Shown here piece by piece: positions 1 to 64,000 of a stretch of 64,000 nt of DNA; position 1 is the stretch's first letter; each line of letters opens with the position of its first letter. The notes under the pieces are model-generated. The model saw nothing but the letters and a program-made list of their open reading frames with translations. It searched no databases and was not told where the DNA came from. The translations under genes were made by a program, and so were the position numbers. Origin of the DNA: Treponema sp. (GTDB lineage: Bacteria; Spirochaetota; Spirochaetia; Treponematales; Treponemataceae); the NCBI RefSeq assembly GCF_045657965.1, contig NZ_JAZOUG010000042.1, forward strand, positions 8,210 through 72,209, written 5' to 3'.

Positions 1-581
1 GCTGCAACAACAAAGTTTGAAACAGTTCCTACAGGAAGGGCAACTTCGCCTTTAAGAGTAGTTGTTTTTGGAAGAGAAACTTTTTTTCCGGCTGCATCGG
101 TATAAGAAAGAATGTAGCCGTCTGCTTCCGGAACAGAGCTCCATGTTACAGCCATCTTTCCTTCGCCAAGGTTTCTGACCATTACAGCACTTTTTACCAG
201 GGGAAGTGTATATTTAAATGAAGCTGGTGCTGATTCATGCTTTACTTTTTCGCCGTTGCGTTCTGCATAAACAGTGAAAGTATATGTTCCTGATTTATTC
301 ACTGTAAAAACAGCTGATTTTGCTTCTTTTCGTGTACGGCCATAAGCCTCGCTTCCAGAAGCACCTGTATCTGATTTGAAAGCAACGGAACCTTTATCAG
401 CACCGTCATTTGATGTGACTGAGTTAAATGAAACTTTTATTTCGTTTGGTCCAGTCTGTTCAACTTTTGTAATTGCTGGAGCAGCAACTTCAGCCCATGG
501 CTTTTTATCAGCAAAAGCGCTTACACTTGCAGTAAGCAGAACTGCTGCTGAACACAAAAGTTTTAAGAGAGATTTTTTCAT
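1..581 (-). CDS. Secreted protein with FN3-like beta-sandwich domains, truncated by the window edge; possibly the N-terminus of a large polysaccharide-active enzyme
   Basis: Not in the ORF track; translated by hand. ATG at 581, GGAG RBS at 587-590, open to base 1: MKKSLLKLLCSAAVLLTASVSAFA-DKKPWAEVAAPAITKVEQTG...GTYTFTVYAERNG...VTWSSVPEADGYILSY. Signal peptide plus FN3-like W/Y pattern. No catalytic domain is visible in the window. Confidence 0.75.
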   Translation of the reverse strand, partial: MKKSLLKLLCSAAVLLTASVSAFADKKPWAEVAAPAITKVEQTGPNEIKVSFNSVTSNDGADKGSVAFKSDTGASGSEAYGRTRKEAKSAVFTVNKSGTYTFTVYAERNGEKVKHESAPASFKYTLPLVKSAVMVRNLGEGKMAVTWSSVPEADGYILSYTDAAGKKVSLPKTTTLKGEVALPVGTVSNFVVA

Positions 582-628
582 ACGAACTCCTTAACTTTAA
601 TAATATTGCAGTATATCACAATATCTAT

Positions 629-658
629 AAAAAAGGCAGACCTGTTTTCAGTCTGCCT
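629..658 (-). terminator. Rho-independent terminator downstream of CDS 688-1191
   Basis: Stem AGGCAGAC(634-641)/GTCTGCCT(651-658) with an adjacent A-run (U-run on the minus strand). Confidence 0.8.
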
Positions 659-687
659 CCCGAATTATTTACATTATAACAGAAATT

Positions 688-1191
688 TTATTTGCTGATT
701 TCGATTTTGTAAATGTACATACCGCCTGAAGTGCTGTAAACACCGTATGTTCCATCAGCATCAATTTTAGTTGAATCAATATGAACATCGCCTTCTTTGT
801 AAGAACCAGCGGCAATAACTTTAACTTCTTCGTTTGTATCAACATTTACAAGGTGAAGAGGACGTGAGCCTGAACCTGAGTTATTGCAGAGAATCTTTAC
901 AGTTTCACCAGCTTTTACAGGGAAAGTAATAAGACGCTCGCGTTTCTTAGCATTTCCTGAACCTTTTGTAGAAATACACTGTGTGAAAGTGTCATCACCG
1001 ACTGTGCGTGTATCACACTTTTTAACTTCCATTGCCTTTTCTACAGAACCGATAAGAACGAATCCATCTTCTTCCTGTTTTTCATCTGTAATCTGACCTT
1101 TTTCAAGATCGTTACCGCAAATATAGCCTTCTGCAAAAGAGAAAGCTCCGAACATAAATGTAGCTGCAAGAACAGCAAGAATTTTTTTCAT
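688..1191 (-). CDS. Small secreted beta-sandwich protein, putative carbohydrate-binding module (CBM77/pectin-binding-like)
   Basis: GGAGG RBS before ATG 1191; signal peptide MKKILAVLAATFMFGAFSFA; ends in GTYGVYSTSGGMYIYKIEI, which resembles modules appended to rumen pectinases (recalled similarity, not searched). Confidence 0.55.
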   Translation of the reverse strand: MKKILAVLAATFMFGAFSFAEGYICGNDLEKGQITDEKQEEDGFVLIGSVEKAMEVKKCDTRTVGDDTFTQCISTKGSGNAKKRERLITFPVKAGETVKILCNNSGSGSRPLHLVNVDTNEEVKVIAAGSYKEGDVHIDSTKIDADGTYGVYSTSGGMYIYKIEISK

Positions 1192-1340
1192 AGGAATTAC
1201 CTCCATTAAACGTTCTTAAATTTTAGAACCTTTTTATTATATTTATGTTACAAAAATCTGTATAAATTTTTGTGCAGTATAAGTATATGATTTCGCTAAA
1301 ATAAAAAACATACAAATATTTTTAAATTTCCGCTCTGATT

Positions 1341-1369
1341 TTGACGATTTTTGATAATTTTGCTATATT
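1341..1369 (+). promoter_or_regulatory. sigma70-like promoter for DUF2156-YkgJ
   Basis: TTGACG(1341-1346), 17 bp, TATATT(1364-1369) with TG extension; ATG follows 9 nt later with no SD. Confidence 0.6.
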
Positions 1370-1378
1370 TTTCTGTAA

Positions 1379-2353
1379 ATGAATTGGTCAATTTTAACAC
1401 TTCAGGATTTTCTTTTTCTTAATGACTGCCTTGTTTCTTCAGAATTAGAGGGCAGCGATTCTTCACTTGTAAATATCTATCTTCTTCAAAAAAAATACGA
1501 TACAAAAACCGCAGTTCACAAAGGATTTTTATTCAGATATTACGAAGGAAGCGAAAACCGCACAGGATACGGATTTCCGTTGAAGCTGTGTGACAAAAAA
1601 CTTTCCGACGCTGATAAAGCTCATTCTTTAAGTAAGGCAGTTTCATTAATTATTGAAGATGCCGTAACAAACGGCAGAAAAGTCAAATTCTGTCTGCTGA
1701 CAGAAAAACAGAAAATTCAGCTGGACAATGTCTTAAAAACCGATTTTCCAGAAATCAGTATTGAATGGCAGACAAATCGTGATGACTGCGATTATATTTA
1801 TTCACGAGAAAAACTTGCTGCCCTTTCAGGAAAGACTTATCACAAAAAAAAGAATCATGTTTCCCGTTTTTTGCGCAATTATGAAGGAAACTGGGAATTC
1901 CGCTCTCTTAATTTGTGTTCCATTGATGACGACATGATTTTTGTTGCACAGAAATGGCTTGAAGAACGGTTTAAACTTGCTTCTAGTGGTGAAATAAATC
2001 TTTCTGAATCAGAAAAAAATATTCTGAATCTTGAGCACGAAATGATAAAAACAGCCCTCAAAAATAAAGATGCATTTTCTTTAGAGGGAGGCGTTTTGTA
2101 CATAAGCGGAAATCCTGTCGCAATGACACTGGCTTCGCGCATTTCAGAAAAAATACTGGACGTTCATTTTGAAAAATGTCTTTCGGAAGCTGCCGATGGT
2201 GGAGCTTATGCTGCAATCAACTGGTGCTTTGCAAATTCCTGCGATTCATACGAATTTTTAAACAGGGAAGAAGATATGGGAGTTGAAGGCCTTCGAAAAG
2301 CAAAACTGAGCTATCATCCGCAGAATCTTCTCGAAAAATTTTATTCTTTATAG
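1379..2353 (+). CDS. DUF2156 / LPG_synthase_C (aminoacyl-tRNA-dependent transferase-like) domain protein
   Basis: Motifs KKNHVSRF, DVHFEK, YAAIN and LNREEDMGVEGLRKAKLSYHP are typical of the DUF2156 family. Confidence 0.85.
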   Translation: MNWSILTLQDFLFLNDCLVSSELEGSDSSLVNIYLLQKKYDTKTAVHKGFLFRYYEGSENRTGYGFPLKLCDKKLSDADKAHSLSKAVSLIIEDAVTNGRKVKFCLLTEKQKIQLDNVLKTDFPEISIEWQTNRDDCDYIYSREKLAALSGKTYHKKKNHVSRFLRNYEGNWEFRSLNLCSIDDDMIFVAQKWLEERFKLASSGEINLSESEKNILNLEHEMIKTALKNKDAFSLEGGVLYISGNPVAMTLASRISEKILDVHFEKCLSEAADGGAYAAINWCFANSCDSYEFLNREEDMGVEGLRKAKLSYHPQNLLEKFYSL

Positions 2354-2362
2354 GAAGTTTTA

Positions 2363-2848
2363 ATGCTGAAATCAATTTTATCTTCAAAAGACTGTGCTGT
2401 CTGCCGGTTCTGCTGTTCGTTCAGACGGCAGAGTCTTTGGGAAACTCCACTTTTTGATAAAAAAACAAAAGAATCGCTCGAAAAAAAATATCCTGAAGCA
2501 AAATTCAAAACTGCCGGAAACGAAAGTTTTACAGTAGATTTACTTCATCTTTACAAAACAGACGGTTCTGAAGAAGAAGCTGCATGTCCTTTTTTAGGCG
2601 AAAGCGGTTGTGTACTTACAGCCGACGAAAAGCCTTTTGACTGCTCAATCTGGCCGCTTCGTGCAGCAAAAATCAACGGAAAAGTACACGTTATGCTTGA
2701 AAATACATGCCCTGCAATCAATAAGCAGCCGTTTAAAAATGTAGAAAATCTTGTAAAATCGGGCCTTGGCGAAAAAATAACTGCTTATGCAGAAAAAAAT
2801 CCCGATTCAATTAAGGAAATTCAGGAAGGATTTAAAGTGATTTTTTAA
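2363..2848 (+). CDS. YkgJ-family cysteine-cluster (Zn/Fe-chelating) protein
   Basis: CxxCxxCC (CAVCRFCC), CPFL...GC and KPFDCSIWP; 9 bp downstream of DUF2156 with an AGGA RBS. Confidence 0.75.
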   Translation: MLKSILSSKDCAVCRFCCSFRRQSLWETPLFDKKTKESLEKKYPEAKFKTAGNESFTVDLLHLYKTDGSEEEAACPFLGESGCVLTADEKPFDCSIWPLRAAKINGKVHVMLENTCPAINKQPFKNVENLVKSGLGEKITAYAEKNPDSIKEIQEGFKVIF

Positions 2849-2956
2849 AATCTTACTTCATTCAAATCATCTCCCTTTATTTTACATCTTTTTGATTATA
2901 TTTTAGATATTATTTTACAAAATATAATTTATGATTTAATAAAAAGGAGAATAAAC

Positions 2957-4135
2957 ATGAAAAAATTATTCAAAAAATCACTTTTTCTAATCACAGCCGC
3001 TTTGCTTTCATTTTCGCTTTTCGCAGAAGGAAGCAAAGAATATGTAAAACAGGAAATCAACGCAAAGGACCGCTGTCTGCCGACTTTCTACGAATCAATT
3101 CTCAAAAAATGGGAATTCTCTATGGGCTGGAAAGAAGGTTCAAATCCAAAAAAATGGAAGCAGGCCGGTCTTGAAAAAGCCCGTGAGCTTATCATCCAAA
3201 ACGAAGACAAAACACCTTTCGATATGGTCGTTTTTGAAGAAGAACAGCGCGAAGGCTACAAAGCTCAGAAAGTTGTTTTCAATATCAGTGCAGAAAGCCG
3301 GGTTCTTGCCTATCTTTTAATTCCGGACACAGGCAAAAAACATCCGGCTGCATTAATGCTGCACGACCACGGCTCAAAATTCACTATCGGTAAAGAAAAA
3401 ATGGTCCGGCCTTTTGGCACGACCGAAGAAGACCAGAAAAAGCTTGCTGAAGCCGAAAACTGGTCAGCACGCTACTTTGGCGAGCGCTTCCCTGGAGACG
3501 AACTTGCAAAACGCGGCTACGTTGTTCTCAGTTTTGATGCACTCGGCTGGGGCGACCGCTCTGTCCAGGGATTCAAAACAGACAGCCAGCAGTCACTCGG
3601 TTCAAACCTCTTTAACATGGGCACAAGTTTTGCAGGAATTATTGCTCAGGAAGACTGCCGTGCCGCAAAATTCTTAGCTTCACTTCCACAGGTTGATAAA
3701 AAGAAGGTTGCCTGCATAGGATTCAGTATGGGCGGCTTCCGTTCATGGCAGCTTGCGGCAATCAGTGACGACATTACGGCAGGCGTTTCTGTCTGCTGGT
3801 TCGGTACAATGAAAGGCCACATCAAAATCGGTGACGGTCAGCTCAAAGGAAATTCTGCATTCAGTATGCTTCACCCGACAATCGCAAAATTCCTCGATTA
3901 TCCTGATGTAGCAGGTCTTGCCGCTCCAAAACCAATGTACTTCATTGGCGGCGATGATGATGCAGTAAACCCGACCGAAGGCACAAAAGAAGCTTACGAA
4001 AAAGTTCACAGCATCTGGAAAGCAAACAAAGCCGAAGACAAACTCAAAACAGAGTTAATCGCAGGCGGCGAACATGCATATCTTCCGGAACAGCAGGACT
4101 CAAGCTTCGACTGGCTGGACAAGCAATTTAAATAA
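2957..4135 (+). CDS. Secreted alpha/beta hydrolase (dienelactone hydrolase / acetyl-esterase-like)
   Basis: AGGAG RBS, signal peptide, nucleophile elbow GFSMGG, LHDHG, acid GGDDD and C-terminal GEH. Confidence 0.85.
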   Translation: MKKLFKKSLFLITAALLSFSLFAEGSKEYVKQEINAKDRCLPTFYESILKKWEFSMGWKEGSNPKKWKQAGLEKARELIIQNEDKTPFDMVVFEEEQREGYKAQKVVFNISAESRVLAYLLIPDTGKKHPAALMLHDHGSKFTIGKEKMVRPFGTTEEDQKKLAEAENWSARYFGERFPGDELAKRGYVVLSFDALGWGDRSVQGFKTDSQQSLGSNLFNMGTSFAGIIAQEDCRAAKFLASLPQVDKKKVACIGFSMGGFRSWQLAAISDDITAGVSVCWFGTMKGHIKIGDGQLKGNSAFSMLHPTIAKFLDYPDVAGLAAPKPMYFIGGDDDAVNPTEGTKEAYEKVHSIWKANKAEDKLKTELIAGGEHAYLPEQQDSSFDWLDKQFK

Positions 4136-4181
4136 TCCTATGAGTTTGCACTTATAGCAAAAAGAAATTTTAACTACGCAC

Positions 4182-4277
4182 AAAAAAAACAGGCATAGGC
4201 GGGGTTATGACAAAAAGTCGCTTGAACTTGTTCACCGCGACTTTTTTGGCATGTTCCCGCCGGAAGCCTGTTTTTTT
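4182..4277. repeat. About 96-nt nested imperfect inverted repeat (REP-like element or bidirectional terminator)
   Basis: AAAAAAACAGGC/GCCTGTTTTTTT, GGCGGG/CCCGCC, ATGACAAAAAGTCGC/GCGACTTTTTGGCAT (14 of 15 paired) and TGAA/TTCA arms. Confidence 0.75.
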
Positions 4278-4279
4278 AT

Positions 4280-4308
4280 TTGTACAGGAATCTTTTTTTC
4301 GATATAAT
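4280..4308 (+). promoter_or_regulatory. sigma70-like promoter giving a leaderless hisA-IE transcript
   Basis: TTGTAC(4280-4285), 17 bp, TATAAT(4303-4308); ATG at 4316 is 7 nt downstream and there is no SD. Confidence 0.7.
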
Positions 4309-4315
4309 TGCATTT

Positions 4316-5617
4316 ATGGTAATTGCTTCAATCGACATGAAAGACGGACACGTCGTCCAGCTCAAAAACGGAAAGGATCTTGTTCTCCAGAGAGATGATT
4401 CTGATTCTTTGATTTCTGATTTCAACAAATACGGTGAAGTTGCAGTAATCGACCTTGACCAGGCGTTGCGCAACACAGACGAAAAGGGCAACACAAAAAA
4501 CACACCGCTTTTAAAGTCTTTGCTCAGAAAAGGAAATGTTCGTGTCGGTGGCGGTATCCGCACTGCAAAAAAAGCCCGTGAACTCATTTCGCTCGGTGCA
4601 GAAAAAGTAATTATCGGGTCAGCCGCATGGAATCCAAATCCAAAAGCCGGTGAGTCTGTCTTAAACGAAGAATTTTTACAGGAACTTTGCAATACAATCG
4701 GTAAGCAGCGGGTAATTATTTCAGTTGATTCAATTCAGGGTAAAATTGCCGTAAAAGGCTGGACTGAGACCGTCGACATTCCTTTAATCGAAGGAGCAAA
4801 ACAGGCAGAAAAATACTGTTCTGAGCTTTTGTTCACCTGTGTCGAAAAAGAAGGCTGCATGCAGGGAACTGACATGGATTCATGCCGTGCTTTGCGAGAG
4901 GCAGTAAAATGTCGCGTTGTAGTTGCAGGCGGAGTCAACACTTTAGAGCAGATTACTGAACTTGAAAAACTTGGCTGTGACGTTCAGCTTGGAATGGCTT
5001 TGTACACAGGAAAAGTTAATCTTAAAGATGCTTTCATCGGCTGCCTTAATTTTGAAAAAGTCGATGGAATGATTCCTGTAATCGCACAGAGCCCGAGCGG
5101 CGAAGTTTTGATGATGGGCTATTCCAACAAAGAAGCATTCGAAAAATCATTTGAAACCGGAAAACTCACTTTCTTTAGCCGCACCCGAAACTGTCTTTGG
5201 ACAAAAGGCGAAACAAGCGGTCATTTCTTAGAGCTTATCAAAATGCGCGCTGACTGCGACAGAGACACGGTTTTGGCAACTGTATTTCCTCATGGTGGAG
5301 TCTGCCACACAGGAAGCTTTACCTGCTTTGGAAGCGAGGCTGATGCAAAATCAAATCTTGAACGGCTTTACGGCACGATTGCCGAGCGCTTTGCAAATCC
5401 AAAACCGGGCAGCTACACTGCAACCTTAGATGCAAAACGGGTTCGCGAAAAGGTCATGGAAGAAGCAGAAGAGCTTTGCGACGATGCAGATTCAAAAGAC
5501 GAAGTTATCTGGGAAGCAGCCGATTTGCTTTATTTTGTAAGCGTTCTCATGTACAAAGAAGGTGTTACATGGCAGGATGTTTACAATGAATTGGACAAAC
5601 GCCACAAAGAGAAGTAA
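4316..5617 (+). CDS. hisIE: Trifunctional histidine biosynthesis fusion: HisA-like TIM barrel + HisI (PR-AMP cyclohydrolase) + HisE (PR-ATP diphosphatase)
   Basis: N-terminus IASID...VIDLD...VGGGIR...VIIGSAA (HisA/F barrel); LWTKGETSG...DCDRD...CHTG...CF (HisI); GSYT...EKVMEEAEEL...EAADLLY (HisE). Start moved to ATG 4316. Confidence 0.9.
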   Translation: MVIASIDMKDGHVVQLKNGKDLVLQRDDSDSLISDFNKYGEVAVIDLDQALRNTDEKGNTKNTPLLKSLLRKGNVRVGGGIRTAKKARELISLGAEKVIIGSAAWNPNPKAGESVLNEEFLQELCNTIGKQRVIISVDSIQGKIAVKGWTETVDIPLIEGAKQAEKYCSELLFTCVEKEGCMQGTDMDSCRALREAVKCRVVVAGGVNTLEQITELEKLGCDVQLGMALYTGKVNLKDAFIGCLNFEKVDGMIPVIAQSPSGEVLMMGYSNKEAFEKSFETGKLTFFSRTRNCLWTKGETSGHFLELIKMRADCDRDTVLATVFPHGGVCHTGSFTCFGSEADAKSNLERLYGTIAERFANPKPGSYTATLDAKRVREKVMEEAEELCDDADSKDEVIWEAADLLYFVSVLMYKEGVTWQDVYNELDKRHKEK

Positions 5618-5660
5618 AATTATAGTTGCTGAACAAAACTGATTTTTGGAGGAAGCAACT

Positions 5661-7256
5661 ATGGCTGTTACTGTATATTCTCTCGGAGCTGCTCAGGAAG
5701 TTACCGGTTCAAAACACATCTTTGAAATAAACGGTCGTTCTTATATGATTGACTGTGGTGCCTTTCAGGGTAAGCGTGCCGAATCCGACGAAAAAAACAG
5801 GAATTTTGAAATTCCTGTCGATAAAATCGAATCTGTAATTTTAACTCATGCACATTATGACCATGTAGGTCTTCTTCCGCTGCTTGTAAAAAAAGGCTAC
5901 AACGGCAATGTTTATGCAACTCCTGCAACCCGCGATTTAACTGACCTTATCATGATGGACAGTGCGCGTATTCAGGCACGTGATGCCGAATACCTGCGGA
6001 AACAGGCCGTTAAAAAAGGCGAAAAATTTAACTGGCAGCCGATGTTCACAGAAAAAGACTGTCTTAAAGCCGCAAATCAGATTATTACTCTTTCTTACAA
6101 CCGCAAAATGTACATTTCGCCGGAAGTTCAGCTGGAATATTTTGATGCCGGTCATATTTTAGGCTCAGCTTTTGCTTACATTACAATTAAAGGCCAGAGA
6201 GACCAGAACGGAAATCCAATCCGCGAAAACGAAAACAATGCACTGCGTATCTGGAACAAACTTTTCGGCTGGAAAAAGGACGACAAACGTTCAACTCCAG
6301 ACCGCCGCAAGGCAACTCCGGAAGAACAGGCTCAGTACACCGGTCCTGAACGACGCAGCGGATTTGACCGGCGCGAAGGCAAAGATGAAATCCGCATTTT
6401 GTACACAGGCGATTTAGGCCGTAAACAAAAACCTATTATCCGAGACCCTTCAACAAAACTTCCCCCGCCGGACTATATTTTTATCGAAAGCACTTACGGA
6501 AACCGAAAGCACGAAGATACAGCAATTGCAATGGACGAACTCCGCAAAATTGTTCACCGTGCAGTTGAAAAAAAAGGCAAAATTATAATTCCATCATTTG
6601 CAATCGAACGCACTCAGGAAATCGTCTATTATCTGCATCTTCTTGTAGACAAAAAAAAGATTCCGAATATTCCGATTTATGTAGATTCACCAATGGCTGT
6701 AAATGCAACATCAATTTTCCAGGTTCATCAGGAATGTTATTCAGATGATGTTCATGAAGCTTTTTTACAGCATCATAAAAATCCATTTGGTTTCGGAAAC
6801 CTTTCTTTTGTAAACAGTCTTGAAGAATCAAAAAATCTCAACAAAAAAGAAGGACCGATGATTATAATTTCTGCCGATGGTATGTGTGAAAGCGGCAGAA
6901 TTGTTCATCACATTGCCAATAATATTTCAGACCCGCGCAATACAATTCTTATCGTAGGCTACATGGCAGAAAACACACTTGGCCGCCGTATTCGGGACGG
7001 TGCAAAAGTTGTTACAATCATGGGCGATGAATATGACGTAAAAGCAAATGTCGAGCAGATTAATGCCTTTTCAGCACACGCCGATTATGAAGAAATGACG
7101 AAATGGCTTAAATCAATCGATACAAGCCGGCTCAAAAAAATCTTCATGGTACACGGCGAACACGAGGCCCAGGAATTTTTCAAAGCTCATCTTGAGAAAA
7201 ACGGCTTCCCGAACGTGCAGATTGTAAAATACGGCGAATCTTACGAAATTGAGTAA
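5661..7256 (+). CDS. beta-CASP metallo-beta-lactamase-fold ribonuclease (COG1236-like) with an approximately 65-aa Arg-rich insertion
   Basis: GAAQEVTGS, IDCG, THAHYDH, AGHILGSA, TGDLGR, ESTYG, IPSFAIERTQE, FSAHAD, VHGE; GGAGG RBS before ATG 5661. Confidence 0.9.
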   Translation: MAVTVYSLGAAQEVTGSKHIFEINGRSYMIDCGAFQGKRAESDEKNRNFEIPVDKIESVILTHAHYDHVGLLPLLVKKGYNGNVYATPATRDLTDLIMMDSARIQARDAEYLRKQAVKKGEKFNWQPMFTEKDCLKAANQIITLSYNRKMYISPEVQLEYFDAGHILGSAFAYITIKGQRDQNGNPIRENENNALRIWNKLFGWKKDDKRSTPDRRKATPEEQAQYTGPERRSGFDRREGKDEIRILYTGDLGRKQKPIIRDPSTKLPPPDYIFIESTYGNRKHEDTAIAMDELRKIVHRAVEKKGKIIIPSFAIERTQEIVYYLHLLVDKKKIPNIPIYVDSPMAVNATSIFQVHQECYSDDVHEAFLQHHKNPFGFGNLSFVNSLEESKNLNKKEGPMIIISADGMCESGRIVHHIANNISDPRNTILIVGYMAENTLGRRIRDGAKVVTIMGDEYDVKANVEQINAFSAHADYEEMTKWLKSIDTSRLKKIFMVHGEHEAQEFFKAHLEKNGFPNVQIVKYGESYEIE

Positions 7257-7259
7257 AAT

Positions 7260-8222
7260 ATGAAAAAAGAAACAAAAACCCTTATCAAACAGATTTCTCT
7301 TCCAGTCGGAATTTTTTTCGGAATCATTCTCGTGCTTTTTATTGGCATTTATTTTGCACTCTTTAAGCCGAATTTTATGCGCGGGAACGGGAAGCCAACT
7401 CCAATGGATAAAAACCACTTTCTCACAATAGAAAATGAAGAAAAAAATAAAGCCGACACAGAATGGTTCTATTCCCAGAATCCGGAAGAAATCACCGTTG
7501 AATCTTTTGATAATCTCAAACTTACCGCCTACAATCTTCCGGCCGAAAATGCAAAAGGAACCTGGCTTTTAATTCATGGTCATCACTCTGCTCCGCTCCG
7601 GGAATTTGCCGGGCTTGCAAAGTTTTTCCACGAACTGGGTTATAATGTAGTTCTTCCTTATCAGCGTGCTCACGGAAAAAGCGAAGGAAAATACATCACT
7701 TTCGGTGTTAAGGAACGCTACGATGTACGGGACTGGCTTTTAAAAGTAAACGAAATCTACGGCGATACACTTCCTGTTTATCTTGAAGGCATTTCAATGG
7801 GATGTGCCACAGTTTTAATGAGCCTGAGTTTTGATTTACCGGCTAACTTGTGCTATGTTGTTGCTGACTGCGGCTACACTTCACCTTATGATATTATGTG
7901 GAAAGTTGCCCGGAAAGACAAAAATGTCCCTCTTCCACGGCTTGTTCTGGGCATCGGAAACATTATGACTCAAATTCTTGCTGATTTTGATTTTAACGAA
8001 TACGATACATTCAAAGGTCTGCGCTATAATCAGATTCCTGTACTTTTTATTCACGGCACAGAAGATGCCTTTGTTCCAATCGAAATGACAATCGCAAACT
8101 ATCAGTACTGTACAAGTGAAAAATTTCTGTATTTAGTCGAAAAAGCCCCCCACGCGATTTCATATTTTATCGACGAAGAGGGCTATCATAAAGCTCTGAT
8201 TGAATTCTGCAAATTACAGTAA
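7260..8222 (+). CDS. Membrane-anchored alpha/beta hydrolase (YqkD-like)
   Basis: N-terminal TM helix, LIHGH, RAHGKSEG, GISMGC nucleophile, HGTEDAFVP, APH. Confidence 0.85.
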   Translation: MKKETKTLIKQISLPVGIFFGIILVLFIGIYFALFKPNFMRGNGKPTPMDKNHFLTIENEEKNKADTEWFYSQNPEEITVESFDNLKLTAYNLPAENAKGTWLLIHGHHSAPLREFAGLAKFFHELGYNVVLPYQRAHGKSEGKYITFGVKERYDVRDWLLKVNEIYGDTLPVYLEGISMGCATVLMSLSFDLPANLCYVVADCGYTSPYDIMWKVARKDKNVPLPRLVLGIGNIMTQILADFDFNEYDTFKGLRYNQIPVLFIHGTEDAFVPIEMTIANYQYCTSEKFLYLVEKAPHAISYFIDEEGYHKALIEFCKLQ

Positions 8223-8231
8223 ATTTTATAC

Positions 8232-8906
8232 TTATTCAAAAAAATCGGGAAAACTCCGCTCCAATTCCGTGATTTGACCGTACAGACGCGAAAGGTGTTC
8301 TTTTTCAAGCTTAAAAAGACTTTTCGCGTCATTTTTTTTAATTGCTTCGATAATCTGTGCATGTTCTGACTCAACAAGTTTCGGAATTTCATTTGCACTA
8401 TAGCTCAGGATTCTGATTCTGTGGTCGTTGCCAGTGTGTGCAGTCAGTGTTTCCCAGACCCACTCACAATTTGCCTGCGTATACAGAAGATGATGAAGTG
8501 CATCATCAAGCCTGAGAAAACTGGATGTATCATTATCAAGCAGGCTTGCATGCTGCGAAACAAGCATTGCCTGCATTTTTGTAACAAAAATCTCGCGCTT
8601 TGAAGAATCAGAAAGTGTTTTCATACATTCTTCAAGCACTCCAAGTTCCAGACTGATCCGCATGAAGCGCTCCTGACGCAGAATTTCCTTATTTAAAAGC
8701 GATACACGGGTACCTTTCTGCGGAAAAATATCCACAAGTCTGTCACCAGAAAGCCTCAAAAGCGCATCCCGGACAGGGGAGCGGGAAACTCCCAGCTGTT
8801 CGGAAAGTGCATTAATATCAAGTTCCTGCCCTGGTTTATACACGAGATTTGTAATCGAATGCCGCAATGTATCATACACGGATACTTTCGATTCAAAGTG
8901 TGACAT
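8232..8906 (-). CDS. GntR-family (FCD) transcriptional regulator
   Basis: wHTH LSEQLGVSRSPVRDAL...PQKGTRV; FCD motifs DDALH and EHAQIIEAI; last gene of the TRAP operon. Confidence 0.9.
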   Translation of the reverse strand: MSHFESKVSVYDTLRHSITNLVYKPGQELDINALSEQLGVSRSPVRDALLRLSGDRLVDIFPQKGTRVSLLNKEILRQERFMRISLELGVLEECMKTLSDSSKREIFVTKMQAMLVSQHASLLDNDTSSFLRLDDALHHLLYTQANCEWVWETLTAHTGNDHRIRILSYSANEIPKLVESEHAQIIEAIKKNDAKSLFKLEKEHLSRLYGQITELERSFPDFFE

Positions 8907-8909
8907 TTT

Positions 8910-10214
8910 TTACACCGCAAATCCCAGAAGTCTTGGCAGGAAGAGAGAAACCTGAGGAACAAATGTTACAATCAGAAGACCTGCAATCATAGTAAGATAG
9001 AACGGAATCATTGCCTTTGTTGTTTTTTCGATACTGATTTTACCGACACCGCAGCCGACAAACAGAGCCGAACCTACAGGCGGAGTACACAAACCAATTG
9101 CAAGGTTAAAAATCAGCATGACACCAAACTGAACAAGGCTCATTCCACAAGTCTGCTGAACAACCGGAGCAAGAATTGGAGTTACAATCAGAATAAGTGG
9201 TGCCATATCCATAATACAGCCAAGGAAAAGAAGCATTACGTTTATCAAAAGAAGAAGAACAATTTTATTGCTTGAAACTGCAAGAAGTCCGTTGGTAATC
9301 ATTGTCGGTACTTTGAGCAGAGCAAGCAGATATCCGAATCCGCCGGCTGCCGCAATCAGAGAGAATACCATTGCAAGTGTTTTTACAGTATTCATCAGAA
9401 GACGCGGCATCTGAGAAATTTTAAGTTCTTTGTAGACAAACACTGAAATGATGAACGAATAAATACATGCAATTGCAGCAGATTCAGTTGCTGTAAACCA
9501 GCCGGCAGTAACACCAACAAGAATAATTACAGCAGTAAAAAGCGCAAGAATTGCATCAAAACAGATTTTGCAGGCTTCGAAGAAACCGATTGCGTCCCCT
9601 TTCGGATAGTGTCGGACAATACTCATAACAGCACAGACTACAAGGAAAAGAATACCGAGTGTAACGCCAGGAACAAGGCCTGCCATAAAAAGAGCACCGA
9701 CTGAAACACCGCCTGCAGCAACTGAATAAATAATCATGTTGTGGCTCGGCGGAATCAAAACGCCCTGACAGCTGGTTGCAACAGTTACAGCAACAGAGAA
9801 GTCCCTGTCAAAGCCGGCTTTAACCATCATCGGGATTTCGATTGACCCGAGTGAAGAAACATCTGCAACAGCTGAACCAGAAAGATGACCGAAGAACATT
9901 GAACCAAGAACGTTTACATAAGAAAAACCGCCCCGGAACCGGCCGACAACAGCATCAGCTGCCTTTAAAAGACGGTCAGAAATGCCGCCTGCTCCCATAA
10001 TTTCACCGGAAAGAATGAAAAACGGAATAGCCATCAGACTAAACGAATCGACGCTTTTTGCCATCTGCTGAATAAATGCCATAAGCGGAATATGGCAATA
10101 AACAAGTGCTATGCATGAAGAAACAGCCAGTGCAAAAGTAACAGGCATTTTACACAAAATAAAAACAACAAAAGACCCCAGCAGGAGCCAGATTGCAATA
10201 GTCGGATCAAACAT
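8910..10214 (-). CDS. dctM: TRAP transporter large permease
   Basis: AIPFFILSGEIM, SGSAVAD, GVLIPPS, TATESA, TPPVG; start set at ATG 10214, overlapping the dctQ stop. Confidence 0.93.
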   Translation of the reverse strand: MFDPTIAIWLLLGSFVVFILCKMPVTFALAVSSCIALVYCHIPLMAFIQQMAKSVDSFSLMAIPFFILSGEIMGAGGISDRLLKAADAVVGRFRGGFSYVNVLGSMFFGHLSGSAVADVSSLGSIEIPMMVKAGFDRDFSVAVTVATSCQGVLIPPSHNMIIYSVAAGGVSVGALFMAGLVPGVTLGILFLVVCAVMSIVRHYPKGDAIGFFEACKICFDAILALFTAVIILVGVTAGWFTATESAAIACIYSFIISVFVYKELKISQMPRLLMNTVKTLAMVFSLIAAAGGFGYLLALLKVPTMITNGLLAVSSNKIVLLLLINVMLLFLGCIMDMAPLILIVTPILAPVVQQTCGMSLVQFGVMLIFNLAIGLCTPPVGSALFVGCGVGKISIEKTTKAMIPFYLTMIAGLLIVTFVPQVSLFLPRLLGFAV

Positions 10215-10887
10215 TCTCGCCCCCTTCTGAAACTTCACTTACAGCAGCTTCATTTTTACTTGCCCTCATTTCTTCGATAATCTGCTGGTCAGTTTTGTCA
10301 GCTCCAGCCTCACCTTCAATTGCAAGATGACGGTATTTTTTTGCCTCGAACAAATCAAGAAGAGCAAAATAAATAATGAAAACACCGCCAACCGGCATCA
10401 TCATATATTTTGTACCGGCAGGCCACTGAGTTGCCGGAAGAGTGCTGTTCATTGTCATTGTGGCAAGTTTAATACCATAAACAACGAGAATGTATCCAAA
10501 GAAAAGCGTTGCAAGAGTATTGATTTTTGTGATTATAATTCGAACGACTTTTGGAAACATATTGAAAAACAGCGAAATTGAAATATGAAGTCCTTTTTCA
10601 ACACCAATTGCCATTGCAATAAAGGCTGTCCATACCATAAGAAGCAGCGCAAGTTCTTCAGACCACATAATAGACTTATGAAGAACAAGTCGTCCAAAAA
10701 CTTCGCAGCTTACAATAATTACAATTACAAGAATTACAAGTTTTGAAAACTCAAGAAGGATTCTGTAAATGCAGTCAAACACAAATGTAAATGCTGAAAT
10801 AACTTTTTCTACTGCATTAAAACCCGGTTTACAGATTTCAGCCGGTGCAGATTTAAAAAAGTTTTTTATCTTTTCGATAATATTCAT
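10207..10887 (-). CDS. dctQ: TRAP transporter small permease
   Basis: WSEELA...W..F..MA.G...HI motif, 4 TM helices, located between dctP and dctM. Confidence 0.9.
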   Translation of the reverse strand: MNIIEKIKNFFKSAPAEICKPGFNAVEKVISAFTFVFDCIYRILLEFSKLVILVIVIIVSCEVFGRLVLHKSIMWSEELALLLMVWTAFIAMAIGVEKGLHISISLFFNMFPKVVRIIITKINTLATLFFGYILVVYGIKLATMTMNSTLPATQWPAGTKYMMMPVGGVFIIYFALLDLFEAKKYRHLAIEGEAGADKTDQQIIEEMRASKNEAAVSEVSEGGENV

Positions 10888-10950
10888 TTAATGCCCGCTT
10901 ATTAATTTATTAATAACACTAATATACTAAAATATCAGTGTTCCATGATT

Positions 10951-10986
10951 AAAAATACCCCGCTTCAGTTTTTTCTGAATACGGGG
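10951..10986 (-). terminator. Intergenic stem-loop between dctP and dctQ (mRNA stabiliser or partial terminator)
   Basis: CCCCG..TTCAG/CTGAA..CGGGG stem with an adjacent A-run; typical position after a binding-protein gene. Confidence 0.55.
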
Positions 10987-10996
10987 CTTTAATTAA

Positions 10997-12001
10997 TTAT
11001 TTAGACTGAATCTGAGAAATCAATTCTTCGTAGCCTGCACCAAACTGTGTATAGAGTGGAGCCATAGCTGCCTGGAATTTTTCTTTTTCGCCAGGTTCAA
11101 GTTCTGTGATTACAGAACCAGCTTCTTTAACTTTTGCTTCTGAAGCACCTTCTTTAGCAGCCCAGAGTTCACGTTCGATTTTTGCTGATTCAAGAGCACA
11201 TTCCTTGATGATTGCCTGATCTTCCGGAGAGATTTTGTCCCAAGTGATTTTTGAAACCATCTGCATTTCAGGAACGCGAGTATGTTCGTCGAGAACATAA
11301 TATTTAGCAACTTCGTAGTGAGAAACTGAATCATATGAAGGCCAGTTGTTTTCTGCACCGTCGATAACGCCAGTCTGAAGACCTGAATAAACTTCACCGT
11401 AAGCCATTGGAGTTGCACTTGCACCAAGAGCAGCAACCATACCCATCATCATCTGAGATTCCTGAACACGGATTTTAAGACCTTTCAAATCTTCGAGTTT
11501 TGTAACAGGCTTTTTGCTGTTGTAGAAGTTGCGTGCGCCTGCATCGAACCATGAAAGACCTACAAGGTTAGCACTTGAAACAGACTTAAGGAAGTTTTCT
11601 CCGATTTCTCCGTCAAGAACGCGCCACATCTGAGCAGCATCTTTGTAAAGATACGGAAGCTGAAGAACGTTAAGTGATTTTTCAAATTCTGAAAGTGGTG
11701 AAATTGAAACTCGGGTGAAGTCAATTGCACCAAACTGAAGCTGTTCAATAACAGACTTTTCATCACCAAGCTGACCACCGTGATAAACATCAATATGGAT
11801 GCGTCCGTTTGTTTTCTGCTCTACCATTTCGGCAAATTTGTAAGCAGCCTGTGTTGTAGGGTAATCCTGAGCCTGATTTTCAGCATAGCGAAGAACCATT
11901 TTTTTTGCTTCAGGAGCAGCTTTTTTGTCTTTGTTACAACCGGTAACTGCTAATCCTGCAGCAAGAATTGCACATGTTGCAGCAAGTAATGTTTTTTTCA
12001 T
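10997..12001 (-). CDS. dctP: TRAP substrate-binding lipoprotein (DctP family, probably a sugar acid or uronate)
   Basis: Lipobox LAVTGC; GQLGDE, GARNFY, KIRVQ (conserved carboxylate-binding Arg), EVYSGLQTGVIDGAEN. Confidence 0.93.
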   Translation of the reverse strand: MKKTLLAATCAILAAGLAVTGCNKDKKAAPEAKKMVLRYAENQAQDYPTTQAAYKFAEMVEQKTNGRIHIDVYHGGQLGDEKSVIEQLQFGAIDFTRVSISPLSEFEKSLNVLQLPYLYKDAAQMWRVLDGEIGENFLKSVSSANLVGLSWFDAGARNFYNSKKPVTKLEDLKGLKIRVQESQMMMGMVAALGASATPMAYGEVYSGLQTGVIDGAENNWPSYDSVSHYEVAKYYVLDEHTRVPEMQMVSKITWDKISPEDQAIIKECALESAKIERELWAAKEGASEAKVKEAGSVITELEPGEKEKFQAAMAPLYTQFGAGYEELISQIQSK

Positions 12002-12043
12002 ATTTTAAAATCCTCCAATTTATTATGAAAAAAGTATTCTTTA

Positions 12044-12072
12044 ACTATAATCCGCTTTTTTTGAGATGTCAA
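12044..12072 (-). promoter_or_regulatory. sigma70 promoter of the dctPQM-gntR operon
   Basis: Minus strand TTGACA(12072-12067), 17 bp, TATAGT(12049-12044). Confidence 0.8.
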
Positions 12073-12081
12073 ATTTTCGGC

Positions 12082-12110
12082 TAGACTTTTAATGATTTTG
12101 CTTTTACAAT
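12082..12110 (+). promoter_or_regulatory. Divergent sigma70-like promoter for the DUF2804 operon
   Basis: TAGACT(12082-12087), 17 bp, TACAAT(12105-12110). Confidence 0.6.
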
Positions 12111-12135
12111 TATAGAAAAAATTTTAGAGGATATT

Positions 12136-13206
12136 TTGTACACTAGAGAAATCAGAACGCCGCCAGAAAAAATTATCCATAATGGTAAAATTGAATTCGG
12201 CACTTTTGACGGTCTTTTGCGAAAACTCGACATTCGCGGCGTTAAGGCACCATTTGCAGGTTTTCCATTTCCTGCTCTTATAACAAATTTTCGTATTCAA
12301 AGCTCTCTTTTATTTATGTTCAATATTGGTTCATACATTGGAACTGTCGATTTTCTGGATCATAAAATTTTTGGTCATGCAGATGTTGTTTTCTGGAACA
12401 AAGAAAATGGCAGGAAGATTGCTTACCGTTCATTTATGGGACCAAGACGCAGATTTATTCCACATAATATGGAAACAGGATTCTGTGCAAGTTTTAACAA
12501 AAAACGCTATATACGGGTAAGCTGGGATCATCCCCGTGATAAACTTTCAATGATTTTTAATTTAAAAGGCGATTCTTCCCGTCCTTCTGCACAGGCAGCC
12601 TTTATCGCACATTATTCAAATTCAAATTTCAGGGAAATGGCAACAGTTATTCCTTATCCTTCAAAAAGGCGTTGTTCTGCCACGTACATAGCAAATCCTT
12701 TGATTCACGGCACATTATCTTTAGAGAAAACCAGAAATTCTGAAGAAACAGTTCAGCAAAATGCAGACGGACAGGCAGTATTATGCATCAACCGGGCTTA
12801 CTACAATTTTCACTCAAATTCAGAATTTATTATTGCAACCGGCGAAGTTGAAGGAAAAAAAATCACTTTTCAAATTTTTACTACGCAAGAAAACGCCGTA
12901 GATACCGAAAATATAAACAGTAATATTTTATATGTTAATGGAGAAACAACACTTTTACCTCCAGTAACAATTACACATCCATTCGGCTTATCAAAAAAAT
13001 GGATTATTCAGGATTTTGAAAATATGGTCGATTTGACATTCACACCAGTCTCAGATAATCATCGGGATGTTTCGTTTCTGGTAATGAAAAGTCAGATGCG
13101 CACAATTTTCGGAACTTTTGAAGGTGTAATAAAAACAAAAAACGGCGATGATATAGTTCTGCACAATTTTGAAGGTATTGCAAAAAATCATCTTCTCAGG
13201 CTGTAG
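12136..13206 (+). CDS. DUF2804-family protein
   Basis: TTG start with AGAGGA RBS; C-terminal FENMVDLTFTP...IFGTFEG...FEG pattern matches recalled DUF2804 proteins. Confidence 0.7.
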   Translation: MYTREIRTPPEKIIHNGKIEFGTFDGLLRKLDIRGVKAPFAGFPFPALITNFRIQSSLLFMFNIGSYIGTVDFLDHKIFGHADVVFWNKENGRKIAYRSFMGPRRRFIPHNMETGFCASFNKKRYIRVSWDHPRDKLSMIFNLKGDSSRPSAQAAFIAHYSNSNFREMATVIPYPSKRRCSATYIANPLIHGTLSLEKTRNSEETVQQNADGQAVLCINRAYYNFHSNSEFIIATGEVEGKKITFQIFTTQENAVDTENINSNILYVNGETTLLPPVTITHPFGLSKKWIIQDFENMVDLTFTPVSDNHRDVSFLVMKSQMRTIFGTFEGVIKTKNGDDIVLHNFEGIAKNHLLRL

Positions 13207-13237
13207 TCTATTTCTTATTTAATAAACGGGGATTTAT

Positions 13238-15256
13238 ATGGCAGATAAACCAGAAGCAAAATGGGAACCTGGAACTCTCGACAACACAAGACGAAATATC
13301 GGACCGATTGACCAGGACGAAGCAAAAAAAATGATGCAGAAACTTGGCGGTGAAGTATTTGCTGAAAAATCTGCACCAATCGATTATTCTGCCTTTCCAA
13401 AAGCAAAAGAATATTCAAAACGTGTTGTAGGAAAATCTGCTTCAAGTGTAGCTTCTCAAAATGCCAGACAAACTTCAATTCCGGCCGGCGGTAAAATCGG
13501 TTTTGCCGTTAAAGAAAAAAAAGTAAGGCTTGGTGGTTCGCTTCCAGAATTAACTTCCAGAGAACGTCAGCTCATGGACAGAATAATGATGAGCGATGAT
13601 TATAAAATCAAACCAAATTACGGACTTTTCAATTTTGTCAGACGATTCAAGAAAAACGGCAATGAACTGGTCCGCAAAAATTTCATCGAATACAATTTAC
13701 AGAAACATATTGAACATCTTCAGGAATTTATAACAACAGTAAAATCAATAATCCAGATTTCACCTGATACATACAAATCAAAAATACTTACGGCATCAGA
13801 AGACCGTTTCCGCTTTTTAAAAACAGTCGGTTCCTGGACAATGAAAGACATTAAAGCACGATATTTTGATTTACAGGATGTTCAGGACGAATGTACTGTC
13901 GCCATGATGATTCCTTTTGTAAAAACAATTTACCGGGATTTAATAAAAATTTACTATCTTGGAGAGACAAAAATATCCGGCTATTTCAAAGACATTTATT
14001 CAGATCTGGCAAAATATCCGAAATTTGATTTAAAAAAAGCCCAGATGCTTTCTAAAACTGGAATTACCGAGTGGTTTTATGTCTACAGTCAGGTAATTAA
14101 AGGGCTTTACCCGCTTTTAATGCGGATGTCTTCAACAAAATTTGACTATTTCCAGGATTTCTTCCTTGTTCAGACATCAAATATTCTTTCTTTCCTTGAA
14201 CTGACAAAATTTGACCTGCTTTTACCGAACAAAAAAGGTGCAAAAAAAGCAGTCGAAGAAGAAAAAAAAGAAGAACAGAAAACCGAAGAAAAAAAGGAAG
14301 AAAATACAAAACAGGAAGAAAAGAAATCTGATCTTGTCGAAGCAGGTTTAAAACTTCTGGACAATTTATTCCCTGAAGCCGGATTCTTAAAACTCGAAAC
14401 TATGCCGGACATGTTCCCGTATTTCCAGCCGATGTATCAGTTCCGCGACGGTTATAATATGCTTTCACCAGATAACCCGCTTCAGGTAACTGTCACATTA
14501 TTAAAAATTATCGAAGATTTATTCCAGGGCTGCCGAAATATTATTTTCACTGAAGAAAATGAAGATGACGGCACAGGCACTCAGTCAGAAAAACTTTCTG
14601 TCGTTTTGAGTGAATGGTCTTTGTATCGTGAAGTACTTTTTGAAAAATATTACTGCGACCAGCTTAAAAATTTCGTTAACAGTGAATATTCGCAGGGGGA
14701 TTTTAAATCTACCCTTTTCGGTAAAAAGCTCATTACAACCATGCTCTGGCAGACAAAATATAACTTTTTGCCGTATTTTGAATTTGAGCAGCTTCTTCTT
14801 GAAAAGCCGAAAAATGACAGTCAGTACAGACCTTTGTGTATCAGATTAAGCTTCCTTCTGAAATTTTTTACAGCATTATCAAAGAATATCGATGCTGCAA
14901 AAGGACAGGGCATGGCTTTAGGCATTCAAAATCCATGGGATAAATATCATTTTGATATTCCAAACGTAATGTCAAGACGAATGGATGTGCTTTTAGGTGC
15001 AAAACGTATGACAGATTCTGCTGCAACTAATGCTAATCTTATAAAATATTCTCTGCTCATAATTTCTGTTCTTGACTGGTGGGTAAATAATCCTTCAAGC
15101 CCGGCTTATTCTTCTGATTCGACACACATTTATAGAATAAATCCTGCTGACGGTGCTCCTGCCTTCAGTGTTCCTGAACGTGATGATCAGAATAAACTTT
15201 TTGCAGACAGAGTAAAGCAGAATATCGAAAAACAAAAGGCTAATGCAGGCAAATAA
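13238..15256 (+). CDS. Conserved hypothetical cytoplasmic alpha-helical protein (spirochaete type)
   Basis: 672-aa ORF, no signal peptide, E/K-rich linker; abuts slyX (TAA-ATG). Confidence 0.75.
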   Translation: MADKPEAKWEPGTLDNTRRNIGPIDQDEAKKMMQKLGGEVFAEKSAPIDYSAFPKAKEYSKRVVGKSASSVASQNARQTSIPAGGKIGFAVKEKKVRLGGSLPELTSRERQLMDRIMMSDDYKIKPNYGLFNFVRRFKKNGNELVRKNFIEYNLQKHIEHLQEFITTVKSIIQISPDTYKSKILTASEDRFRFLKTVGSWTMKDIKARYFDLQDVQDECTVAMMIPFVKTIYRDLIKIYYLGETKISGYFKDIYSDLAKYPKFDLKKAQMLSKTGITEWFYVYSQVIKGLYPLLMRMSSTKFDYFQDFFLVQTSNILSFLELTKFDLLLPNKKGAKKAVEEEKKEEQKTEEKKEENTKQEEKKSDLVEAGLKLLDNLFPEAGFLKLETMPDMFPYFQPMYQFRDGYNMLSPDNPLQVTVTLLKIIEDLFQGCRNIIFTEENEDDGTGTQSEKLSVVLSEWSLYREVLFEKYYCDQLKNFVNSEYSQGDFKSTLFGKKLITTMLWQTKYNFLPYFEFEQLLLEKPKNDSQYRPLCIRLSFLLKFFTALSKNIDAAKGQGMALGIQNPWDKYHFDIPNVMSRRMDVLLGAKRMTDSAATNANLIKYSLLIISVLDWWVNNPSSPAYSSDSTHIYRINPADGAPAFSVPERDDQNKLFADRVKQNIEKQKANAGK

Positions 15257-15463
15257 ATGGATAAAGAACTTGAAGAAAAATTTATAGCTTTGGAAACAAA
15301 AATCGCATACATGGACGATTTTATTTCAAAACTTCAGACTGAAACTATCAAAAACCAAAAAGAAATCCGCCTTCTGCGTGAAGAAAATCAAATCTTAGCA
15401 GGGCGGATTCAGGACTTATCAGAGAATCTGGAGATTCCTAACCGGAAGCCCCCTCATTATTAG
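15257..15463 (+). CDS. slyX: SlyX family protein
   Basis: LETKIAYMDD...L coiled coil and the diagnostic C-terminal PPHY. Confidence 0.9.
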   Translation: MDKELEEKFIALETKIAYMDDFISKLQTETIKNQKEIRLLREENQILAGRIQDLSENLEIPNRKPPHY

Positions 15464-15885
15464 TCCTTTTTGGTGAAATACGCGAACAGTGCAATAGCCC
15501 AGCCAATTACAATTACAATCAGACCAATTCCGACACCTGTACCAGTAGCTTTAAAGCCAAGTTTTGTTAAATTCTTTGCCCATGGTGCAAGATTGAGATA
15601 ACTCATAAGAACATATACACCGCCAACAATTGAAACAACAAGTGAAATCAATTTTACAGGAAGTTTAGTTCCAGCTGAAACAAAACAGAATACGATACCT
15701 GCAACAGCCCCGCCAAGTGCAAGAATTGAGCCGATTTTTAAATCACCGGAACCGTCTGTAATTGCATTGATTGCTGATGAGCCGCCGCCAAAAAATTTGC
15801 TGGCAGTAAGCGGAAGAAAACAACCGATTACAACAAGTGCCATTCCTATAAGATATAAACTCAGTGTTCCTGATTTTTTTGCCAT
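15460..15885 (-). CDS. Small integral membrane protein (about 4 TM), unknown function
   Basis: GGAGG RBS; four hydrophobic Gly-rich segments; convergent 4-bp overlap with slyX. Confidence 0.75.
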   Translation of the reverse strand: MAKKSGTLSLYLIGMALVVIGCFLPLTASKFFGGGSSAINAITDGSGDLKIGSILALGGAVAGIVFCFVSAGTKLPVKLISLVVSIVGGVYVLMSYLNLAPWAKNLTKLGFKATGTGVGIGLIVIVIGWAIALFAYFTKKD

Positions 15886-15962
15886 TTTTTCCTCCTTTTT
15901 ATTAAATGGTCTTAATATTATAACGCAGTTTTCAAAAAAATAACTAAAAATCTGTTATTATT

Positions 15963-15991
15963 TTGACATTTTAGACATTTTAAATGATAAT
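15963..15991 (+). promoter_or_regulatory. sigma70 promoter of the MCP gene
   Basis: TTGACA(15963-15968), 17 bp, GATAAT(15986-15991). Confidence 0.7.
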
Positions 15992-16011
15992 CAATTATTA
16001 TAGGTACTAAT

Positions 16012-18171
16012 ATGAAACTAAAAAAAGAAAAGATTAAAAAGCAAAAACCTGTAAAAGTAAAAGAACCGCTCGCAAAAAATAAATTTACAAAATCGCTCGC
16101 ATTTAAATTTGTAGCAGCAATTTTTGTTCTTCTCGTTGTATTTTTTTCAGTTCTGGTCGCTGTTTTAAATTTCTCTATCGGCCGGGACAGCATAAAATCT
16201 TATTCCGCATTGTTCAGTACACTTTCTGAAAGAAGTTCTACAGCCCTCACCTACTGGCTGGAAGGCTATTTTAAAGACCTTCGGGTTTTTACAAAAAACG
16301 AAATCTTTCTTGAAGGCAATATCGATGAAATTTATCAGTACATACTCGATAACCCAAGCCTTATCGGCGACGATTTTGAATATGTAGGAATATGCGGTCA
16401 CGACGGTATTCTTTATACATCCAACGGAACTCAATTCAGCGTTAAACACACTGAATATTACAAAGATGTAATCGAAAATGGTCAGGGAAGCAGTATCACA
16501 AATCCTGAAAAATCTCTTGAAACAGGCGAATATCTTTTTTATGTCGCATTACCGGCATTAAACGAAAACGGCACTTTATTTGGTCTGTTCATGGGTGCAC
16601 TTAAAATTGACAATGTTCAGATTGAAATCTCAAAAATAAATGTCGGTGAACAGGGATTTGCCTTTATTTTGGACGGACACGGCACAACAATTGCCTATCC
16701 GGATGAAGGCGAACTTATGAAAAACATTTCCAACATGGAAGATGAAACTACCGGCCTTATAGGATTTAAAGACCTTGCCTATGAAATGGTCATGGGAAAT
16801 AATGACGTTGCTACAATCCAGAATCAAAACACAGGCAAAACAGACTATGTTTATTACTACCCGATTTATGATACAAACTGGTCTTTAGGACTTTCTCTGC
16901 CCGAAAACGAAGTTCTTGCTTCAGCTCACCGTAACGGCATGAATATTGCTGGCTGCAGTTTCGTAATTGCAATTCTGCTTATCATTTTTATTGCGATATA
17001 CATGAAGATTCTTCTTAAACCACTTTTACGGCTTAATTATTCAATCAAAGAAATCGCAAAAGGCGATGCAGACCTCACAAAACGAATCGAAATAAAATCA
17101 AAAGATGAAATCGGCGGTGTTGTCGGAGGATTTAATACCTTCATTGAAAATCTTCGTAACATTATCAGTGAAGTAAAAAATTCTAAAAATGCTCTTCAGG
17201 AAATTGATAATGATCTCCAGAACACCACAAAAGCTACAGGAAACTCAATAGCCCAGATTTCTGCAAATATGAATGATGTTTCTGCTCAGATTGAAAGCCA
17301 GAGGGCAAGTGTTGAACAGACAGTCGGCTCAGTAACTCAAATTGCAAAGAATATCGAGAGCCTTAATCAGATGATTGAAAGCCAGTCAAGCGGAGTTAAT
17401 CAGGCAAGTGCGGCAGTTGAGCAGATGCTTGGAAATATAATTTCTGTTTCTCAAAGCACAGAAAAAATGGCAAATGCCTTTTCAAAGCTTGAAGAATTTA
17501 CAAGAAACGGAATTGAAAAGCAGAATATCGTAAATCAGCAGCTTGCAACAATCGAAGAACAGAGCTTAACTCTGCTCCGGGCAAATACCACAATCAGTAA
17601 AATTGCAAGCGAAACAAACCTGCTTGCCATGAATGCAGCAATTGAAGCAGCACATGCTGGTGAAGCCGGTCAGGGATTTAGTGTTGTTGCCGATGAAATC
17701 AGAAATCTGTCAGAAACTTCTGCAAATCAGTCAAAGACAATCGGCGCCGAGCTCAAAAAAATTCAGGATTCAATTACAACAGTTGTTGCATCTTCAGAAG
17801 AAGCAAAAGCAGCCTTTAACTCTGTAAGTGAAAATATTCAGCAGACAGACCAGCTTGTGCGCCAGATTCGCGGTGCAATGGAAGAAAGCGAAGCAGGAAG
17901 CCATCAGATTACAGATGCCCTCAAAATGATGAATGATTCCACCACTGAAGTCCGTACGTCTTCACAGGAAATGTCAGAAGGCAACAAAACTATTCTTGAT
18001 GAAATTAAAAATCTGCAGGAAGCTACAAAAGCCATTACTGAAAGCATTGAGAGAATGTATGAAGGTGCAAACCAGATTGAAAAAAATGGTTCGACCCTTT
18101 CTGATATTTCAGGCACAATGCAGAATTCAATTCATCAGATTGGAAGCCAGATAGATTTGTTTAAGGTTTAA
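16012..18171 (+). CDS. Methyl-accepting chemotaxis protein (TM-dCache-TM-HAMP-MA)
   Basis: Two TM helices around a Cache-like region; HAMP DLTKRI...DEIG; hairpin [33 protein letters not shown]. Confidence 0.95.
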
Positions 18172-18183
18172 TGCAAAGCTGGT

Positions 18184-19755
18184 TTAATCCGTACAGGAAA
18201 TCAGCTTATACATTGGGTTCTCACCGGGATGAAGCTCAAGTATGTGCTTTTCACAGGGAAGAGCTTCGCCTGGATCGTGAGTTACATGTAAAAGCGTTGT
18301 TGTACCTGTTTCTGCAACAGTTTCCAGTAAATCCAGAATTTTCTGACGATAATTTTCATCAAGACCATGACACGGTTCATCCAGAATAAGAATTTTAGGA
18401 CTTTTTACGGCTGCACGCAGAATTAAAACGGCACGCTGCTCTCCATAACTCAATGAATTGAAAGAATCATGTTCCCTGCCTTCAAATCCGCCAAGTTTAA
18501 GCCATTTGCGGGCAGTTGCAGTTTCTACGTCAGTTTTCTGCTCATACAACCCTATGGAATCTTTAAAACCTGAAATAATTACACTTTCCAGATCTGTGCT
18601 GCCAACCATGCGGTATTCAACATGCCAGCGGTAACTTACAATACCAAGCTGTTTTTTAATATCCCAGATTGTTTCGCCGCTTCCTCGTTTTTTACCAAAC
18701 AGATATACATCATTACAGAAAACCTGATGATTATCACCTGTTATAAGTTCAAGGAGAGTTGTTTTACCAGAACCATTTGGACCACGGATAAGCCAGTGTT
18801 CACCCGGTAAGACCTGCCAGTTAAAATCAACAAGGATCTGTTTTTCACCCCAGCCGACATTTACATTGTTCATCTGAATGAGAGTTTGAGAACTTTCTGT
18901 ATGAATATCTGTAACGAGTGTTGTATCTTTTTGAATCTCTTTTAATTCATTTACGAATTTTGATTTTTCTGATTCACGGGATTTTGATTTTTCTGCATTT
19001 CTTTCTGAAAGAAGATTTTCATATTCTTTTTTAGTACCGCAAAAAGAAATTTCACCTTTTGAAAATTCCAGGACATTTGTTATAGTTTCAGGAATTTCAT
19101 GATAGCGCTCCATTGACAGAATTACTGAAGGAACACTTTTACCAACAATAGTCGCAAAAAATTCCAGTAAAATGGAACGGCTTTGAGCATCAAGACCGGC
19201 AAACGGATCGCTTAAAATAAGCAGTTTTTTTCCGGAAAGAAGGGCACGGCATAAAAGAGTACGCCTGATTTCTCCCGTAGACATGAATTTAAGCCCGCGT
19301 TCAAGTATTGTTTCAACTCCGCATAATTTAACTTCCGGCATTGTTTCCAGGCGCGAAGCAATTGGAGGCAGTGGAAGATTTCTATGCTTTGCATCAGGAC
19401 CGCCTAAAACTTCTGATATAAAACGCCGACCTGTTCTGCCTTCATCGATTTTGTCCATATATTCAGATTCGTCTAAATCCCGCTCTTCCTGAATTAAAGC
19501 AGCTGCCTTTTCCAGAGAAACAATTTCAACTGAATCTGAGAATGAATTTTTATATGCAGATTGAACTGCCTCATTTGGTATAATTTGTTTTTCGCCGGCT
19601 AAAGCCTGTAGAAATTCTGCCTTTCCGCTGCCGTTTGCACCAATAACAAGCCATGCTTCGCCAGAGTTCATGCTCCAGCTTATGTTTTGAATTTTAGTTC
19701 CGTGTAAATCCTGAACACGACAATTGTTTATGCTGATGAGTAATTCTGTATTCAT
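18184..19755 (-). CDS. ModF-like tandem ABC ATPase (no adjacent permease)
   Basis: GANGSGKA / MSTGE / LLILSDP in NBD1; GPNGSGKT / LSYGE / ILILDEP / VTH in NBD2. Confidence 0.85.
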   Translation of the reverse strand: MNTELLISINNCRVQDLHGTKIQNISWSMNSGEAWLVIGANGSGKAEFLQALAGEKQIIPNEAVQSAYKNSFSDSVEIVSLEKAAALIQEERDLDESEYMDKIDEGRTGRRFISEVLGGPDAKHRNLPLPPIASRLETMPEVKLCGVETILERGLKFMSTGEIRRTLLCRALLSGKKLLILSDPFAGLDAQSRSILLEFFATIVGKSVPSVILSMERYHEIPETITNVLEFSKGEISFCGTKKEYENLLSERNAEKSKSRESEKSKFVNELKEIQKDTTLVTDIHTESSQTLIQMNNVNVGWGEKQILVDFNWQVLPGEHWLIRGPNGSGKTTLLELITGDNHQVFCNDVYLFGKKRGSGETIWDIKKQLGIVSYRWHVEYRMVGSTDLESVIISGFKDSIGLYEQKTDVETATARKWLKLGGFEGREHDSFNSLSYGEQRAVLILRAAVKSPKILILDEPCHGLDENYRQKILDLLETVAETGTTTLLHVTHDPGEALPCEKHILELHPGENPMYKLISCTD

Positions 19756-19781
19756 AATAAAAAAACCGGTCTAGCGACCGG
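19756..19781 (-). terminator. Rho-independent terminator-like hairpin after CDS 19791-19988
   Basis: CCGGTC-TAGC-GACCGG with an adjacent A-run (U-run on the minus strand). Confidence 0.65.
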
Positions 19782-19790
19782 CCTGCTTAA

Positions 19791-19988
19791 TTATTTGCCA
19801 CCAAAAATCAAACCTGCAAGTTTGCCGATTGGATCAAAATCAAGAAGAAGTACATCAATTGCAAAGAAAACAGCAAAACCAATTACTGCAATAAGCAAAA
19901 GAAGTGCAACACCAATAAGCATCTGAATTGAAATTGGAAGCGAATCAAAACCTGAAGTTTTTTTTGTAGAAACTGTATTTGAAGCCAT
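19791..19988 (-). CDS. Small single-TM membrane protein
   Basis: GGAG RBS, ATG 19988, one long hydrophobic helix; candidate promoter TTGACG-17-TAATAT at 20050-20022. Confidence 0.7.
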   Translation of the reverse strand: MASNTVSTKKTSGFDSLPISIQMLIGVALLLLIAVIGFAVFFAIDVLLLDFDPIGKLAGLIFGGK

Positions 19989-20058
19989 AATATACTCCGT
20001 CAAAAAAAATAAATCATTTATATATTAAAGGTAGATTGATTTACCGTCAAGTGATAAA

Positions 20059-20084
20059 CAGGGAAAATTTTGAGATTTTCCCTG
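20059..20084 (-). terminator. Terminator of giant lipoprotein 1
   Basis: Perfect 10-bp stem CAGGGAAAAT/ATTTTCCCTG about 30 bp after the stop codon. Confidence 0.75.
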
Positions 20085-20114
20085 CGGTCTTGCGCCTGCG
20101 CGGGAGAGGGCAGC

Positions 20115-23100
20115 TTACTTCTCGCTCTTCAAGAATACAACATCCATTCGGTCTGTCTGGAAACCGATTGCAGCATCGCAGTCACTTACGGTAACGCCGT
20201 CTTCGCTTACAGAGGAAGACCATTTGCCCTGATAGTTACCTTCTACGTAAGTAAGGTTTCCTCCAACAGCATAGTGGTTTGTCGAATCTTCAACAACAGC
20301 AGGTATAATTTCTGTATCCCAGACAGCAGAAGATTCTGTGCTGTCAACAATTCGCTTAACTGCATACTTAATACCATTGTAAGTCTTAGCCTTGTTAAGA
20401 TAAGAAACACATGGAGTGTTGTCTGTGCCAATTAATGACAAAGTAGGATAAGTACCTGTTGTATCAATTGTCTCGTCAGTTTCAAAAGAATATGCATCGG
20501 CAGTAACTCCAGGTGTTTTTACACCGGCTGTACTTTTTATGTACTTCAAATTGCCTTCATCATCAACATAGACAATATGAAGTACATCGTTTGAATCAAT
20601 CTTCATTGCAACATCTGAACCACCCGCAGCCACATCCTGACGGCGCCATGCAGAAGCAAGAGATGGAGAATCACTATTAGCATAAGCTATGCGAACACAT
20701 TCATTTGCAGAATCGTAGTATGCAATAACAGGACAGCCGGTTGAAGTTACATCCATACTGATTGCACTACCCGCCATACTTGACTGTGTTGAGCCAGTAG
20801 AAACGACATTAGCTTCACCAAAGTACATTGCAACATGAGGACCAGCGTTTGTTGCTGAAGTTGAAACTTTACTGTTATCAAATTTGCTATCTGTCCATGT
20901 CAGATAATAACCACTTGTGTACCATGTGCATGTTGCTGTATGCAGTTCTGTAACATACAGTCCCTGAGTGTTTGTATACATAATTGCAAATGTAACTGTT
21001 GAACCACTTTTGATTTTGTCAGTGTTAGGGAAATCTGTCGTACTTAAACGTGCAGAATTAGTACCCAAATAAGCAGCTGTATTTCCAGGCTTTTCATTAT
21101 AAGTTATTGAATAGCCAACTTTTTCATCATTATTTGCATAATCATAAGTTCCACGGCTATGAACTCTGTCAAGACCATCACTGGTACCATCAATTAAAAC
21201 CCAGCCTGTAATATCAAATTGATTAGCATTAGCAGTTGGAAGTGCTGAAATATTTTCTACTGGCTGATAGGTATAACGCAAAGCCTGATTCTTAATATCA
21301 TAGTATGCAAAATGCATGTTATTGCCAAACCGGGCAGAACGAGGAACATCAAAATGCTCAACTTCACGAGTCATTGCATAACTAGAAAGCTGATATCCTG
21401 ATGTATATTTTTTATCAGCCAGATAATATCGGTTATACAGAATTGAGGCGGTTGTATCAGTTGAAGATTCCATTGCAGCTTCATTACTCAATGCGATACC
21501 GAATGCACCACCACAGTTATTGTAAGCTGCATAACCTGTTGAATTGATTCGACCGGCGTTACCTACATGTGCTGGGAATAACATTACAGCAACTGAGTTA
21601 GCCCCCTGATATCCGTAATAATTTGCAGCTGTACCAGTTTCTGAAGTAGCCTTTTTATCAATTGCAATAAATGACGGGTCCTGAGGCTGGTCATAATTCA
21701 GGAAGATTGATTTACTTGCTACAGTAAGACCTTTTTCAAGCTGAATAGAAGCAGAACCTTTAAGAGACCATGTTGAGAACAAATTACCACTTGCATCAGC
21801 TGCCATTGTAGGCATGTGGCTTAAAGAATCTGTACTTACAAAGCTGTGTCCAACATCATAAACATCAAGATAACGATTGTCATAATAGGTGTATGAACCG
21901 CTGGTTTCATGGTTATCAGTTTGAGAGTTATCATTTTTATGATTCAAACTAAGTATACCGTTAACAGTTACGGTCAACTCTCCAGAGTTAGATGGAACAT
22001 AGAAAGTCATTGTCTTATTATTACTTAAAACAAGTGCATTCTTTGTTCCCAAAAGTTTATCCGAATCTGTTGAAGCTTCAGTTGCTGTAAGTGTTGTTCC
22101 GCCGACAGAAACATAATTAGTAGTATCTGTACTTAAAGGGAAGTTATAACCTGTTACAGTAAGCTGGTCACCTATTGCCACCGGATAGCTTCCATATGTT
22201 GAGCGGTTAGTAATATTTGTACCTGATGTTGACTTGTAGCGACTCTTAGTTGTATCTGTACGAGTTATTCCCGTGATATACGGCACAACATCCACCTGAT
22301 ATGTAGCATAAGGCACAGTTGTTGCAGCACCATTAGTATTTGTTCCGTCGTTTGCGGCTACAGTAAATACAACGTCTGTTGCTGCAATTCCTGCAACATA
22401 GCTTGAATCTACAGTAAGGCTCCAGGTTACTGTATGACCGTCTGTTGTACTGAATTCATTGCCTGTAATTGCAAATGTTAATCCTGTTGCAGGCTGCGTG
22501 ATTGTAAATCCACCTGTTGTAGTGCTGTATGCTGCAACTTTTTTTGTACTTACGGCTGTGCTGTCGAAGTTTTTGCTTGTTGTAAGATAAATCTCACTTA
22601 CACGCTTTTCATCAGTTACAGTTCCAGTAAATGTAACTTCACCTGAAATTTTTGTATCTCTATCAAGATACTTTGTTGCATTTCCGTCTGTAAATACAGA
22701 AGGTAAAGTAGAACTTAATTCAACGTGACCTGCATTTTCTACAGCAGCAGGATCCTGAATTGACGGAACAGGGAATTTGTCATCTGTAAGGTCAATATAA
22801 AGCGGCACATTGATTACAGTGTACTGAGAGCCGAATACAGTATTTCCTTCAGCGTCAACTGAGTCACCAGTACCGGCAGTTGTTCCATTTGTAGAATCCC
22901 AGATTGTAATTCCGATGTTGCTGAGTTTATGTGTGCTTTCAGTTGCTTCAACCCATTCTGTATGACCAGAAATGTCACCTGTTGCAATTTCAAAGCCTTT
23001 AAGGGAACTTGAAACAATTGAAGCAGTTGTTGTTGTATCTGATGTTGTGTCATAGAGAGAAGATGTGCGTGCTGTTACGCTTCCCTTTGTGCCTGCTGTA

Positions 23101-26100
23101 GGTTCCGTTAAGATTCCGTCAGTTGAAGAGGCTACAGCAAGCTGATACTTAAGGTCGCCGTTACCTTCTTTACCGCCGACAAATTCGAGGGCAACACCAA
23201 GTTTGTTTCGCATTGTAAATCCAACGCCATAATAATTGCCGTCAGAATCTTTTTCTGTTGATTTGTAAGAAAGTGTAGAAATTTCCTGTGCACTTCCTTC
23301 AAGTTCGCCAGAAGAATTGATTACAGAACCTGAAAGTGCCGAGTAATACTTCTGACTCAAAGTTCCACCTTCGCTTGAAGTAATTGCCTGACCACCAAGT
23401 TCGTTGTCGGTATATTTGCCGTCCCCGTTCAGGTCAGTTGCAAGGAATACCTTAGAAACGCGAGGCTTGTGGTTTGTGAGCATTACTGTTGTTGTTTCTG
23501 TGCTGTAGTTTCCGGCTTTATCGGCTGCTACTACAACAATATCAATCTGACCGTCGTCAAGTTCGTCTGAGAAGAAGTCAAGAGCCCATGAAAGAGTTGT
23601 ACCGGACAAATCAAAAGTTTCTGCAAAACCGTCACCGTCATCATTTGTAATTGTTGTAACACCTGAAGATGTAGTACCGCCTTCTCTATCAGAATCTACA
23701 GCGATTGCAGCTGCAAAGAATGCGGATGTTGGCAGTGTAGCAAATGTTGCATTAACAGTTGCTGTATGTTCAGTTGTATTAACTTCTGTAATTGCATAAT
23801 AACTGCCTGAAAGTTTTACAAGGCTTCCGCGGCGGATAAATGAGTTTGCAGTTGTAATAAGAGAAGAAGAAGTAATTACTGTGTTTTCACCGCTTGCAGC
23901 ACAGCTTACAGTTCCGCTTACACCATAAAGAACTTCACCGGCTTCGGTGCTTGTTATCTGCTTAAGGGTTCCTGATGTTCCCGTAGTTGCGGTATAAGCA
24001 GTTCCTGCTTCAACTTTAGAACTGTCATTTGCAGTATAAGAATTTATTGTTGGAAGAGGAAGTTCAAGCTGTCCGTCACGCATAAAGTAAACAGCCATAA
24101 AGTCCGGTTTAGAACCTTCATCAATGGCAGTACTGTAAACACTGTACTTATAGTTTGAATTTTCTACTTTTGTCATAGAAATTTCATTCGTTCTGTCTTT
24201 ATCGCTGTAAAGAGGCTTAATTGTCGGTGCAGTGTTATCAACATTGATTGAATATGTTTTAGCTGAAGAGAATAATCCATCTTTACTCATTGCAGTTACT
24301 TTATAAACAACGGTATCAGCTGAATCTTTATCAACTGGAATATAAATCTTTACACTTGTATCATCACCGCTCGTTGCAGTTGTAAAATAATCAGTACCTT
24401 TTGTAAGATTTGCATTATCCTTTGTAACACTTTCAACCTTTACATAAGAACCAGAAGCACCCTCTGCCTCTGCTGCAGTTACTTCAAGATACCACTGACC
24501 TTTTACATACATGTCTGACGAATATGATTTTTCGCCGGTAACATTTGAAGAAGCCGTAATTGTAGAAAGATTAGATGCTGTTGGCGAAGTTTTGAACTGG
24601 TAAAGCTGTTCTGTTAAAGCTGGAGCTTTGTTGTTGATTGTAACATAAATGCTGTCTGTCCAGTCTCCAAATTTACCGTTTGAGTTAACTGCTGATGCAC
24701 GCAGGTAAACTGTATTTACGCCGTCTCCAGTCGGATCAAGCTCTTTATTTTCGTTAAGATTGAGTTTCCATGCGTTTGTTGTAGTTTTAATACCCCACCA
24801 TGAATCAAGTGATGTTTTGCCTGTAAAGCCGTACCTTTTGGCAATTGCATCTGTCATTGTACTTGAAGTGTAAGAAGTACCTGCAATTTCATTAATTACA
24901 TCGTAAGCTGAAACTACAGTATAACCGTAATTTCCAGTACCTGTTCCGGCTTTTGTTTTATCAGTATCAGAGAATGAAGCAGAAGAACCAAGCTGAATGT
25001 AAACAGAATTCAGGCTTACAGAAGCATAAGAAGAAATTGAAGTGCTTCCAATCATGCGGACAGTTCCACCCAAAGCATCTTCATTGCTTGGGTTTGTAAT
25101 TGTTGTAGTAATTTTATCTACATCCGGGTTATACAGAATCTTATAATCGGTTGAATAGGCAATATTACCGAATTCATCAACAGCCCTGAAGTAAACCGGA
25201 ATTACATAGTAAGTAGAACTTGGATCAGAGTATGTACCTGAGGTTTCTGTATAAGTTGAATTTGCATAATTATCCAGAAGTGTATTTCCAGTGAATGTGA
25301 AGTTAACAGTGTCACTTTCATCATTCCATTCAAGACTTTCTTTATTAAGAGAAGGCCAGCCTGTCTGCTGTGTTAAAGTTGGGATAAACCAGCTTACAGA
25401 AGTAACGTCATTAGAGTCAGTAGTTGTTCCGGTAAGTGTTACGCTGCCGTTGTTTTGAGTTGAAGAATCAGCTGCATAAGATTTAGGGCTTGTAATATTA
25501 ACAGCCGGTCCGTCATTATCAACAGTGAATGTGAACGTGCCGTTTCCTGTAAGACCAGAATTATCGTACGGAATTACAGTAATTTTAACAGAACCAGAAT
25601 CAAGTCCAGCGACAGAAAGCGAAGGCAATACCCAGGTTGAATCGCCGGTTGTACTTGTGGCTGTGAATGTGCCGGCACTGGTGTATCCGTCTGCAATTGT
25701 TTTTCCTGCAATAGTCGTTTCAGAAGTTGTCTTGTATTTGAGTGTTGTGCCGTCAGTCTTTGCGATTGTAACGAGCATACCTGCAACACCGTTTGCATCA
25801 CTTGCATGAATTGTAAGTGCAATGTTCTCCCGTTCTGTTCCGCCAGTTACAAAGGCTGCAGAAATTCCTTCAGAAGTTACTGATTCATCACCTGAAGATT
25901 TATAAGTTACAGCCGTAATGTTATCTACAACAGGAGATTCATTGTCTGATTTGTAAGTGAATGAACTTGAAGCTACAGCAGAATCAGAAATTGCCACAGT
26001 CTTAACGCTCAATACAGGAATTGTCGTGTAATCACTTGTTGAAGAAGCCGAAGTAAATTCCGTGTCTTCGTTATCAACTACAGTGAACTTAAAGTATTTA

Positions 26101-29100
26101 GCACCATCATCTGTTGAAGAAGAAGCAAATGTAAAGTCTCCGGAAGCAGAAATTGCTGGTGTTATGACACTTCCAACGGCGTTTCCGCTTGCATCAAGTT
26201 CCTGAATTGAAACAGATTTTACAACAGCAGAAGAAGTTGAATCGTCATCACTTACTGTAACATCAACAGTGCCGGCATCGTTGAGTTTTAAGATATACTC
26301 ATCATTTGCATTTGTAGTAAGTGTAGTAAAGTTCAAAATCGGGCGGTCAGATTTCTGATTAACAAATACTGTAACGATATTTGAATATCCTGTATTTCCT
26401 GCCGCATCAGTTCCCACAGCACGGAGGTAATAAGTTGTCTCGTCTGTAAGGGCAGTTGTATCAAGGCCCGTCATATTGAATGAGTAGTTTCCGCTGATTG
26501 AAACTGCGGCATCTGTCCATGCAGACTGGTCTTTCGAATACTGGAGAGCAGTAATCGTGTCTGAAGGGAGAGTATTTCCGTCTTCTGCGTTTCCGCTCAA
26601 ATTGATTGTCTTGTTAATATCAACTGCATCTGTCGATTTGAGTGCGTCTGTTGGTGTGTTAAGTGTAATTGTCGGAGCAGTCGTATCAACTGTAACCGTA
26701 AACAGATTTACATCTGTATAATTTCCGGCATAATCGTAAATGCGGGCATAAACTGCTCCAGACTGCGTTACCTTTTCTTTTGCAATTGTAAATGAAGCTG
26801 TACCATTTGAATAATCTGCTTTATTTGAATCTGTTGCTGTTGAATCTGTAATTTTTTCATAAGGAAGAACATAAATTCTACTGATTCCACTGCCACCATC
26901 TTCATCTGTAACTTCAAATGAAACATAAATATCAGATTTACCGTTTGCAAGATAAGAAGACGTAGTTTCTGCATCAGAACTTGAAGTTCCTGCTTTTACA
27001 GAATTATCTGTAAGTTCCGGTTCCTTTGCATCAATATAATATGGTCCGCAGCTTACAGTATTTGTGTTTCCTGCATTATCAACAGCAGTGATTTTAATTG
27101 TAGTTGTTGCAGATACAAGATTTGAAACATTACCAGACCAGGTTTCAGTTCCAGCAAAATCATTTGAATTAGACCAGTTAGAACCATCTGAACTTGTCTG
27201 ATAATAAACCTGTTTAATTCCAGTGCCATATGTATCAGATGAAGTTCCTGAAATTTTAAGTTCACTTGATTTATACCAGATATTGCCGGCAGAATCTGTA
27301 GTTGAAGCTGTTACAACTGCTGGAGTTGAAATTACAGGTTCAGTTGTATCAATTACAACTGTTCTGGTAAGACCAGTTTCACGGTTTGCGGCATCTTTAA
27401 CAGTTATAACAAAAGTGTATGAACCGTCTTTTAATTCATCAGTTCCAGTACCGCAGATAATTTCTTTAGACCATGAACCTGTCTTTGTTCCATTGCTTGT
27501 AGTAATTGAAGTTAAATTTACAGCACTAAATTCACCGGATACAGCCGTTGAATTTGAATCTGCAAGAGTTCCTGTATAAGAAATTGTAACTGCTCCAACT
27601 GCAGTGTTTGAACTTTCACCATAGAAACCATTGGTATCACTTGCTGTTCCAGACAAAATAAATGAATCATTTTTATACTGAGTACTAGTACCAATAGAAG
27701 TTTCTGTTAATACAGGCACACTCTCATCAATTGAAATATAGAATGTGTCAGAAGTAGTTTTTCGTAATGCCTGAATTGAACTATCAGTTGTTTCTGTATA
27801 TGTACTGTCCTGTGCAATGATATAAACCGGATAAACTCCTTCATTAAGTAAAGACAAATCATAATTAAGAGGATAACTTGTTTTTGTACCTGTTATTGTT
27901 TCAGTCAGTTTGTCTTCCCCATCGATATTCAAAACCAGCGAAGAAATTGAATCATCATCTTTGATAGTTGCTGTCAAAGCTTTCTTTGTCGTTAAATCAA
28001 AAAGATTTTCATCAGTAACAGCAGATTCTGTAGAAACTGTAGAATCAGCATTTGTTACAGTTATAATTGGAGCATCTGTTTCCTGTTTTATTGTGTATGT
28101 ATAGATGGTATTCGTTGTATCATCGCTGAAATACTGCGATTTACAATAATCATCTGTTGTATATATTGTTTCATTTCCTGCAGAATCAACTGCCTTTACT
28201 TCAACTTTGAAAGATTTGCCGTCTTCATATTTGGTTGTATCTACATAAATTTTCTGACTTGTGCCTTTTCCAGGTGTATACCAGCCGTCTGAGTCAGTTT
28301 CAAGTTCATCTGAAGTTCCTTTTTTATAAATCTTTGCTGAAGTTCCATTAACAAGAATACGGTAGTAAACGGAAGCAAGATGAGTATCGTCAATACCAGC
28401 TTTTACAATGATTGTACCATTTACATAAGTATTTACACTTGAAGAATCTCCGTCAAAATCAGAACCTTCTACACCAGGCAGAACAGAAGTAATTTCAACT
28501 GAAGGAGATACTGTATCAACATAGAAATCACGGCTTATAGAACCTGTATTTCCGCCTTCATCAGTAACATCAACAGTTAAAGAGTATTTGTAAGTTCGTT
28601 CTGAATTAGCAGTTGCCGCAAATTTTGAACTCCAGCCGTTACAGTCAGATAATTTAAAATCGAATGTATCTGAAGTGCCGCCGTTTATTGTTTTTTCATA
28701 GGTAAGTTCATTTGTTGTGCCGTCTGTAACTGTTTCGTCGTTATCTTCATCAAGGACAGTAATAGTTGCCTTCAAAGAAACAAGTTCATTTTCACTTGTA
28801 ACAGAGCCTTTTATTTTTAAATTGGTATCTGCTGAAGTTTTAAAGAATTGAGATTTTTCCGGAGTTTCGATTGTAATACTTGGAGGAGTACCGCTTGTTG
28901 TTCCTATAAATGCGTAAACATTATTATGATAAATATTAGAACCTGCAACGTCGTTTCCTGTGACTGCAACAATATAACAGCTTCCTGATTTTACAGTAGA
29001 TCCTAAAGCATTACTTGTAAGACTGAAACTTGTAACAGAATTTTCAGAAGAATCACTGCCTATTTGTGTCCAGCCGGATGGTGCAGCAGCAGAAGCTCCA

Positions 29101-30473
29101 TATACAGATGATTCAAGTTTTGAAACAATACTTTCAAGTCCTTCCTTGTAGTCATTATCTTCATCAACTTTGTACATCCACATTGTAAAATCTTTTGGGG
29201 CAACAAGAGTATTGCTGTCAAATGCAGTTATAGTTGCTGACAATTCACTGCTTGTACTGGCCTTTGAAGTAACAAAATCATTATAAACAGGTTTCGTACT
29301 GCTTGCACCTGTGCCGCTTGTCAAAGCATTAACGCTCAGGAAGGTATAAGTCGGTCGTGCTGCAGGGTTAAGTGAGAATGCAAGATGATTTGAAAGCGTA
29401 TCCTTTCCGCACAAATCAAGAAATTCTTTTACGCTCAAGTTTGTATCGTCGGTATACGGGTTTGCAAAACCTAAAGACTGTGCTGTTGTATCAAGAATTG
29501 CATATCTGTCTGTGTACTTTCCGTTCATGTTTCCAATAACACGGGAAGGAGTAAGACCAAGGCTGGTTGTTCCACTTCCCATAAGAACATTATAAACATC
29601 ATCGTACAGATAAGCAGTTGAAGTTGTATTACCGGTTTCTTCACTTGCAGTAGTTTTACCTGCATCCTGCCAGAGATATGCTGTATCAGCAAGTGTTATT
29701 GATGTCTTAAACGATTTTGTTTCGTTTGTAGCTGCAGCAGCTGTCTGTGTATCATTAAGAGTTACAGTTCCATAAATATTTGTATAGTTAGAATAAAGTG
29801 TGTCAGTTCCATTTACAGTGAAGCGGGCAAAATCTATTGCACAACCGTCAGAAACGTCAATTCCTTCGTCAATTTTATAAGTTCCGTTTAAATTTTCACC
29901 ATCATACACTTCAAGAGTCATCTGCGAAACAGAGTGACTTTCACAAACAGTTCCCTGAACCCGAAGAGTTGTACCGTATGCGTAATTAGATGTCAAAGAA
30001 TTTGGTGCAGATACTATAAAAACAGGTGCAGTATTATCGATTTCAAGAGCAAGACTGTAAGGGCCTGTTGAACGGCCGGCATTATCATATACATAGACTT
30101 TTGCAGAATAAGAACCGTCAGGAAGAATATAGTTTCCTTCTGAATCAGCTTCATTTGCTTTATAAATCCATGAAGTTCCATCAGAAACATCAGCAGTATA
30201 GGGTCCATACTGAGAATTTGTAGAAGTATTTGTAAAAGCTACAGTTACTTTTGAAACCTGTTTATCATCATTACAGGTTCCGGCAATATAAAACCAGTCA
30301 CGGATAACTGAACCGTCCGGCGGATAAGAAATTGTTGCGCTTGGTGCTTCCGTATCAACTGAAGAACCTAAACCGGCATCTTCACCACAAGTGGTAAGAA
30401 AAACTGTCGCAAGACCAAGTGCGAACACCTTTGCCAATGAAATTAATTTTTTTTGAAGAACTTTTTTAATCAT
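20115..30473 (-). CDS. Giant lipoprotein 1 (about 3,452 aa): Ig/FN3-like repeat stalk plus C-terminal beta-propeller-like domain; putative surface adhesin
   Basis: Start MIKKV at 30473; lipobox FLTTC followed by GEDAGLGSSVDTEAP; recurring D(N/T)xxP inter-domain linkers and DxAGN motifs; S/T-rich; blade motifs such as PVIAYYD and LHIVYVD near the C-terminus. Confidence 0.85.
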   Translation of the reverse strand: MIKKVLQKKLISLAKVFALGLATVFLTTCGEDAGLGSSVDTEAPSATISYPPDGSVIRDWFYIAGTCNDDKQVSKVTVAFTNTSTNSQYGPYTADVSDGTSWIYKANEADSEGNYILPDGSYSAKVYVYDNAGRSTGPYSLALEIDNTAPVFIVSAPNSLTSNYAYGTTLRVQGTVCESHSVSQMTLEVYDGENLNGTYKIDEGIDVSDGCAIDFARFTVNGTDTLYSNYTNIYGTVTLNDTQTAAAATNETKSFKTSITLADTAYLWQDAGKTTASEETGNTTSTAYLYDDVYNVLMGSGTTSLGLTPSRVIGNMNGKYTDRYAILDTTAQSLGFANPYTDDTNLSVKEFLDLCGKDTLSNHLAFSLNPAARPTYTFLSVNALTSGTGASSTKPVYNDFVTSKASTSSELSATITAFDSNTLVAPKDFTMWMYKVDEDNDYKEGLESIVSKLESSVYGASAAAPSGWTQIGSDSSENSVTSFSLTSNALGSTVKSGSCYIVAVTGNDVAGSNIYHNNVYAFIGTTSGTPPSITIETPEKSQFFKTSADTNLKIKGSVTSENELVSLKATITVLDEDNDETVTDGTTNELTYEKTINGGTSDTFDFKLSDCNGWSSKFAATANSERTYKYSLTVDVTDEGGNTGSISRDFYVDTVSPSVEITSVLPGVEGSDFDGDSSSVNTYVNGTIIVKAGIDDTHLASVYYRILVNGTSAKIYKKGTSDELETDSDGWYTPGKGTSQKIYVDTTKYEDGKSFKVEVKAVDSAGNETIYTTDDYCKSQYFSDDTTNTIYTYTIKQETDAPIITVTNADSTVSTESAVTDENLFDLTTKKALTATIKDDDSISSLVLNIDGEDKLTETITGTKTSYPLNYDLSLLNEGVYPVYIIAQDSTYTETTDSSIQALRKTTSDTFYISIDESVPVLTETSIGTSTQYKNDSFILSGTASDTNGFYGESSNTAVGAVTISYTGTLADSNSTAVSGEFSAVNLTSITTSNGTKTGSWSKEIICGTGTDELKDGSYTFVITVKDAANRETGLTRTVVIDTTEPVISTPAVVTASTTDSAGNIWYKSSELKISGTSSDTYGTGIKQVYYQTSSDGSNWSNSNDFAGTETWSGNVSNLVSATTTIKITAVDNAGNTNTVSCGPYYIDAKEPELTDNSVKAGTSSSDAETTSSYLANGKSDIYVSFEVTDEDGGSGISRIYVLPYEKITDSTATDSNKADYSNGTASFTIAKEKVTQSGAVYARIYDYAGNYTDVNLFTVTVDTTAPTITLNTPTDALKSTDAVDINKTINLSGNAEDGNTLPSDTITALQYSKDQSAWTDAAVSISGNYSFNMTGLDTTALTDETTYYLRAVGTDAAGNTGYSNIVTVFVNQKSDRPILNFTTLTTNANDEYILKLNDAGTVDVTVSDDDSTSSAVVKSVSIQELDASGNAVGSVITPAISASGDFTFASSSTDDGAKYFKFTVVDNEDTEFTSASSTSDYTTIPVLSVKTVAISDSAVASSSFTYKSDNESPVVDNITAVTYKSSGDESVTSEGISAAFVTGGTERENIALTIHASDANGVAGMLVTIAKTDGTTLKYKTTSETTIAGKTIADGYTSAGTFTATSTTGDSTWVLPSLSVAGLDSGSVKITVIPYDNSGLTGNGTFTFTVDNDGPAVNITSPKSYAADSSTQNNGSVTLTGTTTDSNDVTSVSWFIPTLTQQTGWPSLNKESLEWNDESDTVNFTFTGNTLLDNYANSTYTETSGTYSDPSSTYYVIPVYFRAVDEFGNIAYSTDYKILYNPDVDKITTTITNPSNEDALGGTVRMIGSTSISSYASVSLNSVYIQLGSSASFSDTDKTKAGTGTGNYGYTVVSAYDVINEIAGTSYTSSTMTDAIAKRYGFTGKTSLDSWWGIKTTTNAWKLNLNENKELDPTGDGVNTVYLRASAVNSNGKFGDWTDSIYVTINNKAPALTEQLYQFKTSPTASNLSTITASSNVTGEKSYSSDMYVKGQWYLEVTAAEAEGASGSYVKVESVTKDNANLTKGTDYFTTATSGDDTSVKIYIPVDKDSADTVVYKVTAMSKDGLFSSAKTYSINVDNTAPTIKPLYSDKDRTNEISMTKVENSNYKYSVYSTAIDEGSKPDFMAVYFMRDGQLELPLPTINSYTANDSSKVEAGTAYTATTGTSGTLKQITSTEAGEVLYGVSGTVSCAASGENTVITSSSLITTANSFIRRGSLVKLSGSYYAITEVNTTEHTATVNATFATLPTSAFFAAAIAVDSDREGGTTSSGVTTITNDDGDGFAETFDLSGTTLSWALDFFSDELDDGQIDIVVVAADKAGNYSTETTTVMLTNHKPRVSKVFLATDLNGDGKYTDNELGGQAITSSEGGTLSQKYYSALSGSVINSSGELEGSAQEISTLSYKSTEKDSDGNYYGVGFTMRNKLGVALEFVGGKEGNGDLKYQLAVASSTDGILTEPTAGTKGSVTARTSSLYDTTSDTTTTASIVSSSLKGFEIATGDISGHTEWVEATESTHKLSNIGITIWDSTNGTTAGTGDSVDAEGNTVFGSQYTVINVPLYIDLTDDKFPVPSIQDPAAVENAGHVELSSTLPSVFTDGNATKYLDRDTKISGEVTFTGTVTDEKRVSEIYLTTSKNFDSTAVSTKKVAAYSTTTGGFTITQPATGLTFAITGNEFSTTDGHTVTWSLTVDSSYVAGIAATDVVFTVAANDGTNTNGAATTVPYATYQVDVVPYITGITRTDTTKSRYKSTSGTNITNRSTYGSYPVAIGDQLTVTGYNFPLSTDTTNYVSVGGTTLTATEASTDSDKLLGTKNALVLSNNKTMTFYVPSNSGELTVTVNGILSLNHKNDNSQTDNHETSGSYTYYDNRYLDVYDVGHSFVSTDSLSHMPTMAADASGNLFSTWSLKGSASIQLEKGLTVASKSIFLNYDQPQDPSFIAIDKKATSETGTAANYYGYQGANSVAVMLFPAHVGNAGRINSTGYAAYNNCGGAFGIALSNEAAMESSTDTTASILYNRYYLADKKYTSGYQLSSYAMTREVEHFDVPRSARFGNNMHFAYYDIKNQALRYTYQPVENISALPTANANQFDITGWVLIDGTSDGLDRVHSRGTYDYANNDEKVGYSITYNEKPGNTAAYLGTNSARLSTTDFPNTDKIKSGSTVTFAIMYTNTQGLYVTELHTATCTWYTSGYYLTWTDSKFDNSKVSTSATNAGPHVAMYFGEANVVSTGSTQSSMAGSAISMDVTSTGCPVIAYYDSANECVRIAYANSDSPSLASAWRRQDVAAGGSDVAMKIDSNDVLHIVYVDDEGNLKYIKSTAGVKTPGVTADAYSFETDETIDTTGTYPTLSLIGTDNTPCVSYLNKAKTYNGIKYAVKRIVDSTESSAVWDTEIIPAVVEDSTNHYAVGGNLTYVEGNYQGKWSSSVSEDGVTVSDCDAAIGFQTDRMDVVFLKSEK
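30352..30376. repeat. 25-bp exact direct repeat shared by the 5' ends of giants 1 and 3 (other copy 49777-49801)
   Basis: GTATCAACTGAAGAACCTAAACCGG at both sites; a 16-bp identity also occurs at 30317-30332 and 49742-49757. Confidence 0.85.
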
Positions 30474-30561
30474 TTTGCACCCCTGCTTTTTAAGCAAATG
30501 ACAAAAATTACAATTTTATTTGGGGAACATTCTATTGCATTTTTGTAAATGTGATAAGTAT

Positions 30562-30592
30562 TGAATAAGAAAAATAAATTTTTTCTTATTCA
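30562..30592. promoter_or_regulatory. 13-bp perfect inverted repeat upstream of giant 1 (candidate operator)
   Basis: TGAATAAGAAAAA-taaat-TTTTTCTTATTCA, about 90-120 bp upstream of the start codon. Confidence 0.5.
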
Positions 30593-30650
30593 TGGGTGCA
30601 GGATTCTCAGCAAAATTTTAGATTTTGGAGATTTAGTGAAGGAAAATTAT

Positions 30651-30682
30651 AAAAGAAGCACCTGACTACGAAAATCAGGTGC
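30651..30682 (-). terminator. Terminator of giant lipoprotein 2
   Basis: GCACCTGA/TCAGGTGC stem with an adjacent A-rich run, 15 bp after the stop codon. Confidence 0.75.
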
Positions 30683-30697
30683 CATTAAGATTAAAAG

Positions 30698-33600
30698 CTA
30701 TTGTTCTCCGCGGAGGAAGGCGGTTGCAAATGAAGCCGACTGATAGCCGATTCCAAGTTTACAACTTACACTTCCTGAATCAAGCGCGCTCAGTACAAGA
30801 GATGATTTTTCGTCGTTTGCCGCATAAGTTGCAGGTGAAGTCATGTGCTCCCAGATACCGCTTGTCGCACTCGTTGATGATGAAACAAAGGCAGTCTTTA
30901 CGGCTTTTTTGTTCTCGATGTTAGTTGCGTCAAGATAGCTGATTACAGGAGCGCATTTAAGTCCATATACAGAGCCTGAACCAGAGCTGGATTCAAGTTT
31001 GATGTCTGTCCATTTTCCGACTGAGTTTGCGCTGTCAACCTTGCAGCAGGCAGCAACAGTATAGCCAGAGTCTGCTGCTGAAGAGTAAGTAAGGTAAATA
31101 TAGTACAAATCTCCGTCTTCTGCGTCCTGGGTTGCAATGTGAAGGTTTCCAGTCGCATCAATTGCCATGCTTACATAGTTTCCAAGCTGAACGCCGCTCG
31201 GAATCAGGCTTGAGTTTGAAGCAGTAACATCTGTGTAATACCAGCCGCGGGTAACGCCTGTCGGAGTAGTGCCCTCGCTTGTGACTACGGCTCCCGTTGT
31301 ACTCGGTGCAGTTGATTTTCCGCGGGCAATTCTCAGTGAAACATCACCGTTTGAGACATTTGTAACACAGTAAGCAATTACCGGAATCGGGCTTGCTGCA
31401 CTTCCGCCGTTTACAGTATCCAGAACGATATCAGAATATTTTCCGACATTTGCGGCATAGTCACTGTAGCCTGTAACAGTTGTGTCATATCCGTCTACGA
31501 CAGCATAACCGTCCGTAACATGATTTACGGCTGTGCGAACTACAGCTGTCGGTGTTGTTCCGCTCCAAGTGATTTTTCCGTATTTCAGGCACTTTGCGTA
31601 GTTATCAAAATAACAGGCGTAGGTGTAGTATGTGTTTCCGCTGTATGTGCCTGCAATTTTCGGATTCTTGAACTGGAACATCATCTCATCAGCGCCATCG
31701 GAAGAATCGGGACTTGCAGATGTGGCATTTCCTTGAATTTCAAGTGTTCCTGCTGTAAGGGCTGCAGTTGCTCCACTTGCAGTTCCGGTGCTGAATGACT
31801 TTCCATCGCGGGTGATAAATAATCCGTTTGAAGACCAATCTGAACCGCTTCCCTGCCAGTTATCCAGAATCACATGGAATGGTATTCCGTTGATGATGCA
31901 CATGTCGGCATCGTCCGGAGAATCCTTCCATGAAGTTGTTCCAAGAGGATTTCCACGGCTTCCTCCAAGTTTTTCGGTATAGAACATTGCCGCATCACTG
32001 CTCCATGAGCCGTAAACTGTTCCAGCAGCTGTGGTTGATGAAGAAGTTGCCGTCGTGTAGTAAGTTCCACTGCTCGGGAAGACTTCCATTGTAGGGCTGA
32101 TTGCCTGAGCAGAATCTGCAAACAGGTAGTCTGTTCGCCATACCCACACATATCTGTCGTCAAAGTAATGGTCAAGCGAGCTGTCGCTTTCGGTGTCATA
32201 AGTGTTTGTACTAGAAGACTCGTAACTGTATGCAGTGTCGGCGTTCATGTTGTTGAGCGAGTAGATTCCGTTTGTTTTAGCGATAATGTAGCCTGAATAA
32301 GTTGGAGCTGAAATATAGTAGCTTTCATTTGCTGTAATTGCAGTTCCTGTAATTGTATCAGTCAATGTTGAAACAGCTGACTTGTTTGCCTCAAGCTGGC
32401 GGTAGAACGAAGTTGAAAGGTTAAAGCCGTTTATTACAATATAGTCGCTGTTCTGAACAGGTACGGCACCGCGGCGTGAACGGATTGAGTTCGTTCGTTT
32501 GGTGACAGTTGTTCCTGAAACAGCAGTTGCTGCAGTCATTGAGCTGATGTATGGCACTACGTCCATCTGATACAAAGGTACATTGTCACTTCCGTCAGTT
32601 TCTGAAAGTGTGCTTGTTATGCCTGAAACATTTACAACGTTGTAACTTCGGTCAAGGGCAATTACCCGCGCTTTTACATCAGTAGCGGCAACACTTGAAA
32701 TTTTCTCGGTGTCGATGCTCAGCTTCCAGATTACTTTGTGTCCGCTCTGATCAAGATAAGAGCCGTCATCACTTGAATCACTTACGCTGAATTCCCATCC
32801 GTTTGAAGCCATTGTACTTGAACCGTAAGTCCAGCTTCCTGTCGAAGGCGTGTAGTATGCTGCCTGATAGTAAGTCTTACTGTCGCCGTTTGTGCCAGAG
32901 TTTACATAAGTTCCGGAAGAAGCTGCGACAGAATTTGCCGTTACGCCTGAATCCCCGGCTGCACTGTAATAGCCTGAAGGAGTAAATGTATCAAATGCAA
33001 TCCAGAGACTTGAAAGGCGCTGGTCATCATAAGCATATCCTGTCATTGTAATTTTTCCGGAAACTTTCGGATCTGAGTCAAACTGGCCGCTTGAAGCTGA
33101 ACTTGAATATCCTGCCGTTTCAGGAGAAGCCCAGTCACCTTCAAGTTCAATGTGTCCGTTTGCAGAAGAGTTTCCGTAAAGCGAGTTGTCTGTTTTTGAG
33201 GTCCAGTGGAACGGATTAATTACGCTCTTTGGAGCAGTTCCGTCAGTGCGGGCAACTGTAAAATCAGTTATGCGCACAAAGCAGTAATTTGAGTCAGTTC
33301 CGCAGGTTGTTCCGTCTGTTGAATCCCAGAAAGTAAATGACATTGACTTTCCGCTTCCGTCAGAAAGTGAAGCTAAATCATCATCAGGAATTACAAACTT
33401 GTGCAGAGAATCTTCTTCTGAAGTTGTGGTATTTGTAAGAAGTGATGAAGCAAAATCCGCCGTAATGAGTGATTCTGTATCAACTGCATAGAATCCGCTT
33501 GCATTTGCAGATTTTACATAACCTGTTGAGCCTGAAGCATCTTTGAGGAATGCCATTTTGATTGTGCCGTTTCCGCCTGTAATTTCTGGAATTACTGCAA

Positions 33601-36600
33601 GACCCGAACGAATCTGGAATGCTTTTTTGTAATTTGAGTAAGTTGTACCGGCTGTTTCAAAATCAACGCTGTCTTTATAATTTGCTGTCGGGTTTGAAGC
33701 GTCGGTGCTTGTGTATGTGTTAAATGTATATGTATTAAACTCGCTTGAAGCATATTTTTCGTCGCCGCTCAAATCTGTTCCGAGATAAAGTTTTGCAAGA
33801 CGCGGAGCATTGTTCTGAATTGATGTTGAAACACTCTTACCGGAAACATTTCCTGCAGCATCAAATGCAATTACAACAACTGTAACAGGACCGTCTGCCA
33901 TGTAGTCAGACAGGAAAATTCCCTGCCATTCCCATGTTGTTCCGGTCTTTTTAAAGATTTCAACCATGCTGTCGCCGTCGCTTTCTGAAATTGAAGCATA
34001 AGTATGAGTAGAATCGTTCCAGTTTCCGGCATCGGTTGAATCAACGACCTGTCCGTAAGGGAATCCTGCTTCTTCGACAGTAATTGCAGAAGAAACTGCC
34101 GTGTCAAATGTGACGGTATTTCCGCTTACAGAGGTAATAAGCTGATACTCTCCTCCAATGTAAATCAAACCGCCTGCACGGATATGTTCGTCATCAATTA
34201 AACCGCTCGATGCCGTAAAGCTTGTTCTTGCTGTATCAAGACTTCCTGAATATGTTTTTCCGTACATTGTGTAAGTGTTTGTTGAATCCTGAGTAATTGT
34301 GTATGAATCAAGACCGGAAATTACACTTTCAGAATCTTTAACCATTGCATCAAGAAGCCGCGGACTTGAACCGTCAGTTACATTGTCGCGCATAAAGTAG
34401 AAGAAGAGCCGTTCACAGCCTGAGCCGCTTTCTGTCAAAGTACCGTCAAGAGTTGTCTTATAGTTAGAGTTCTGAATTACAGGAACCGAACTTGAATCCA
34501 GAAGGCTGTAAGTATCATTTACTGTAAATGTTGAAATAACTGGTGCCGTATTATCAATGTAGAATGTATATGTCATTGAACTTGAATATCCGGCAGTATC
34601 TGCAACGTAAACAGTGTAGCTTACAGAAGAAGATGTCATTTCTTCGGTTTCAATCGGAATGTAGAGAGTTTTTGTAACAGATTTAACTGTAGTTCCGTCA
34701 CTTGCGTAAACTGTTGTTTTTTCTCCGGCTGAGTAACTCTGGCTTGCAGAACCTTTCTTGACAGAAATTGTGTCTTCGTTAAGAGAATCGTTGTCTTCAA
34801 GAGTTACAGTAAGATACCATGTGCCTTTAAGGTACATTTCTGAAGTATAATCTCTGCTTACGCTTACATTTGATTCAAGGGCATTTTCTGAGAATGAAGA
34901 ATACTGTCTCATTACAGCACTCTGGCTAGGTGCATTTGAATCAACGTGAATGAAGTAAATGTCAGACCAGTTACCCATTTTGCCGTCAGCATTGATTGCA
35001 CAAGCACGGACAGCAATATTTGTTGTGCTTCCGCTTTCAGGATCAAGGTCGGAATTTGTATTCAAAGAAAGATTCCATGTAGCGGTTTTTGTAGTTGCCG
35101 CAATTCCCCACCAGCCGTCAGGAACTTTTGAAGTTGAAGCATATGTTGAAGAAAGCCCGCTTTCTGTAATAACTCCGCCGAGTGTTGTAAATTCAGCTGA
35201 AAGTGCAGAATTTGTACTTGACCAGGTGACAGTTCCGTCAGAAGCAACTGTTCCAATCTGAACATAAACCTGACCTACATCAACTGTGCCCGAAGGAACT
35301 TCAACTGTACCGCTGATTCGGATTGTGCCGGCAAGTGTTACATAATCCAGAGAAGCGCCGCTTGAAGAAACATCGTAATCGCTTGAAGTCGGATAACTGA
35401 ATTCTGTTACAGGGCGGTCTGCATCCGGGTTGTGAGTAATATAGTAGTCGCGCTTAATGTAGTAGTTTCCGAGTTTATCCGTTGTCTTAAAGTAAATCGG
35501 AATTTTGTAAGTTTCGCTTGCTGAACTGTAAGTAACCGCAAAATTTTCTGTATCGTCGAACTGAGTTAAATCAAGTGTTGAGCTTGCCTGGAATTTAAAT
35601 TTCCAGACAGAAGCTGAGCCAGAGTTATTTGAACTTGTCCAGCCGTCGAGAGCAAGAAGAGCTTCGTCGGTTACAGAAGATTCTCCGTAATTTGTGCCGT
35701 TTTTAACAGGTGGAACAAGCCATTCGATTGTATCGATTCCAATTCCAGAATCGCTTGCAGTTCCGGTAATTGTTGCAGTTCCGGTAATTTCATCGCTTGA
35801 AGAAGGGCTTGTAATTGTAATTGTATCAGGACCTGTATTGTCGAGATAGAAGTTTCCAGAGCTTGATGTAGAATTTCCGGCACCGTCAGTTACTGTTACT
35901 GACAGGGCTTTTGTGCCTGAGCTGAAGCCACTGACATCAATTGAAGCCGTTTCGTAATAACTGTAAGTAACACCTGAAACGGTCAGTGTTTCTGAAGAAG
36001 CAGTCATTGAAACTGTGCTTTCTGTTTCTGCAGAAGATGTGTCAGTGATTGAAACAGTTACGCCTGAAATATTTGAATCATAAACAGGAGCGTAAATCTT
36101 TATGTATTTAGAATCACCGCCTGCATAACGGCTTGCACTTACGGCATAAGAAGCTGTGTCTTCTTTTACAGCAGAAACTCCGGCAAGATTTGATTCACTT
36201 TCGGCAATTGCAAGACCAAGTGTAGAAATCTGAGGCTTCTCGCGGTCAAGATTTAATGTAATGGCCTGAGTATTGTCAAATCCGTATTCAGCATATCCTG
36301 AATCAGATGATGTTGACTTTGAGTAGAGGTAGTACGGACGGGTAAATTCTTTATCTGTAACGCCGCCTGTAACAAAGGTTGTGCCGGCTGTATCAATAAC
36401 CTTAAAGTAAAGAGGTATTCCTTCGCCGTCACTTGATTTTATTGTGTAAGACCAGCTGCCGTTTTCTACGCTGACTTCAGTAAATCCGCTTGAAGCACTG
36501 GTTTCAGAAATGTAGAAATTTGCAATTCCGTCATCGTCAGAAACAGTTCCTGTAATTTCATCGCTTGTAATCCATGAAGATGAATCTGAAACGCTGGTAA

Positions 36601-39600
36601 GTTTAATAATCGGCCGGTCTTTATTCTGGTCAACCGTGTAAGTAAATGTACTTGATGAGCTGTTTCCTGCCGTGTCCGTTACAAATGAAACAATGTAGAA
36701 AGAAGCTGTCGGACTTGCTTCTGTAACGCCTGAAAGAGTGTAAACATCAATATCGTCAAAAGTCCAGCTGTAAATCTTTGAAGAATCAGTGAATGCACCG
36801 ATTTTTGTCATAGAAGAAACATCCGGCGTTGAAGAAGGAGCTGTTAACGAATAATAAAGAGCAAGAGAATCAGGAGTTGCACCGGTGTAAGTTGTCTGGC
36901 CGCTTATTGAAACTGTTCCGTTAATTGTTGAAAGCTGAGAAGGAGTCGTAACTGAAACAGAAGGAGCAGATGTATCTTTCTGAAGCTGGAAGATTGTGCT
37001 TGAGCTTGAGTTTCCTGCAGTATCTTTTACAGTTGCATTTACGTTCATGCTGCCGTCAGAAAGAGCCGAAAGCAGAGCAGAAGAAATTTCTGCACTCCAT
37101 GTGCTTGTTTTATTTGTAGAAGAGCTGTCAATAATTTCTGTAACAGAAGCTTCAACCGAACTTGTTCCGATTTTAAGCGTAACAGATGCAATTCCAGAAA
37201 CATTGTCTGAAGAAGAACCTGTTACAGAAATTGAAGATTCTCCGTTTGTGTACTGAGTTCCGCTCTTGTCTGAACTTAAGCTCGGGCTTTCAGTATCAAT
37301 ATTAATTTCGATAACCTGGGCAGAACCTGCATTTCCTACATTGTCTACGGCAACAAGATAAAGATAATTTGGTGTAACTGTAGAACCGGAAATTGTTGAA
37401 GCAGTAAATGAACCTAAAACCTGATTTGTAAAATAAGAAATTCCATTTTCGCTGTCGTTTGTAACAGAGAATGAACCGTCAGCTTCAGTAAAATCTGATG
37501 TGTCAGGAACAGAAGAATCAGGATTCTGAACCCAATAGTAAACACTTGAAACACCACAGCCTTCTTCAACAAAACAGCCACTTACCGGAAGAGAACTGTC
37601 TTTATACCAGCTTTCACTGTCGTAAGATGCTTTATTAAGCTTAAACGGATGAGAGGTGTTTGATTCTGTCCATGCAGGTTTAGTTGTATCAAATTCAACT
37701 TCGTAAGTTTCTGAAACATCATTTCCTGCTTTATCACAGGCTTTTACAGTAAGAACAACATCGCTTGCAGAAGACTGTGTGCCGAATTCTGACAAATCAA
37801 CGCCGGTAAATGACCAGCTGATTGAAGAAGATGTACCTGTAACTGTTTTTGCTTTTCCGCTCGAATCTACGCCGGTAAATGTATAAGTTGTGCTTCCGAC
37901 AATGTAGTTGTCTGTTGTTGTTCCGGAAAGTGTAAATACTGCATTGTTGTTAATGTAAATAATGTCGCTTAATGTGTAACCTGTAGAGATTGCAACATTT
38001 GAGATTGCCGGATTTGTTGTATCAAGATAGAAAGAACGGAGTTTTGAAGAAGTTCCGCCGCCGTTCGTTGCAGAGACAGTAACATCAACAGTATAAAGAC
38101 CGCTTCCACTTGAAATCAAAGACTGCATTTCAGAATTTGCTGCAAATGTGAAGTTCCAGTTGTAAGTGTATTCAGATGAAGAAGAATCTAATTCAAGGCT
38201 AAGAGAACCTGTCGCTGTTTTTGATGATGAAGATTCCGTATCAGCAAGAACAACAGTATAACCGCTTGAAGTAAGTTCTTCTGAAGAGTAAACAGTTCCA
38301 CTGAAGCCGAATGTACCGCCTGTAATAACAGATTTTGTAATTGCACTTGAACTTGAAAGATTTACATTTCCGGCCGTATCACCAAATGTAATTGTCGGAA
38401 CAGTAGAATTTGATTTTGCCATAAAGCCGTAGCCGGCAGAATCCCCTTCAACTATTGCCTGTGAATCAATATCATAACCTTCGATGCTGAATTTGTATTC
38501 TTTACCTGTAGAAATTTCAGCGTTAGAAGAAGAAAGGCTTGATGTAACAGAAAGAGCATCAGTATTTTCATCGCTTGTTGTTACTGTATATCTGTATGCA
38601 GAAGGATTTGCAGTTACATTTGCAAGGGCAGTTGTTTTGTCGCAGTTATCTTTTGCCATTGCGTACTTAACAGCAGTCTCTTCGTCCCATGTCCAGAAAA
38701 GCTGTTTTTCAGAAGAAGCATCTGTAACATTTGTGTAATAGACAGAAATTGTACTTGTATCAAGATTTGTATTATCAAGACCAGGAGCAATCGAAACATT
38801 AATAGTAGAATCAGAATAATACAGGAAATATCCGTTTGATGAATAAGAATCTGAAGCGCCGCCTTCTGTGATTGTAAGACCGCTGACAGTATAAGTAGGA
38901 TTATTTTCCGGATTAATTGTGAAATTCAGATATACATCCTGAGAATCGCCTGAAGATGAAGTTGTAGAAGTATTTTCGATACTTTCTGAAATTGGATTGT
39001 CATCTGAAACGCTCTGATATGTCCCGTCAGAAGAAAGTACTGTAGAAACTGTACTTTTACTTACAGATTCATCAAGAATTTCCTGAAGCTCCGTGTTTCC
39101 AGAATATGTGCTGTCTGTACCGTTAAGATATGTACGGAGTGTAGAAACTGTGAAATTTTCAAAACTTGATTTTTTGCCGTTAATAAGCTGAAGCATGTCT
39201 GTAGTACCGCGGTAATATGTTGTCGTAGAATTACCGTTTCCTTCGCCGGAGTCGCTTGAATCCTTATAAACTTTAGCTTCATCGTTTGCAGTTACAGTAA
39301 AATAAAATTCTTTTGTAGTAACAGACTGACCGTTTCTGAAAAGTGCAATATTATCTTCACCAATGAGTGCTTTATAGTTCTGCCATTTTTCGTAATTTTC
39401 TGAAGAGACATCCGGTTCGTTATTTTCATCATAATACTGAGCAATTACAAGAGAATTTGCGTTTGACATATCAGTAATACCTGAAAATTCACTGTCAAAA
39501 AGTTTATTACCTTCTGCATCATAAAAACTTACGGTAAGTCCTGAAATTCCTGATGAACAGCTTTCAGAAAAAGTTCCTTCAAGAAGAACTGTCTGCCCAT

Positions 39601-40114
39601 AAGATTTTGGAGTTGCACTTCCAACACTTGTAGGCTTAGTAAGAACAAGAACCGGAGCTGTGTTATCAATTACAACTGAACGGGAAGATTTTCCTGAAGA
39701 ATGACCAGCATCATCTTTTGCAGTTACTGAAATTTCATATGAGCCGTCGCAAAACTGCCAGCCGTTATAATCAGAATACTTTGAGGAATCATAATTATTG
39801 AGAGAAATTGACCAGCTTCCATCTGAATTTATAGCAGCTGTATCTGAATAAACAACAGTTTTGGTATCTGTCTTTTTTACTTCGACAGAAATAGTGTTCA
39901 GGCTTTTATCATCAGACCAGGTTCCAGCAACCACGAAATTCTGCTGAATAATTGCGTCTGTCGGCGGATAATCAATTGAGATTTTTGGTGCTTCTGTATC
40001 AACAGATGAACCAAGTCCTGAATCTTCACCACAGGAAACAATGGAAGCCAGCAATGTAAATGCCATGCCCATTGACAGAAAGCCCTTCACTAAATTTCTT
40101 ATAACTTTTTTCAT
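30698..40114 (-). CDS. Giant lipoprotein 2 (about 3,138 aa), paralog of giants 1 and 3
   Basis: AGGAG RBS, ATG 40114, lipobox IVSC-GEDSGLGSSVDTEAP; same stalk, LGTDLSGD, DVVPYI and propeller organisation. Confidence 0.85.
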   Translation of the reverse strand: MKKVIRNLVKGFLSMGMAFTLLASIVSCGEDSGLGSSVDTEAPKISIDYPPTDAIIQQNFVVAGTWSDDKSLNTISVEVKKTDTKTVVYSDTAAINSDGSWSISLNNYDSSKYSDYNGWQFCDGSYEISVTAKDDAGHSSGKSSRSVVIDNTAPVLVLTKPTSVGSATPKSYGQTVLLEGTFSESCSSGISGLTVSFYDAEGNKLFDSEFSGITDMSNANSLVIAQYYDENNEPDVSSENYEKWQNYKALIGEDNIALFRNGQSVTTKEFYFTVTANDEAKVYKDSSDSGEGNGNSTTTYYRGTTDMLQLINGKKSSFENFTVSTLRTYLNGTDSTYSGNTELQEILDESVSKSTVSTVLSSDGTYQSVSDDNPISESIENTSTTSSSGDSQDVYLNFTINPENNPTYTVSGLTITEGGASDSYSSNGYFLYYSDSTINVSIAPGLDNTNLDTSTISVYYTNVTDASSEKQLFWTWDEETAVKYAMAKDNCDKTTALANVTANPSAYRYTVTTSDENTDALSVTSSLSSSNAEISTGKEYKFSIEGYDIDSQAIVEGDSAGYGFMAKSNSTVPTITFGDTAGNVNLSSSSAITKSVITGGTFGFSGTVYSSEELTSSGYTVVLADTESSSSKTATGSLSLELDSSSSEYTYNWNFTFAANSEMQSLISSGSGLYTVDVTVSATNGGGTSSKLRSFYLDTTNPAISNVAISTGYTLSDIIYINNNAVFTLSGTTTDNYIVGSTTYTFTGVDSSGKAKTVTGTSSSISWSFTGVDLSEFGTQSSASDVVLTVKACDKAGNDVSETYEVEFDTTKPAWTESNTSHPFKLNKASYDSESWYKDSSLPVSGCFVEEGCGVSSVYYWVQNPDSSVPDTSDFTEADGSFSVTNDSENGISYFTNQVLGSFTASTISGSTVTPNYLYLVAVDNVGNAGSAQVIEINIDTESPSLSSDKSGTQYTNGESSISVTGSSSDNVSGIASVTLKIGTSSVEASVTEIIDSSSTNKTSTWSAEISSALLSALSDGSMNVNATVKDTAGNSSSSTIFQLQKDTSAPSVSVTTPSQLSTINGTVSISGQTTYTGATPDSLALYYSLTAPSSTPDVSSMTKIGAFTDSSKIYSWTFDDIDVYTLSGVTEASPTASFYIVSFVTDTAGNSSSSTFTYTVDQNKDRPIIKLTSVSDSSSWITSDEITGTVSDDDGIANFYISETSASSGFTEVSVENGSWSYTIKSSDGEGIPLYFKVIDTAGTTFVTGGVTDKEFTRPYYLYSKSTSSDSGYAEYGFDNTQAITLNLDREKPQISTLGLAIAESESNLAGVSAVKEDTASYAVSASRYAGGDSKYIKIYAPVYDSNISGVTVSITDTSSAETESTVSMTASSETLTVSGVTYSYYETASIDVSGFSSGTKALSVTVTDGAGNSTSSSGNFYLDNTGPDTITITSPSSSDEITGTATITGTASDSGIGIDTIEWLVPPVKNGTNYGESSVTDEALLALDGWTSSNNSGSASVWKFKFQASSTLDLTQFDDTENFAVTYSSASETYKIPIYFKTTDKLGNYYIKRDYYITHNPDADRPVTEFSYPTSSDYDVSSSGASLDYVTLAGTIRISGTVEVPSGTVDVGQVYVQIGTVASDGTVTWSSTNSALSAEFTTLGGVITESGLSSTYASTSKVPDGWWGIAATTKTATWNLSLNTNSDLDPESGSTTNIAVRACAINADGKMGNWSDIYFIHVDSNAPSQSAVMRQYSSFSENALESNVSVSRDYTSEMYLKGTWYLTVTLEDNDSLNEDTISVKKGSASQSYSAGEKTTVYASDGTTVKSVTKTLYIPIETEEMTSSSVSYTVYVADTAGYSSSMTYTFYIDNTAPVISTFTVNDTYSLLDSSSVPVIQNSNYKTTLDGTLTESGSGCERLFFYFMRDNVTDGSSPRLLDAMVKDSESVISGLDSYTITQDSTNTYTMYGKTYSGSLDTARTSFTASSGLIDDEHIRAGGLIYIGGEYQLITSVSGNTVTFDTAVSSAITVEEAGFPYGQVVDSTDAGNWNDSTHTYASISESDGDSMVEIFKKTGTTWEWQGIFLSDYMADGPVTVVVIAFDAAGNVSGKSVSTSIQNNAPRLAKLYLGTDLSGDEKYASSEFNTYTFNTYTSTDASNPTANYKDSVDFETAGTTYSNYKKAFQIRSGLAVIPEITGGNGTIKMAFLKDASGSTGYVKSANASGFYAVDTESLITADFASSLLTNTTTSEEDSLHKFVIPDDDLASLSDGSGKSMSFTFWDSTDGTTCGTDSNYCFVRITDFTVARTDGTAPKSVINPFHWTSKTDNSLYGNSSANGHIELEGDWASPETAGYSSSASSGQFDSDPKVSGKITMTGYAYDDQRLSSLWIAFDTFTPSGYYSAAGDSGVTANSVAASSGTYVNSGTNGDSKTYYQAAYYTPSTGSWTYGSSTMASNGWEFSVSDSSDDGSYLDQSGHKVIWKLSIDTEKISSVAATDVKARVIALDRSYNVVNVSGITSTLSETDGSDNVPLYQMDVVPYISSMTAATAVSGTTVTKRTNSIRSRRGAVPVQNSDYIVINGFNLSTSFYRQLEANKSAVSTLTDTITGTAITANESYYISAPTYSGYIIAKTNGIYSLNNMNADTAYSYESSSTNTYDTESDSSLDHYFDDRYVWVWRTDYLFADSAQAISPTMEVFPSSGTYYTTATSSSTTAAGTVYGSWSSDAAMFYTEKLGGSRGNPLGTTSWKDSPDDADMCIINGIPFHVILDNWQGSGSDWSSNGLFITRDGKSFSTGTASGATAALTAGTLEIQGNATSASPDSSDGADEMMFQFKNPKIAGTYSGNTYYTYACYFDNYAKCLKYGKITWSGTTPTAVVRTAVNHVTDGYAVVDGYDTTVTGYSDYAANVGKYSDIVLDTVNGGSAASPIPVIAYCVTNVSNGDVSLRIARGKSTAPSTTGAVVTSEGTTPTGVTRGWYYTDVTASNSSLIPSGVQLGNYVSMAIDATGNLHIATQDAEDGDLYYIYLTYSSAADSGYTVAACCKVDSANSVGKWTDIKLESSSGSGSVYGLKCAPVISYLDATNIENKKAVKTAFVSSSTSATSGIWEHMTSPATYAANDEKSSLVLSALDSGSVSCKLGIGYQSASFATAFLRGEQ
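35388..35440. repeat. 53-bp direct repeat with 1 mismatch shared by giants 2 and 3 (other copy 45277-45329)
   Basis: GTCGGATAACTGAATTCTGTTACAGG(G/C)CGGTCTGCATCCGGGTTGTGAGTAAT, compared base by base. Confidence 0.85.
35754..35794. repeat. 41-bp exact direct repeat shared by giants 2 and 3 (other copy 45649-45689), containing an 18-nt tandem unit
   Basis: CTTGCAGTTCCGGTAATTGTTGCAGTTCCGGTAATTTCATC; encodes DEITGTATITGTAS. Confidence 0.9.
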
Positions 40115-40201
40115 AGACAACTCCTGTAACTTTAGCAGGGTAAAACTTTTTTTCTTATCTTAAGTTATATTCGGTTGAAAACAAGGGCGGAATTTTAATA
40201 C

Positions 40202-40215
40202 TAAGAATAGTCTTA
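40202..40215. promoter_or_regulatory. Palindromic motif TAAGA-N4-TCTTA upstream of giant 2
   Basis: TAAGAATAGTCTTA; 13 of 14 identical to 50001-50014 upstream of giant 3. Confidence 0.45.
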
Positions 40216-40266
40216 ATATACTCTTACTTTTTAAATAGTGATTTTTGGAGAATTTGGATTTTTTTG

Positions 40267-40301
40267 AAAAAAAGCCCTGGAGAGAATAAACTCAACAGGG
40301 C
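40267..40301 (-). terminator. Terminator of giant lipoprotein 3
   Basis: GCCCTG..GAG/CTC..CAGGGC stem with an A7 run (U7 on the minus strand). Confidence 0.75.
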
Positions 40302-40322
40302 CGAAAATTATAAGAAAGGCGG

Positions 40323-43300
40323 TTACTGCATCTGGGCGGTTTCGATATAGCCGGTGGAAGCGTTCTCGATTCCATAACCCAAGATTGGGTTTGCAGTGCC
40401 GTTACCAAGAATTACACCGCTGTCCGTAACTCCCGTACTTGCTGTCAAACTGCTGCTTGAAGCCGTTATTTTTGACGGAACTGCAGTATATGTTGCATCT
40501 GTACTTGTTGTTTTCCAAACACCGACATTTACATAGTCATCATTTACAGAACTTGATGTCGGAACCAGACTGATTTCCCACACCTGTGTAAATGCATCAT
40601 CGGAAGCACCTGCCTTGCTTGAAGTACTTGCAATAGAAGCAGAACCTGCCCAATAAGCTACTTTTGGTCGTACAGAACTTCCTGCATAGTAACCAATATA
40701 TGGAACTGAATTATTGTTTGAATCAAGTGCAACATCCAATGAAAGCTGAGTTCCAATAATACCGTTTGAATCTACAACACAAGTTGAAGTTGAACCATTG
40801 TAACTCGTTTTATATGCATAACAGACATCGCCATTGATAGCGTCATAAGCAACCATGTGGATTCCTCCATTTGCATCGACAGCAACTTTACAATACTTAC
40901 CTACGCCAGTATCACTGAAAATTTGCTCTGGTTCAGACCATTGTGAACGCTGATAATCTCCAGCTGCAATAGAGTTAGGTGTCAGGGTGTATGAATACCA
41001 CATAACCTGATTTGTCGAATCATACCAGACAACAGCAACAAGATCATCTCCGTCTGTACCGGCGCCTTCAAGAGCTGCAAGATGTACATATTCACCAGCA
41101 TAGTAGCCTGTACTTGTAGAAGCATATTCAGCTGAATAGCTTGTAGAACCAATAGCACTTGTTGTCTTATTCGTTACAGAATCTTCTGTAACTTCTGAAG
41201 GACTAGAACCGTATTTGAGACCATCCACATAGCTTGATCCACTCTTAATTGCAATAGCCCGGTTAGATTCCCCAGATTGTCCTGCAATCAAAGAGGTATA
41301 TTTCAGTGTATATGGCTGTGGAATTTTATTAACAAATTCTGAGGTTCCCCCCCAGCGGCCATATACATCAGAGAAGAATCCTGAATTATCAGTTCTAGAT
41401 GTTGCACCGAAATTTCCTCTCGTAAAACGAATTTCTCCATTTATTGCATCGTAATATGCAAGATACACATTTGTGGTGTTGTCAGAGGTTTTAATTGTCG
41501 TTGCAATTGACGGAGATTTAATTCGTTCCTTATTAATATTTGCATACGATGAGTAAGAAGAATCTGTAATTGTCCAGTCTTTCTGTCCAATATTTTCCAA
41601 ACGGAATTGATTTGTACCGTCATTGTAGCCACCAACAGTTGCAAGAGCTGTTCCCCAGCGGCTTGTCATAATACGGAACTGGTCAAATGTTGTTGCATCC
41701 GTGCCACTTGAAGGGGTTCCGCCTACATCACCACCAGCTGTTGTTCCATAAGAATATCCTAAACGGTCATATGCAAATCCTACAGAAGTAAAGAAGTCGA
41801 TTCCTCCAATCCAATACTGATATGAATTACTCGTATTACCCATACTAAAATAAAGAGGACCGTTTACGAATGCAAAACCTACCTGCCCGTTTGCCTGATT
41901 AATGCTCATGACCGGCTGACTTATTGTACCACCATTATATGTAGCCGCAGCCTTGCTGTTTATCGCCCACACATCCAGCACAACATCATCTGTAAGCAGG
42001 TTGTTTGAGTCGCCGTTTGGCTGGCGGTTGTAGTAGTTTGCGTATGCTTCGCTTGAACCGGTTGTGCCGATTGTTCCACTGTAAGTGTAGGCACCTGTTG
42101 CATCGTCACTGTTCAGGTTATTAAGAGACTGAACGCTGTTTACTGTTACATACACACCGCCGCTTGTAAAGCTTGAAACGTCTGCCGTATAGACAGCTGT
42201 GTTCGTGCTGGTTGCAAAGAAGTTTGCTGTAGTTCCGCTGCTTGAAGTTGAGTACCAGCTCTGGCTGCTTGCAACATCTTCTGTAAGTGTACTTGAAGCA
42301 GGAGTGCTTGCACTGTCATACAAAGTTCCGCCTGTTAAGTTAAAGCCGTAAAGGTACACTGTATCTGCGCTGCCTGTCGGATAGTGGCCGAGTGCTGTGC
42401 GGTCGTAAACTGAGCTGTTTGCCTTTTTGAGGCTTGAAAGACTTGTCTTTACGCCTGCAATGTACGGAACTATGTCCATTTTGTAGTACGGTGTTGTTGC
42501 TGCGCTTGTCGTCTGGATTGTTGAGCTTGCAGAAGTAAGGTCAGAAGCTGCCTGTGTTTTTGAAGCCCAGTCTGTCGCACTTGATTCAACTGCAACTGCC
42601 TTTGCCGCTACATTTGCGTGCTTTTCAGTGTCGAGGTAGAGTGTCCATGTAACTGTGTGACCGCTCTGACTTACACTGTCAGAATTGATTTCAAACTGCC
42701 AGCCGTCTGTTGCAATTGCACCGCCTGCAGTTGAGCTTTCAGAACCAGAAGTTAAAGCCCATGAAGTTCCATCGTAGGTTGCAAAAGTCAGGGCATTTCC
42801 TGCCGTTCCGCCGTTAAAGCTGAATCCTGCTGCTTTAAGTGCAATGGTATGAAGCATTTTATTATCATAAGCACTTCCGGTAATCTTAACTTTTCCGGAA
42901 ACTTTCGGGCTGTCAGAATCATAAAGCGCTTTTATTCCACTTGAAAGATCGTTTTCAAGTTCAATATGACCGTTTGATGTTGAATTGTTATACAGGCTGT
43001 TATCTTCCGCACTTGTCCAGTAGAACGGATTAATTGCCGTAACAGGAACAGTTGTATCAGCAAGATTTATAATCAGATCACTTACATAAGCTGTACAATA
43101 CTGACTGTTATTTCCTGCCGTGCGTTCTTCAGTTTCATCCCAGAAAGTAAATGAAACGCCTTCGCCTGCAGTTTTATCTGATGAATCAGAAGCTGTATCA
43201 GCCCAAACCTGCGAACTTGAAAGAGTATATGCATAAAGACTGTCGCCGCCAATTACAGAAAGACCTGTTACAGAATACGGACTTGTCGAAATGTTTGCAG

Positions 43301-46300
43301 TTTCAGCAGTAGAAGCCGTTGTAACACTTGCCGCAGCACTTATCAGTGTGCTGTCGTCTGTTGTGCCTGTTACTGCTGTAGTATCGCTTGCACCACGTTT
43401 GTAGACCATGTAAACGCTGCCATTACCGCCTGTTATTTCCGGAACAACAGCAAGCTTATCTTTTGCTGTAAACTGGCCGGCTTCATAATCTGCTGTTGCA
43501 ATACTTGCAGCTGATTTATATCCAGTCGTTGAAACACCGGCAGTTTCATTTGCCGTGTAGACATCATACTGACTGAATTCTTCTGATGCAAATGAATTAT
43601 CTGAATTTAAGTCAGTTCCAAGATAAAGTTTTGCAAGCCGCGGTGCATTATTTTCAATGCTGACCGGATATGTTGCCCCGCTTACATTTCCTGCAGCATC
43701 ATAAGCAAGAACTACAAGGTAAGCAGGTCCGTCAGGAATATTTGTAGAGTGAATTGTAGCTTTCCATGTCCATGTTGTGCTTACATTTGAAATACTTTCC
43801 GGCATCAAATCTCCGTCATCTCCGCTTGAGAATGTAAACGGATTTGCCGTTGTGCTTGAAACATCTTCTGTACTTGTATTATCAACACTCTGGGCATAAG
43901 GGAAATAAACTGTTGTAGCTCCCGAAGGATCAGCGTCCATAGTGAAGGTAACTGTGCTGCCTGTAACATCAGTAATTTTTCCATATTCGCCGCTGATGTA
44001 GATTAAACCGCCTGCATGAACATGTCCGTTACCGCTGACAGCACCAGAATTATCAGTAAAACTGTAATAAGTTGTACCATCAGTTACAGAACTTGTAATT
44101 GAACCTGATGTCACTGCCTTTAATGCATAAATTGTGTAGTCATTTTCAACTGTAATTGCTTCAAGTCCACTTATGAGAGCCTTTGAATCATCTGTAGAAC
44201 TCCAGTCCGTTACAAGCGGATCCAGAATATAGTTTTTTCCAAATGAATTTGTACTGCCGTAAATTTTACCGTTACGCATGAAGTAGAAAAGTACACGCTC
44301 ATAGCCGGAACCTGTATCTTTTACTGTGCCGCTGATTGTGTAAACATAGTTGCTTTCTGATACAGCATTTTCTGCATTTACAGAAAGTTCATCGCCGTTT
44401 CCGCTTATTGCGCTTAAAGACGGTGCTGTGTTATCAATATAGAATGTGTAGGTTCCAGTTGAAGAATGGCCGCCAACGTCTTCTGCATAAACTGTATAGC
44501 TTACAGAAGATGTTGTCATGCTGGCAGTTTCAATAGGAATATAGAGTGTATTTGTAACTCCTGAACTGTTAGACAAATCTATTTCAGAAGAAGCATAGAA
44601 TGTTGCAGATGCAGAACCACGCTTTACTTTAATTGTATTGTAAACAAGAGAGTCGTTATCACTCAAAGTAACAACAAGATACCAGGTGCCTTTCAAATAC
44701 ATTTCTGAAGCATAATCTTTACTTACAGTCATGTAATCATCAGTATTCTGAAGATTAACAAGATTTTCTGTGGCAGAAGAGAAATCATACTGCCTCATTA
44801 AAGCAGTCTGGCTCGGAGCACTTGAATCTACGTGAATGTAATATGTATCTGACCAGTTACCCATTTTACCGTCTGCATTGATTGCACATGCCCGCACGGC
44901 AATATCAGTAGTAGCATCGCTTGAAGACGGATTAAGATTACTGTCTGAATTAAGGGAAATATTCCATGTGGCTGTTTTTGTTGTTGCAGCAATTCCCCAC
45001 CAGTCATCATCAACATAAGTCGTTGTTCCATAAGCTGCAGTCAAATCAGATTTTGAAAGAGTTCCGCCCAATGTCGTAAATTCATCAGCAAATTCTGAAG
45101 AAGACCAGGTTACAGTTCCGTCGGAAGCAGGTTTTCCAATCTGAATATAAACTTTGCCGACATCAACCGTGCCTGAAGGAACTTCTACAGTACCACTAAC
45201 ACGTATTGTACCTGAAAGGGTAATGTATGAATAATCATAATTTTCTGTATCACAGTCAGAATCGTAATCGCTTTCTGTCGGATAACTGAATTCTGTTACA
45301 GGCCGGTCTGCATCCGGGTTGTGAGTAATGTAATAATCACGATAAATATACTCATTTCCAAGTTCATCTGTTGTCCTGAAGAAGATTGGAATTTTATACG
45401 TCTGCGCTGTACTGTTATATGTAACATCATAAGCATTTTCATCGTCATAAGCTGTCAAATCTGTTATTGAACCGCTCGTGAATTTAAATTTAAAGACAGA
45501 AGCACTTCCATTGTTGTTGGAACTTGTCCAGCCGTCAAGTTCACTGAGCTGTGAGTCTGATTTGTAATTGATAGAAGAAGAATCTGTTTCGCCGAAGCCT
45601 GCCGGCGGAATAAGCCATTCAATGTTTGAAATTCCGATTCCTGAATCACTTGCAGTTCCGGTAATTGTTGCAGTTCCGGTAATTTCATCAGTTGAAGAAG
45701 GACTTGTTACTGTAATTGTATCCGGACCTGTATTATCTACAGAGAAGTTAAATGTCTTTGTACTTGTATTTCCTGCAGAATCAGTTACGGTCAGTGTTGC
45801 AATTTTTGTTCCTGTAGCAACACCGGTTGAAATAAGCGGATAAGACTTATAATAATAAGCCCCGGAAACTGAAGAACTTTCTACAGTTGTTAAAATAAAT
45901 TCAGCACCATTTGAAGAACTGAAAACAGCCGGTGTTACTGCCCCATTATCGTCATCATAATAACCATAACCGTTTTCTTCTGTGCTGCTGTCATCTGAAT
46001 CGGCAAAACTGATTTTTACAGAAGCTATTCCATTTTCATCATAAACAGGAACATAAAGCCTGAAATATTTTGAATCTCCGCCGGTATATTGTTTTGCACT
46101 GATTGCATAATCTGCTGAAGCACTGTTTACAGCAGCTGGAGTTGCAAGGCTTCCTGTACTTTCTGCAATAGAAATACCCATCTGCCCGACATTCGGAGAA
46201 GCTGTATCTTTTCTGATTGAAAGCGAAGAACTGCAGTCATTGTTTGTTGAAGAATCAAATGTATAATACGGGCGGACAAACTGACTTGCTGCCGCTCCGG

Positions 46301-49300
46301 TTGTAAAGGTTGTTCCTTCAGTATCTGTGACTTTGAAATAAAGACTAACAGTTCCGTCACCGACTTCACTTAAATCAAATGCCCAGCTTCCACTGGCTGC
46401 TACAGTAACATCAGTATAGTTTGTACCGTCGGTTGAAATTGCAAATGAACTGATTCCATCATCATCACTTACTGAACCACGCAAAGTTGAAGCAGTAAGA
46501 TAATCATCTGCACTTTCAATACTTGTAATCTGAATAACCGGACGGTCTGTATTTCTGTCAACAATTACATTTTCAACTGCATACCCGGAATTTCCTGCAG
46601 CATCAACTGCAACCGCCTTAATGTAAAGATTTACAGTTTCCGTAGAAGAATCAGCTTTTAAAGAAAGCGAATTGTTCACAGCTGTTACAATTGCCGTTGA
46701 AGAAGAGAATGTCTGTTCAAAAGACCAGGTAACACTTGAATCAGAAGTTGTCGTGCTGTCACTTTCGCTGGAAAGCTGATACCAGGTGTCTGCTGCATCT
46801 GCTTCAGGCTGGCTGTCTGCAATTGCATAGTAAAGTTTTATTGAAGATAAAGTTCCATCAGCAGTTCCTGAAGATTTTGTAGTTTCACTCAGAAAATCTC
46901 TTGCAGTTCCAGTAATTGTAACTTCACCGTTAATTTTATTGTCCGAATCTGCACCGGTTGACTTGAAAACAACAACAGGGGAAGTTGTATCAGTATTCAA
47001 GGTGAATGCTGTAATTTTTGCAGAATTTCCGGCTATGTCACTTACTTTAAGAATTATGTTTCCTGTTCCAAGGGATTCAGCCTTTACATAAAGCGACCAG
47101 TCATAAGTTCCGTCTGAATTTGCTGTATCAGAAATACTTACGCCTTCTGTTGAAAAATCACCTGCTGTATAACTGGTAAGCTTTTCTGTTCCCTGTAAAA
47201 TAGTTATTGTATCAACCCCGGAACTTATATCACTGCAGGTTCCTGTGAGTTTCATATAATTTTCGCCGTTTGTAAGAACAGTTCCAGAAGCACTTTGACC
47301 GGTTGTATCATCTGAACCAAAATAAACTGTAGAAGCAGTAACTTCCGGATCATCTTCGTCAAACTGAACAGTACAGGTTGAAGGAACAGAAGCATTTCCT
47401 GCCTTATCAACAGCAACGAGATAAAGTGTATTTGAGCCGGCTTCAAAACCGCTTACAGTTGTACTGAATTTGGATTTATAATTTTTTGAAGAATCTTTGG
47501 CTGCCACAAATGAACCGTTTGCCGTAGAATAATCTGAAGTAGAAGGAGCAGTACCTGAAGCAGTCTGAATCCAGTAGTAAATTTCATCAATTCCACTGCC
47601 GTTAGAGCTTTCACCGTCATAATATTCTTCATAATAACCGAGAAGTTTTTGTGCTGAATTACTGAACCATTCCGAATCCTGTTCAACTAAATCAACTGTA
47701 TTGAAATCTTCATCTGTGGCTGAACCGCCGATAAACATTTTGCCGCCGACTTTAAGCGCATACAATGACGGTGCTTTTGAATCAAGATAAAAAGTAAATG
47801 TTTCTGAATCACTTAAACTCTGTGAATTTTGAGCTGTGACCGTAACCACATAAGTGTACATTCCGCTTGCTGCCGGATACAGAGAACCTTCCGGATTTTC
47901 AGAATTAATATTTACGTTCCATAAAACTTTTGATGTACTTGCGGTCTGTGCATCTGAAGCAGAGGTATAAACAGTAGAATCTGAAGAATTGTCACTGCTG
48001 TAAGTAATTGTAAATGACGGAGAAAGACTTGTAATTTCTGTGCCGCTTGTATCACCGCCTTCATAAATTTTAACAGTTGCAGAAATGGCATTTGAAGCCC
48101 ATAAGCCGTCTTCATCAACCATTGTTCCGCTTATCGTATATCCGTTTCCATTATTGTAAAATGTGGACTCATTTAAATAATCTCCTGAATCACTTGTGAT
48201 TCTGATTGTCGGAGCGGTACCGGAAGTTGCTGCTAAAAATCCGTAGTTTATAAGGTCATACGCTACATATTCATTTCCATCGCGGTCTTCACCTTCAAGC
48301 GCAAACATGTAAGGAATACCTGCCGTAGTACCGGAAATTGAAAAATCTTTTGTAGCCGACTCATTCGTAGAAGAATCAGTCCAGTCTCCTTTGTTGAAAA
48401 TATATGTCCATTCAGAAGGTTCCTGCCAGTAATAAGTTGTTTCAGTTCCGGCACATGAATAATAACCGTCTGTCGTTTCCGGTCTGGTTGTCGTTAATTC
48501 AACTGCTCCATATTTTAAAGCAACTGCCTGTGGTGCAACATATGAGCCGTCTGCATTTGGTGTAATTGTAAGCCCTAAATTTTGTCCGCTTGTATAAGAA
48601 CGGAATCCATTGGCTTTGGCATAAGTATTATTATCTGTACCAAGTGAATATGAAGCGATTTTCCAGGTCGGATAATTATCCGGATCAAGACAAAATATAT
48701 TTGCAGAAGTTGTAATTACACTTTCAATGTCTGTAACAGTAATTTTATTGCCACTGGCATCGTAAGAATATCTGCCGTCAGAATCATACTGATAAATATC
48801 ACAGTCAATATAATTTCCCTGAGAAGCCAGTGCCTGTAAAATAGCCGTGCACTCATCAGAACCGGTTGTATATGTGGCCGAAGTTCCGTTTAAAACTTCA
48901 CGGATATCTTTAATTTTGATGTCATCACTGATTGCATTAAGGGAAGCAGAAAGAGAATCTGTATTAAGATAATACCGCTTTGTAGAATTTCCTGCATTCA
49001 CAACTTTTGAAAGATTTTTATCCTGATAAACGCAGGCTTCATCAGTAAGAACAAATCCTGCATAGAAATATTTTGTGACATTCGGATCTGTATCAGGATC
49101 TGTTTCCGTATCAACAGTTCCATAAATCTGCTCATAGCGGTTCTGGCTTTCCTGCTGCGAATCGGAAAGTCCTGCAGTTCCGTAATATTTTGCGACTACA
49201 AGCGGAGAATCTGAAGACATTGAAGTAACTGACAGATTTTCAAATTGAATTAACGAAGAAAGTTCATCTTCAGAATGAGAAGCGGCCGATGCATCATAAG

Positions 49301-49895
49301 AAGCATCCTGCCGTGCTAAAAGAGTGAGTGTATAACTGTGTTCTTCCGAAACATCACCGGTAAGTTTTAAAGTACGGCCGTAAGAAGTCGCAGTTTCATC
49401 ACCAAAAGCAAGAGGCTTTGTCAAAAGAAGAACAGGAGGCGTATTATCAATATCAAAAGAAACAGAGGCCGTACTTGAAGTTCTGCCGGCTCCGTCAGTT
49501 GCAACTGCATCTACAGAGTATGTGCCGTCAGGAAATTCATAACCGTTTGTTGCACTGTATGCAGAAGAATCATAAGAATTTAATTCAATATACCAGGTAC
49601 CAGAAGAATTAACTGAAGCGTTTCCTGAATAAACCTGAGTGTTTGTTGTTTTATTTGTGACCGTAACAGCAACAGATGAAACGCTTTTATCGTCAGACCA
49701 TGAACCGCCCAGAATAAATGTGTCCCGGACAACAGCTGCTGCCGGCGGATAAGAAATACTGACTTTTGGAGATTCTGTATCAACTGAAGAACCTAAACCG
49801 GATTCTTCACCACAGGAAATAAGTGCAGAAATTACTGCAGTAACCAAAACTGCAGAACGCATTTTTTTTAATAATAAGTCCACTGTATTTTTCAT
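40323..49895 (-). CDS. Giant lipoprotein 3 (3,190 aa), paralog of giants 1 and 2
   Basis: GGAGG RBS, lipobox LISC-GEESGLGSSVDTESP; same architecture as giants 1 and 2. Confidence 0.85.
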   Translation of the reverse strand: MKNTVDLLLKKMRSAVLVTAVISALISCGEESGLGSSVDTESPKVSISYPPAAAVVRDTFILGGSWSDDKSVSSVAVTVTNKTTNTQVYSGNASVNSSGTWYIELNSYDSSAYSATNGYEFPDGTYSVDAVATDGAGRTSSTASVSFDIDNTPPVLLLTKPLAFGDETATSYGRTLKLTGDVSEEHSYTLTLLARQDASYDASAASHSEDELSSLIQFENLSVTSMSSDSPLVVAKYYGTAGLSDSQQESQNRYEQIYGTVDTETDPDTDPNVTKYFYAGFVLTDEACVYQDKNLSKVVNAGNSTKRYYLNTDSLSASLNAISDDIKIKDIREVLNGTSATYTTGSDECTAILQALASQGNYIDCDIYQYDSDGRYSYDASGNKITVTDIESVITTSANIFCLDPDNYPTWKIASYSLGTDNNTYAKANGFRSYTSGQNLGLTITPNADGSYVAPQAVALKYGAVELTTTRPETTDGYYSCAGTETTYYWQEPSEWTYIFNKGDWTDSSTNESATKDFSISGTTAGIPYMFALEGEDRDGNEYVAYDLINYGFLAATSGTAPTIRITSDSGDYLNESTFYNNGNGYTISGTMVDEDGLWASNAISATVKIYEGGDTSGTEITSLSPSFTITYSSDNSSDSTVYTSASDAQTASTSKVLWNVNINSENPEGSLYPAASGMYTYVVTVTAQNSQSLSDSETFTFYLDSKAPSLYALKVGGKMFIGGSATDEDFNTVDLVEQDSEWFSNSAQKLLGYYEEYYDGESSNGSGIDEIYYWIQTASGTAPSTSDYSTANGSFVAAKDSSKNYKSKFSTTVSGFEAGSNTLYLVAVDKAGNASVPSTCTVQFDEDDPEVTASTVYFGSDDTTGQSASGTVLTNGENYMKLTGTCSDISSGVDTITILQGTEKLTSYTAGDFSTEGVSISDTANSDGTYDWSLYVKAESLGTGNIILKVSDIAGNSAKITAFTLNTDTTSPVVVFKSTGADSDNKINGEVTITGTARDFLSETTKSSGTADGTLSSIKLYYAIADSQPEADAADTWYQLSSESDSTTTSDSSVTWSFEQTFSSSTAIVTAVNNSLSLKADSSTETVNLYIKAVAVDAAGNSGYAVENVIVDRNTDRPVIQITSIESADDYLTASTLRGSVSDDDGISSFAISTDGTNYTDVTVAASGSWAFDLSEVGDGTVSLYFKVTDTEGTTFTTGAAASQFVRPYYTFDSSTNNDCSSSLSIRKDTASPNVGQMGISIAESTGSLATPAAVNSASADYAISAKQYTGGDSKYFRLYVPVYDENGIASVKISFADSDDSSTEENGYGYYDDDNGAVTPAVFSSSNGAEFILTTVESSSVSGAYYYKSYPLISTGVATGTKIATLTVTDSAGNTSTKTFNFSVDNTGPDTITVTSPSSTDEITGTATITGTASDSGIGISNIEWLIPPAGFGETDSSSINYKSDSQLSELDGWTSSNNNGSASVFKFKFTSGSITDLTAYDDENAYDVTYNSTAQTYKIPIFFRTTDELGNEYIYRDYYITHNPDADRPVTEFSYPTESDYDSDCDTENYDYSYITLSGTIRVSGTVEVPSGTVDVGKVYIQIGKPASDGTVTWSSSEFADEFTTLGGTLSKSDLTAAYGTTTYVDDDWWGIAATTKTATWNISLNSDSNLNPSSSDATTDIAVRACAINADGKMGNWSDTYYIHVDSSAPSQTALMRQYDFSSATENLVNLQNTDDYMTVSKDYASEMYLKGTWYLVVTLSDNDSLVYNTIKVKRGSASATFYASSEIDLSNSSGVTNTLYIPIETASMTTSSVSYTVYAEDVGGHSSTGTYTFYIDNTAPSLSAISGNGDELSVNAENAVSESNYVYTISGTVKDTGSGYERVLFYFMRNGKIYGSTNSFGKNYILDPLVTDWSSTDDSKALISGLEAITVENDYTIYALKAVTSGSITSSVTDGTTYYSFTDNSGAVSGNGHVHAGGLIYISGEYGKITDVTGSTVTFTMDADPSGATTVYFPYAQSVDNTSTEDVSSTTANPFTFSSGDDGDLMPESISNVSTTWTWKATIHSTNIPDGPAYLVVLAYDAAGNVSGATYPVSIENNAPRLAKLYLGTDLNSDNSFASEEFSQYDVYTANETAGVSTTGYKSAASIATADYEAGQFTAKDKLAVVPEITGGNGSVYMVYKRGASDTTAVTGTTDDSTLISAAASVTTASTAETANISTSPYSVTGLSVIGGDSLYAYTLSSSQVWADTASDSSDKTAGEGVSFTFWDETEERTAGNNSQYCTAYVSDLIINLADTTVPVTAINPFYWTSAEDNSLYNNSTSNGHIELENDLSSGIKALYDSDSPKVSGKVKITGSAYDNKMLHTIALKAAGFSFNGGTAGNALTFATYDGTSWALTSGSESSTAGGAIATDGWQFEINSDSVSQSGHTVTWTLYLDTEKHANVAAKAVAVESSATDWASKTQAASDLTSASSTIQTTSAATTPYYKMDIVPYIAGVKTSLSSLKKANSSVYDRTALGHYPTGSADTVYLYGFNLTGGTLYDSASTPASSTLTEDVASSQSWYSTSSSGTTANFFATSTNTAVYTADVSSFTSGGVYVTVNSVQSLNNLNSDDATGAYTYSGTIGTTGSSEAYANYYNRQPNGDSNNLLTDDVVLDVWAINSKAAATYNGGTISQPVMSINQANGQVGFAFVNGPLYFSMGNTSNSYQYWIGGIDFFTSVGFAYDRLGYSYGTTAGGDVGGTPSSGTDATTFDQFRIMTSRWGTALATVGGYNDGTNQFRLENIGQKDWTITDSSYSSYANINKERIKSPSIATTIKTSDNTTNVYLAYYDAINGEIRFTRGNFGATSRTDNSGFFSDVYGRWGGTSEFVNKIPQPYTLKYTSLIAGQSGESNRAIAIKSGSSYVDGLKYGSSPSEVTEDSVTNKTTSAIGSTSYSAEYASTSTGYYAGEYVHLAALEGAGTDGDDLVAVVWYDSTNQVMWYSYTLTPNSIAAGDYQRSQWSEPEQIFSDTGVGKYCKVAVDANGGIHMVAYDAINGDVCYAYKTSYNGSTSTCVVDSNGIIGTQLSLDVALDSNNNSVPYIGYYAGSSVRPKVAYWAGSASIASTSSKAGASDDAFTQVWEISLVPTSSSVNDDYVNVGVWKTTSTDATYTAVPSKITASSSSLTASTGVTDSGVILGNGTANPILGYGIENASTGYIETAQMQ

Positions 49896-50000
49896 AATTT
49901 TGCCTCCGAAAAACTAAAATTGCATAGTTTGTCAGTTTCAAAATTATGTTAATACAGTTTTCTTAAACCAAAATCTAAAACAGCATAATATACCGTTATA

Positions 50001-50014
50001 TAAGAAAAGTCTTA
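50001..50014. promoter_or_regulatory. Palindromic motif TAAGA-N4-TCTTA upstream of giant 3
   Basis: TAAGAAAAGTCTTA, 106-119 bp upstream of the start codon. Confidence 0.45.
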
Positions 50015-50038
50015 TCTTAGATAAAATTCATCTCTGTT

Positions 50039-50977
50039 TTACATAAGCGATTTTTTAGCACTAAGCAAATCGTCTTTTGAATTCCGGCATGATTTTGCTG
50101 CAGAATCAGCAATATCTTTAAGACAAAGAATTCCTGAATCCCGCTTTTCTGCAAGTTCTTCGTCCTTTTTCCATGCACATAAAATTCCGCGTGATGAATT
50201 AACAGTTCCGCCGGCTTTATCAAGCAGAGTTGCTGCAATGCGGGCCGCTCCCCCCTGAGCCCCGTAACCTGGAATCAAAAAGAAAATATCCGGATATGCA
50301 TTACGCAATGCTCTTGCATCACTTTCTTCTGTACAGCCTACAACAGCACCTACAGGAGAACAATTCTGCTCAGGATACAGAGCCTTAAATTCAGAAGAAA
50401 TCCGTTCAAGTTCGCTTCCAGTTTTATCAAGAACACGGCCGCCGGATTTTAACTCCTGCTGCTCAATATCAACCATGCCGGGATTTGATGTACGTAAAAG
50501 CACAAAAATGCCCTTTCCGCCAAGCTCACCGGCAGGCTTACAATACTCAGTAAACGGCTTTAATGTATCAAAGCCCATGTACGGATTAATTGTAATAATA
50601 TCAGTTTCAAAATCACTGCCTTTTGCAAAATGAGCACGTGCATAAGCTTTTGCCGTGTCTGCAATATCACCGCGCTTAATGTCACTGATTGCAATAAAAC
50701 CTGCTTCACGGACAGCTTTAATTGTTTCGATGTAAGCCTTAAGACCTTCAATTCCCATAGCTTCGTAATAAGCAATCTGAATCTTAAAACAGCAGGCAGA
50801 CTTATCTGCTGCTACCCGTTTAATGATTTCTTTATTGTAAGCAAGAACTGCTTCTACAGGTGAATCAAATGCCTTTAATACAGATTCCGGCAGATAAGAC
50901 GGGTCTGTATCCAGACCAACACAAAGTGGTCCATTTTCTAAAGCCGCTTCCTGAAGCTGCTGCATAATATGTTTCAT
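50039..50977 (-). CDS. pyrF: Orotidine-5'-phosphate decarboxylase (type 2)
   Basis: LCVGLD, FKIQIAYY, DIKRGDI (DxKxxDI), LRTSNP, GAVVG, LIPGYGAQG, VNSSRGI. Confidence 0.95.
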   Translation of the reverse strand: MKHIMQQLQEAALENGPLCVGLDTDPSYLPESVLKAFDSPVEAVLAYNKEIIKRVAADKSACCFKIQIAYYEAMGIEGLKAYIETIKAVREAGFIAISDIKRGDIADTAKAYARAHFAKGSDFETDIITINPYMGFDTLKPFTEYCKPAGELGGKGIFVLLRTSNPGMVDIEQQELKSGGRVLDKTGSELERISSEFKALYPEQNCSPVGAVVGCTEESDARALRNAYPDIFFLIPGYGAQGGAARIAATLLDKAGGTVNSSRGILCAWKKDEELAEKRDSGILCLKDIADSAAKSCRNSKDDLLSAKKSLM

Positions 50978-50980
50978 GAT

Positions 50981-52162
50981 TTAGAGTCCCCTTGCCCACT
51001 GATATGTACTCAAATATGGATCCGGCTTAACAGGATAAGGTGTAGCCCAGACTTCATCAATAAGGCCGGTTGAATTAATCTTTCCGATGCGAACCTGTTT
51101 GTAAAGATGCTGATTGCCGCCGTCTATTGTTACTGTGCCTTCTGGAGCTGTAAAACTCAATCCTTTTGAAGCAACTCTGACAGCTTCAACTTCAAAGCTT
51201 CCTGCCTTTTCACAGGCAGCAGCCCACATATAAACAGCAATATATCCGGCTTCAATTGGATCGGCAGTCATTCTGTCTTCACCATAAGCAGTTTTGTAAT
51301 CAGAAACGAATTTTTCGTTGCGTGGTGTCTGAGTGGTTTCGTAGTAATTCCATGAAACAAGATTTCCAGCCAGTTTAGATGCATCCATTTTAGAAACTTC
51401 TTCTTCTGCCATAGAAAAACTCATTACAGGAATAACTGATGAAGTGATTCCCTGTTTTGTAAGTTCTGCAAAAAAAGCAACATTTGAATCACCGTTAAGT
51501 GTATTTAAGATTACATTCGGCTTTGCAGCTTTTATTTTTAAAATTATTTCCGTAAAATCCTTGTGTCCCATAGGAACATATTCTTCACCGACACAAACTC
51601 CGTCCATCTGGGCAAGCTGTGCTTTAATAATTCTGTTTGCTGTTCTTGGGAAAATATAGTCGTTTCCAACAAGGAACATATTTTTACCGATGTTCTCGGC
51701 ACAATAATCTACAGCCGGAACAATCTGCTGATTTGGAGAAGCCCCCATATACATAATATTCGGGCTTGCTTCCATGCCTTCGTACTGAACCGGATACCAG
51801 AGAAGACCATAAAACTCTTCAAAAACCGGTTTTACAGCTTTTCGGGATTGTGATGTCCAGCATCCAAAAACAGTAGCAACTTTTTCATCCTGAAGAAGTT
51901 CGCGTGCTTTTTCTGCAAAAACCTGCGGATCACTTTCACCGTCTGCTTCAACAGGAACGATTTTTTTACCAAGGACACCGCCGTTTGCATTGATTTCAGA
52001 AATTGCAAGAAGCTCTGAATCACGCACAGGGGTTTCGCTGATTGTCATAGTTCCGGAAAGCGAGTGCAGAAGCCCTACTTTAACGACTTCATTTTTTTTA
52101 CCGCCGCAGGAAACAAGCAAAAACAGAAATGGTACAGCTAATATAAATTTTAGTTTTTTCAT
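50981..52162 (-). CDS. urtA: Urea/short-chain amide-binding lipoprotein (UrtA/AmiC family)
   Basis: AGGAG RBS, ATG 52162, lipobox LVSC; VGLLHSLSGTM, FGCWTS, YPVQYEG, NTLNGDSN, WNYY. Confidence 0.88.
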   Translation of the reverse strand: MKKLKFILAVPFLFLLVSCGGKKNEVVKVGLLHSLSGTMTISETPVRDSELLAISEINANGGVLGKKIVPVEADGESDPQVFAEKARELLQDEKVATVFGCWTSQSRKAVKPVFEEFYGLLWYPVQYEGMEASPNIMYMGASPNQQIVPAVDYCAENIGKNMFLVGNDYIFPRTANRIIKAQLAQMDGVCVGEEYVPMGHKDFTEIILKIKAAKPNVILNTLNGDSNVAFFAELTKQGITSSVIPVMSFSMAEEEVSKMDASKLAGNLVSWNYYETTQTPRNEKFVSDYKTAYGEDRMTADPIEAGYIAVYMWAAACEKAGSFEVEAVRVASKGLSFTAPEGTVTIDGGNQHLYKQVRIGKINSTGLIDEVWATPYPVKPDPYLSTYQWARGL

Positions 52163-52187
52163 ATTTACACTCCTAGAAAAAGATTCT

Positions 52188-55100
52188 CTACTCCACGATT
52201 TCATATGTTACCATTTTTCCTTTACCTTTTATATCACATTCCATAGGTTCTGTGAATGTGATATTGGTATCTTTTAAATGGTCATACATAGCTTTACTGA
52301 CTCGAATTTTGCCCGGTGTACAGGCTGTTTCCATTCGGCTTGCAACATTTACTGTATTTCCCCAGACATCATAAATGAATTTAGTTTTTCCGATTACACC
52401 TGCCGTTACAGGACCACAGTTTAAACCGACACGGATATTGAACTGAATTTCTGCCGTTTTATTATAATCGGCCAGATCTTTGTACATTCCCTTTGCAAAT
52501 TCAACCATGATTTCGGCATGGCGCTCTTTTGGAGAAGGAACTCCGCACGCTGCCATGTAGGAATCTCCGATTGTTTTGATTTTTTCAACACCCATCCGCT
52601 TAGCCCGTTCATCAAAACGGCTGAACAAATCATTAAGCGCACTAACAATTTCATTAGCAGTATGACCGCTTGAAGTCTTTGTAAAACCGACAATATCTGA
52701 AAAGAGCAGAGTAACATCAGAAAAGTCTTCACCAATTGAATGAATATTATCACGGAGCTCTTCTGCAATTTTATCGGGCAGAATTGAACGCAAAAGATAG
52801 TCAGATTTATCCTTTTCCTGAGCAAGTTCTGCAGTACGGATTTGAACCATATTTTCAAGACGGATATTTTCAAGTTTAATGGCACGCTGCTTCAAATAAA
52901 ATATAAGTGTTATAATGGCAAGGAAAAGAATCAGGCTGATAATCCAGAAAACCGGCATCTGATAGAAGTACGGCTTTTGAACAAACAGCATGGCAACCGC
53001 TTCCTGAGAAAACAGACCGTCACCGTTTATAGCACTTACAAGGAAGGTATGCTTTCCAGGCTTAAGGTTCGTATACGAAACAACCCGCTTAGAATCCGGA
53101 GCACCAAATGAATCTTCAAAGTTTGTAAGCCTGTGAGCAAATTGAATTCGTTCCGGTGCATCAAAACTGATTCCCGTAAATTTTATATCTACGCGCTTGG
53201 TTCCCGGCTTTAAGGCAATTTCCTGACGCGGCTTTTTATATTCAAGATTGTCAATTTTTACAGTTTCAATATGAACAAGCGGACTGACAGGATTTTCTTT
53301 AATTTTAAGAGGATCATAAACAGCAAAACCGTCTACCATTGTAAACCACATTCTGCCCCTTGAATCACAAATGCTCAAAGCAGTTGATGTAGGTCCGTCT
53401 GAATCAAGACCGTCATTACGGTTATAAAATTTAATATCAATACTTTCTGAAACACCGCTTGCAGCATCAACAAAATCATTAAAATGTGCTGAAGCAATTC
53501 CATAATTACTTGTAATCCAGACATCCCCTGCTGTATCAGGAATAATCTGGAAAACCGAGTCTGTTCCCAGTCCCTGTTCAGAATTTAAATTTTCATACTT
53601 TGCAGGAACAGAATGAACACTGTCAAAAGGGTGAATTCTGCTGATTCCGGTTCCTGTACAAACCCAGTAAACGCCGTGTTTATCCTGAGAGATTTTAAAA
53701 ATTACATTTCCGATAAGACCGTCTTCTGAAGAAATATGAGAAATAATGGCACCGTTTTTCATTAAGAAAATACCACCGCCGTCAGTTCCAACCCAGACAA
53801 CGCCATTAGTGTCTTTGTAAATACACATTACATATTCATTTTCAAGACCGTCAAGCTGCTTTAAGGATTTTATTTCACCGTTCGGACTGATGATACTTAA
53901 ACCGGTTGTTGTACCGACATAAAGTTCATCCGGATTTGTTTCAATGGCAACACGAACTTTATCACCAACAAGCCCGTTATCAGTTGTCCAGCTTTTTATA
54001 TTTCCCGTACCGATATTGTAACGGAGCTGACCTGGTTTTTTATAACAGCTGACAAGGATATCACCATTTAAAGCGATTCCAACATGGCGGATTCTTATGC
54101 CTTTTGTATATTCTGTAAGTTTATTCTGAACCTCTTTGTTTTCTACATAACAGCGCACACCATTATCTGTACCTACCCAGTAACGGCCATGTAAATCTTC
54201 AGTAATTGCATTTGCTGCAGTTCCCAGTTTTGTAACACGGAATTTTCCATGAGTAAGACGGCCTACACCATTTCTGTCTGTTGCAAACCAGATTCCGCCT
54301 TCTCTGTCACAGGTAATTTTGTTAATTTTTGCAATCTGCTTTCCGTTACCTTTATATTCAGAAAAAACTCCGTTGCTGTAAACTACAATTCCTTTTTCAC
54401 AGCCAAACCAGATTGTACCGTCAGTTGCCGTATAAATTGACCATGTCGGACTTTCATCAAGAATTTTACCTGTAGTAACCTTTCGGACATAGCCGTTTGA
54501 AATTTTAAACAGTCCCAGGTTGCCCATAGCAAGCCAGAAATCCCCGTTTAAATCCTGAGCAATGGCAGTACAAAAATAATTTCCGTACTGATCAAGTTCA
54601 GGAAGAGTATAAAACAGACCGTCTTTATAAACGAAAAGACCTTTTTCATTTCCTGTAATAAGCCAGACTCTGCCGGCAGTATCGCAGTATAATGAAGTTG
54701 TAAGAACACCTTTTGAAACAGTACCGGCCTGGAACTGAGGAGTTATCAAATGGCCTGCCGGTGTAAGATAAGCAATTCCTGAAGCCGTTCCAATCCAGAT
54801 ATTTCCATGCAAATCTTCACAAAGAGCACGGACCGAATTATTAGGAAGGCCTGTTTCCATATTATAATGTTTATTGCCGTCCTGGGAAATTTTCTGAACT
54901 CCTTCATCATTTGCACCAATCCAGAGATTTCCATGCCTGTCTTCAAGAATTGTTCGGACGGAAGCAAATTTTAAATCATTATCACGGGAACGGCGCAAGG
55001 TCGTAAATTCAAGACCGTCAAATCTGACTAAGCCTTCGTAGGTTCCGATGTTTATATAGCCGTCAGTTGTCTGAAAAATATCAGTTGCAGTTGTTCCTGT

Positions 55101-55214
55101 TAAACCGCCGAAAGAATTCCAGATTCTGCAAACATAATTATCAAAATATGTATCTTCTGCAAAAATCAAAACACTTGAAAATAATAAGAAAACAGCTGAT
55201 AAAATCTTTTTCAT
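52188..55214 (-). CDS. Membrane adenylate cyclase with periplasmic Reg_prop beta-propeller and Y_Y_Y sensor (class IIIa-like)
   Basis: Signal peptide, repeated (N/D)xVxxxxEDxxGxxWIGT blades, YTNLKPG (Y_Y_Y), TM, coiled coil, FSDIVGFT, KIKTIGDSY, YDVWGNTVNVASRME (K and D specify adenine). Confidence 0.92.
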   Translation of the reverse strand: MKKILSAVFLLFSSVLIFAEDTYFDNYVCRIWNSFGGLTGTTATDIFQTTDGYINIGTYEGLVRFDGLEFTTLRRSRDNDLKFASVRTILEDRHGNLWIGANDEGVQKISQDGNKHYNMETGLPNNSVRALCEDLHGNIWIGTASGIAYLTPAGHLITPQFQAGTVSKGVLTTSLYCDTAGRVWLITGNEKGLFVYKDGLFYTLPELDQYGNYFCTAIAQDLNGDFWLAMGNLGLFKISNGYVRKVTTGKILDESPTWSIYTATDGTIWFGCEKGIVVYSNGVFSEYKGNGKQIAKINKITCDREGGIWFATDRNGVGRLTHGKFRVTKLGTAANAITEDLHGRYWVGTDNGVRCYVENKEVQNKLTEYTKGIRIRHVGIALNGDILVSCYKKPGQLRYNIGTGNIKSWTTDNGLVGDKVRVAIETNPDELYVGTTTGLSIISPNGEIKSLKQLDGLENEYVMCIYKDTNGVVWVGTDGGGIFLMKNGAIISHISSEDGLIGNVIFKISQDKHGVYWVCTGTGISRIHPFDSVHSVPAKYENLNSEQGLGTDSVFQIIPDTAGDVWITSNYGIASAHFNDFVDAASGVSESIDIKFYNRNDGLDSDGPTSTALSICDSRGRMWFTMVDGFAVYDPLKIKENPVSPLVHIETVKIDNLEYKKPRQEIALKPGTKRVDIKFTGISFDAPERIQFAHRLTNFEDSFGAPDSKRVVSYTNLKPGKHTFLVSAINGDGLFSQEAVAMLFVQKPYFYQMPVFWIISLILFLAIITLIFYLKQRAIKLENIRLENMVQIRTAELAQEKDKSDYLLRSILPDKIAEELRDNIHSIGEDFSDVTLLFSDIVGFTKTSSGHTANEIVSALNDLFSRFDERAKRMGVEKIKTIGDSYMAACGVPSPKERHAEIMVEFAKGMYKDLADYNKTAEIQFNIRVGLNCGPVTAGVIGKTKFIYDVWGNTVNVASRMETACTPGKIRVSKAMYDHLKDTNITFTEPMECDIKGKGKMVTYEIVE

Positions 55215-55282
55215 AATAAGAAGATTTTAAGACTTTTTTTATCAAAAATCGAGTATTTTCTTCAGATATTTTTATATTTTTT

Positions 55283-55311
55283 TTGCATAGCTTCTCTTTT
55301 TTTCCGATAAT
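55283..55311 (+). promoter_or_regulatory. sigma70-like promoter giving a leaderless NlpC/P60 transcript
   Basis: TTGCAT(55283-55288), 17 bp, GATAAT(55306-55311); ATG 55318 is 6 nt downstream and there is no SD. Confidence 0.6.
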
Positions 55312-55317
55312 TAATAT

Positions 55318-56460
55318 ATGAGCACACGAAAAGTAGTTTTTTACACATTTGCATTTTTCATATTTGTACTGACTGTTCCAAGACTTTGCGCACAGAATAA
55401 TGTCAAAATGACTCCAGGTGAAGCTGCAATCGCAAGACAAAAAATGGTTGATTATTCTAAACAGTTTGTCGGAAAACCTTATGCTTCCGGTGGAATAGGA
55501 CCAAATTCTTTTGACTGCTCAGGACTTATTTTTACAGTTTCCAGAGAATCAATCGGAGTGCAGCTCCCACGCACAACCAAGGCAATTTTTAATTTCTGTA
55601 AGGAAATTGATGCAAATACACGGGAAGCAGGAGATCTTCTTTTCTTCAAGACAACCGCCAGCGGAGATGTTTCACATGTTGCCCTTTATATCGGCGGCAA
55701 CCAGTTTATTCATGCTGCAAGTGACGGTCCGAACACAGGCGTAATTGTTTCATCACTAAAAGAATCTTACTGGAAAGCACATTATTACTGCACGCGGCGA
55801 TATCTTCCGGCATCAAATTCAGATTTACTCGCTGATTCAAATCCTCAAAAATATGCAGAACAGGTTGTTAATAAAAGCTCAGGTACTTCTCAAAATTCCA
55901 CATCAGCCGGTACAGCTTCAGCAAATTCATATTCAGATAATTATTCATCCGGTTCTTTTCTGTCCTCACTGATAGTTGACGCATCAATTTCGTGGGACTG
56001 GAGTTTTTTTACCTGTGATTACTTTAAACTCAATTCAAGAGGCGTTGATACAATGTTTCATGTACGCTATGCAGGAAATACATTGCAGCCCGGCTTTGGA
56101 ACATATATCCGCTACGATGCCGGAACAGGAAATTTCCAGCTTCCGTTCGTAATTTCCTTAACTTTAAACGAATATTTCAGGATTTTTGCAGGACCGGTAA
56201 TTTCAATCGGTACACCATACCTGCCTTCCAAATCTAATGAACGGATAGAAAACTCATTTTTTCCAGGCATAATCGGTGCATGTTTCAGTACGCCGGGTTT
56301 TAAAGCTGGAAAAACAATGATTTCTTTTGTACAGGACATTCATTACACAGTTTTTAATAAAACTGACGGGAGTGCACTCTCTTTTTCAAAAAGTGCTGCA
56401 ACCGGTCTGGTTTTTGCAACGGGTCTGCGCGTAACGCTTCCGCTGAACAATGTTTTATAA
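55318..56460 (+). CDS. NlpC/P60 (C40) peptidoglycan endopeptidase with a C-terminal beta-rich, probably outer-membrane barrel domain
   Basis: Signal peptide; GKPY..GG..P..FDCSG, HVALYIG, FIHA (Cys-His-His triad); S/N linker; alternating-strand C-terminal about 165 aa. Confidence 0.85.
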   Translation: MSTRKVVFYTFAFFIFVLTVPRLCAQNNVKMTPGEAAIARQKMVDYSKQFVGKPYASGGIGPNSFDCSGLIFTVSRESIGVQLPRTTKAIFNFCKEIDANTREAGDLLFFKTTASGDVSHVALYIGGNQFIHAASDGPNTGVIVSSLKESYWKAHYYCTRRYLPASNSDLLADSNPQKYAEQVVNKSSGTSQNSTSAGTASANSYSDNYSSGSFLSSLIVDASISWDWSFFTCDYFKLNSRGVDTMFHVRYAGNTLQPGFGTYIRYDAGTGNFQLPFVISLTLNEYFRIFAGPVISIGTPYLPSKSNERIENSFFPGIIGACFSTPGFKAGKTMISFVQDIHYTVFNKTDGSALSFSKSAATGLVFATGLRVTLPLNNVL

Positions 56461-56463
56461 AGT

Positions 56464-57117
56464 ATGAAAAAATTTTCTTTTAAATATTTTTCGATTTTCC
56501 TTATATTTTTTTCCTCACTGTTTGTATCATGTCTTCCGCAAATTTCAGTAAAAGCCGGAAATAGTGATTCAGCTGATGTTTCCTTTACAACCGGATTTTC
56601 GCAAAATACAGCTAAAACTTTAAAGACCCTTATGGGTCTGGATGCTTCTTCACCAATTTTCAAAAAAGAAGACATTCTCTCGCTTTTAAAATCAGCCGGA
56701 GTTCAAAATCCAAAGGCAGAACTTCCTTCCTCAACAGAAATTTCTGCAGACGGGAAAATTTCACCGTTTTCAAATAATGTTCTCTGCAAAACAGGAATTC
56801 TTTCTAAGTCAGAAAACTCTCTTTCTCTTACAATAGGAACTTCACAAATTCTGGCTTTTTATGAAATTTTAGATGACGAAGCAAAATCTTATCTTGATTT
56901 AATGATGATTCCTGCCCTTATCGGCGAAAAAATGACAGCTGCAGAATACCGCGAACTTCTGGCATCAATGTACGGACCTGCTTTTGCAGATGAAATTACA
57001 GGCGGAAAACTCACAGTCTCGCTTTCTTCCCCAGACGGCAAAAAAACACTAAAAGAAACAATTTCACTTGGCGAGCTTTTCACAAAAGCCGAAACCCGCT
57101 GGGAACTAAAGTATTAA
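56464..57117 (+). CDS. Hypothetical lipoprotein
   Basis: Lipobox LFVSC; 3 bp after the NlpC/P60 gene. Confidence 0.75.
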   Translation: MKKFSFKYFSIFLIFFSSLFVSCLPQISVKAGNSDSADVSFTTGFSQNTAKTLKTLMGLDASSPIFKKEDILSLLKSAGVQNPKAELPSSTEISADGKISPFSNNVLCKTGILSKSENSLSLTIGTSQILAFYEILDDEAKSYLDLMMIPALIGEKMTAAEYRELLASMYGPAFADEITGGKLTVSLSSPDGKKTLKETISLGELFTKAETRWELKY

Positions 57118-59465
57118 TCTTCCGTAAGGCAGAACGCACTGAGCACCGCTGCACTGAGACCCGCAAAAACCGTAAGTCCAAGCATATGAACCGGAGCAAA
57201 TGAAGAAAAAGCAAGTGCTCCAAATGAAAGTGCTGTCGTAAAAAAAGAAAGAACAATTGCAAAATTGTTTAAATTTTCTGTTTTTCCGGCTTTATTTTTT
57301 ATTCCTTCAACCATATAAATAATATAGTCCAGTCCAAGCCCGAAAATCAAAACAAGGGCAGTAATCGGGAAAAAACTTAAGTTTATCCTGCATAAAAAAA
57401 GAACCGCCGTCGTAATAACCGTAACCATAAATGGAATGGCTGCAATTTTTATGACTAAGTTCAATCTGTAACAAAAACACAGAACTATGATTACAACAAT
57501 AAAAGCAAATAAAAGCATCAATAACATGGTCTTTGAAAGAACATCCAGCTGTGCAGAAATATCTTTTACCTTATTTACAAAGAAAATACCTTCATTTTTA
57601 GAAGCATATTCCCTGAAATAAATTTCTTCATCTGCGCTGGCATGTAAAGGCAGAACACATGAATAAAACTTATCCCCGATTTTTCCAATCCAGAGATTTG
57701 AAACGGCTTCTTTTATTGATGCTGGAATATCAGAATCAGAAGGGGTAATATAACCATGTTCTAACGAACGGTAGTTATTTTCATAATTGTCAGAATTATT
57801 TCCAAATCCAATCACTTCAAACTGGCTTTCAGCCAGAGGCAGAAGTTTTTCCGAAGCAAGATATGACTTTCTCTGCTTTTTCTGGGAAGGAATAAATTGA
57901 ACAACCGACAGATAGTTTCCGAGTTTCTTTTCATTTACTGCACTGTTTAAAAATTCTGCAAGCTCTTCGTTTTTCTGTAAAAGTTCTTCTTCTGAATCTG
58001 CCTTCACAATAAAATACCAGCCGCTCGAACCTGTATTCAAAACTTTTGCAGACATAATTTCATTCTGAAGCATCTGATCAGACATTGAATAAAGTTCTTT
58101 AATATTGTTCTTGATTCCAAACGAACGGTAGTTAATCAGAATCACAGAAACAGAAAAAATTACCAGAACAAACGGAACAAATTTCTTATACCGGCATAAA
58201 GTCTTTTTATTATTCTGGAAATTTATTAATTTAGGAACAGCAATGCCTTTTAATTCAGGATTTTTTAAAAGCGGATACACTGCAATTACAGTTAAATACG
58301 AAGCAAGAAGTCCCATAAATAAAAATACACTGACCTGCTTTAACAAAGGAAACGGAGCAAAAAATAATGCTGCAAAACAGATTTCTGTTGAAACAAAACC
58401 AAGCGTTATTCCGCGGAAAATATGATTTCGTACATCTTCACCAGTGCGACAGAGAGAATTTCCTTTCCAGTTTACAAAATAATGAATTGAATAATCCAGA
58501 CAGGTTCCAATCAGTGTTGTTCCAAAAACAAATGTAAGGACATGTATTCCCCTGAAAAACAAGAGAACCGATATAAAACCGATTCCACATGAAAAAACAA
58601 CTGCCAGTGCTGAAATAAAAGCCGGCATAAATGAACGGAATATAAAAAGAAATGTAACAATAATTAAAATCAAAGAAATTGTTGAAATCACAGAAATTTG
58701 AGTCTGTGCACTTGCTGAACTTTCATAACTGTGAAAAGGAACTCCAGAAAACACAAACTGGTCTTTATCACAGAAACTGTAAATATTTCTGACTGTACTG
58801 TTTTTTCCAGTAAGAGCTGCGCCTTTTTCAGAAATTACTCCCCGAATCAGCACATACCATAAACCGTCTTTTTGAGCAGCAAGAACTTCATCATGCAGCG
58901 ACATTGAAGTTGAAGAAAGTGCACCACCTTCTAAAAATCTTTTTAAGCTTCGTTCTGTAAGCAAAAAAGGATCTTCTTCAAGAACAGATAAATCTGAAAA
59001 ACTGAAAGCCCCGTAAACACTGGCAAGAGCTTCTTCGGCAACTTCTTCTGCACCACCGTTTTCTAAAAGTTCACAGGTTTCATCATCAATAAGGTTATAC
59101 CGGTTTTTAAAAAGCCAGTATGTAATTTCGGCAACAGAATTTGAATTTACATAAAGAGAAAGTGAATCAAAATAATCCGCATTCAGCCGGTTTTCTGAAT
59201 CCACATAATGCGAATAAAATTCTGCTGCTTTAAATTTAGCTTTTTCAAAAGTTTCGCCTTTTGCGAGCACTGTAACTGCACGGCCTGTTTTTGAAGCAAG
59301 AGCCGCATCTGCTGACTGAACTTCATGCAAAGATGAAGAAGGCGGCAAAATGTCAAATAAACTCGTAGCAAAATTAATTTCCGGTGAAAAAGCAAGCGAA
59401 ATCAAAAAGGCAGAAATTACAGCCGCATGAAAAAAAATCCAGATACAGGCAAATCGTTTTTTCAT
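57114..59465 (-). CDS. MMPL/RND-like lipid exporter (APE-cluster type)
   Basis: Two TM bundles with FGTTLIGTCLDYSIHY and LGLDYIIY motifs separated by periplasmic loops. Confidence 0.85.
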   Translation of the reverse strand: MKKRFACIWIFFHAAVISAFLISLAFSPEINFATSLFDILPPSSSLHEVQSADAALASKTGRAVTVLAKGETFEKAKFKAAEFYSHYVDSENRLNADYFDSLSLYVNSNSVAEITYWLFKNRYNLIDDETCELLENGGAEEVAEEALASVYGAFSFSDLSVLEEDPFLLTERSLKRFLEGGALSSTSMSLHDEVLAAQKDGLWYVLIRGVISEKGAALTGKNSTVRNIYSFCDKDQFVFSGVPFHSYESSASAQTQISVISTISLILIIVTFLFIFRSFMPAFISALAVVFSCGIGFISVLLFFRGIHVLTFVFGTTLIGTCLDYSIHYFVNWKGNSLCRTGEDVRNHIFRGITLGFVSTEICFAALFFAPFPLLKQVSVFLFMGLLASYLTVIAVYPLLKNPELKGIAVPKLINFQNNKKTLCRYKKFVPFVLVIFSVSVILINYRSFGIKNNIKELYSMSDQMLQNEIMSAKVLNTGSSGWYFIVKADSEEELLQKNEELAEFLNSAVNEKKLGNYLSVVQFIPSQKKQRKSYLASEKLLPLAESQFEVIGFGNNSDNYENNYRSLEHGYITPSDSDIPASIKEAVSNLWIGKIGDKFYSCVLPLHASADEEIYFREYASKNEGIFFVNKVKDISAQLDVLSKTMLLMLLFAFIVVIIVLCFCYRLNLVIKIAAIPFMVTVITTAVLFLCRINLSFFPITALVLIFGLGLDYIIYMVEGIKNKAGKTENLNNFAIVLSFFTTALSFGALAFSSFAPVHMLGLTVFAGLSAAVLSAFCLTED

Positions 59466-59480
59466 AGTAATTTTAAAATT

Positions 59481-60107
59481 TTATTCCTCAAATGCAGATT
59501 TTTCATCATCAGAAAGTGAATCCGGATATGTCTGATTTGAAAATTCGTATTTTGTAAAGTCACCGGCTGGTTCGTGCAGAACCATGCTGTTAATTTTTGA
59601 ATCCCCGGCCATTTCTATCACTTCTATAAAAGTGCGGACAGTAGAATCAGTTGGAGTAAGATTCATATTCCAGCTTTCTTCAGAGTCGATAAATTCAATG
59701 TCAAAATTTTTATTTAAGGAATCAAAATCGCCGTTAAAGAGTGAAGAAATTAAAAGAGAAAACTGCACAAAAGTCGCGTTACTGCCGGAATTTAAAAAAG
59801 TTTTTTTCCCGTTTGGGGCAGTTTGAATAATTCCTGATTTTGTAATTGCCATGGAAGATTTAAACGGCTTTAAAGTATTCCAGAGAATTCCTCTGTCTGC
59901 ACAGATAATAAAAGTTCCTGAAGATTTTATTTCTCTGGAAATTTTTTTAATCAGCTTAGTCTGATTGAAATTTCCTTTTGTGATTTTTTGAGAAGAAATT
60001 TTAGTGCAAACTTTTTCAAAATCTGAATTGCCGGAAGAATTTTGTGCAAAGCAGAGTGAACTAAAAAGTAAAAAGAAAGCTGCAGAAATGATTTTTAAAT
60101 TTTTCAT
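59481..60107 (-). CDS. LolA-like lipid/lipoprotein carrier (APE-cluster type)
   Basis: Signal peptide; KGNFNQTK...SSGTF....GILW...KPF...; W.M.LTP; start overlaps the thioesterase stop (TGATG). Confidence 0.8.
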   Translation of the reverse strand: MKNLKIISAAFFLLFSSLCFAQNSSGNSDFEKVCTKISSQKITKGNFNQTKLIKKISREIKSSGTFIICADRGILWNTLKPFKSSMAITKSGIIQTAPNGKKTFLNSGSNATFVQFSLLISSLFNGDFDSLNKNFDIEFIDSEESWNMNLTPTDSTVRTFIEVIEMAGDSKINSMVLHEPAGDFTKYEFSNQTYPDSLSDDEKSAFEE

Positions 60108-60544
60108 CAGAAGCCTCCCTGAGCCAGAAAGTGTTCGACTTTATCAAGCCAGATTTTTGGGCAGACAAATTGAGTTTCACCGGTTTTTAAATCAATACAC
60201 ATCTGACTGACAGTTCCCTTTGTAGTAAGTTCACCGGTTTTTGTATTGTACAGTTCAAAATCAATTTTAATCATATTTTCATATTCAACAAGAGTTGCTT
60301 TTGCCCTGCAGATATCACCGAAACGCAGAGATTTCATATATCTTACTCTTACATCAGTAACAGGAAAAGAATAACCGGATTCTTCCATTGCAATATAATT
60401 GTAACCGATTTTATCAAGTAAAGCGCAGCGGGCACGTTCAAAATAGTTAATGTAATTCCCATGCCATACAATACGCATCGGATCACAATCATTAAAATCT
60501 ACTTTGAATTCAATTTCTGTTGATAAATTCATATTTTCTCCCAT
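60107..60544 (-). CDS. Acyl-CoA/ACP thioesterase (4HBT/YbgC hotdog fold)
   Basis: DFNDCDPMRIVWHGNYINYFERAR motif; start overlaps the cyclase stop (TAATG). Confidence 0.9.
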   Translation of the reverse strand: MGENMNLSTEIEFKVDFNDCDPMRIVWHGNYINYFERARCALLDKIGYNYIAMEESGYSFPVTDVRVRYMKSLRFGDICRAKATLVEYENMIKIDFELYNTKTGELTTKGTVSQMCIDLKTGETQFVCPKIWLDKVEHFLAQGGF

Positions 60545-62841
60545 TATTTTACGCTCATTTTAAAAACACCATCCCAGTCTTTTGGCAACGGATTATTTTT
60601 AAAGTGATTTATTCTATCTAAAAATACAACAGATGGTAAATCATTATATTTTGAAGCACACTCAGAAAAATATTTTTCGCTTTTTTCCCATTTCTGTTCA
60701 CGATAATACTTCAGTCCTTCTTCAAAAAGATTTTTAATTTCTGTCAGCTTTGGACTTGCCTTAGCTTTCTGCTGCAGAATTTCATAAATCTTTACAGGCT
60801 CAGTTTTACCCTTTACTGTAATAAAATCAAGTTCACGGCAGATAAACATTCCTTTTAATTTTTTATAAACTGATTCACTTATTATGGATTTTGACCCGTA
60901 TGCTTTGTTAGCACTTTCCAGACGGGCCGCCAGATTAACTGTATCGCCAATTGATGTAAAATCTTTTCGTGTCTGAGAACCGACAGAGCCAAAAATTACT
61001 TCTCCTGTATTGATTCCAATTCCTATTGAAACGTAGGTTTTTCCTGTTTCGACAGAAAGTTTTTGTTCTTCCCGCATTGCAGAACGAATTTCCATGGCAG
61101 CTTTACAGGCATTAATTTCTTTACGCGGCCCTGAAAAAAACGCCATCATTTCATCACCGACATATTTATCAACATCGCCGCCGTTATTTAAAATTATCTC
61201 TGTTTCAATATCAAGGTAATGATTTAAAATCTCAACAACTTCTTTTGGCGGAATACCTTCACACAGCGAAGTAAATCCCCGGATATCTGTAAACAGAAAA
61301 CACAAATCCCTTGCTTTGGTGCTTTTACTATTTGATTTTGTTTCCCCGCCGTTTTTTTCGGCATGCTGCAGTGTAGAAAATGAAACATAAGGCATAATTC
61401 CCTTTATCAGATTAACCATTTCTCCAATTTCAAGGGATAAATCTTTTATTTCATCTTTTGTTTTGATTGTGTCATTAAATTTTACGGCAGAAGAAGTATT
61501 TTTCGCAGTTCCCCGTAAAATCTTTTCTATTGATTTTGAAGTCTTATGAACATTTTTACGAAGGAAAAGCATGGGGTTAAAAATAAAATCTGCCAGCAGA
61601 ATCGAAAAAATAATTGAAAGATACAAAAAGACAGTAATTATCGTAAAGACAAAAATTTTCGTCCTGAAATACTGGCGCATGAGAACCTGCTGCTTATAGG
61701 TGACTATTGCAAAACCAATCAGCTTATGTCCGGCTTTACGGCTCAGCGTAACAGGGTAAATATATTTGCAGGTATGCTCAGCTTTATTAAAGACATATTC
61801 CTTTTTGTAAGCTCCGTTTTTATAACGTTTTAAATAATCCCTTGCCTGAGCTGGTGTAAGCATTTTTTCTGAATCAGAAATTGAAAGAGGTTTTCCTGTT
61901 GTATACGCAAAGACATTAAACTCTGGAAGTTCAGAAGAATTTTCCCAGTTTTCGATAAAAATAACCGGCTCAGAATCCATAGTTATAATAATATCAATCC
62001 GCTCAAAAGGAGTTTCTGCATATTTATTTGCTTCCCGTTGTTCATCAAAAAATGTCTTGATTTTTTCGTATTTTCCTTCAGCAGAATCATAAACAGCCGC
62101 TGTCTGTTCTGCCTGTGCACGGCCTACATCGCTGACAGCTTCAGTAAACATTTTTTTGTAGCTGTTAAGAATCAAAAGCATAAAAGCAAACAAAATTATT
62201 ACAATAAGAAAGGTTATTACAAAAGTAAATTTTGTTTTTATGGAAAGACGAAGTCCCTGTGAATCACGGATTTTTCTGTACTCAACATATTCGGGATTTT
62301 CTGAACGAAGATAAAAAATTCCATGGAAGGAATAATAAAGATGCGATGCCAGAGAAAGCAGAAACAGAAAATAAATATAAAACGGAAGCATTAAAAACCA
62401 GGCAAAGGAATTTGCATTAGAAACAATACATACAGATGAACAGAAAAGATAAATTGTAAAACTTGAAAGTATGAAAGCATAATTTAATTTCTTAAAATAA
62501 ATTTCCCGCTTTTTTTCAAGAATAAACTCCGTAATTGAAAAAACTACTGTGCAGGGAAGGAAATATATGAGATAAAGAAGAATCCTGACAAATCCGAAAT
62601 CCAGATTAAGATTAGAATCAAAAGGCATTTTAAAAGCAAAAATTCTTTCACAACCCAGAGAAGAATTAACATTTGCAGAATCCTCATAAAGATTTATCGG
62701 CGAAATTGAAAGCGGTGAAAAAAACAATACTAAAAGCAGCAGAAGCGGAGCAAAACGGAAAACATATTCTGCTAAGCGTGTCCTGAAATCTTTGTCCCGA
62801 AAGTTTTTTAATAGAGAGTTGAATTTAATTCCAAAAATCAT
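60544..62841 (-). CDS. Multi-TM adenylate cyclase (class IIIb-like) with an extracytoplasmic sensor loop, HAMP-like linker and C-terminal helical tail
   Basis: FTDIRGFT, DKYVGDE, IGINTG, DFTSIGDTVNLAARLE, and tail FEEGL.YY...W...F...DWDGVF. Start set at ATG 62841, overlapping the upstream gene by 17 nt. Confidence 0.9.
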   Translation of the reverse strand: MIFGIKFNSLLKNFRDKDFRTRLAEYVFRFAPLLLLLVLFFSPLSISPINLYEDSANVNSSLGCERIFAFKMPFDSNLNLDFGFVRILLYLIYFLPCTVVFSITEFILEKKREIYFKKLNYAFILSSFTIYLFCSSVCIVSNANSFAWFLMLPFYIYFLFLLSLASHLYYSFHGIFYLRSENPEYVEYRKIRDSQGLRLSIKTKFTFVITFLIVIILFAFMLLILNSYKKMFTEAVSDVGRAQAEQTAAVYDSAEGKYEKIKTFFDEQREANKYAETPFERIDIIITMDSEPVIFIENWENSSELPEFNVFAYTTGKPLSISDSEKMLTPAQARDYLKRYKNGAYKKEYVFNKAEHTCKYIYPVTLSRKAGHKLIGFAIVTYKQQVLMRQYFRTKIFVFTIITVFLYLSIIFSILLADFIFNPMLFLRKNVHKTSKSIEKILRGTAKNTSSAVKFNDTIKTKDEIKDLSLEIGEMVNLIKGIMPYVSFSTLQHAEKNGGETKSNSKSTKARDLCFLFTDIRGFTSLCEGIPPKEVVEILNHYLDIETEIILNNGGDVDKYVGDEMMAFFSGPRKEINACKAAMEIRSAMREEQKLSVETGKTYVSIGIGINTGEVIFGSVGSQTRKDFTSIGDTVNLAARLESANKAYGSKSIISESVYKKLKGMFICRELDFITVKGKTEPVKIYEILQQKAKASPKLTEIKNLFEEGLKYYREQKWEKSEKYFSECASKYNDLPSVVFLDRINHFKNNPLPKDWDGVFKMSVK

Positions 62842-63739
62842 AGAAATTGTACCACTGATATGGATGAAGCCTGCACAAATCTTCAAGATTTTGAACAAAA
62901 CCTTCCACAGTCTGTTTTATTTTTTCCTCTCTCTCCTTTCTGTTACAATCAAAAGAAATTTGATTTTTTTTAACAAACATATCATATTTCGGATTAATGC
63001 AAAAATCTTTTCTTCGCAAACCTGTAACAAAATATGTCGGCGCATTTAAAAGTGCAGCCAGAAGAAACACACCGTAAGGGAAATGTGCATTTTCTCCCAA
63101 AAAAGGCACATCTATATTTCTGTCAGTATGAGCACTTACCCTGTCGCCTGCAATTACAACCATTTCTCCGCTTTCGATTCTTTCCTGTAAAAGCAGAACA
63201 GTTTCAGGTCCGATATTATTTGAACTTATTACATGAAAATTAGAATCAGGATTAACCTTTGAAATAAGCTTTCCAAAACCGGCTGTAAGTTCGGTGTTGA
63301 TAATGGAAGTAATGCTCATTTTTTTTTCAGTTCCGGCTTCATTCATGCTTGCCAGAGCCTTCATCATATGAGGATTGCCCAAATGTGACATTATAACGAC
63401 AGTGCCTTTTCCGGAATTTATATTGTTTACCCAGTCAGTTATATCATCATTCTGCCACTGCACGTCTTTAAAAGAAAATTTTCCTGCCCAGCTCTGCAAA
63501 TTTTCAACAAGATTCAGTGCAAATGAACAGATATGCTTTAAAGTTGATTTTCCTTTTCCAACTTTTAAAAGATAATTTTTTGAAATTCTCCGCGTATTTT
63601 TATCAAAAAGCCAGTAGAAAAAACCTATTACATAAGCCATTAACCGCATGAAAAACGCAGGAAATACTTTGAGGACAATCAGCATCATTATATAGCCGAA
63701 AGAAGTTTTTTCTTTATGTTCGTACCAGTTTTTACTCAT
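62825..63739 (-). CDS. LpxL-like (lipid A lauroyl-type) acyltransferase, APE-cluster type
   Basis: W...E N-terminus, SHLGN, IAGDR, FLG..A.FP.G.F.LA, HPYQWYNFYDFW C-terminus. Confidence 0.88.
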   Translation of the reverse strand: MSKNWYEHKEKTSFGYIMMLIVLKVFPAFFMRLMAYVIGFFYWLFDKNTRRISKNYLLKVGKGKSTLKHICSFALNLVENLQSWAGKFSFKDVQWQNDDITDWVNNINSGKGTVVIMSHLGNPHMMKALASMNEAGTEKKMSITSIINTELTAGFGKLISKVNPDSNFHVISSNNIGPETVLLLQERIESGEMVVIAGDRVSAHTDRNIDVPFLGENAHFPYGVFLLAALLNAPTYFVTGLRRKDFCINPKYDMFVKKNQISFDCNRKEREEKIKQTVEGFVQNLEDLCRLHPYQWYNFYDFWN

Positions 63740-64000
63740 TTTATTTTTCGCCAGAGCAGTTTAGGAATTCTGATAAACATACCGCAGCAAAGCCGGGTAA
63801 ATACCCAGGAAATTCGCACATTATCCTTAAGAACATTAAAATTTGAAATTCCATCGCTCGGATATGTTACTTTTACCGGATAAAACTCAAAAGGAAGCCC
63901 TTTCCAGATTAATTTCACAATAATTTCAATATCAAATCCCATGCGTGAATCAACATAGTGCTTTGTTAAAAATTTTGCAGTTTCTTCAACCGGGTAAATC
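63736..64000 (-). CDS. Family 2 glycosyltransferase, C-terminal part (gene runs off the window)
   Basis: Translated by hand from the edge: IYPVEE...RMGFDIEIIVKLIWKG...VTYPSDGISNF...DNVRISW, the APE/flexirubin-cluster GT2 pattern; ATGA overlap with the acyltransferase. Confidence 0.85.
   Translation of the reverse strand, partial: IYPVEETAKFLTKHYVDSRMGFDIEIIVKLIWKGLPFEFYPVKVTYPSDGISNFNVLKDNVRISWVFTRLCCGMFIRIPKLLWRKIK

Follow-up and report, generated by a model that had tools for sequence, protein, structure and literature searches.

Leptospira LigA and LigB, spirochaetal surface lipoproteins with tandem Ig-like domains to which the present locus may be compared, are ~1,200-1,900 aa in length and carry near-identical Big_2 repeats; further points of reference are the RTX/T1SS adhesins, the Bacteroidota lipoproteins SusE/SusF and SGBP-B, and six-bladed propellers of the sialidase fold. 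Treponemes are abundant and fibre-associated in ruminant and other guts, and their surface biology is almost unknown. Here we describe three adjoining giant genes of a ruminant-gut Treponema, arranged head-to-tail on the minus strand of a 64-kb window (i.e. the whole stretch of DNA analysed, within which all positions are numbered), whose products, termed A, B and C, combine a predicted N-terminal lipid anchor and a fixed series of beta-rich modules with putative propeller heads at the C-terminus. The family that includes them is large, mosaic and so far uncharacterised, and its members are probably long surface binding fibres.

Three giant genes with individual expression signals

The minus-strand open reading frames 40323-49895 (A), 30698-40120 (B) and 20115-30497 (C) are consecutive. 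Counted from the ATG codons at 49895, 40114 and 30473, respectively, they encode 3,190, 3,138 and 3,452 aa, consistent with database gene calls of equal length (P0005, P0004 and P0006 for A, B and C) and confirming the gene number, lengths and head-to-tail order given in the first-pass annotation. The mechanical open reading frame of gene B has a TTG start two codons upstream of the ATG at 40114. The genes and their putative expression signals, of which the Shine-Dalgarno sites were read from the sequence, are as follows:

40323..49895, minus strand: gene A, giant lipoprotein of 3,190 aa, putative class I propeller head
30698..40114, minus strand: gene B, giant lipoprotein of 3,138 aa from the ATG, putative class III propeller head
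20115..30473, minus strand: gene C, giant lipoprotein of 3,452 aa from the ATG, putative class II propeller head
49903..49907, minus strand: Shine-Dalgarno sequence GGAGG of A
40121-40125, minus strand: Shine-Dalgarno sequence AGGAG of B
30480-30484, minus strand: Shine-Dalgarno sequence AGGGG of C
40267..40302, minus strand: terminator-like hairpin followed by U7, downstream of A (-16.8 kcal/mol, z-score -4.7)
30648..30683, minus strand: terminator-like hairpin with U-rich tail, downstream of B (-16.9 kcal/mol, z-score -4.95)
20055..20084, minus strand: hairpin with weak U tail, downstream of C

The presence of a Shine-Dalgarno site and of a stable hairpin with U-run at each gene (hairpin z-scores -3.6 to -5.0) agrees with the earlier assignment of a separate ribosome-binding site and terminator to each of the three. 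The encoded proteins are all-beta, acidic and roughly 330-360 kDa in mass (for mature A, a computed ~335 kDa and pI 4.1), with Ser and Thr together making up 26-29% of residues. The array sequence is absent from the RNA runs searched, and goat and sheep gut DNA runs contain only low-depth contig scraps.

A predicted lipid anchor adjoins the first Ig-like domain

The N-terminal features of the three proteins are:

49812..49895, minus strand: signal peptide and lipobox of A (residues 1-28, ending ALISC), with Cys28 the predicted lipidation site
40031..40114, minus strand: signal peptide and lipobox of B (residues 1-28, ending SIVSC)
30387..30473, minus strand: signal peptide and lipobox of C (residues 1-29, ending FLTTC)
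49440..49811, minus strand: residues 29-152 of A, with the brief conserved tether GEESGLGSS and then the first Ig-like domain as far as IDNTPP
~39653-40030, minus strand: tether and first Ig-like domain of B (equivalent of A 29-152)
30006-30386 (approximate), minus strand: tether and first Ig-like domain of C (equivalent of A 29-152)

In A, B and C the hydrophobic signal peptide ends in the lipobox LISC, IVSC and LTTC, respectively, after which stands GEESGLGSSVDTESP, GEDSGLGSSVDTEAP or GEDAGLGSSVDTEAP. The translations bear out the common start previously proposed for these proteins, namely a lipobox Cys followed by GE(D/E)xGLGSSVDTExP, and Cys followed by GLGxxVD recurs in 148 of 155 family representatives, in which position -1 is mostly Ser (for the Cys taken by itself, the count is 147-148). 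All three proteins possess the signal peptide, lipobox and invariant Cys by which bacterial lipoproteins are recognised, and are predicted on this basis to be lipidated. Only ~9 residues separate the lipid site from the first Ig-like domain, which in A scores 29.6 bits against Pfam Big_13 (cut-off 27), with Big_7 below threshold; a family profile matches the BIg domains of SiiE (PDB 2yn3, E 1.2e-10). The DNA of the tether/first Ig segment is 78-85% identical across the three genes.

The G-E-D/E residues directly after the lipidated Cys bear upon cellular location, as acidic residues at this point could, following work on Borrelia, form a retention signal. A periplasmic location is common among Treponema lipoproteins, and the lack of export machinery encoded nearby would also be consistent with A, B and C not being surface-exposed. 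Against this, a chain of ~3,200 aa that has ~10 Ig-like domains along its length and a head at its far end would be hard to accommodate in the narrow periplasm; a length range of ~3,000-7,600 aa among family members, with one expandable segment, suggests proteins that reach outwards, unlike structural parts of fixed spacing; and the Ig domains resemble those of a surface adhesin, SiiE. We accordingly consider a location other than the surface to be quite unlikely.

A body of unique modules in fixed order

The first-pass annotation had envisaged a repeat stalk of at least 20 Ig/FN3 units; however, iterated searching with an Ig-domain HMM located only 9, 11 and 11 copies in the three proteins, and no internal repeats were found in A, B or C by BLAST. 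The body is instead a fixed series of unique beta-rich modules, among which ~10 Ig-like domains are interspersed, with no repeat stalk; a junction motif, xDxTxP, occurs in 7-9 copies per protein. In A, B, C and their relatives only Ig-type families were matched in Pfam and NCBIfam, the Pfam matches being to Big_13 and, more weakly, to Big_7 and DUF4625, and the unique modules matched nothing in Pfam or the PDB. When full-length A, profiles of four regions of the family and a full-length profile of 15 sequences were compared with the PDB, SiiE BIg was the sole meaningful match. Weak PDB matches to antibody constant domains were also obtained, and show Ig-likeness and nothing more. Around two thirds of each protein is without structural assignment. 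Structure prediction gave a putative propeller for the head of A (see below) but an unusable AF2 model (pLDDT 36, from a 3-sequence alignment) for residues 1229-2428 of the same protein.

A and B are 34% identical from end to end, and C is ~25% identical to both. Their alignment as colinear paralogues substantiates the earlier observation that shared landmarks occur in the same order, and the family alignment is likewise colinear across residues 1-2560 of A. Within this range lie a conserved core, 69-71% identical between A and B, and an expandable segment (700-1400 of A) that accounts for 700 aa here and for 1,100-1,900 aa in other members. The core corresponds to:

44796..45740, minus strand: conserved core of A (residues 1386-1700), comprising an Ig-like domain and a unique module (HNPDADRP, WWGI)

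Three classes of putative propeller head

The C-terminal heads were delimited as follows:

40326..42488, minus strand: head of A, class I; IPT-like domain from residue 2470 (MDIVPYI), predicted propeller ~2620-3190, ending GYIETAQMQ
30701..32575, minus strand: head of B, class III; from residue 2514 (MDVVPYI)
20118..22304, minus strand: head of C, class II; from ~residue 2724 (VDVVPYI)

Each C-terminus comprises an IPT-like domain and a putative beta-propeller of roughly 570 aa. For the head of A, the AF2 model, which is of medium quality, has a pTM of 0.72 and a mean pLDDT of 63, with pLDDT >85 over much of its C-terminal third, and the propeller sequence contains an internal repeat with an offset of ~69 positions. 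The best Foldseek matches to this model are GH33 sialidases (E ~1e-7, probability 1.0), PL24 lyases, GH43, CyRPA and measles H, although TM-scores against known propellers are only 0.35-0.54 and identity is 8-10%. Sequence searches of Pfam, NCBIfam and the PDB gave no match for any head.

The C-termini had been described as divergent, which is correct insofar as the heads of A, B and C are only ~16-26% identical to one another; they are nevertheless homologous (hhalign probability 99.7-100%), and each is conserved across species. Heads of 119 full-length relatives fall into three conserved, homologous classes (89/16/11), always at the exact C-terminus, and the window carries one head of each class, that of B being 76-84% identical to the P0022 head. 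The "alternative tips" originally postulated do correspond to a distinct distal module, but take the form of three ancient, conserved classes of a single type of putative propeller head that is distributed over many species, and not of ends that diversify locally.

Enzymes make up most of the nearest folds, and for this reason the head could itself be catalytic instead of a binding domain, i.e. a surface-tethered sialidase-, lyase- or GH43-like propeller on a long stalk, with the classes differing in substrate. Nearly all top Foldseek matches are to carbohydrate-active propellers (GH33, PL24, GH43), many charged residues (R2624, D2636/2637, D2723, R2791, D2816, H3013, D3042 and E3107 among others) are shared by 90% or more of a set of 30 class I heads, and rumen treponemes subsist on plant polysaccharide, all of which would suit an enzyme. 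However, when the C-terminal 650 aa of 119 family members were searched with regular expressions, Asp-boxes (S-x-D-x-G-x-T-W) averaged 0.05 per head and the F/Y-R-I-P (RIP) motif did not occur, neither being present in A, B or C. The modest TM-scores and the absence of sequence matches in the databases searched also argue against catalysis, as does the occurrence among the structural matches of CyRPA and measles H, non-enzymatic binders that share the fold. An enzymatic role for the head thus appears unlikely.

A large, mosaic family confined to treponemes and their kin in the loci found

Membership of the family, which is unnamed, was defined by the motif Cys-x(0-10)-GLGxxVDTxxP, the first Ig domain, colinear modules, and a C-terminal IPT-like domain with putative propeller, and A, B and C display all of these features of a giant Treponema lipoprotein. 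In an exhaustive HMMER search with an HMM of the N-terminal 711 positions, which recovered A, B and C at the top, at least 469 clusters (50% identity) matched at E<=1e-30; 118 of the best 150 matches are at least 3,000 aa in length, and the longest reaches 7,610 aa. This search, which answers an earlier suggestion that distribution be examined, is complemented by the named relatives and all 14 genome loci found, every one of which is from Treponema/Spirochaetaceae. At least three of the family's loci belong to T. ruminis RU1, a cultured carrier. The named relatives are labelled only "hypothetical" or "Ig-like", and no mention of the family was found in the literature searched, including a paper on the T. 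ruminis genome. A word-index homology search retrieved nothing from the N-terminal 613 aa, and three fragments only from a 15-sequence profile, probably because S/T-rich sequence swamps candidate selection.

Region-wise identities reveal conflicting affinities of the modules, which points to module shuffling among family members. To this extent the initial description of a polymorphic system is upheld, in the form of an old module mosaic, but near-identical cassettes, invertible promoters and recent gene conversion were not detected. As a candidate case, recent conversion between A and B in their 55-77% identical core was considered and rejected, DNA identity there being 63-77% with no rise in identity at third codon positions.

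Tandem paralogues with unlike C-termini, and affinities that imply past recombination, might also be expected of an antigenic- or phase-variation system, or of polymorphic toxins, in which the tandem copies would donate sequence for recombination or bear variable effector ends. Between A, B and C, however, even the best DNA repeats are 71-85% identical, with no near-identical segments shared by the genes; no silent cassettes, promoter-flanking inverted repeats or long homopolymer tracts at gene starts were found; and A, B and C are all complete, with their own start signals. Neither did we find the pairing of variable toxin end and immunity gene that typifies polymorphic toxins and contact-dependent inhibition, as the C-termini are putative propellers conserved across species and free of toxin domains, and downstream of each gene there is a terminator, beyond which lies the next giant or an unrelated gene, with no small immunity-like gene 3' of A, B or C. 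We regard a variation or toxin system as very improbable.

Genomic surroundings

Genes around the array within the window have housekeeping, sensing or transport functions, and T1SS, TPS and autotransporter genes are absent from among them, as had been noted at first pass. The sole nearby ABC protein (18184-19755) has two ABC_tran domains without a transmembrane-domain match, and so looks ABC-F-like; ABC/MFP/TolC genes are absent beside A, B and C and beside the relatives examined, and no TonB-dependent receptor or SusD-like gene was identified in the window or adjoining relatives. Tandem pairs of family members are present in other Treponema genomes. Among the closest relatives, each gene stands alone in unrelated housekeeping surroundings, indicating that no dedicated partner gene is needed. 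A ~1,735-aa signal-peptide protein encoded immediately 5' of relatives at three loci (L002, L010 and L014) was considered as a required partner, and rejected on account of its absence from the window and from the loci of the closest relatives.

Proposed function and implications

On balance, we think it somewhat more likely than not that A, B and C are long fibres which are anchored by lipid, presumably at the cell surface, and bind ligands through alternative propeller heads. Each precursor would enter the Sec pathway, be cleaved by signal peptidase II and become lipidated on Cys28/29, after which the acidic 330-360 kDa chain would form a long fibre with its N-terminus anchored in the outer membrane. 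Such a fibre would hold the propeller head distant from the cell for ligand binding, the most plausible ligand being a glycan carried by plant fibre, by mucus or by some other microbe. Through three tandem genes, each presumably transcribed separately, a cell could possess one head of every family-wide class, and diversity would have arisen by old module exchange between family members, without an active variation system. Fibre shape, placement on the outer surface, binding and ligand are all inferred. A bolder proposal, and one that we hold to be doubtful, is that the proteins represent a new class of surface fibre, of 330-800 kDa, secured by N-terminal lipid only, flipped across the outer membrane without a locus-encoded partner and bearing interchangeable sialidase-fold heads of three classes, which would constitute the main glycan/fibre attachment organs of gut treponemes.

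The family comprises hundreds of divergent clusters, often with several copies per genome, each of ~10 kb of coding DNA, and most of its length is without a Pfam model, solved structure or mention in the literature; the lipid anchor, fixed module order and three classes of head now provide a handle for annotation. Its members are candidate organs of attachment or glycan capture in rumen treponemes, and a very large natural substrate for the study of surface export of spirochaete lipoproteins. Should the bolder proposal prove true, they would offer an extreme and tractable cargo with which to approach the unsolved question of how spirochaete lipoproteins reach the surface; should they instead be periplasmic or enzymatic, the family would still represent a sizeable area of uncharted protein space.

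Comparison with known systems

A, B and C resemble LigA/LigB in being spirochaetal, in having an N-terminal lipobox followed directly by bacterial Ig-like domains, and in their proposed role of cell-surface binding; LigB, in addition, has a non-repeat C-terminal domain. Unlike the Lig proteins they are 3,100-3,450 aa in length (up to 7,600 aa in the family), and in place of sequence-level repeats contain many unique modules and a putative propeller head. Big_2 (PF02368) had no match in A, B, C or 15 relatives, which sets them apart from proteins of the Lig type.

With the RTX/T1SS adhesins (SiiE, LapA, MpIBP, Bap-like) they share very large size, acidity, richness in Ig domains and an extended layout of stalk and distal ligand-binding region, the match of the first Ig domain to BIg being a specific link to SiiE. 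In contrast to these adhesins, A, B and C lack a C-terminal T1SS signal and nearby genes for the transporter, and the RTX motif GGxGxD and HemolysinCabind matches are absent; they would be anchored by N-terminal lipid with no retention module, their export beginning with Sec and signal peptidase II.

SusE/SusF and SGBP-B of Bacteroidota offer a parallel in their N-terminal lipid anchor, initial Ig-like spacer domain and distal beta-rich binding domains, as well as in their gut polysaccharide niche, and DUF4625, weakly matched in the A/B/C family, is a domain of Bacteroidota lipoproteins. A, B and C differ in being ten times larger and in bearing a putative propeller as the head rather than a CBM-like sandwich, and neither they nor the relatives examined are encoded in loci with SusC/SusD.

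Finally, the structures that match the head best are sialidase-fold six-bladed propellers (GH33; paramyxovirus H/HN; Plasmodium CyRPA). In overall layout, with a stalk that would carry a propeller head, the proteins resemble viral attachment proteins. The heads of A, B and C depart from GH33 sequences in having neither Asp-boxes nor F/Y-R-I-P, and the modelled head of A shows only 8-10% identity, with TM-scores of 0.35-0.54, to the propellers that it matches.

Organisation of the array

Three consecutive giant genes on one strand, which the first-pass annotation had read as a 30-kb array of candidate polymorphic surface adhesins, are present as open reading frames (ORFs) in the ORF listing, and are named A, B and C in transcription order:

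40323-49895, minus strand: ORF A, ATG at 49895, 3,190 aa
30698-40120, minus strand: ORF B, ATG at 40114, 3,138 aa
20115-30497, minus strand: ORF C, ATG at 30473, 3,452 aa

The lengths from these ATG starts exactly equal those of the database gene calls (P0005, P0004 and P0006 for A, B and C, respectively), recovered as self-hits in an exhaustive search. Each signal peptide is basic, then hydrophobic, and ends in a lipobox (ALISC, SIVSC and FLTTC) whose Cys is followed by the conserved stretch GEESGLGSSVDTESP, GEDSGLGSSVDTEAP or GEDAGLGSSVDTEAP; the post-lipobox coding DNA is 78-85% identical across A, B and C, closer than any other DNA match among all three genes. By these signals the precursors are of the Sec/SPase II lipoprotein type, with a very short tether (~9 residues) from the predicted lipid to the first Ig domain. 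The mature chains are of 330-364 kDa and pI 4.1-4.3; Ser and Thr make up 26-29% of A, B and C, and Tyr, Asn, Asp and Gly are also abundant. Transcription and translation signals are separate for each gene, with a Shine-Dalgarno site (GGAGG, AGGAG and AGGGG for A, B and C) and, 3' of every stop codon, a stable hairpin and U-run (z-scores -3.6 to -5.0; energies of -16.8 and -16.9 kcal/mol for A and B; weaker U tail for C). The lipobox, Ser/Thr richness and individual expression signals are thus as the first-pass annotation had them. The three paralogues are old: end-to-end identity is 34% between A and B, and ~25% between C and either of them.

Family size and distribution

An exhaustive HMMER search of 1.84 billion representative proteins with a profile of the N-terminal 711 positions gave 3,102 matches at E<=1e-3 and 469 at E<=1e-30. 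Of the best 150, 118 are of at least 3,000 aa (longest 7,610 aa), and in most the alignment to the profile starts at the protein's own N-terminus. A Cys followed by GLGxxVD occurs in 148 of 155 family sequences, with Ser most often at position -1. Few members carry names ("hypothetical protein" or "Ig-like domain-containing protein" of Treponema sp.), and no mention of these proteins was found in literature searches or in the paper describing the Treponema ruminis genome. All 14 family loci found in a scan of one genome per species come from rumen or gut Treponema or Spirochaetaceae, three of them from cultured T. ruminis RU1, and the window DNA is present in goat and sheep gut metagenomes. 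A word-index protein search missed nearly all of the family, self-hits included, where exhaustive HMMER gave hundreds of clusters; indexed search seems prone to overlook giant proteins rich in Ser and Thr.

Architecture of the protein body

The stalk of at least 20 Ig/FN3 repeats originally proposed did not hold up: BLAST found no internal repeats in A, B or C, the domain-junction motif xDxTxP occurs in 7-9 copies per protein, and an HMM started from the first Ig domain and run iteratively on 155 proteins of the family identified 9 (A), 11 (B) and 11 (C) Ig-like domains, the family mean being ~13.5. Pfam and NCBIfam matches are of Ig type only (Big_13, Big_7, DUF4625, Ca_tandemer repeat) and mostly under curated thresholds, and the first-domain family profile hits the BIg domains of SiiE, a giant adhesin of Salmonella (2yn3, E 1.2e-10). 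The Ig domains are separated by unique, conserved, beta-rich modules (in A, residues 153-530, about 1520-1700 and 2126-2330) that match nothing in Pfam or, by sequence, in the PDB. Family members align colinearly with A over residues 1-2560, the module order being fixed around an expandable mid-section: residues 700-1400 span 700 aa in A versus 1,100-1,900 aa in other members, and the length of 1380-2560 is constant across the family. Some members (P0069 and its cluster P0154-P0156, P0127, P0113) are 5,900-7,600 aa long, and the N-terminal profile matches them in up to 22 stretches, from which it follows that the stalk can more than double by domain addition.

C-terminal heads and proposed function

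Relatives from other species align with the last ~630 aa of A at E 1e-45 to 1e-80, in every case up to their own final residue. When 119 full-length members were clustered by their last 600 aa, three groups resulted, to which A (class I, 89 members), C (class II, 16) and B (class III, 11) belong, so that the array has one head of each class. The classes are homologous (profile-profile probability 99.7-100% at 20-24% identity), and the motifs MD(V/I)VPYI and SLNN.N recur just upstream in all three; the conserved terminal sequence of class I is GYIETAQM(K/R).

Domain-wise structure prediction, proposed earlier as a check, was informative for the head of A, but two thirds of each protein is without a reliable fold. 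The AlphaFold2 model of A residues 2429-3190 (18-sequence alignment; pTM 0.72, mean pLDDT 63, above 85 across much of the C-terminal third) matched beta-propellers in a Foldseek search of the PDB, led by GH33 sialidases and a pseudaminidase (E 1e-7 to 1e-6), then PL24 ulvan lyases and GH43 arabinofuranosidases, together with the non-enzymatic sialidase-fold proteins CyRPA and measles or distemper virus H (target-normalised TM-scores 0.35-0.54; identity 8-10%). Self-comparison found a repeat at an offset of ~69 positions in the C-terminal half of the propeller (probability 92%). With medium confidence, then, the model indicates that A ends in a beta-propeller; our own reading of the MDVVPYI...GFNL pattern and the model strands, made without a database match, places an IPT-like Ig domain before it. 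Taken together, the conserved ends, homologous classes and propeller model indicate that the tips are one conserved propeller head in three ancient classes: the alternative tips first described stand as distinct classes, but not as locally variable ends.

In the mechanism we propose, the acidic 330-360 kDa chain would reach the outer membrane and cell surface and extend as a fibre, its propeller binding a ligand, of which a glycan is the most plausible given the fold's relatives and the rumen niche; three genes would supply three binding specificities. We hold this reading with slightly more belief than doubt. That the head is catalytic, as the enzymes among its structural matches might suggest, is an unlikely though serious option: the sialidase hallmarks are scarce or missing, with a mean of 0.05 Asp-boxes per head and no RIP motif.

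Mosaic evolution

Nearest neighbours among relatives differ between the N2 module (residues 153-530), core (1386-1700) and head, as the following identities illustrate; P0008 (class III head) and P0007 (class I head) are from a single MAG.

Region-wise identities between family members
N2 module: B to P0008 and P0007, 54-58%; A to every compared protein, only 25-28%
Core: A-B 71%; A-P0007 62%; B-P0007 61%; B-P0008 only 34%
IPT / propeller: B-P0022 76% / 84%; B-P0008 76% / 50%; A-P0007 44% / 53%; A-B 31% / 26%

Such conflicts across hundreds of residues indicate that modules have been exchanged among family members. In the central core, window 43896-45758 (A residues about 1386-1850) and 34055-35863 (B) are 55-77% identical, and elsewhere identity is 20-35%. 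A-B DNA identity peaks at 75-83%, third-codon-position identity does not rise in the A-B core, and the array holds neither near-identical repeats nor inverted repeats around promoters. Module exchange in this array is not recent or ongoing; of the polymorphic system proposed at first, old exchange survives and active variation does not. A variation or toxin system, for which the mosaic pattern might speak, is accordingly very improbable.

Genomic context

P0022, P0010 and P0007, the closest relatives, are each encoded singly amid unrelated housekeeping genes, and a dedicated partner or export gene is therefore not required. Tandem pairs recur: in the family loci L001 and L004-L007 another same-strand giant ORF ends upstream of the family gene; these upstream ORFs carry class I heads in L004 and L005 and match class I only weakly in L006 and L007. 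In several Treponema genomes, including T. ruminis RU1, a ~1,735-aa protein with a signal peptide and Ig-like domains, without a lipobox, is encoded directly upstream of the giant gene (L002 4513-9717; L010 4533-9755; L014 4571-9775; L009 4562-9737, split); it may be a partner for one family sub-group, and is absent from the window.

Neighbours of the array include pyrF, a periplasmic binding protein, two adenylate cyclases, an NlpC/P60 hydrolase, a LolA homologue, an ABC-F-like ATPase, an MCP and a TRAP transporter; no T1SS, two-partner or autotransporter components are among them, in agreement with the first-pass annotation. This would also suit envelope proteins that are not exposed, an alternative that we consider improbable; the solitary relatives are consistent with a surface fibre that needs no dedicated export gene.

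13238-15256, plus strand: 672-aa ORF, no Pfam match
19763-19784: strong terminator of the following ORF
about 19850-19988, minus strand: ~45-aa hydrophobic peptide ORF, between gene C and the ABC-F-like gene
50981-52204, minus strand: Peripla_BP_5 binding protein gene, its start overlapping the 3' end of the next gene by 17 bp
52188-55214, minus strand: 1,008-aa protein with Reg_prop and Y_Y_Y sensor repeats and a C-terminal adenylate/guanylate cyclase domain
56464-57117, plus strand: 217-aa ORF, no Pfam match
57114-59465, minus strand: 783-aa ORF, no Pfam match
59481-60107, minus strand: LolA-family lipoprotein carrier homologue, 208 aa, directly upstream of the 783-aa ORF
60544-62898: second cyclase gene

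Hybrid two-component glycan sensors of Bacteroides typically carry Reg_prop/Y_Y_Y repeats. The LolA homologue and 783-aa ORF lie ~7-10 kb from where gene A begins; LolA could have a part in the trafficking of lipoproteins this large, but the homologue is probably a housekeeping gene.

Comparison with known systems

Four systems come closest in architecture and proposed function. Leptospira LigA/LigB likewise join a spirochaetal lipobox to Ig-like domains and a domain at the C-terminus, but their Big_2 repeats are absent from A, B and C. The RTX giant adhesins SiiE and LapA share an Ig-rich stalk and a distal binding region (putative here), whereas A, B and C have neither RTX repeats nor T1SS genes; Bacteroidota SusE/F-type lipoproteins share the lipid anchor, Ig spacer and distal binding domains (again putative), but A, B and C have no SusC/D locus. 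A stalk bearing the modelled propeller would resemble paramyxovirus attachment proteins with their stalk and sialidase-fold head, although, unlike in sialidases, Asp-boxes and the RIP motif are missing from the heads. Membership in the Lig, RTX/T1SS, SusE/F and sialidase groups thus fails on their defining features, and by analogy we file A, B and C as giant Ig-rich bacterial surface proteins, set apart by a lipid anchor at the N-terminus of so large a chain, a conserved module order without repeats, and propeller heads of three classes.
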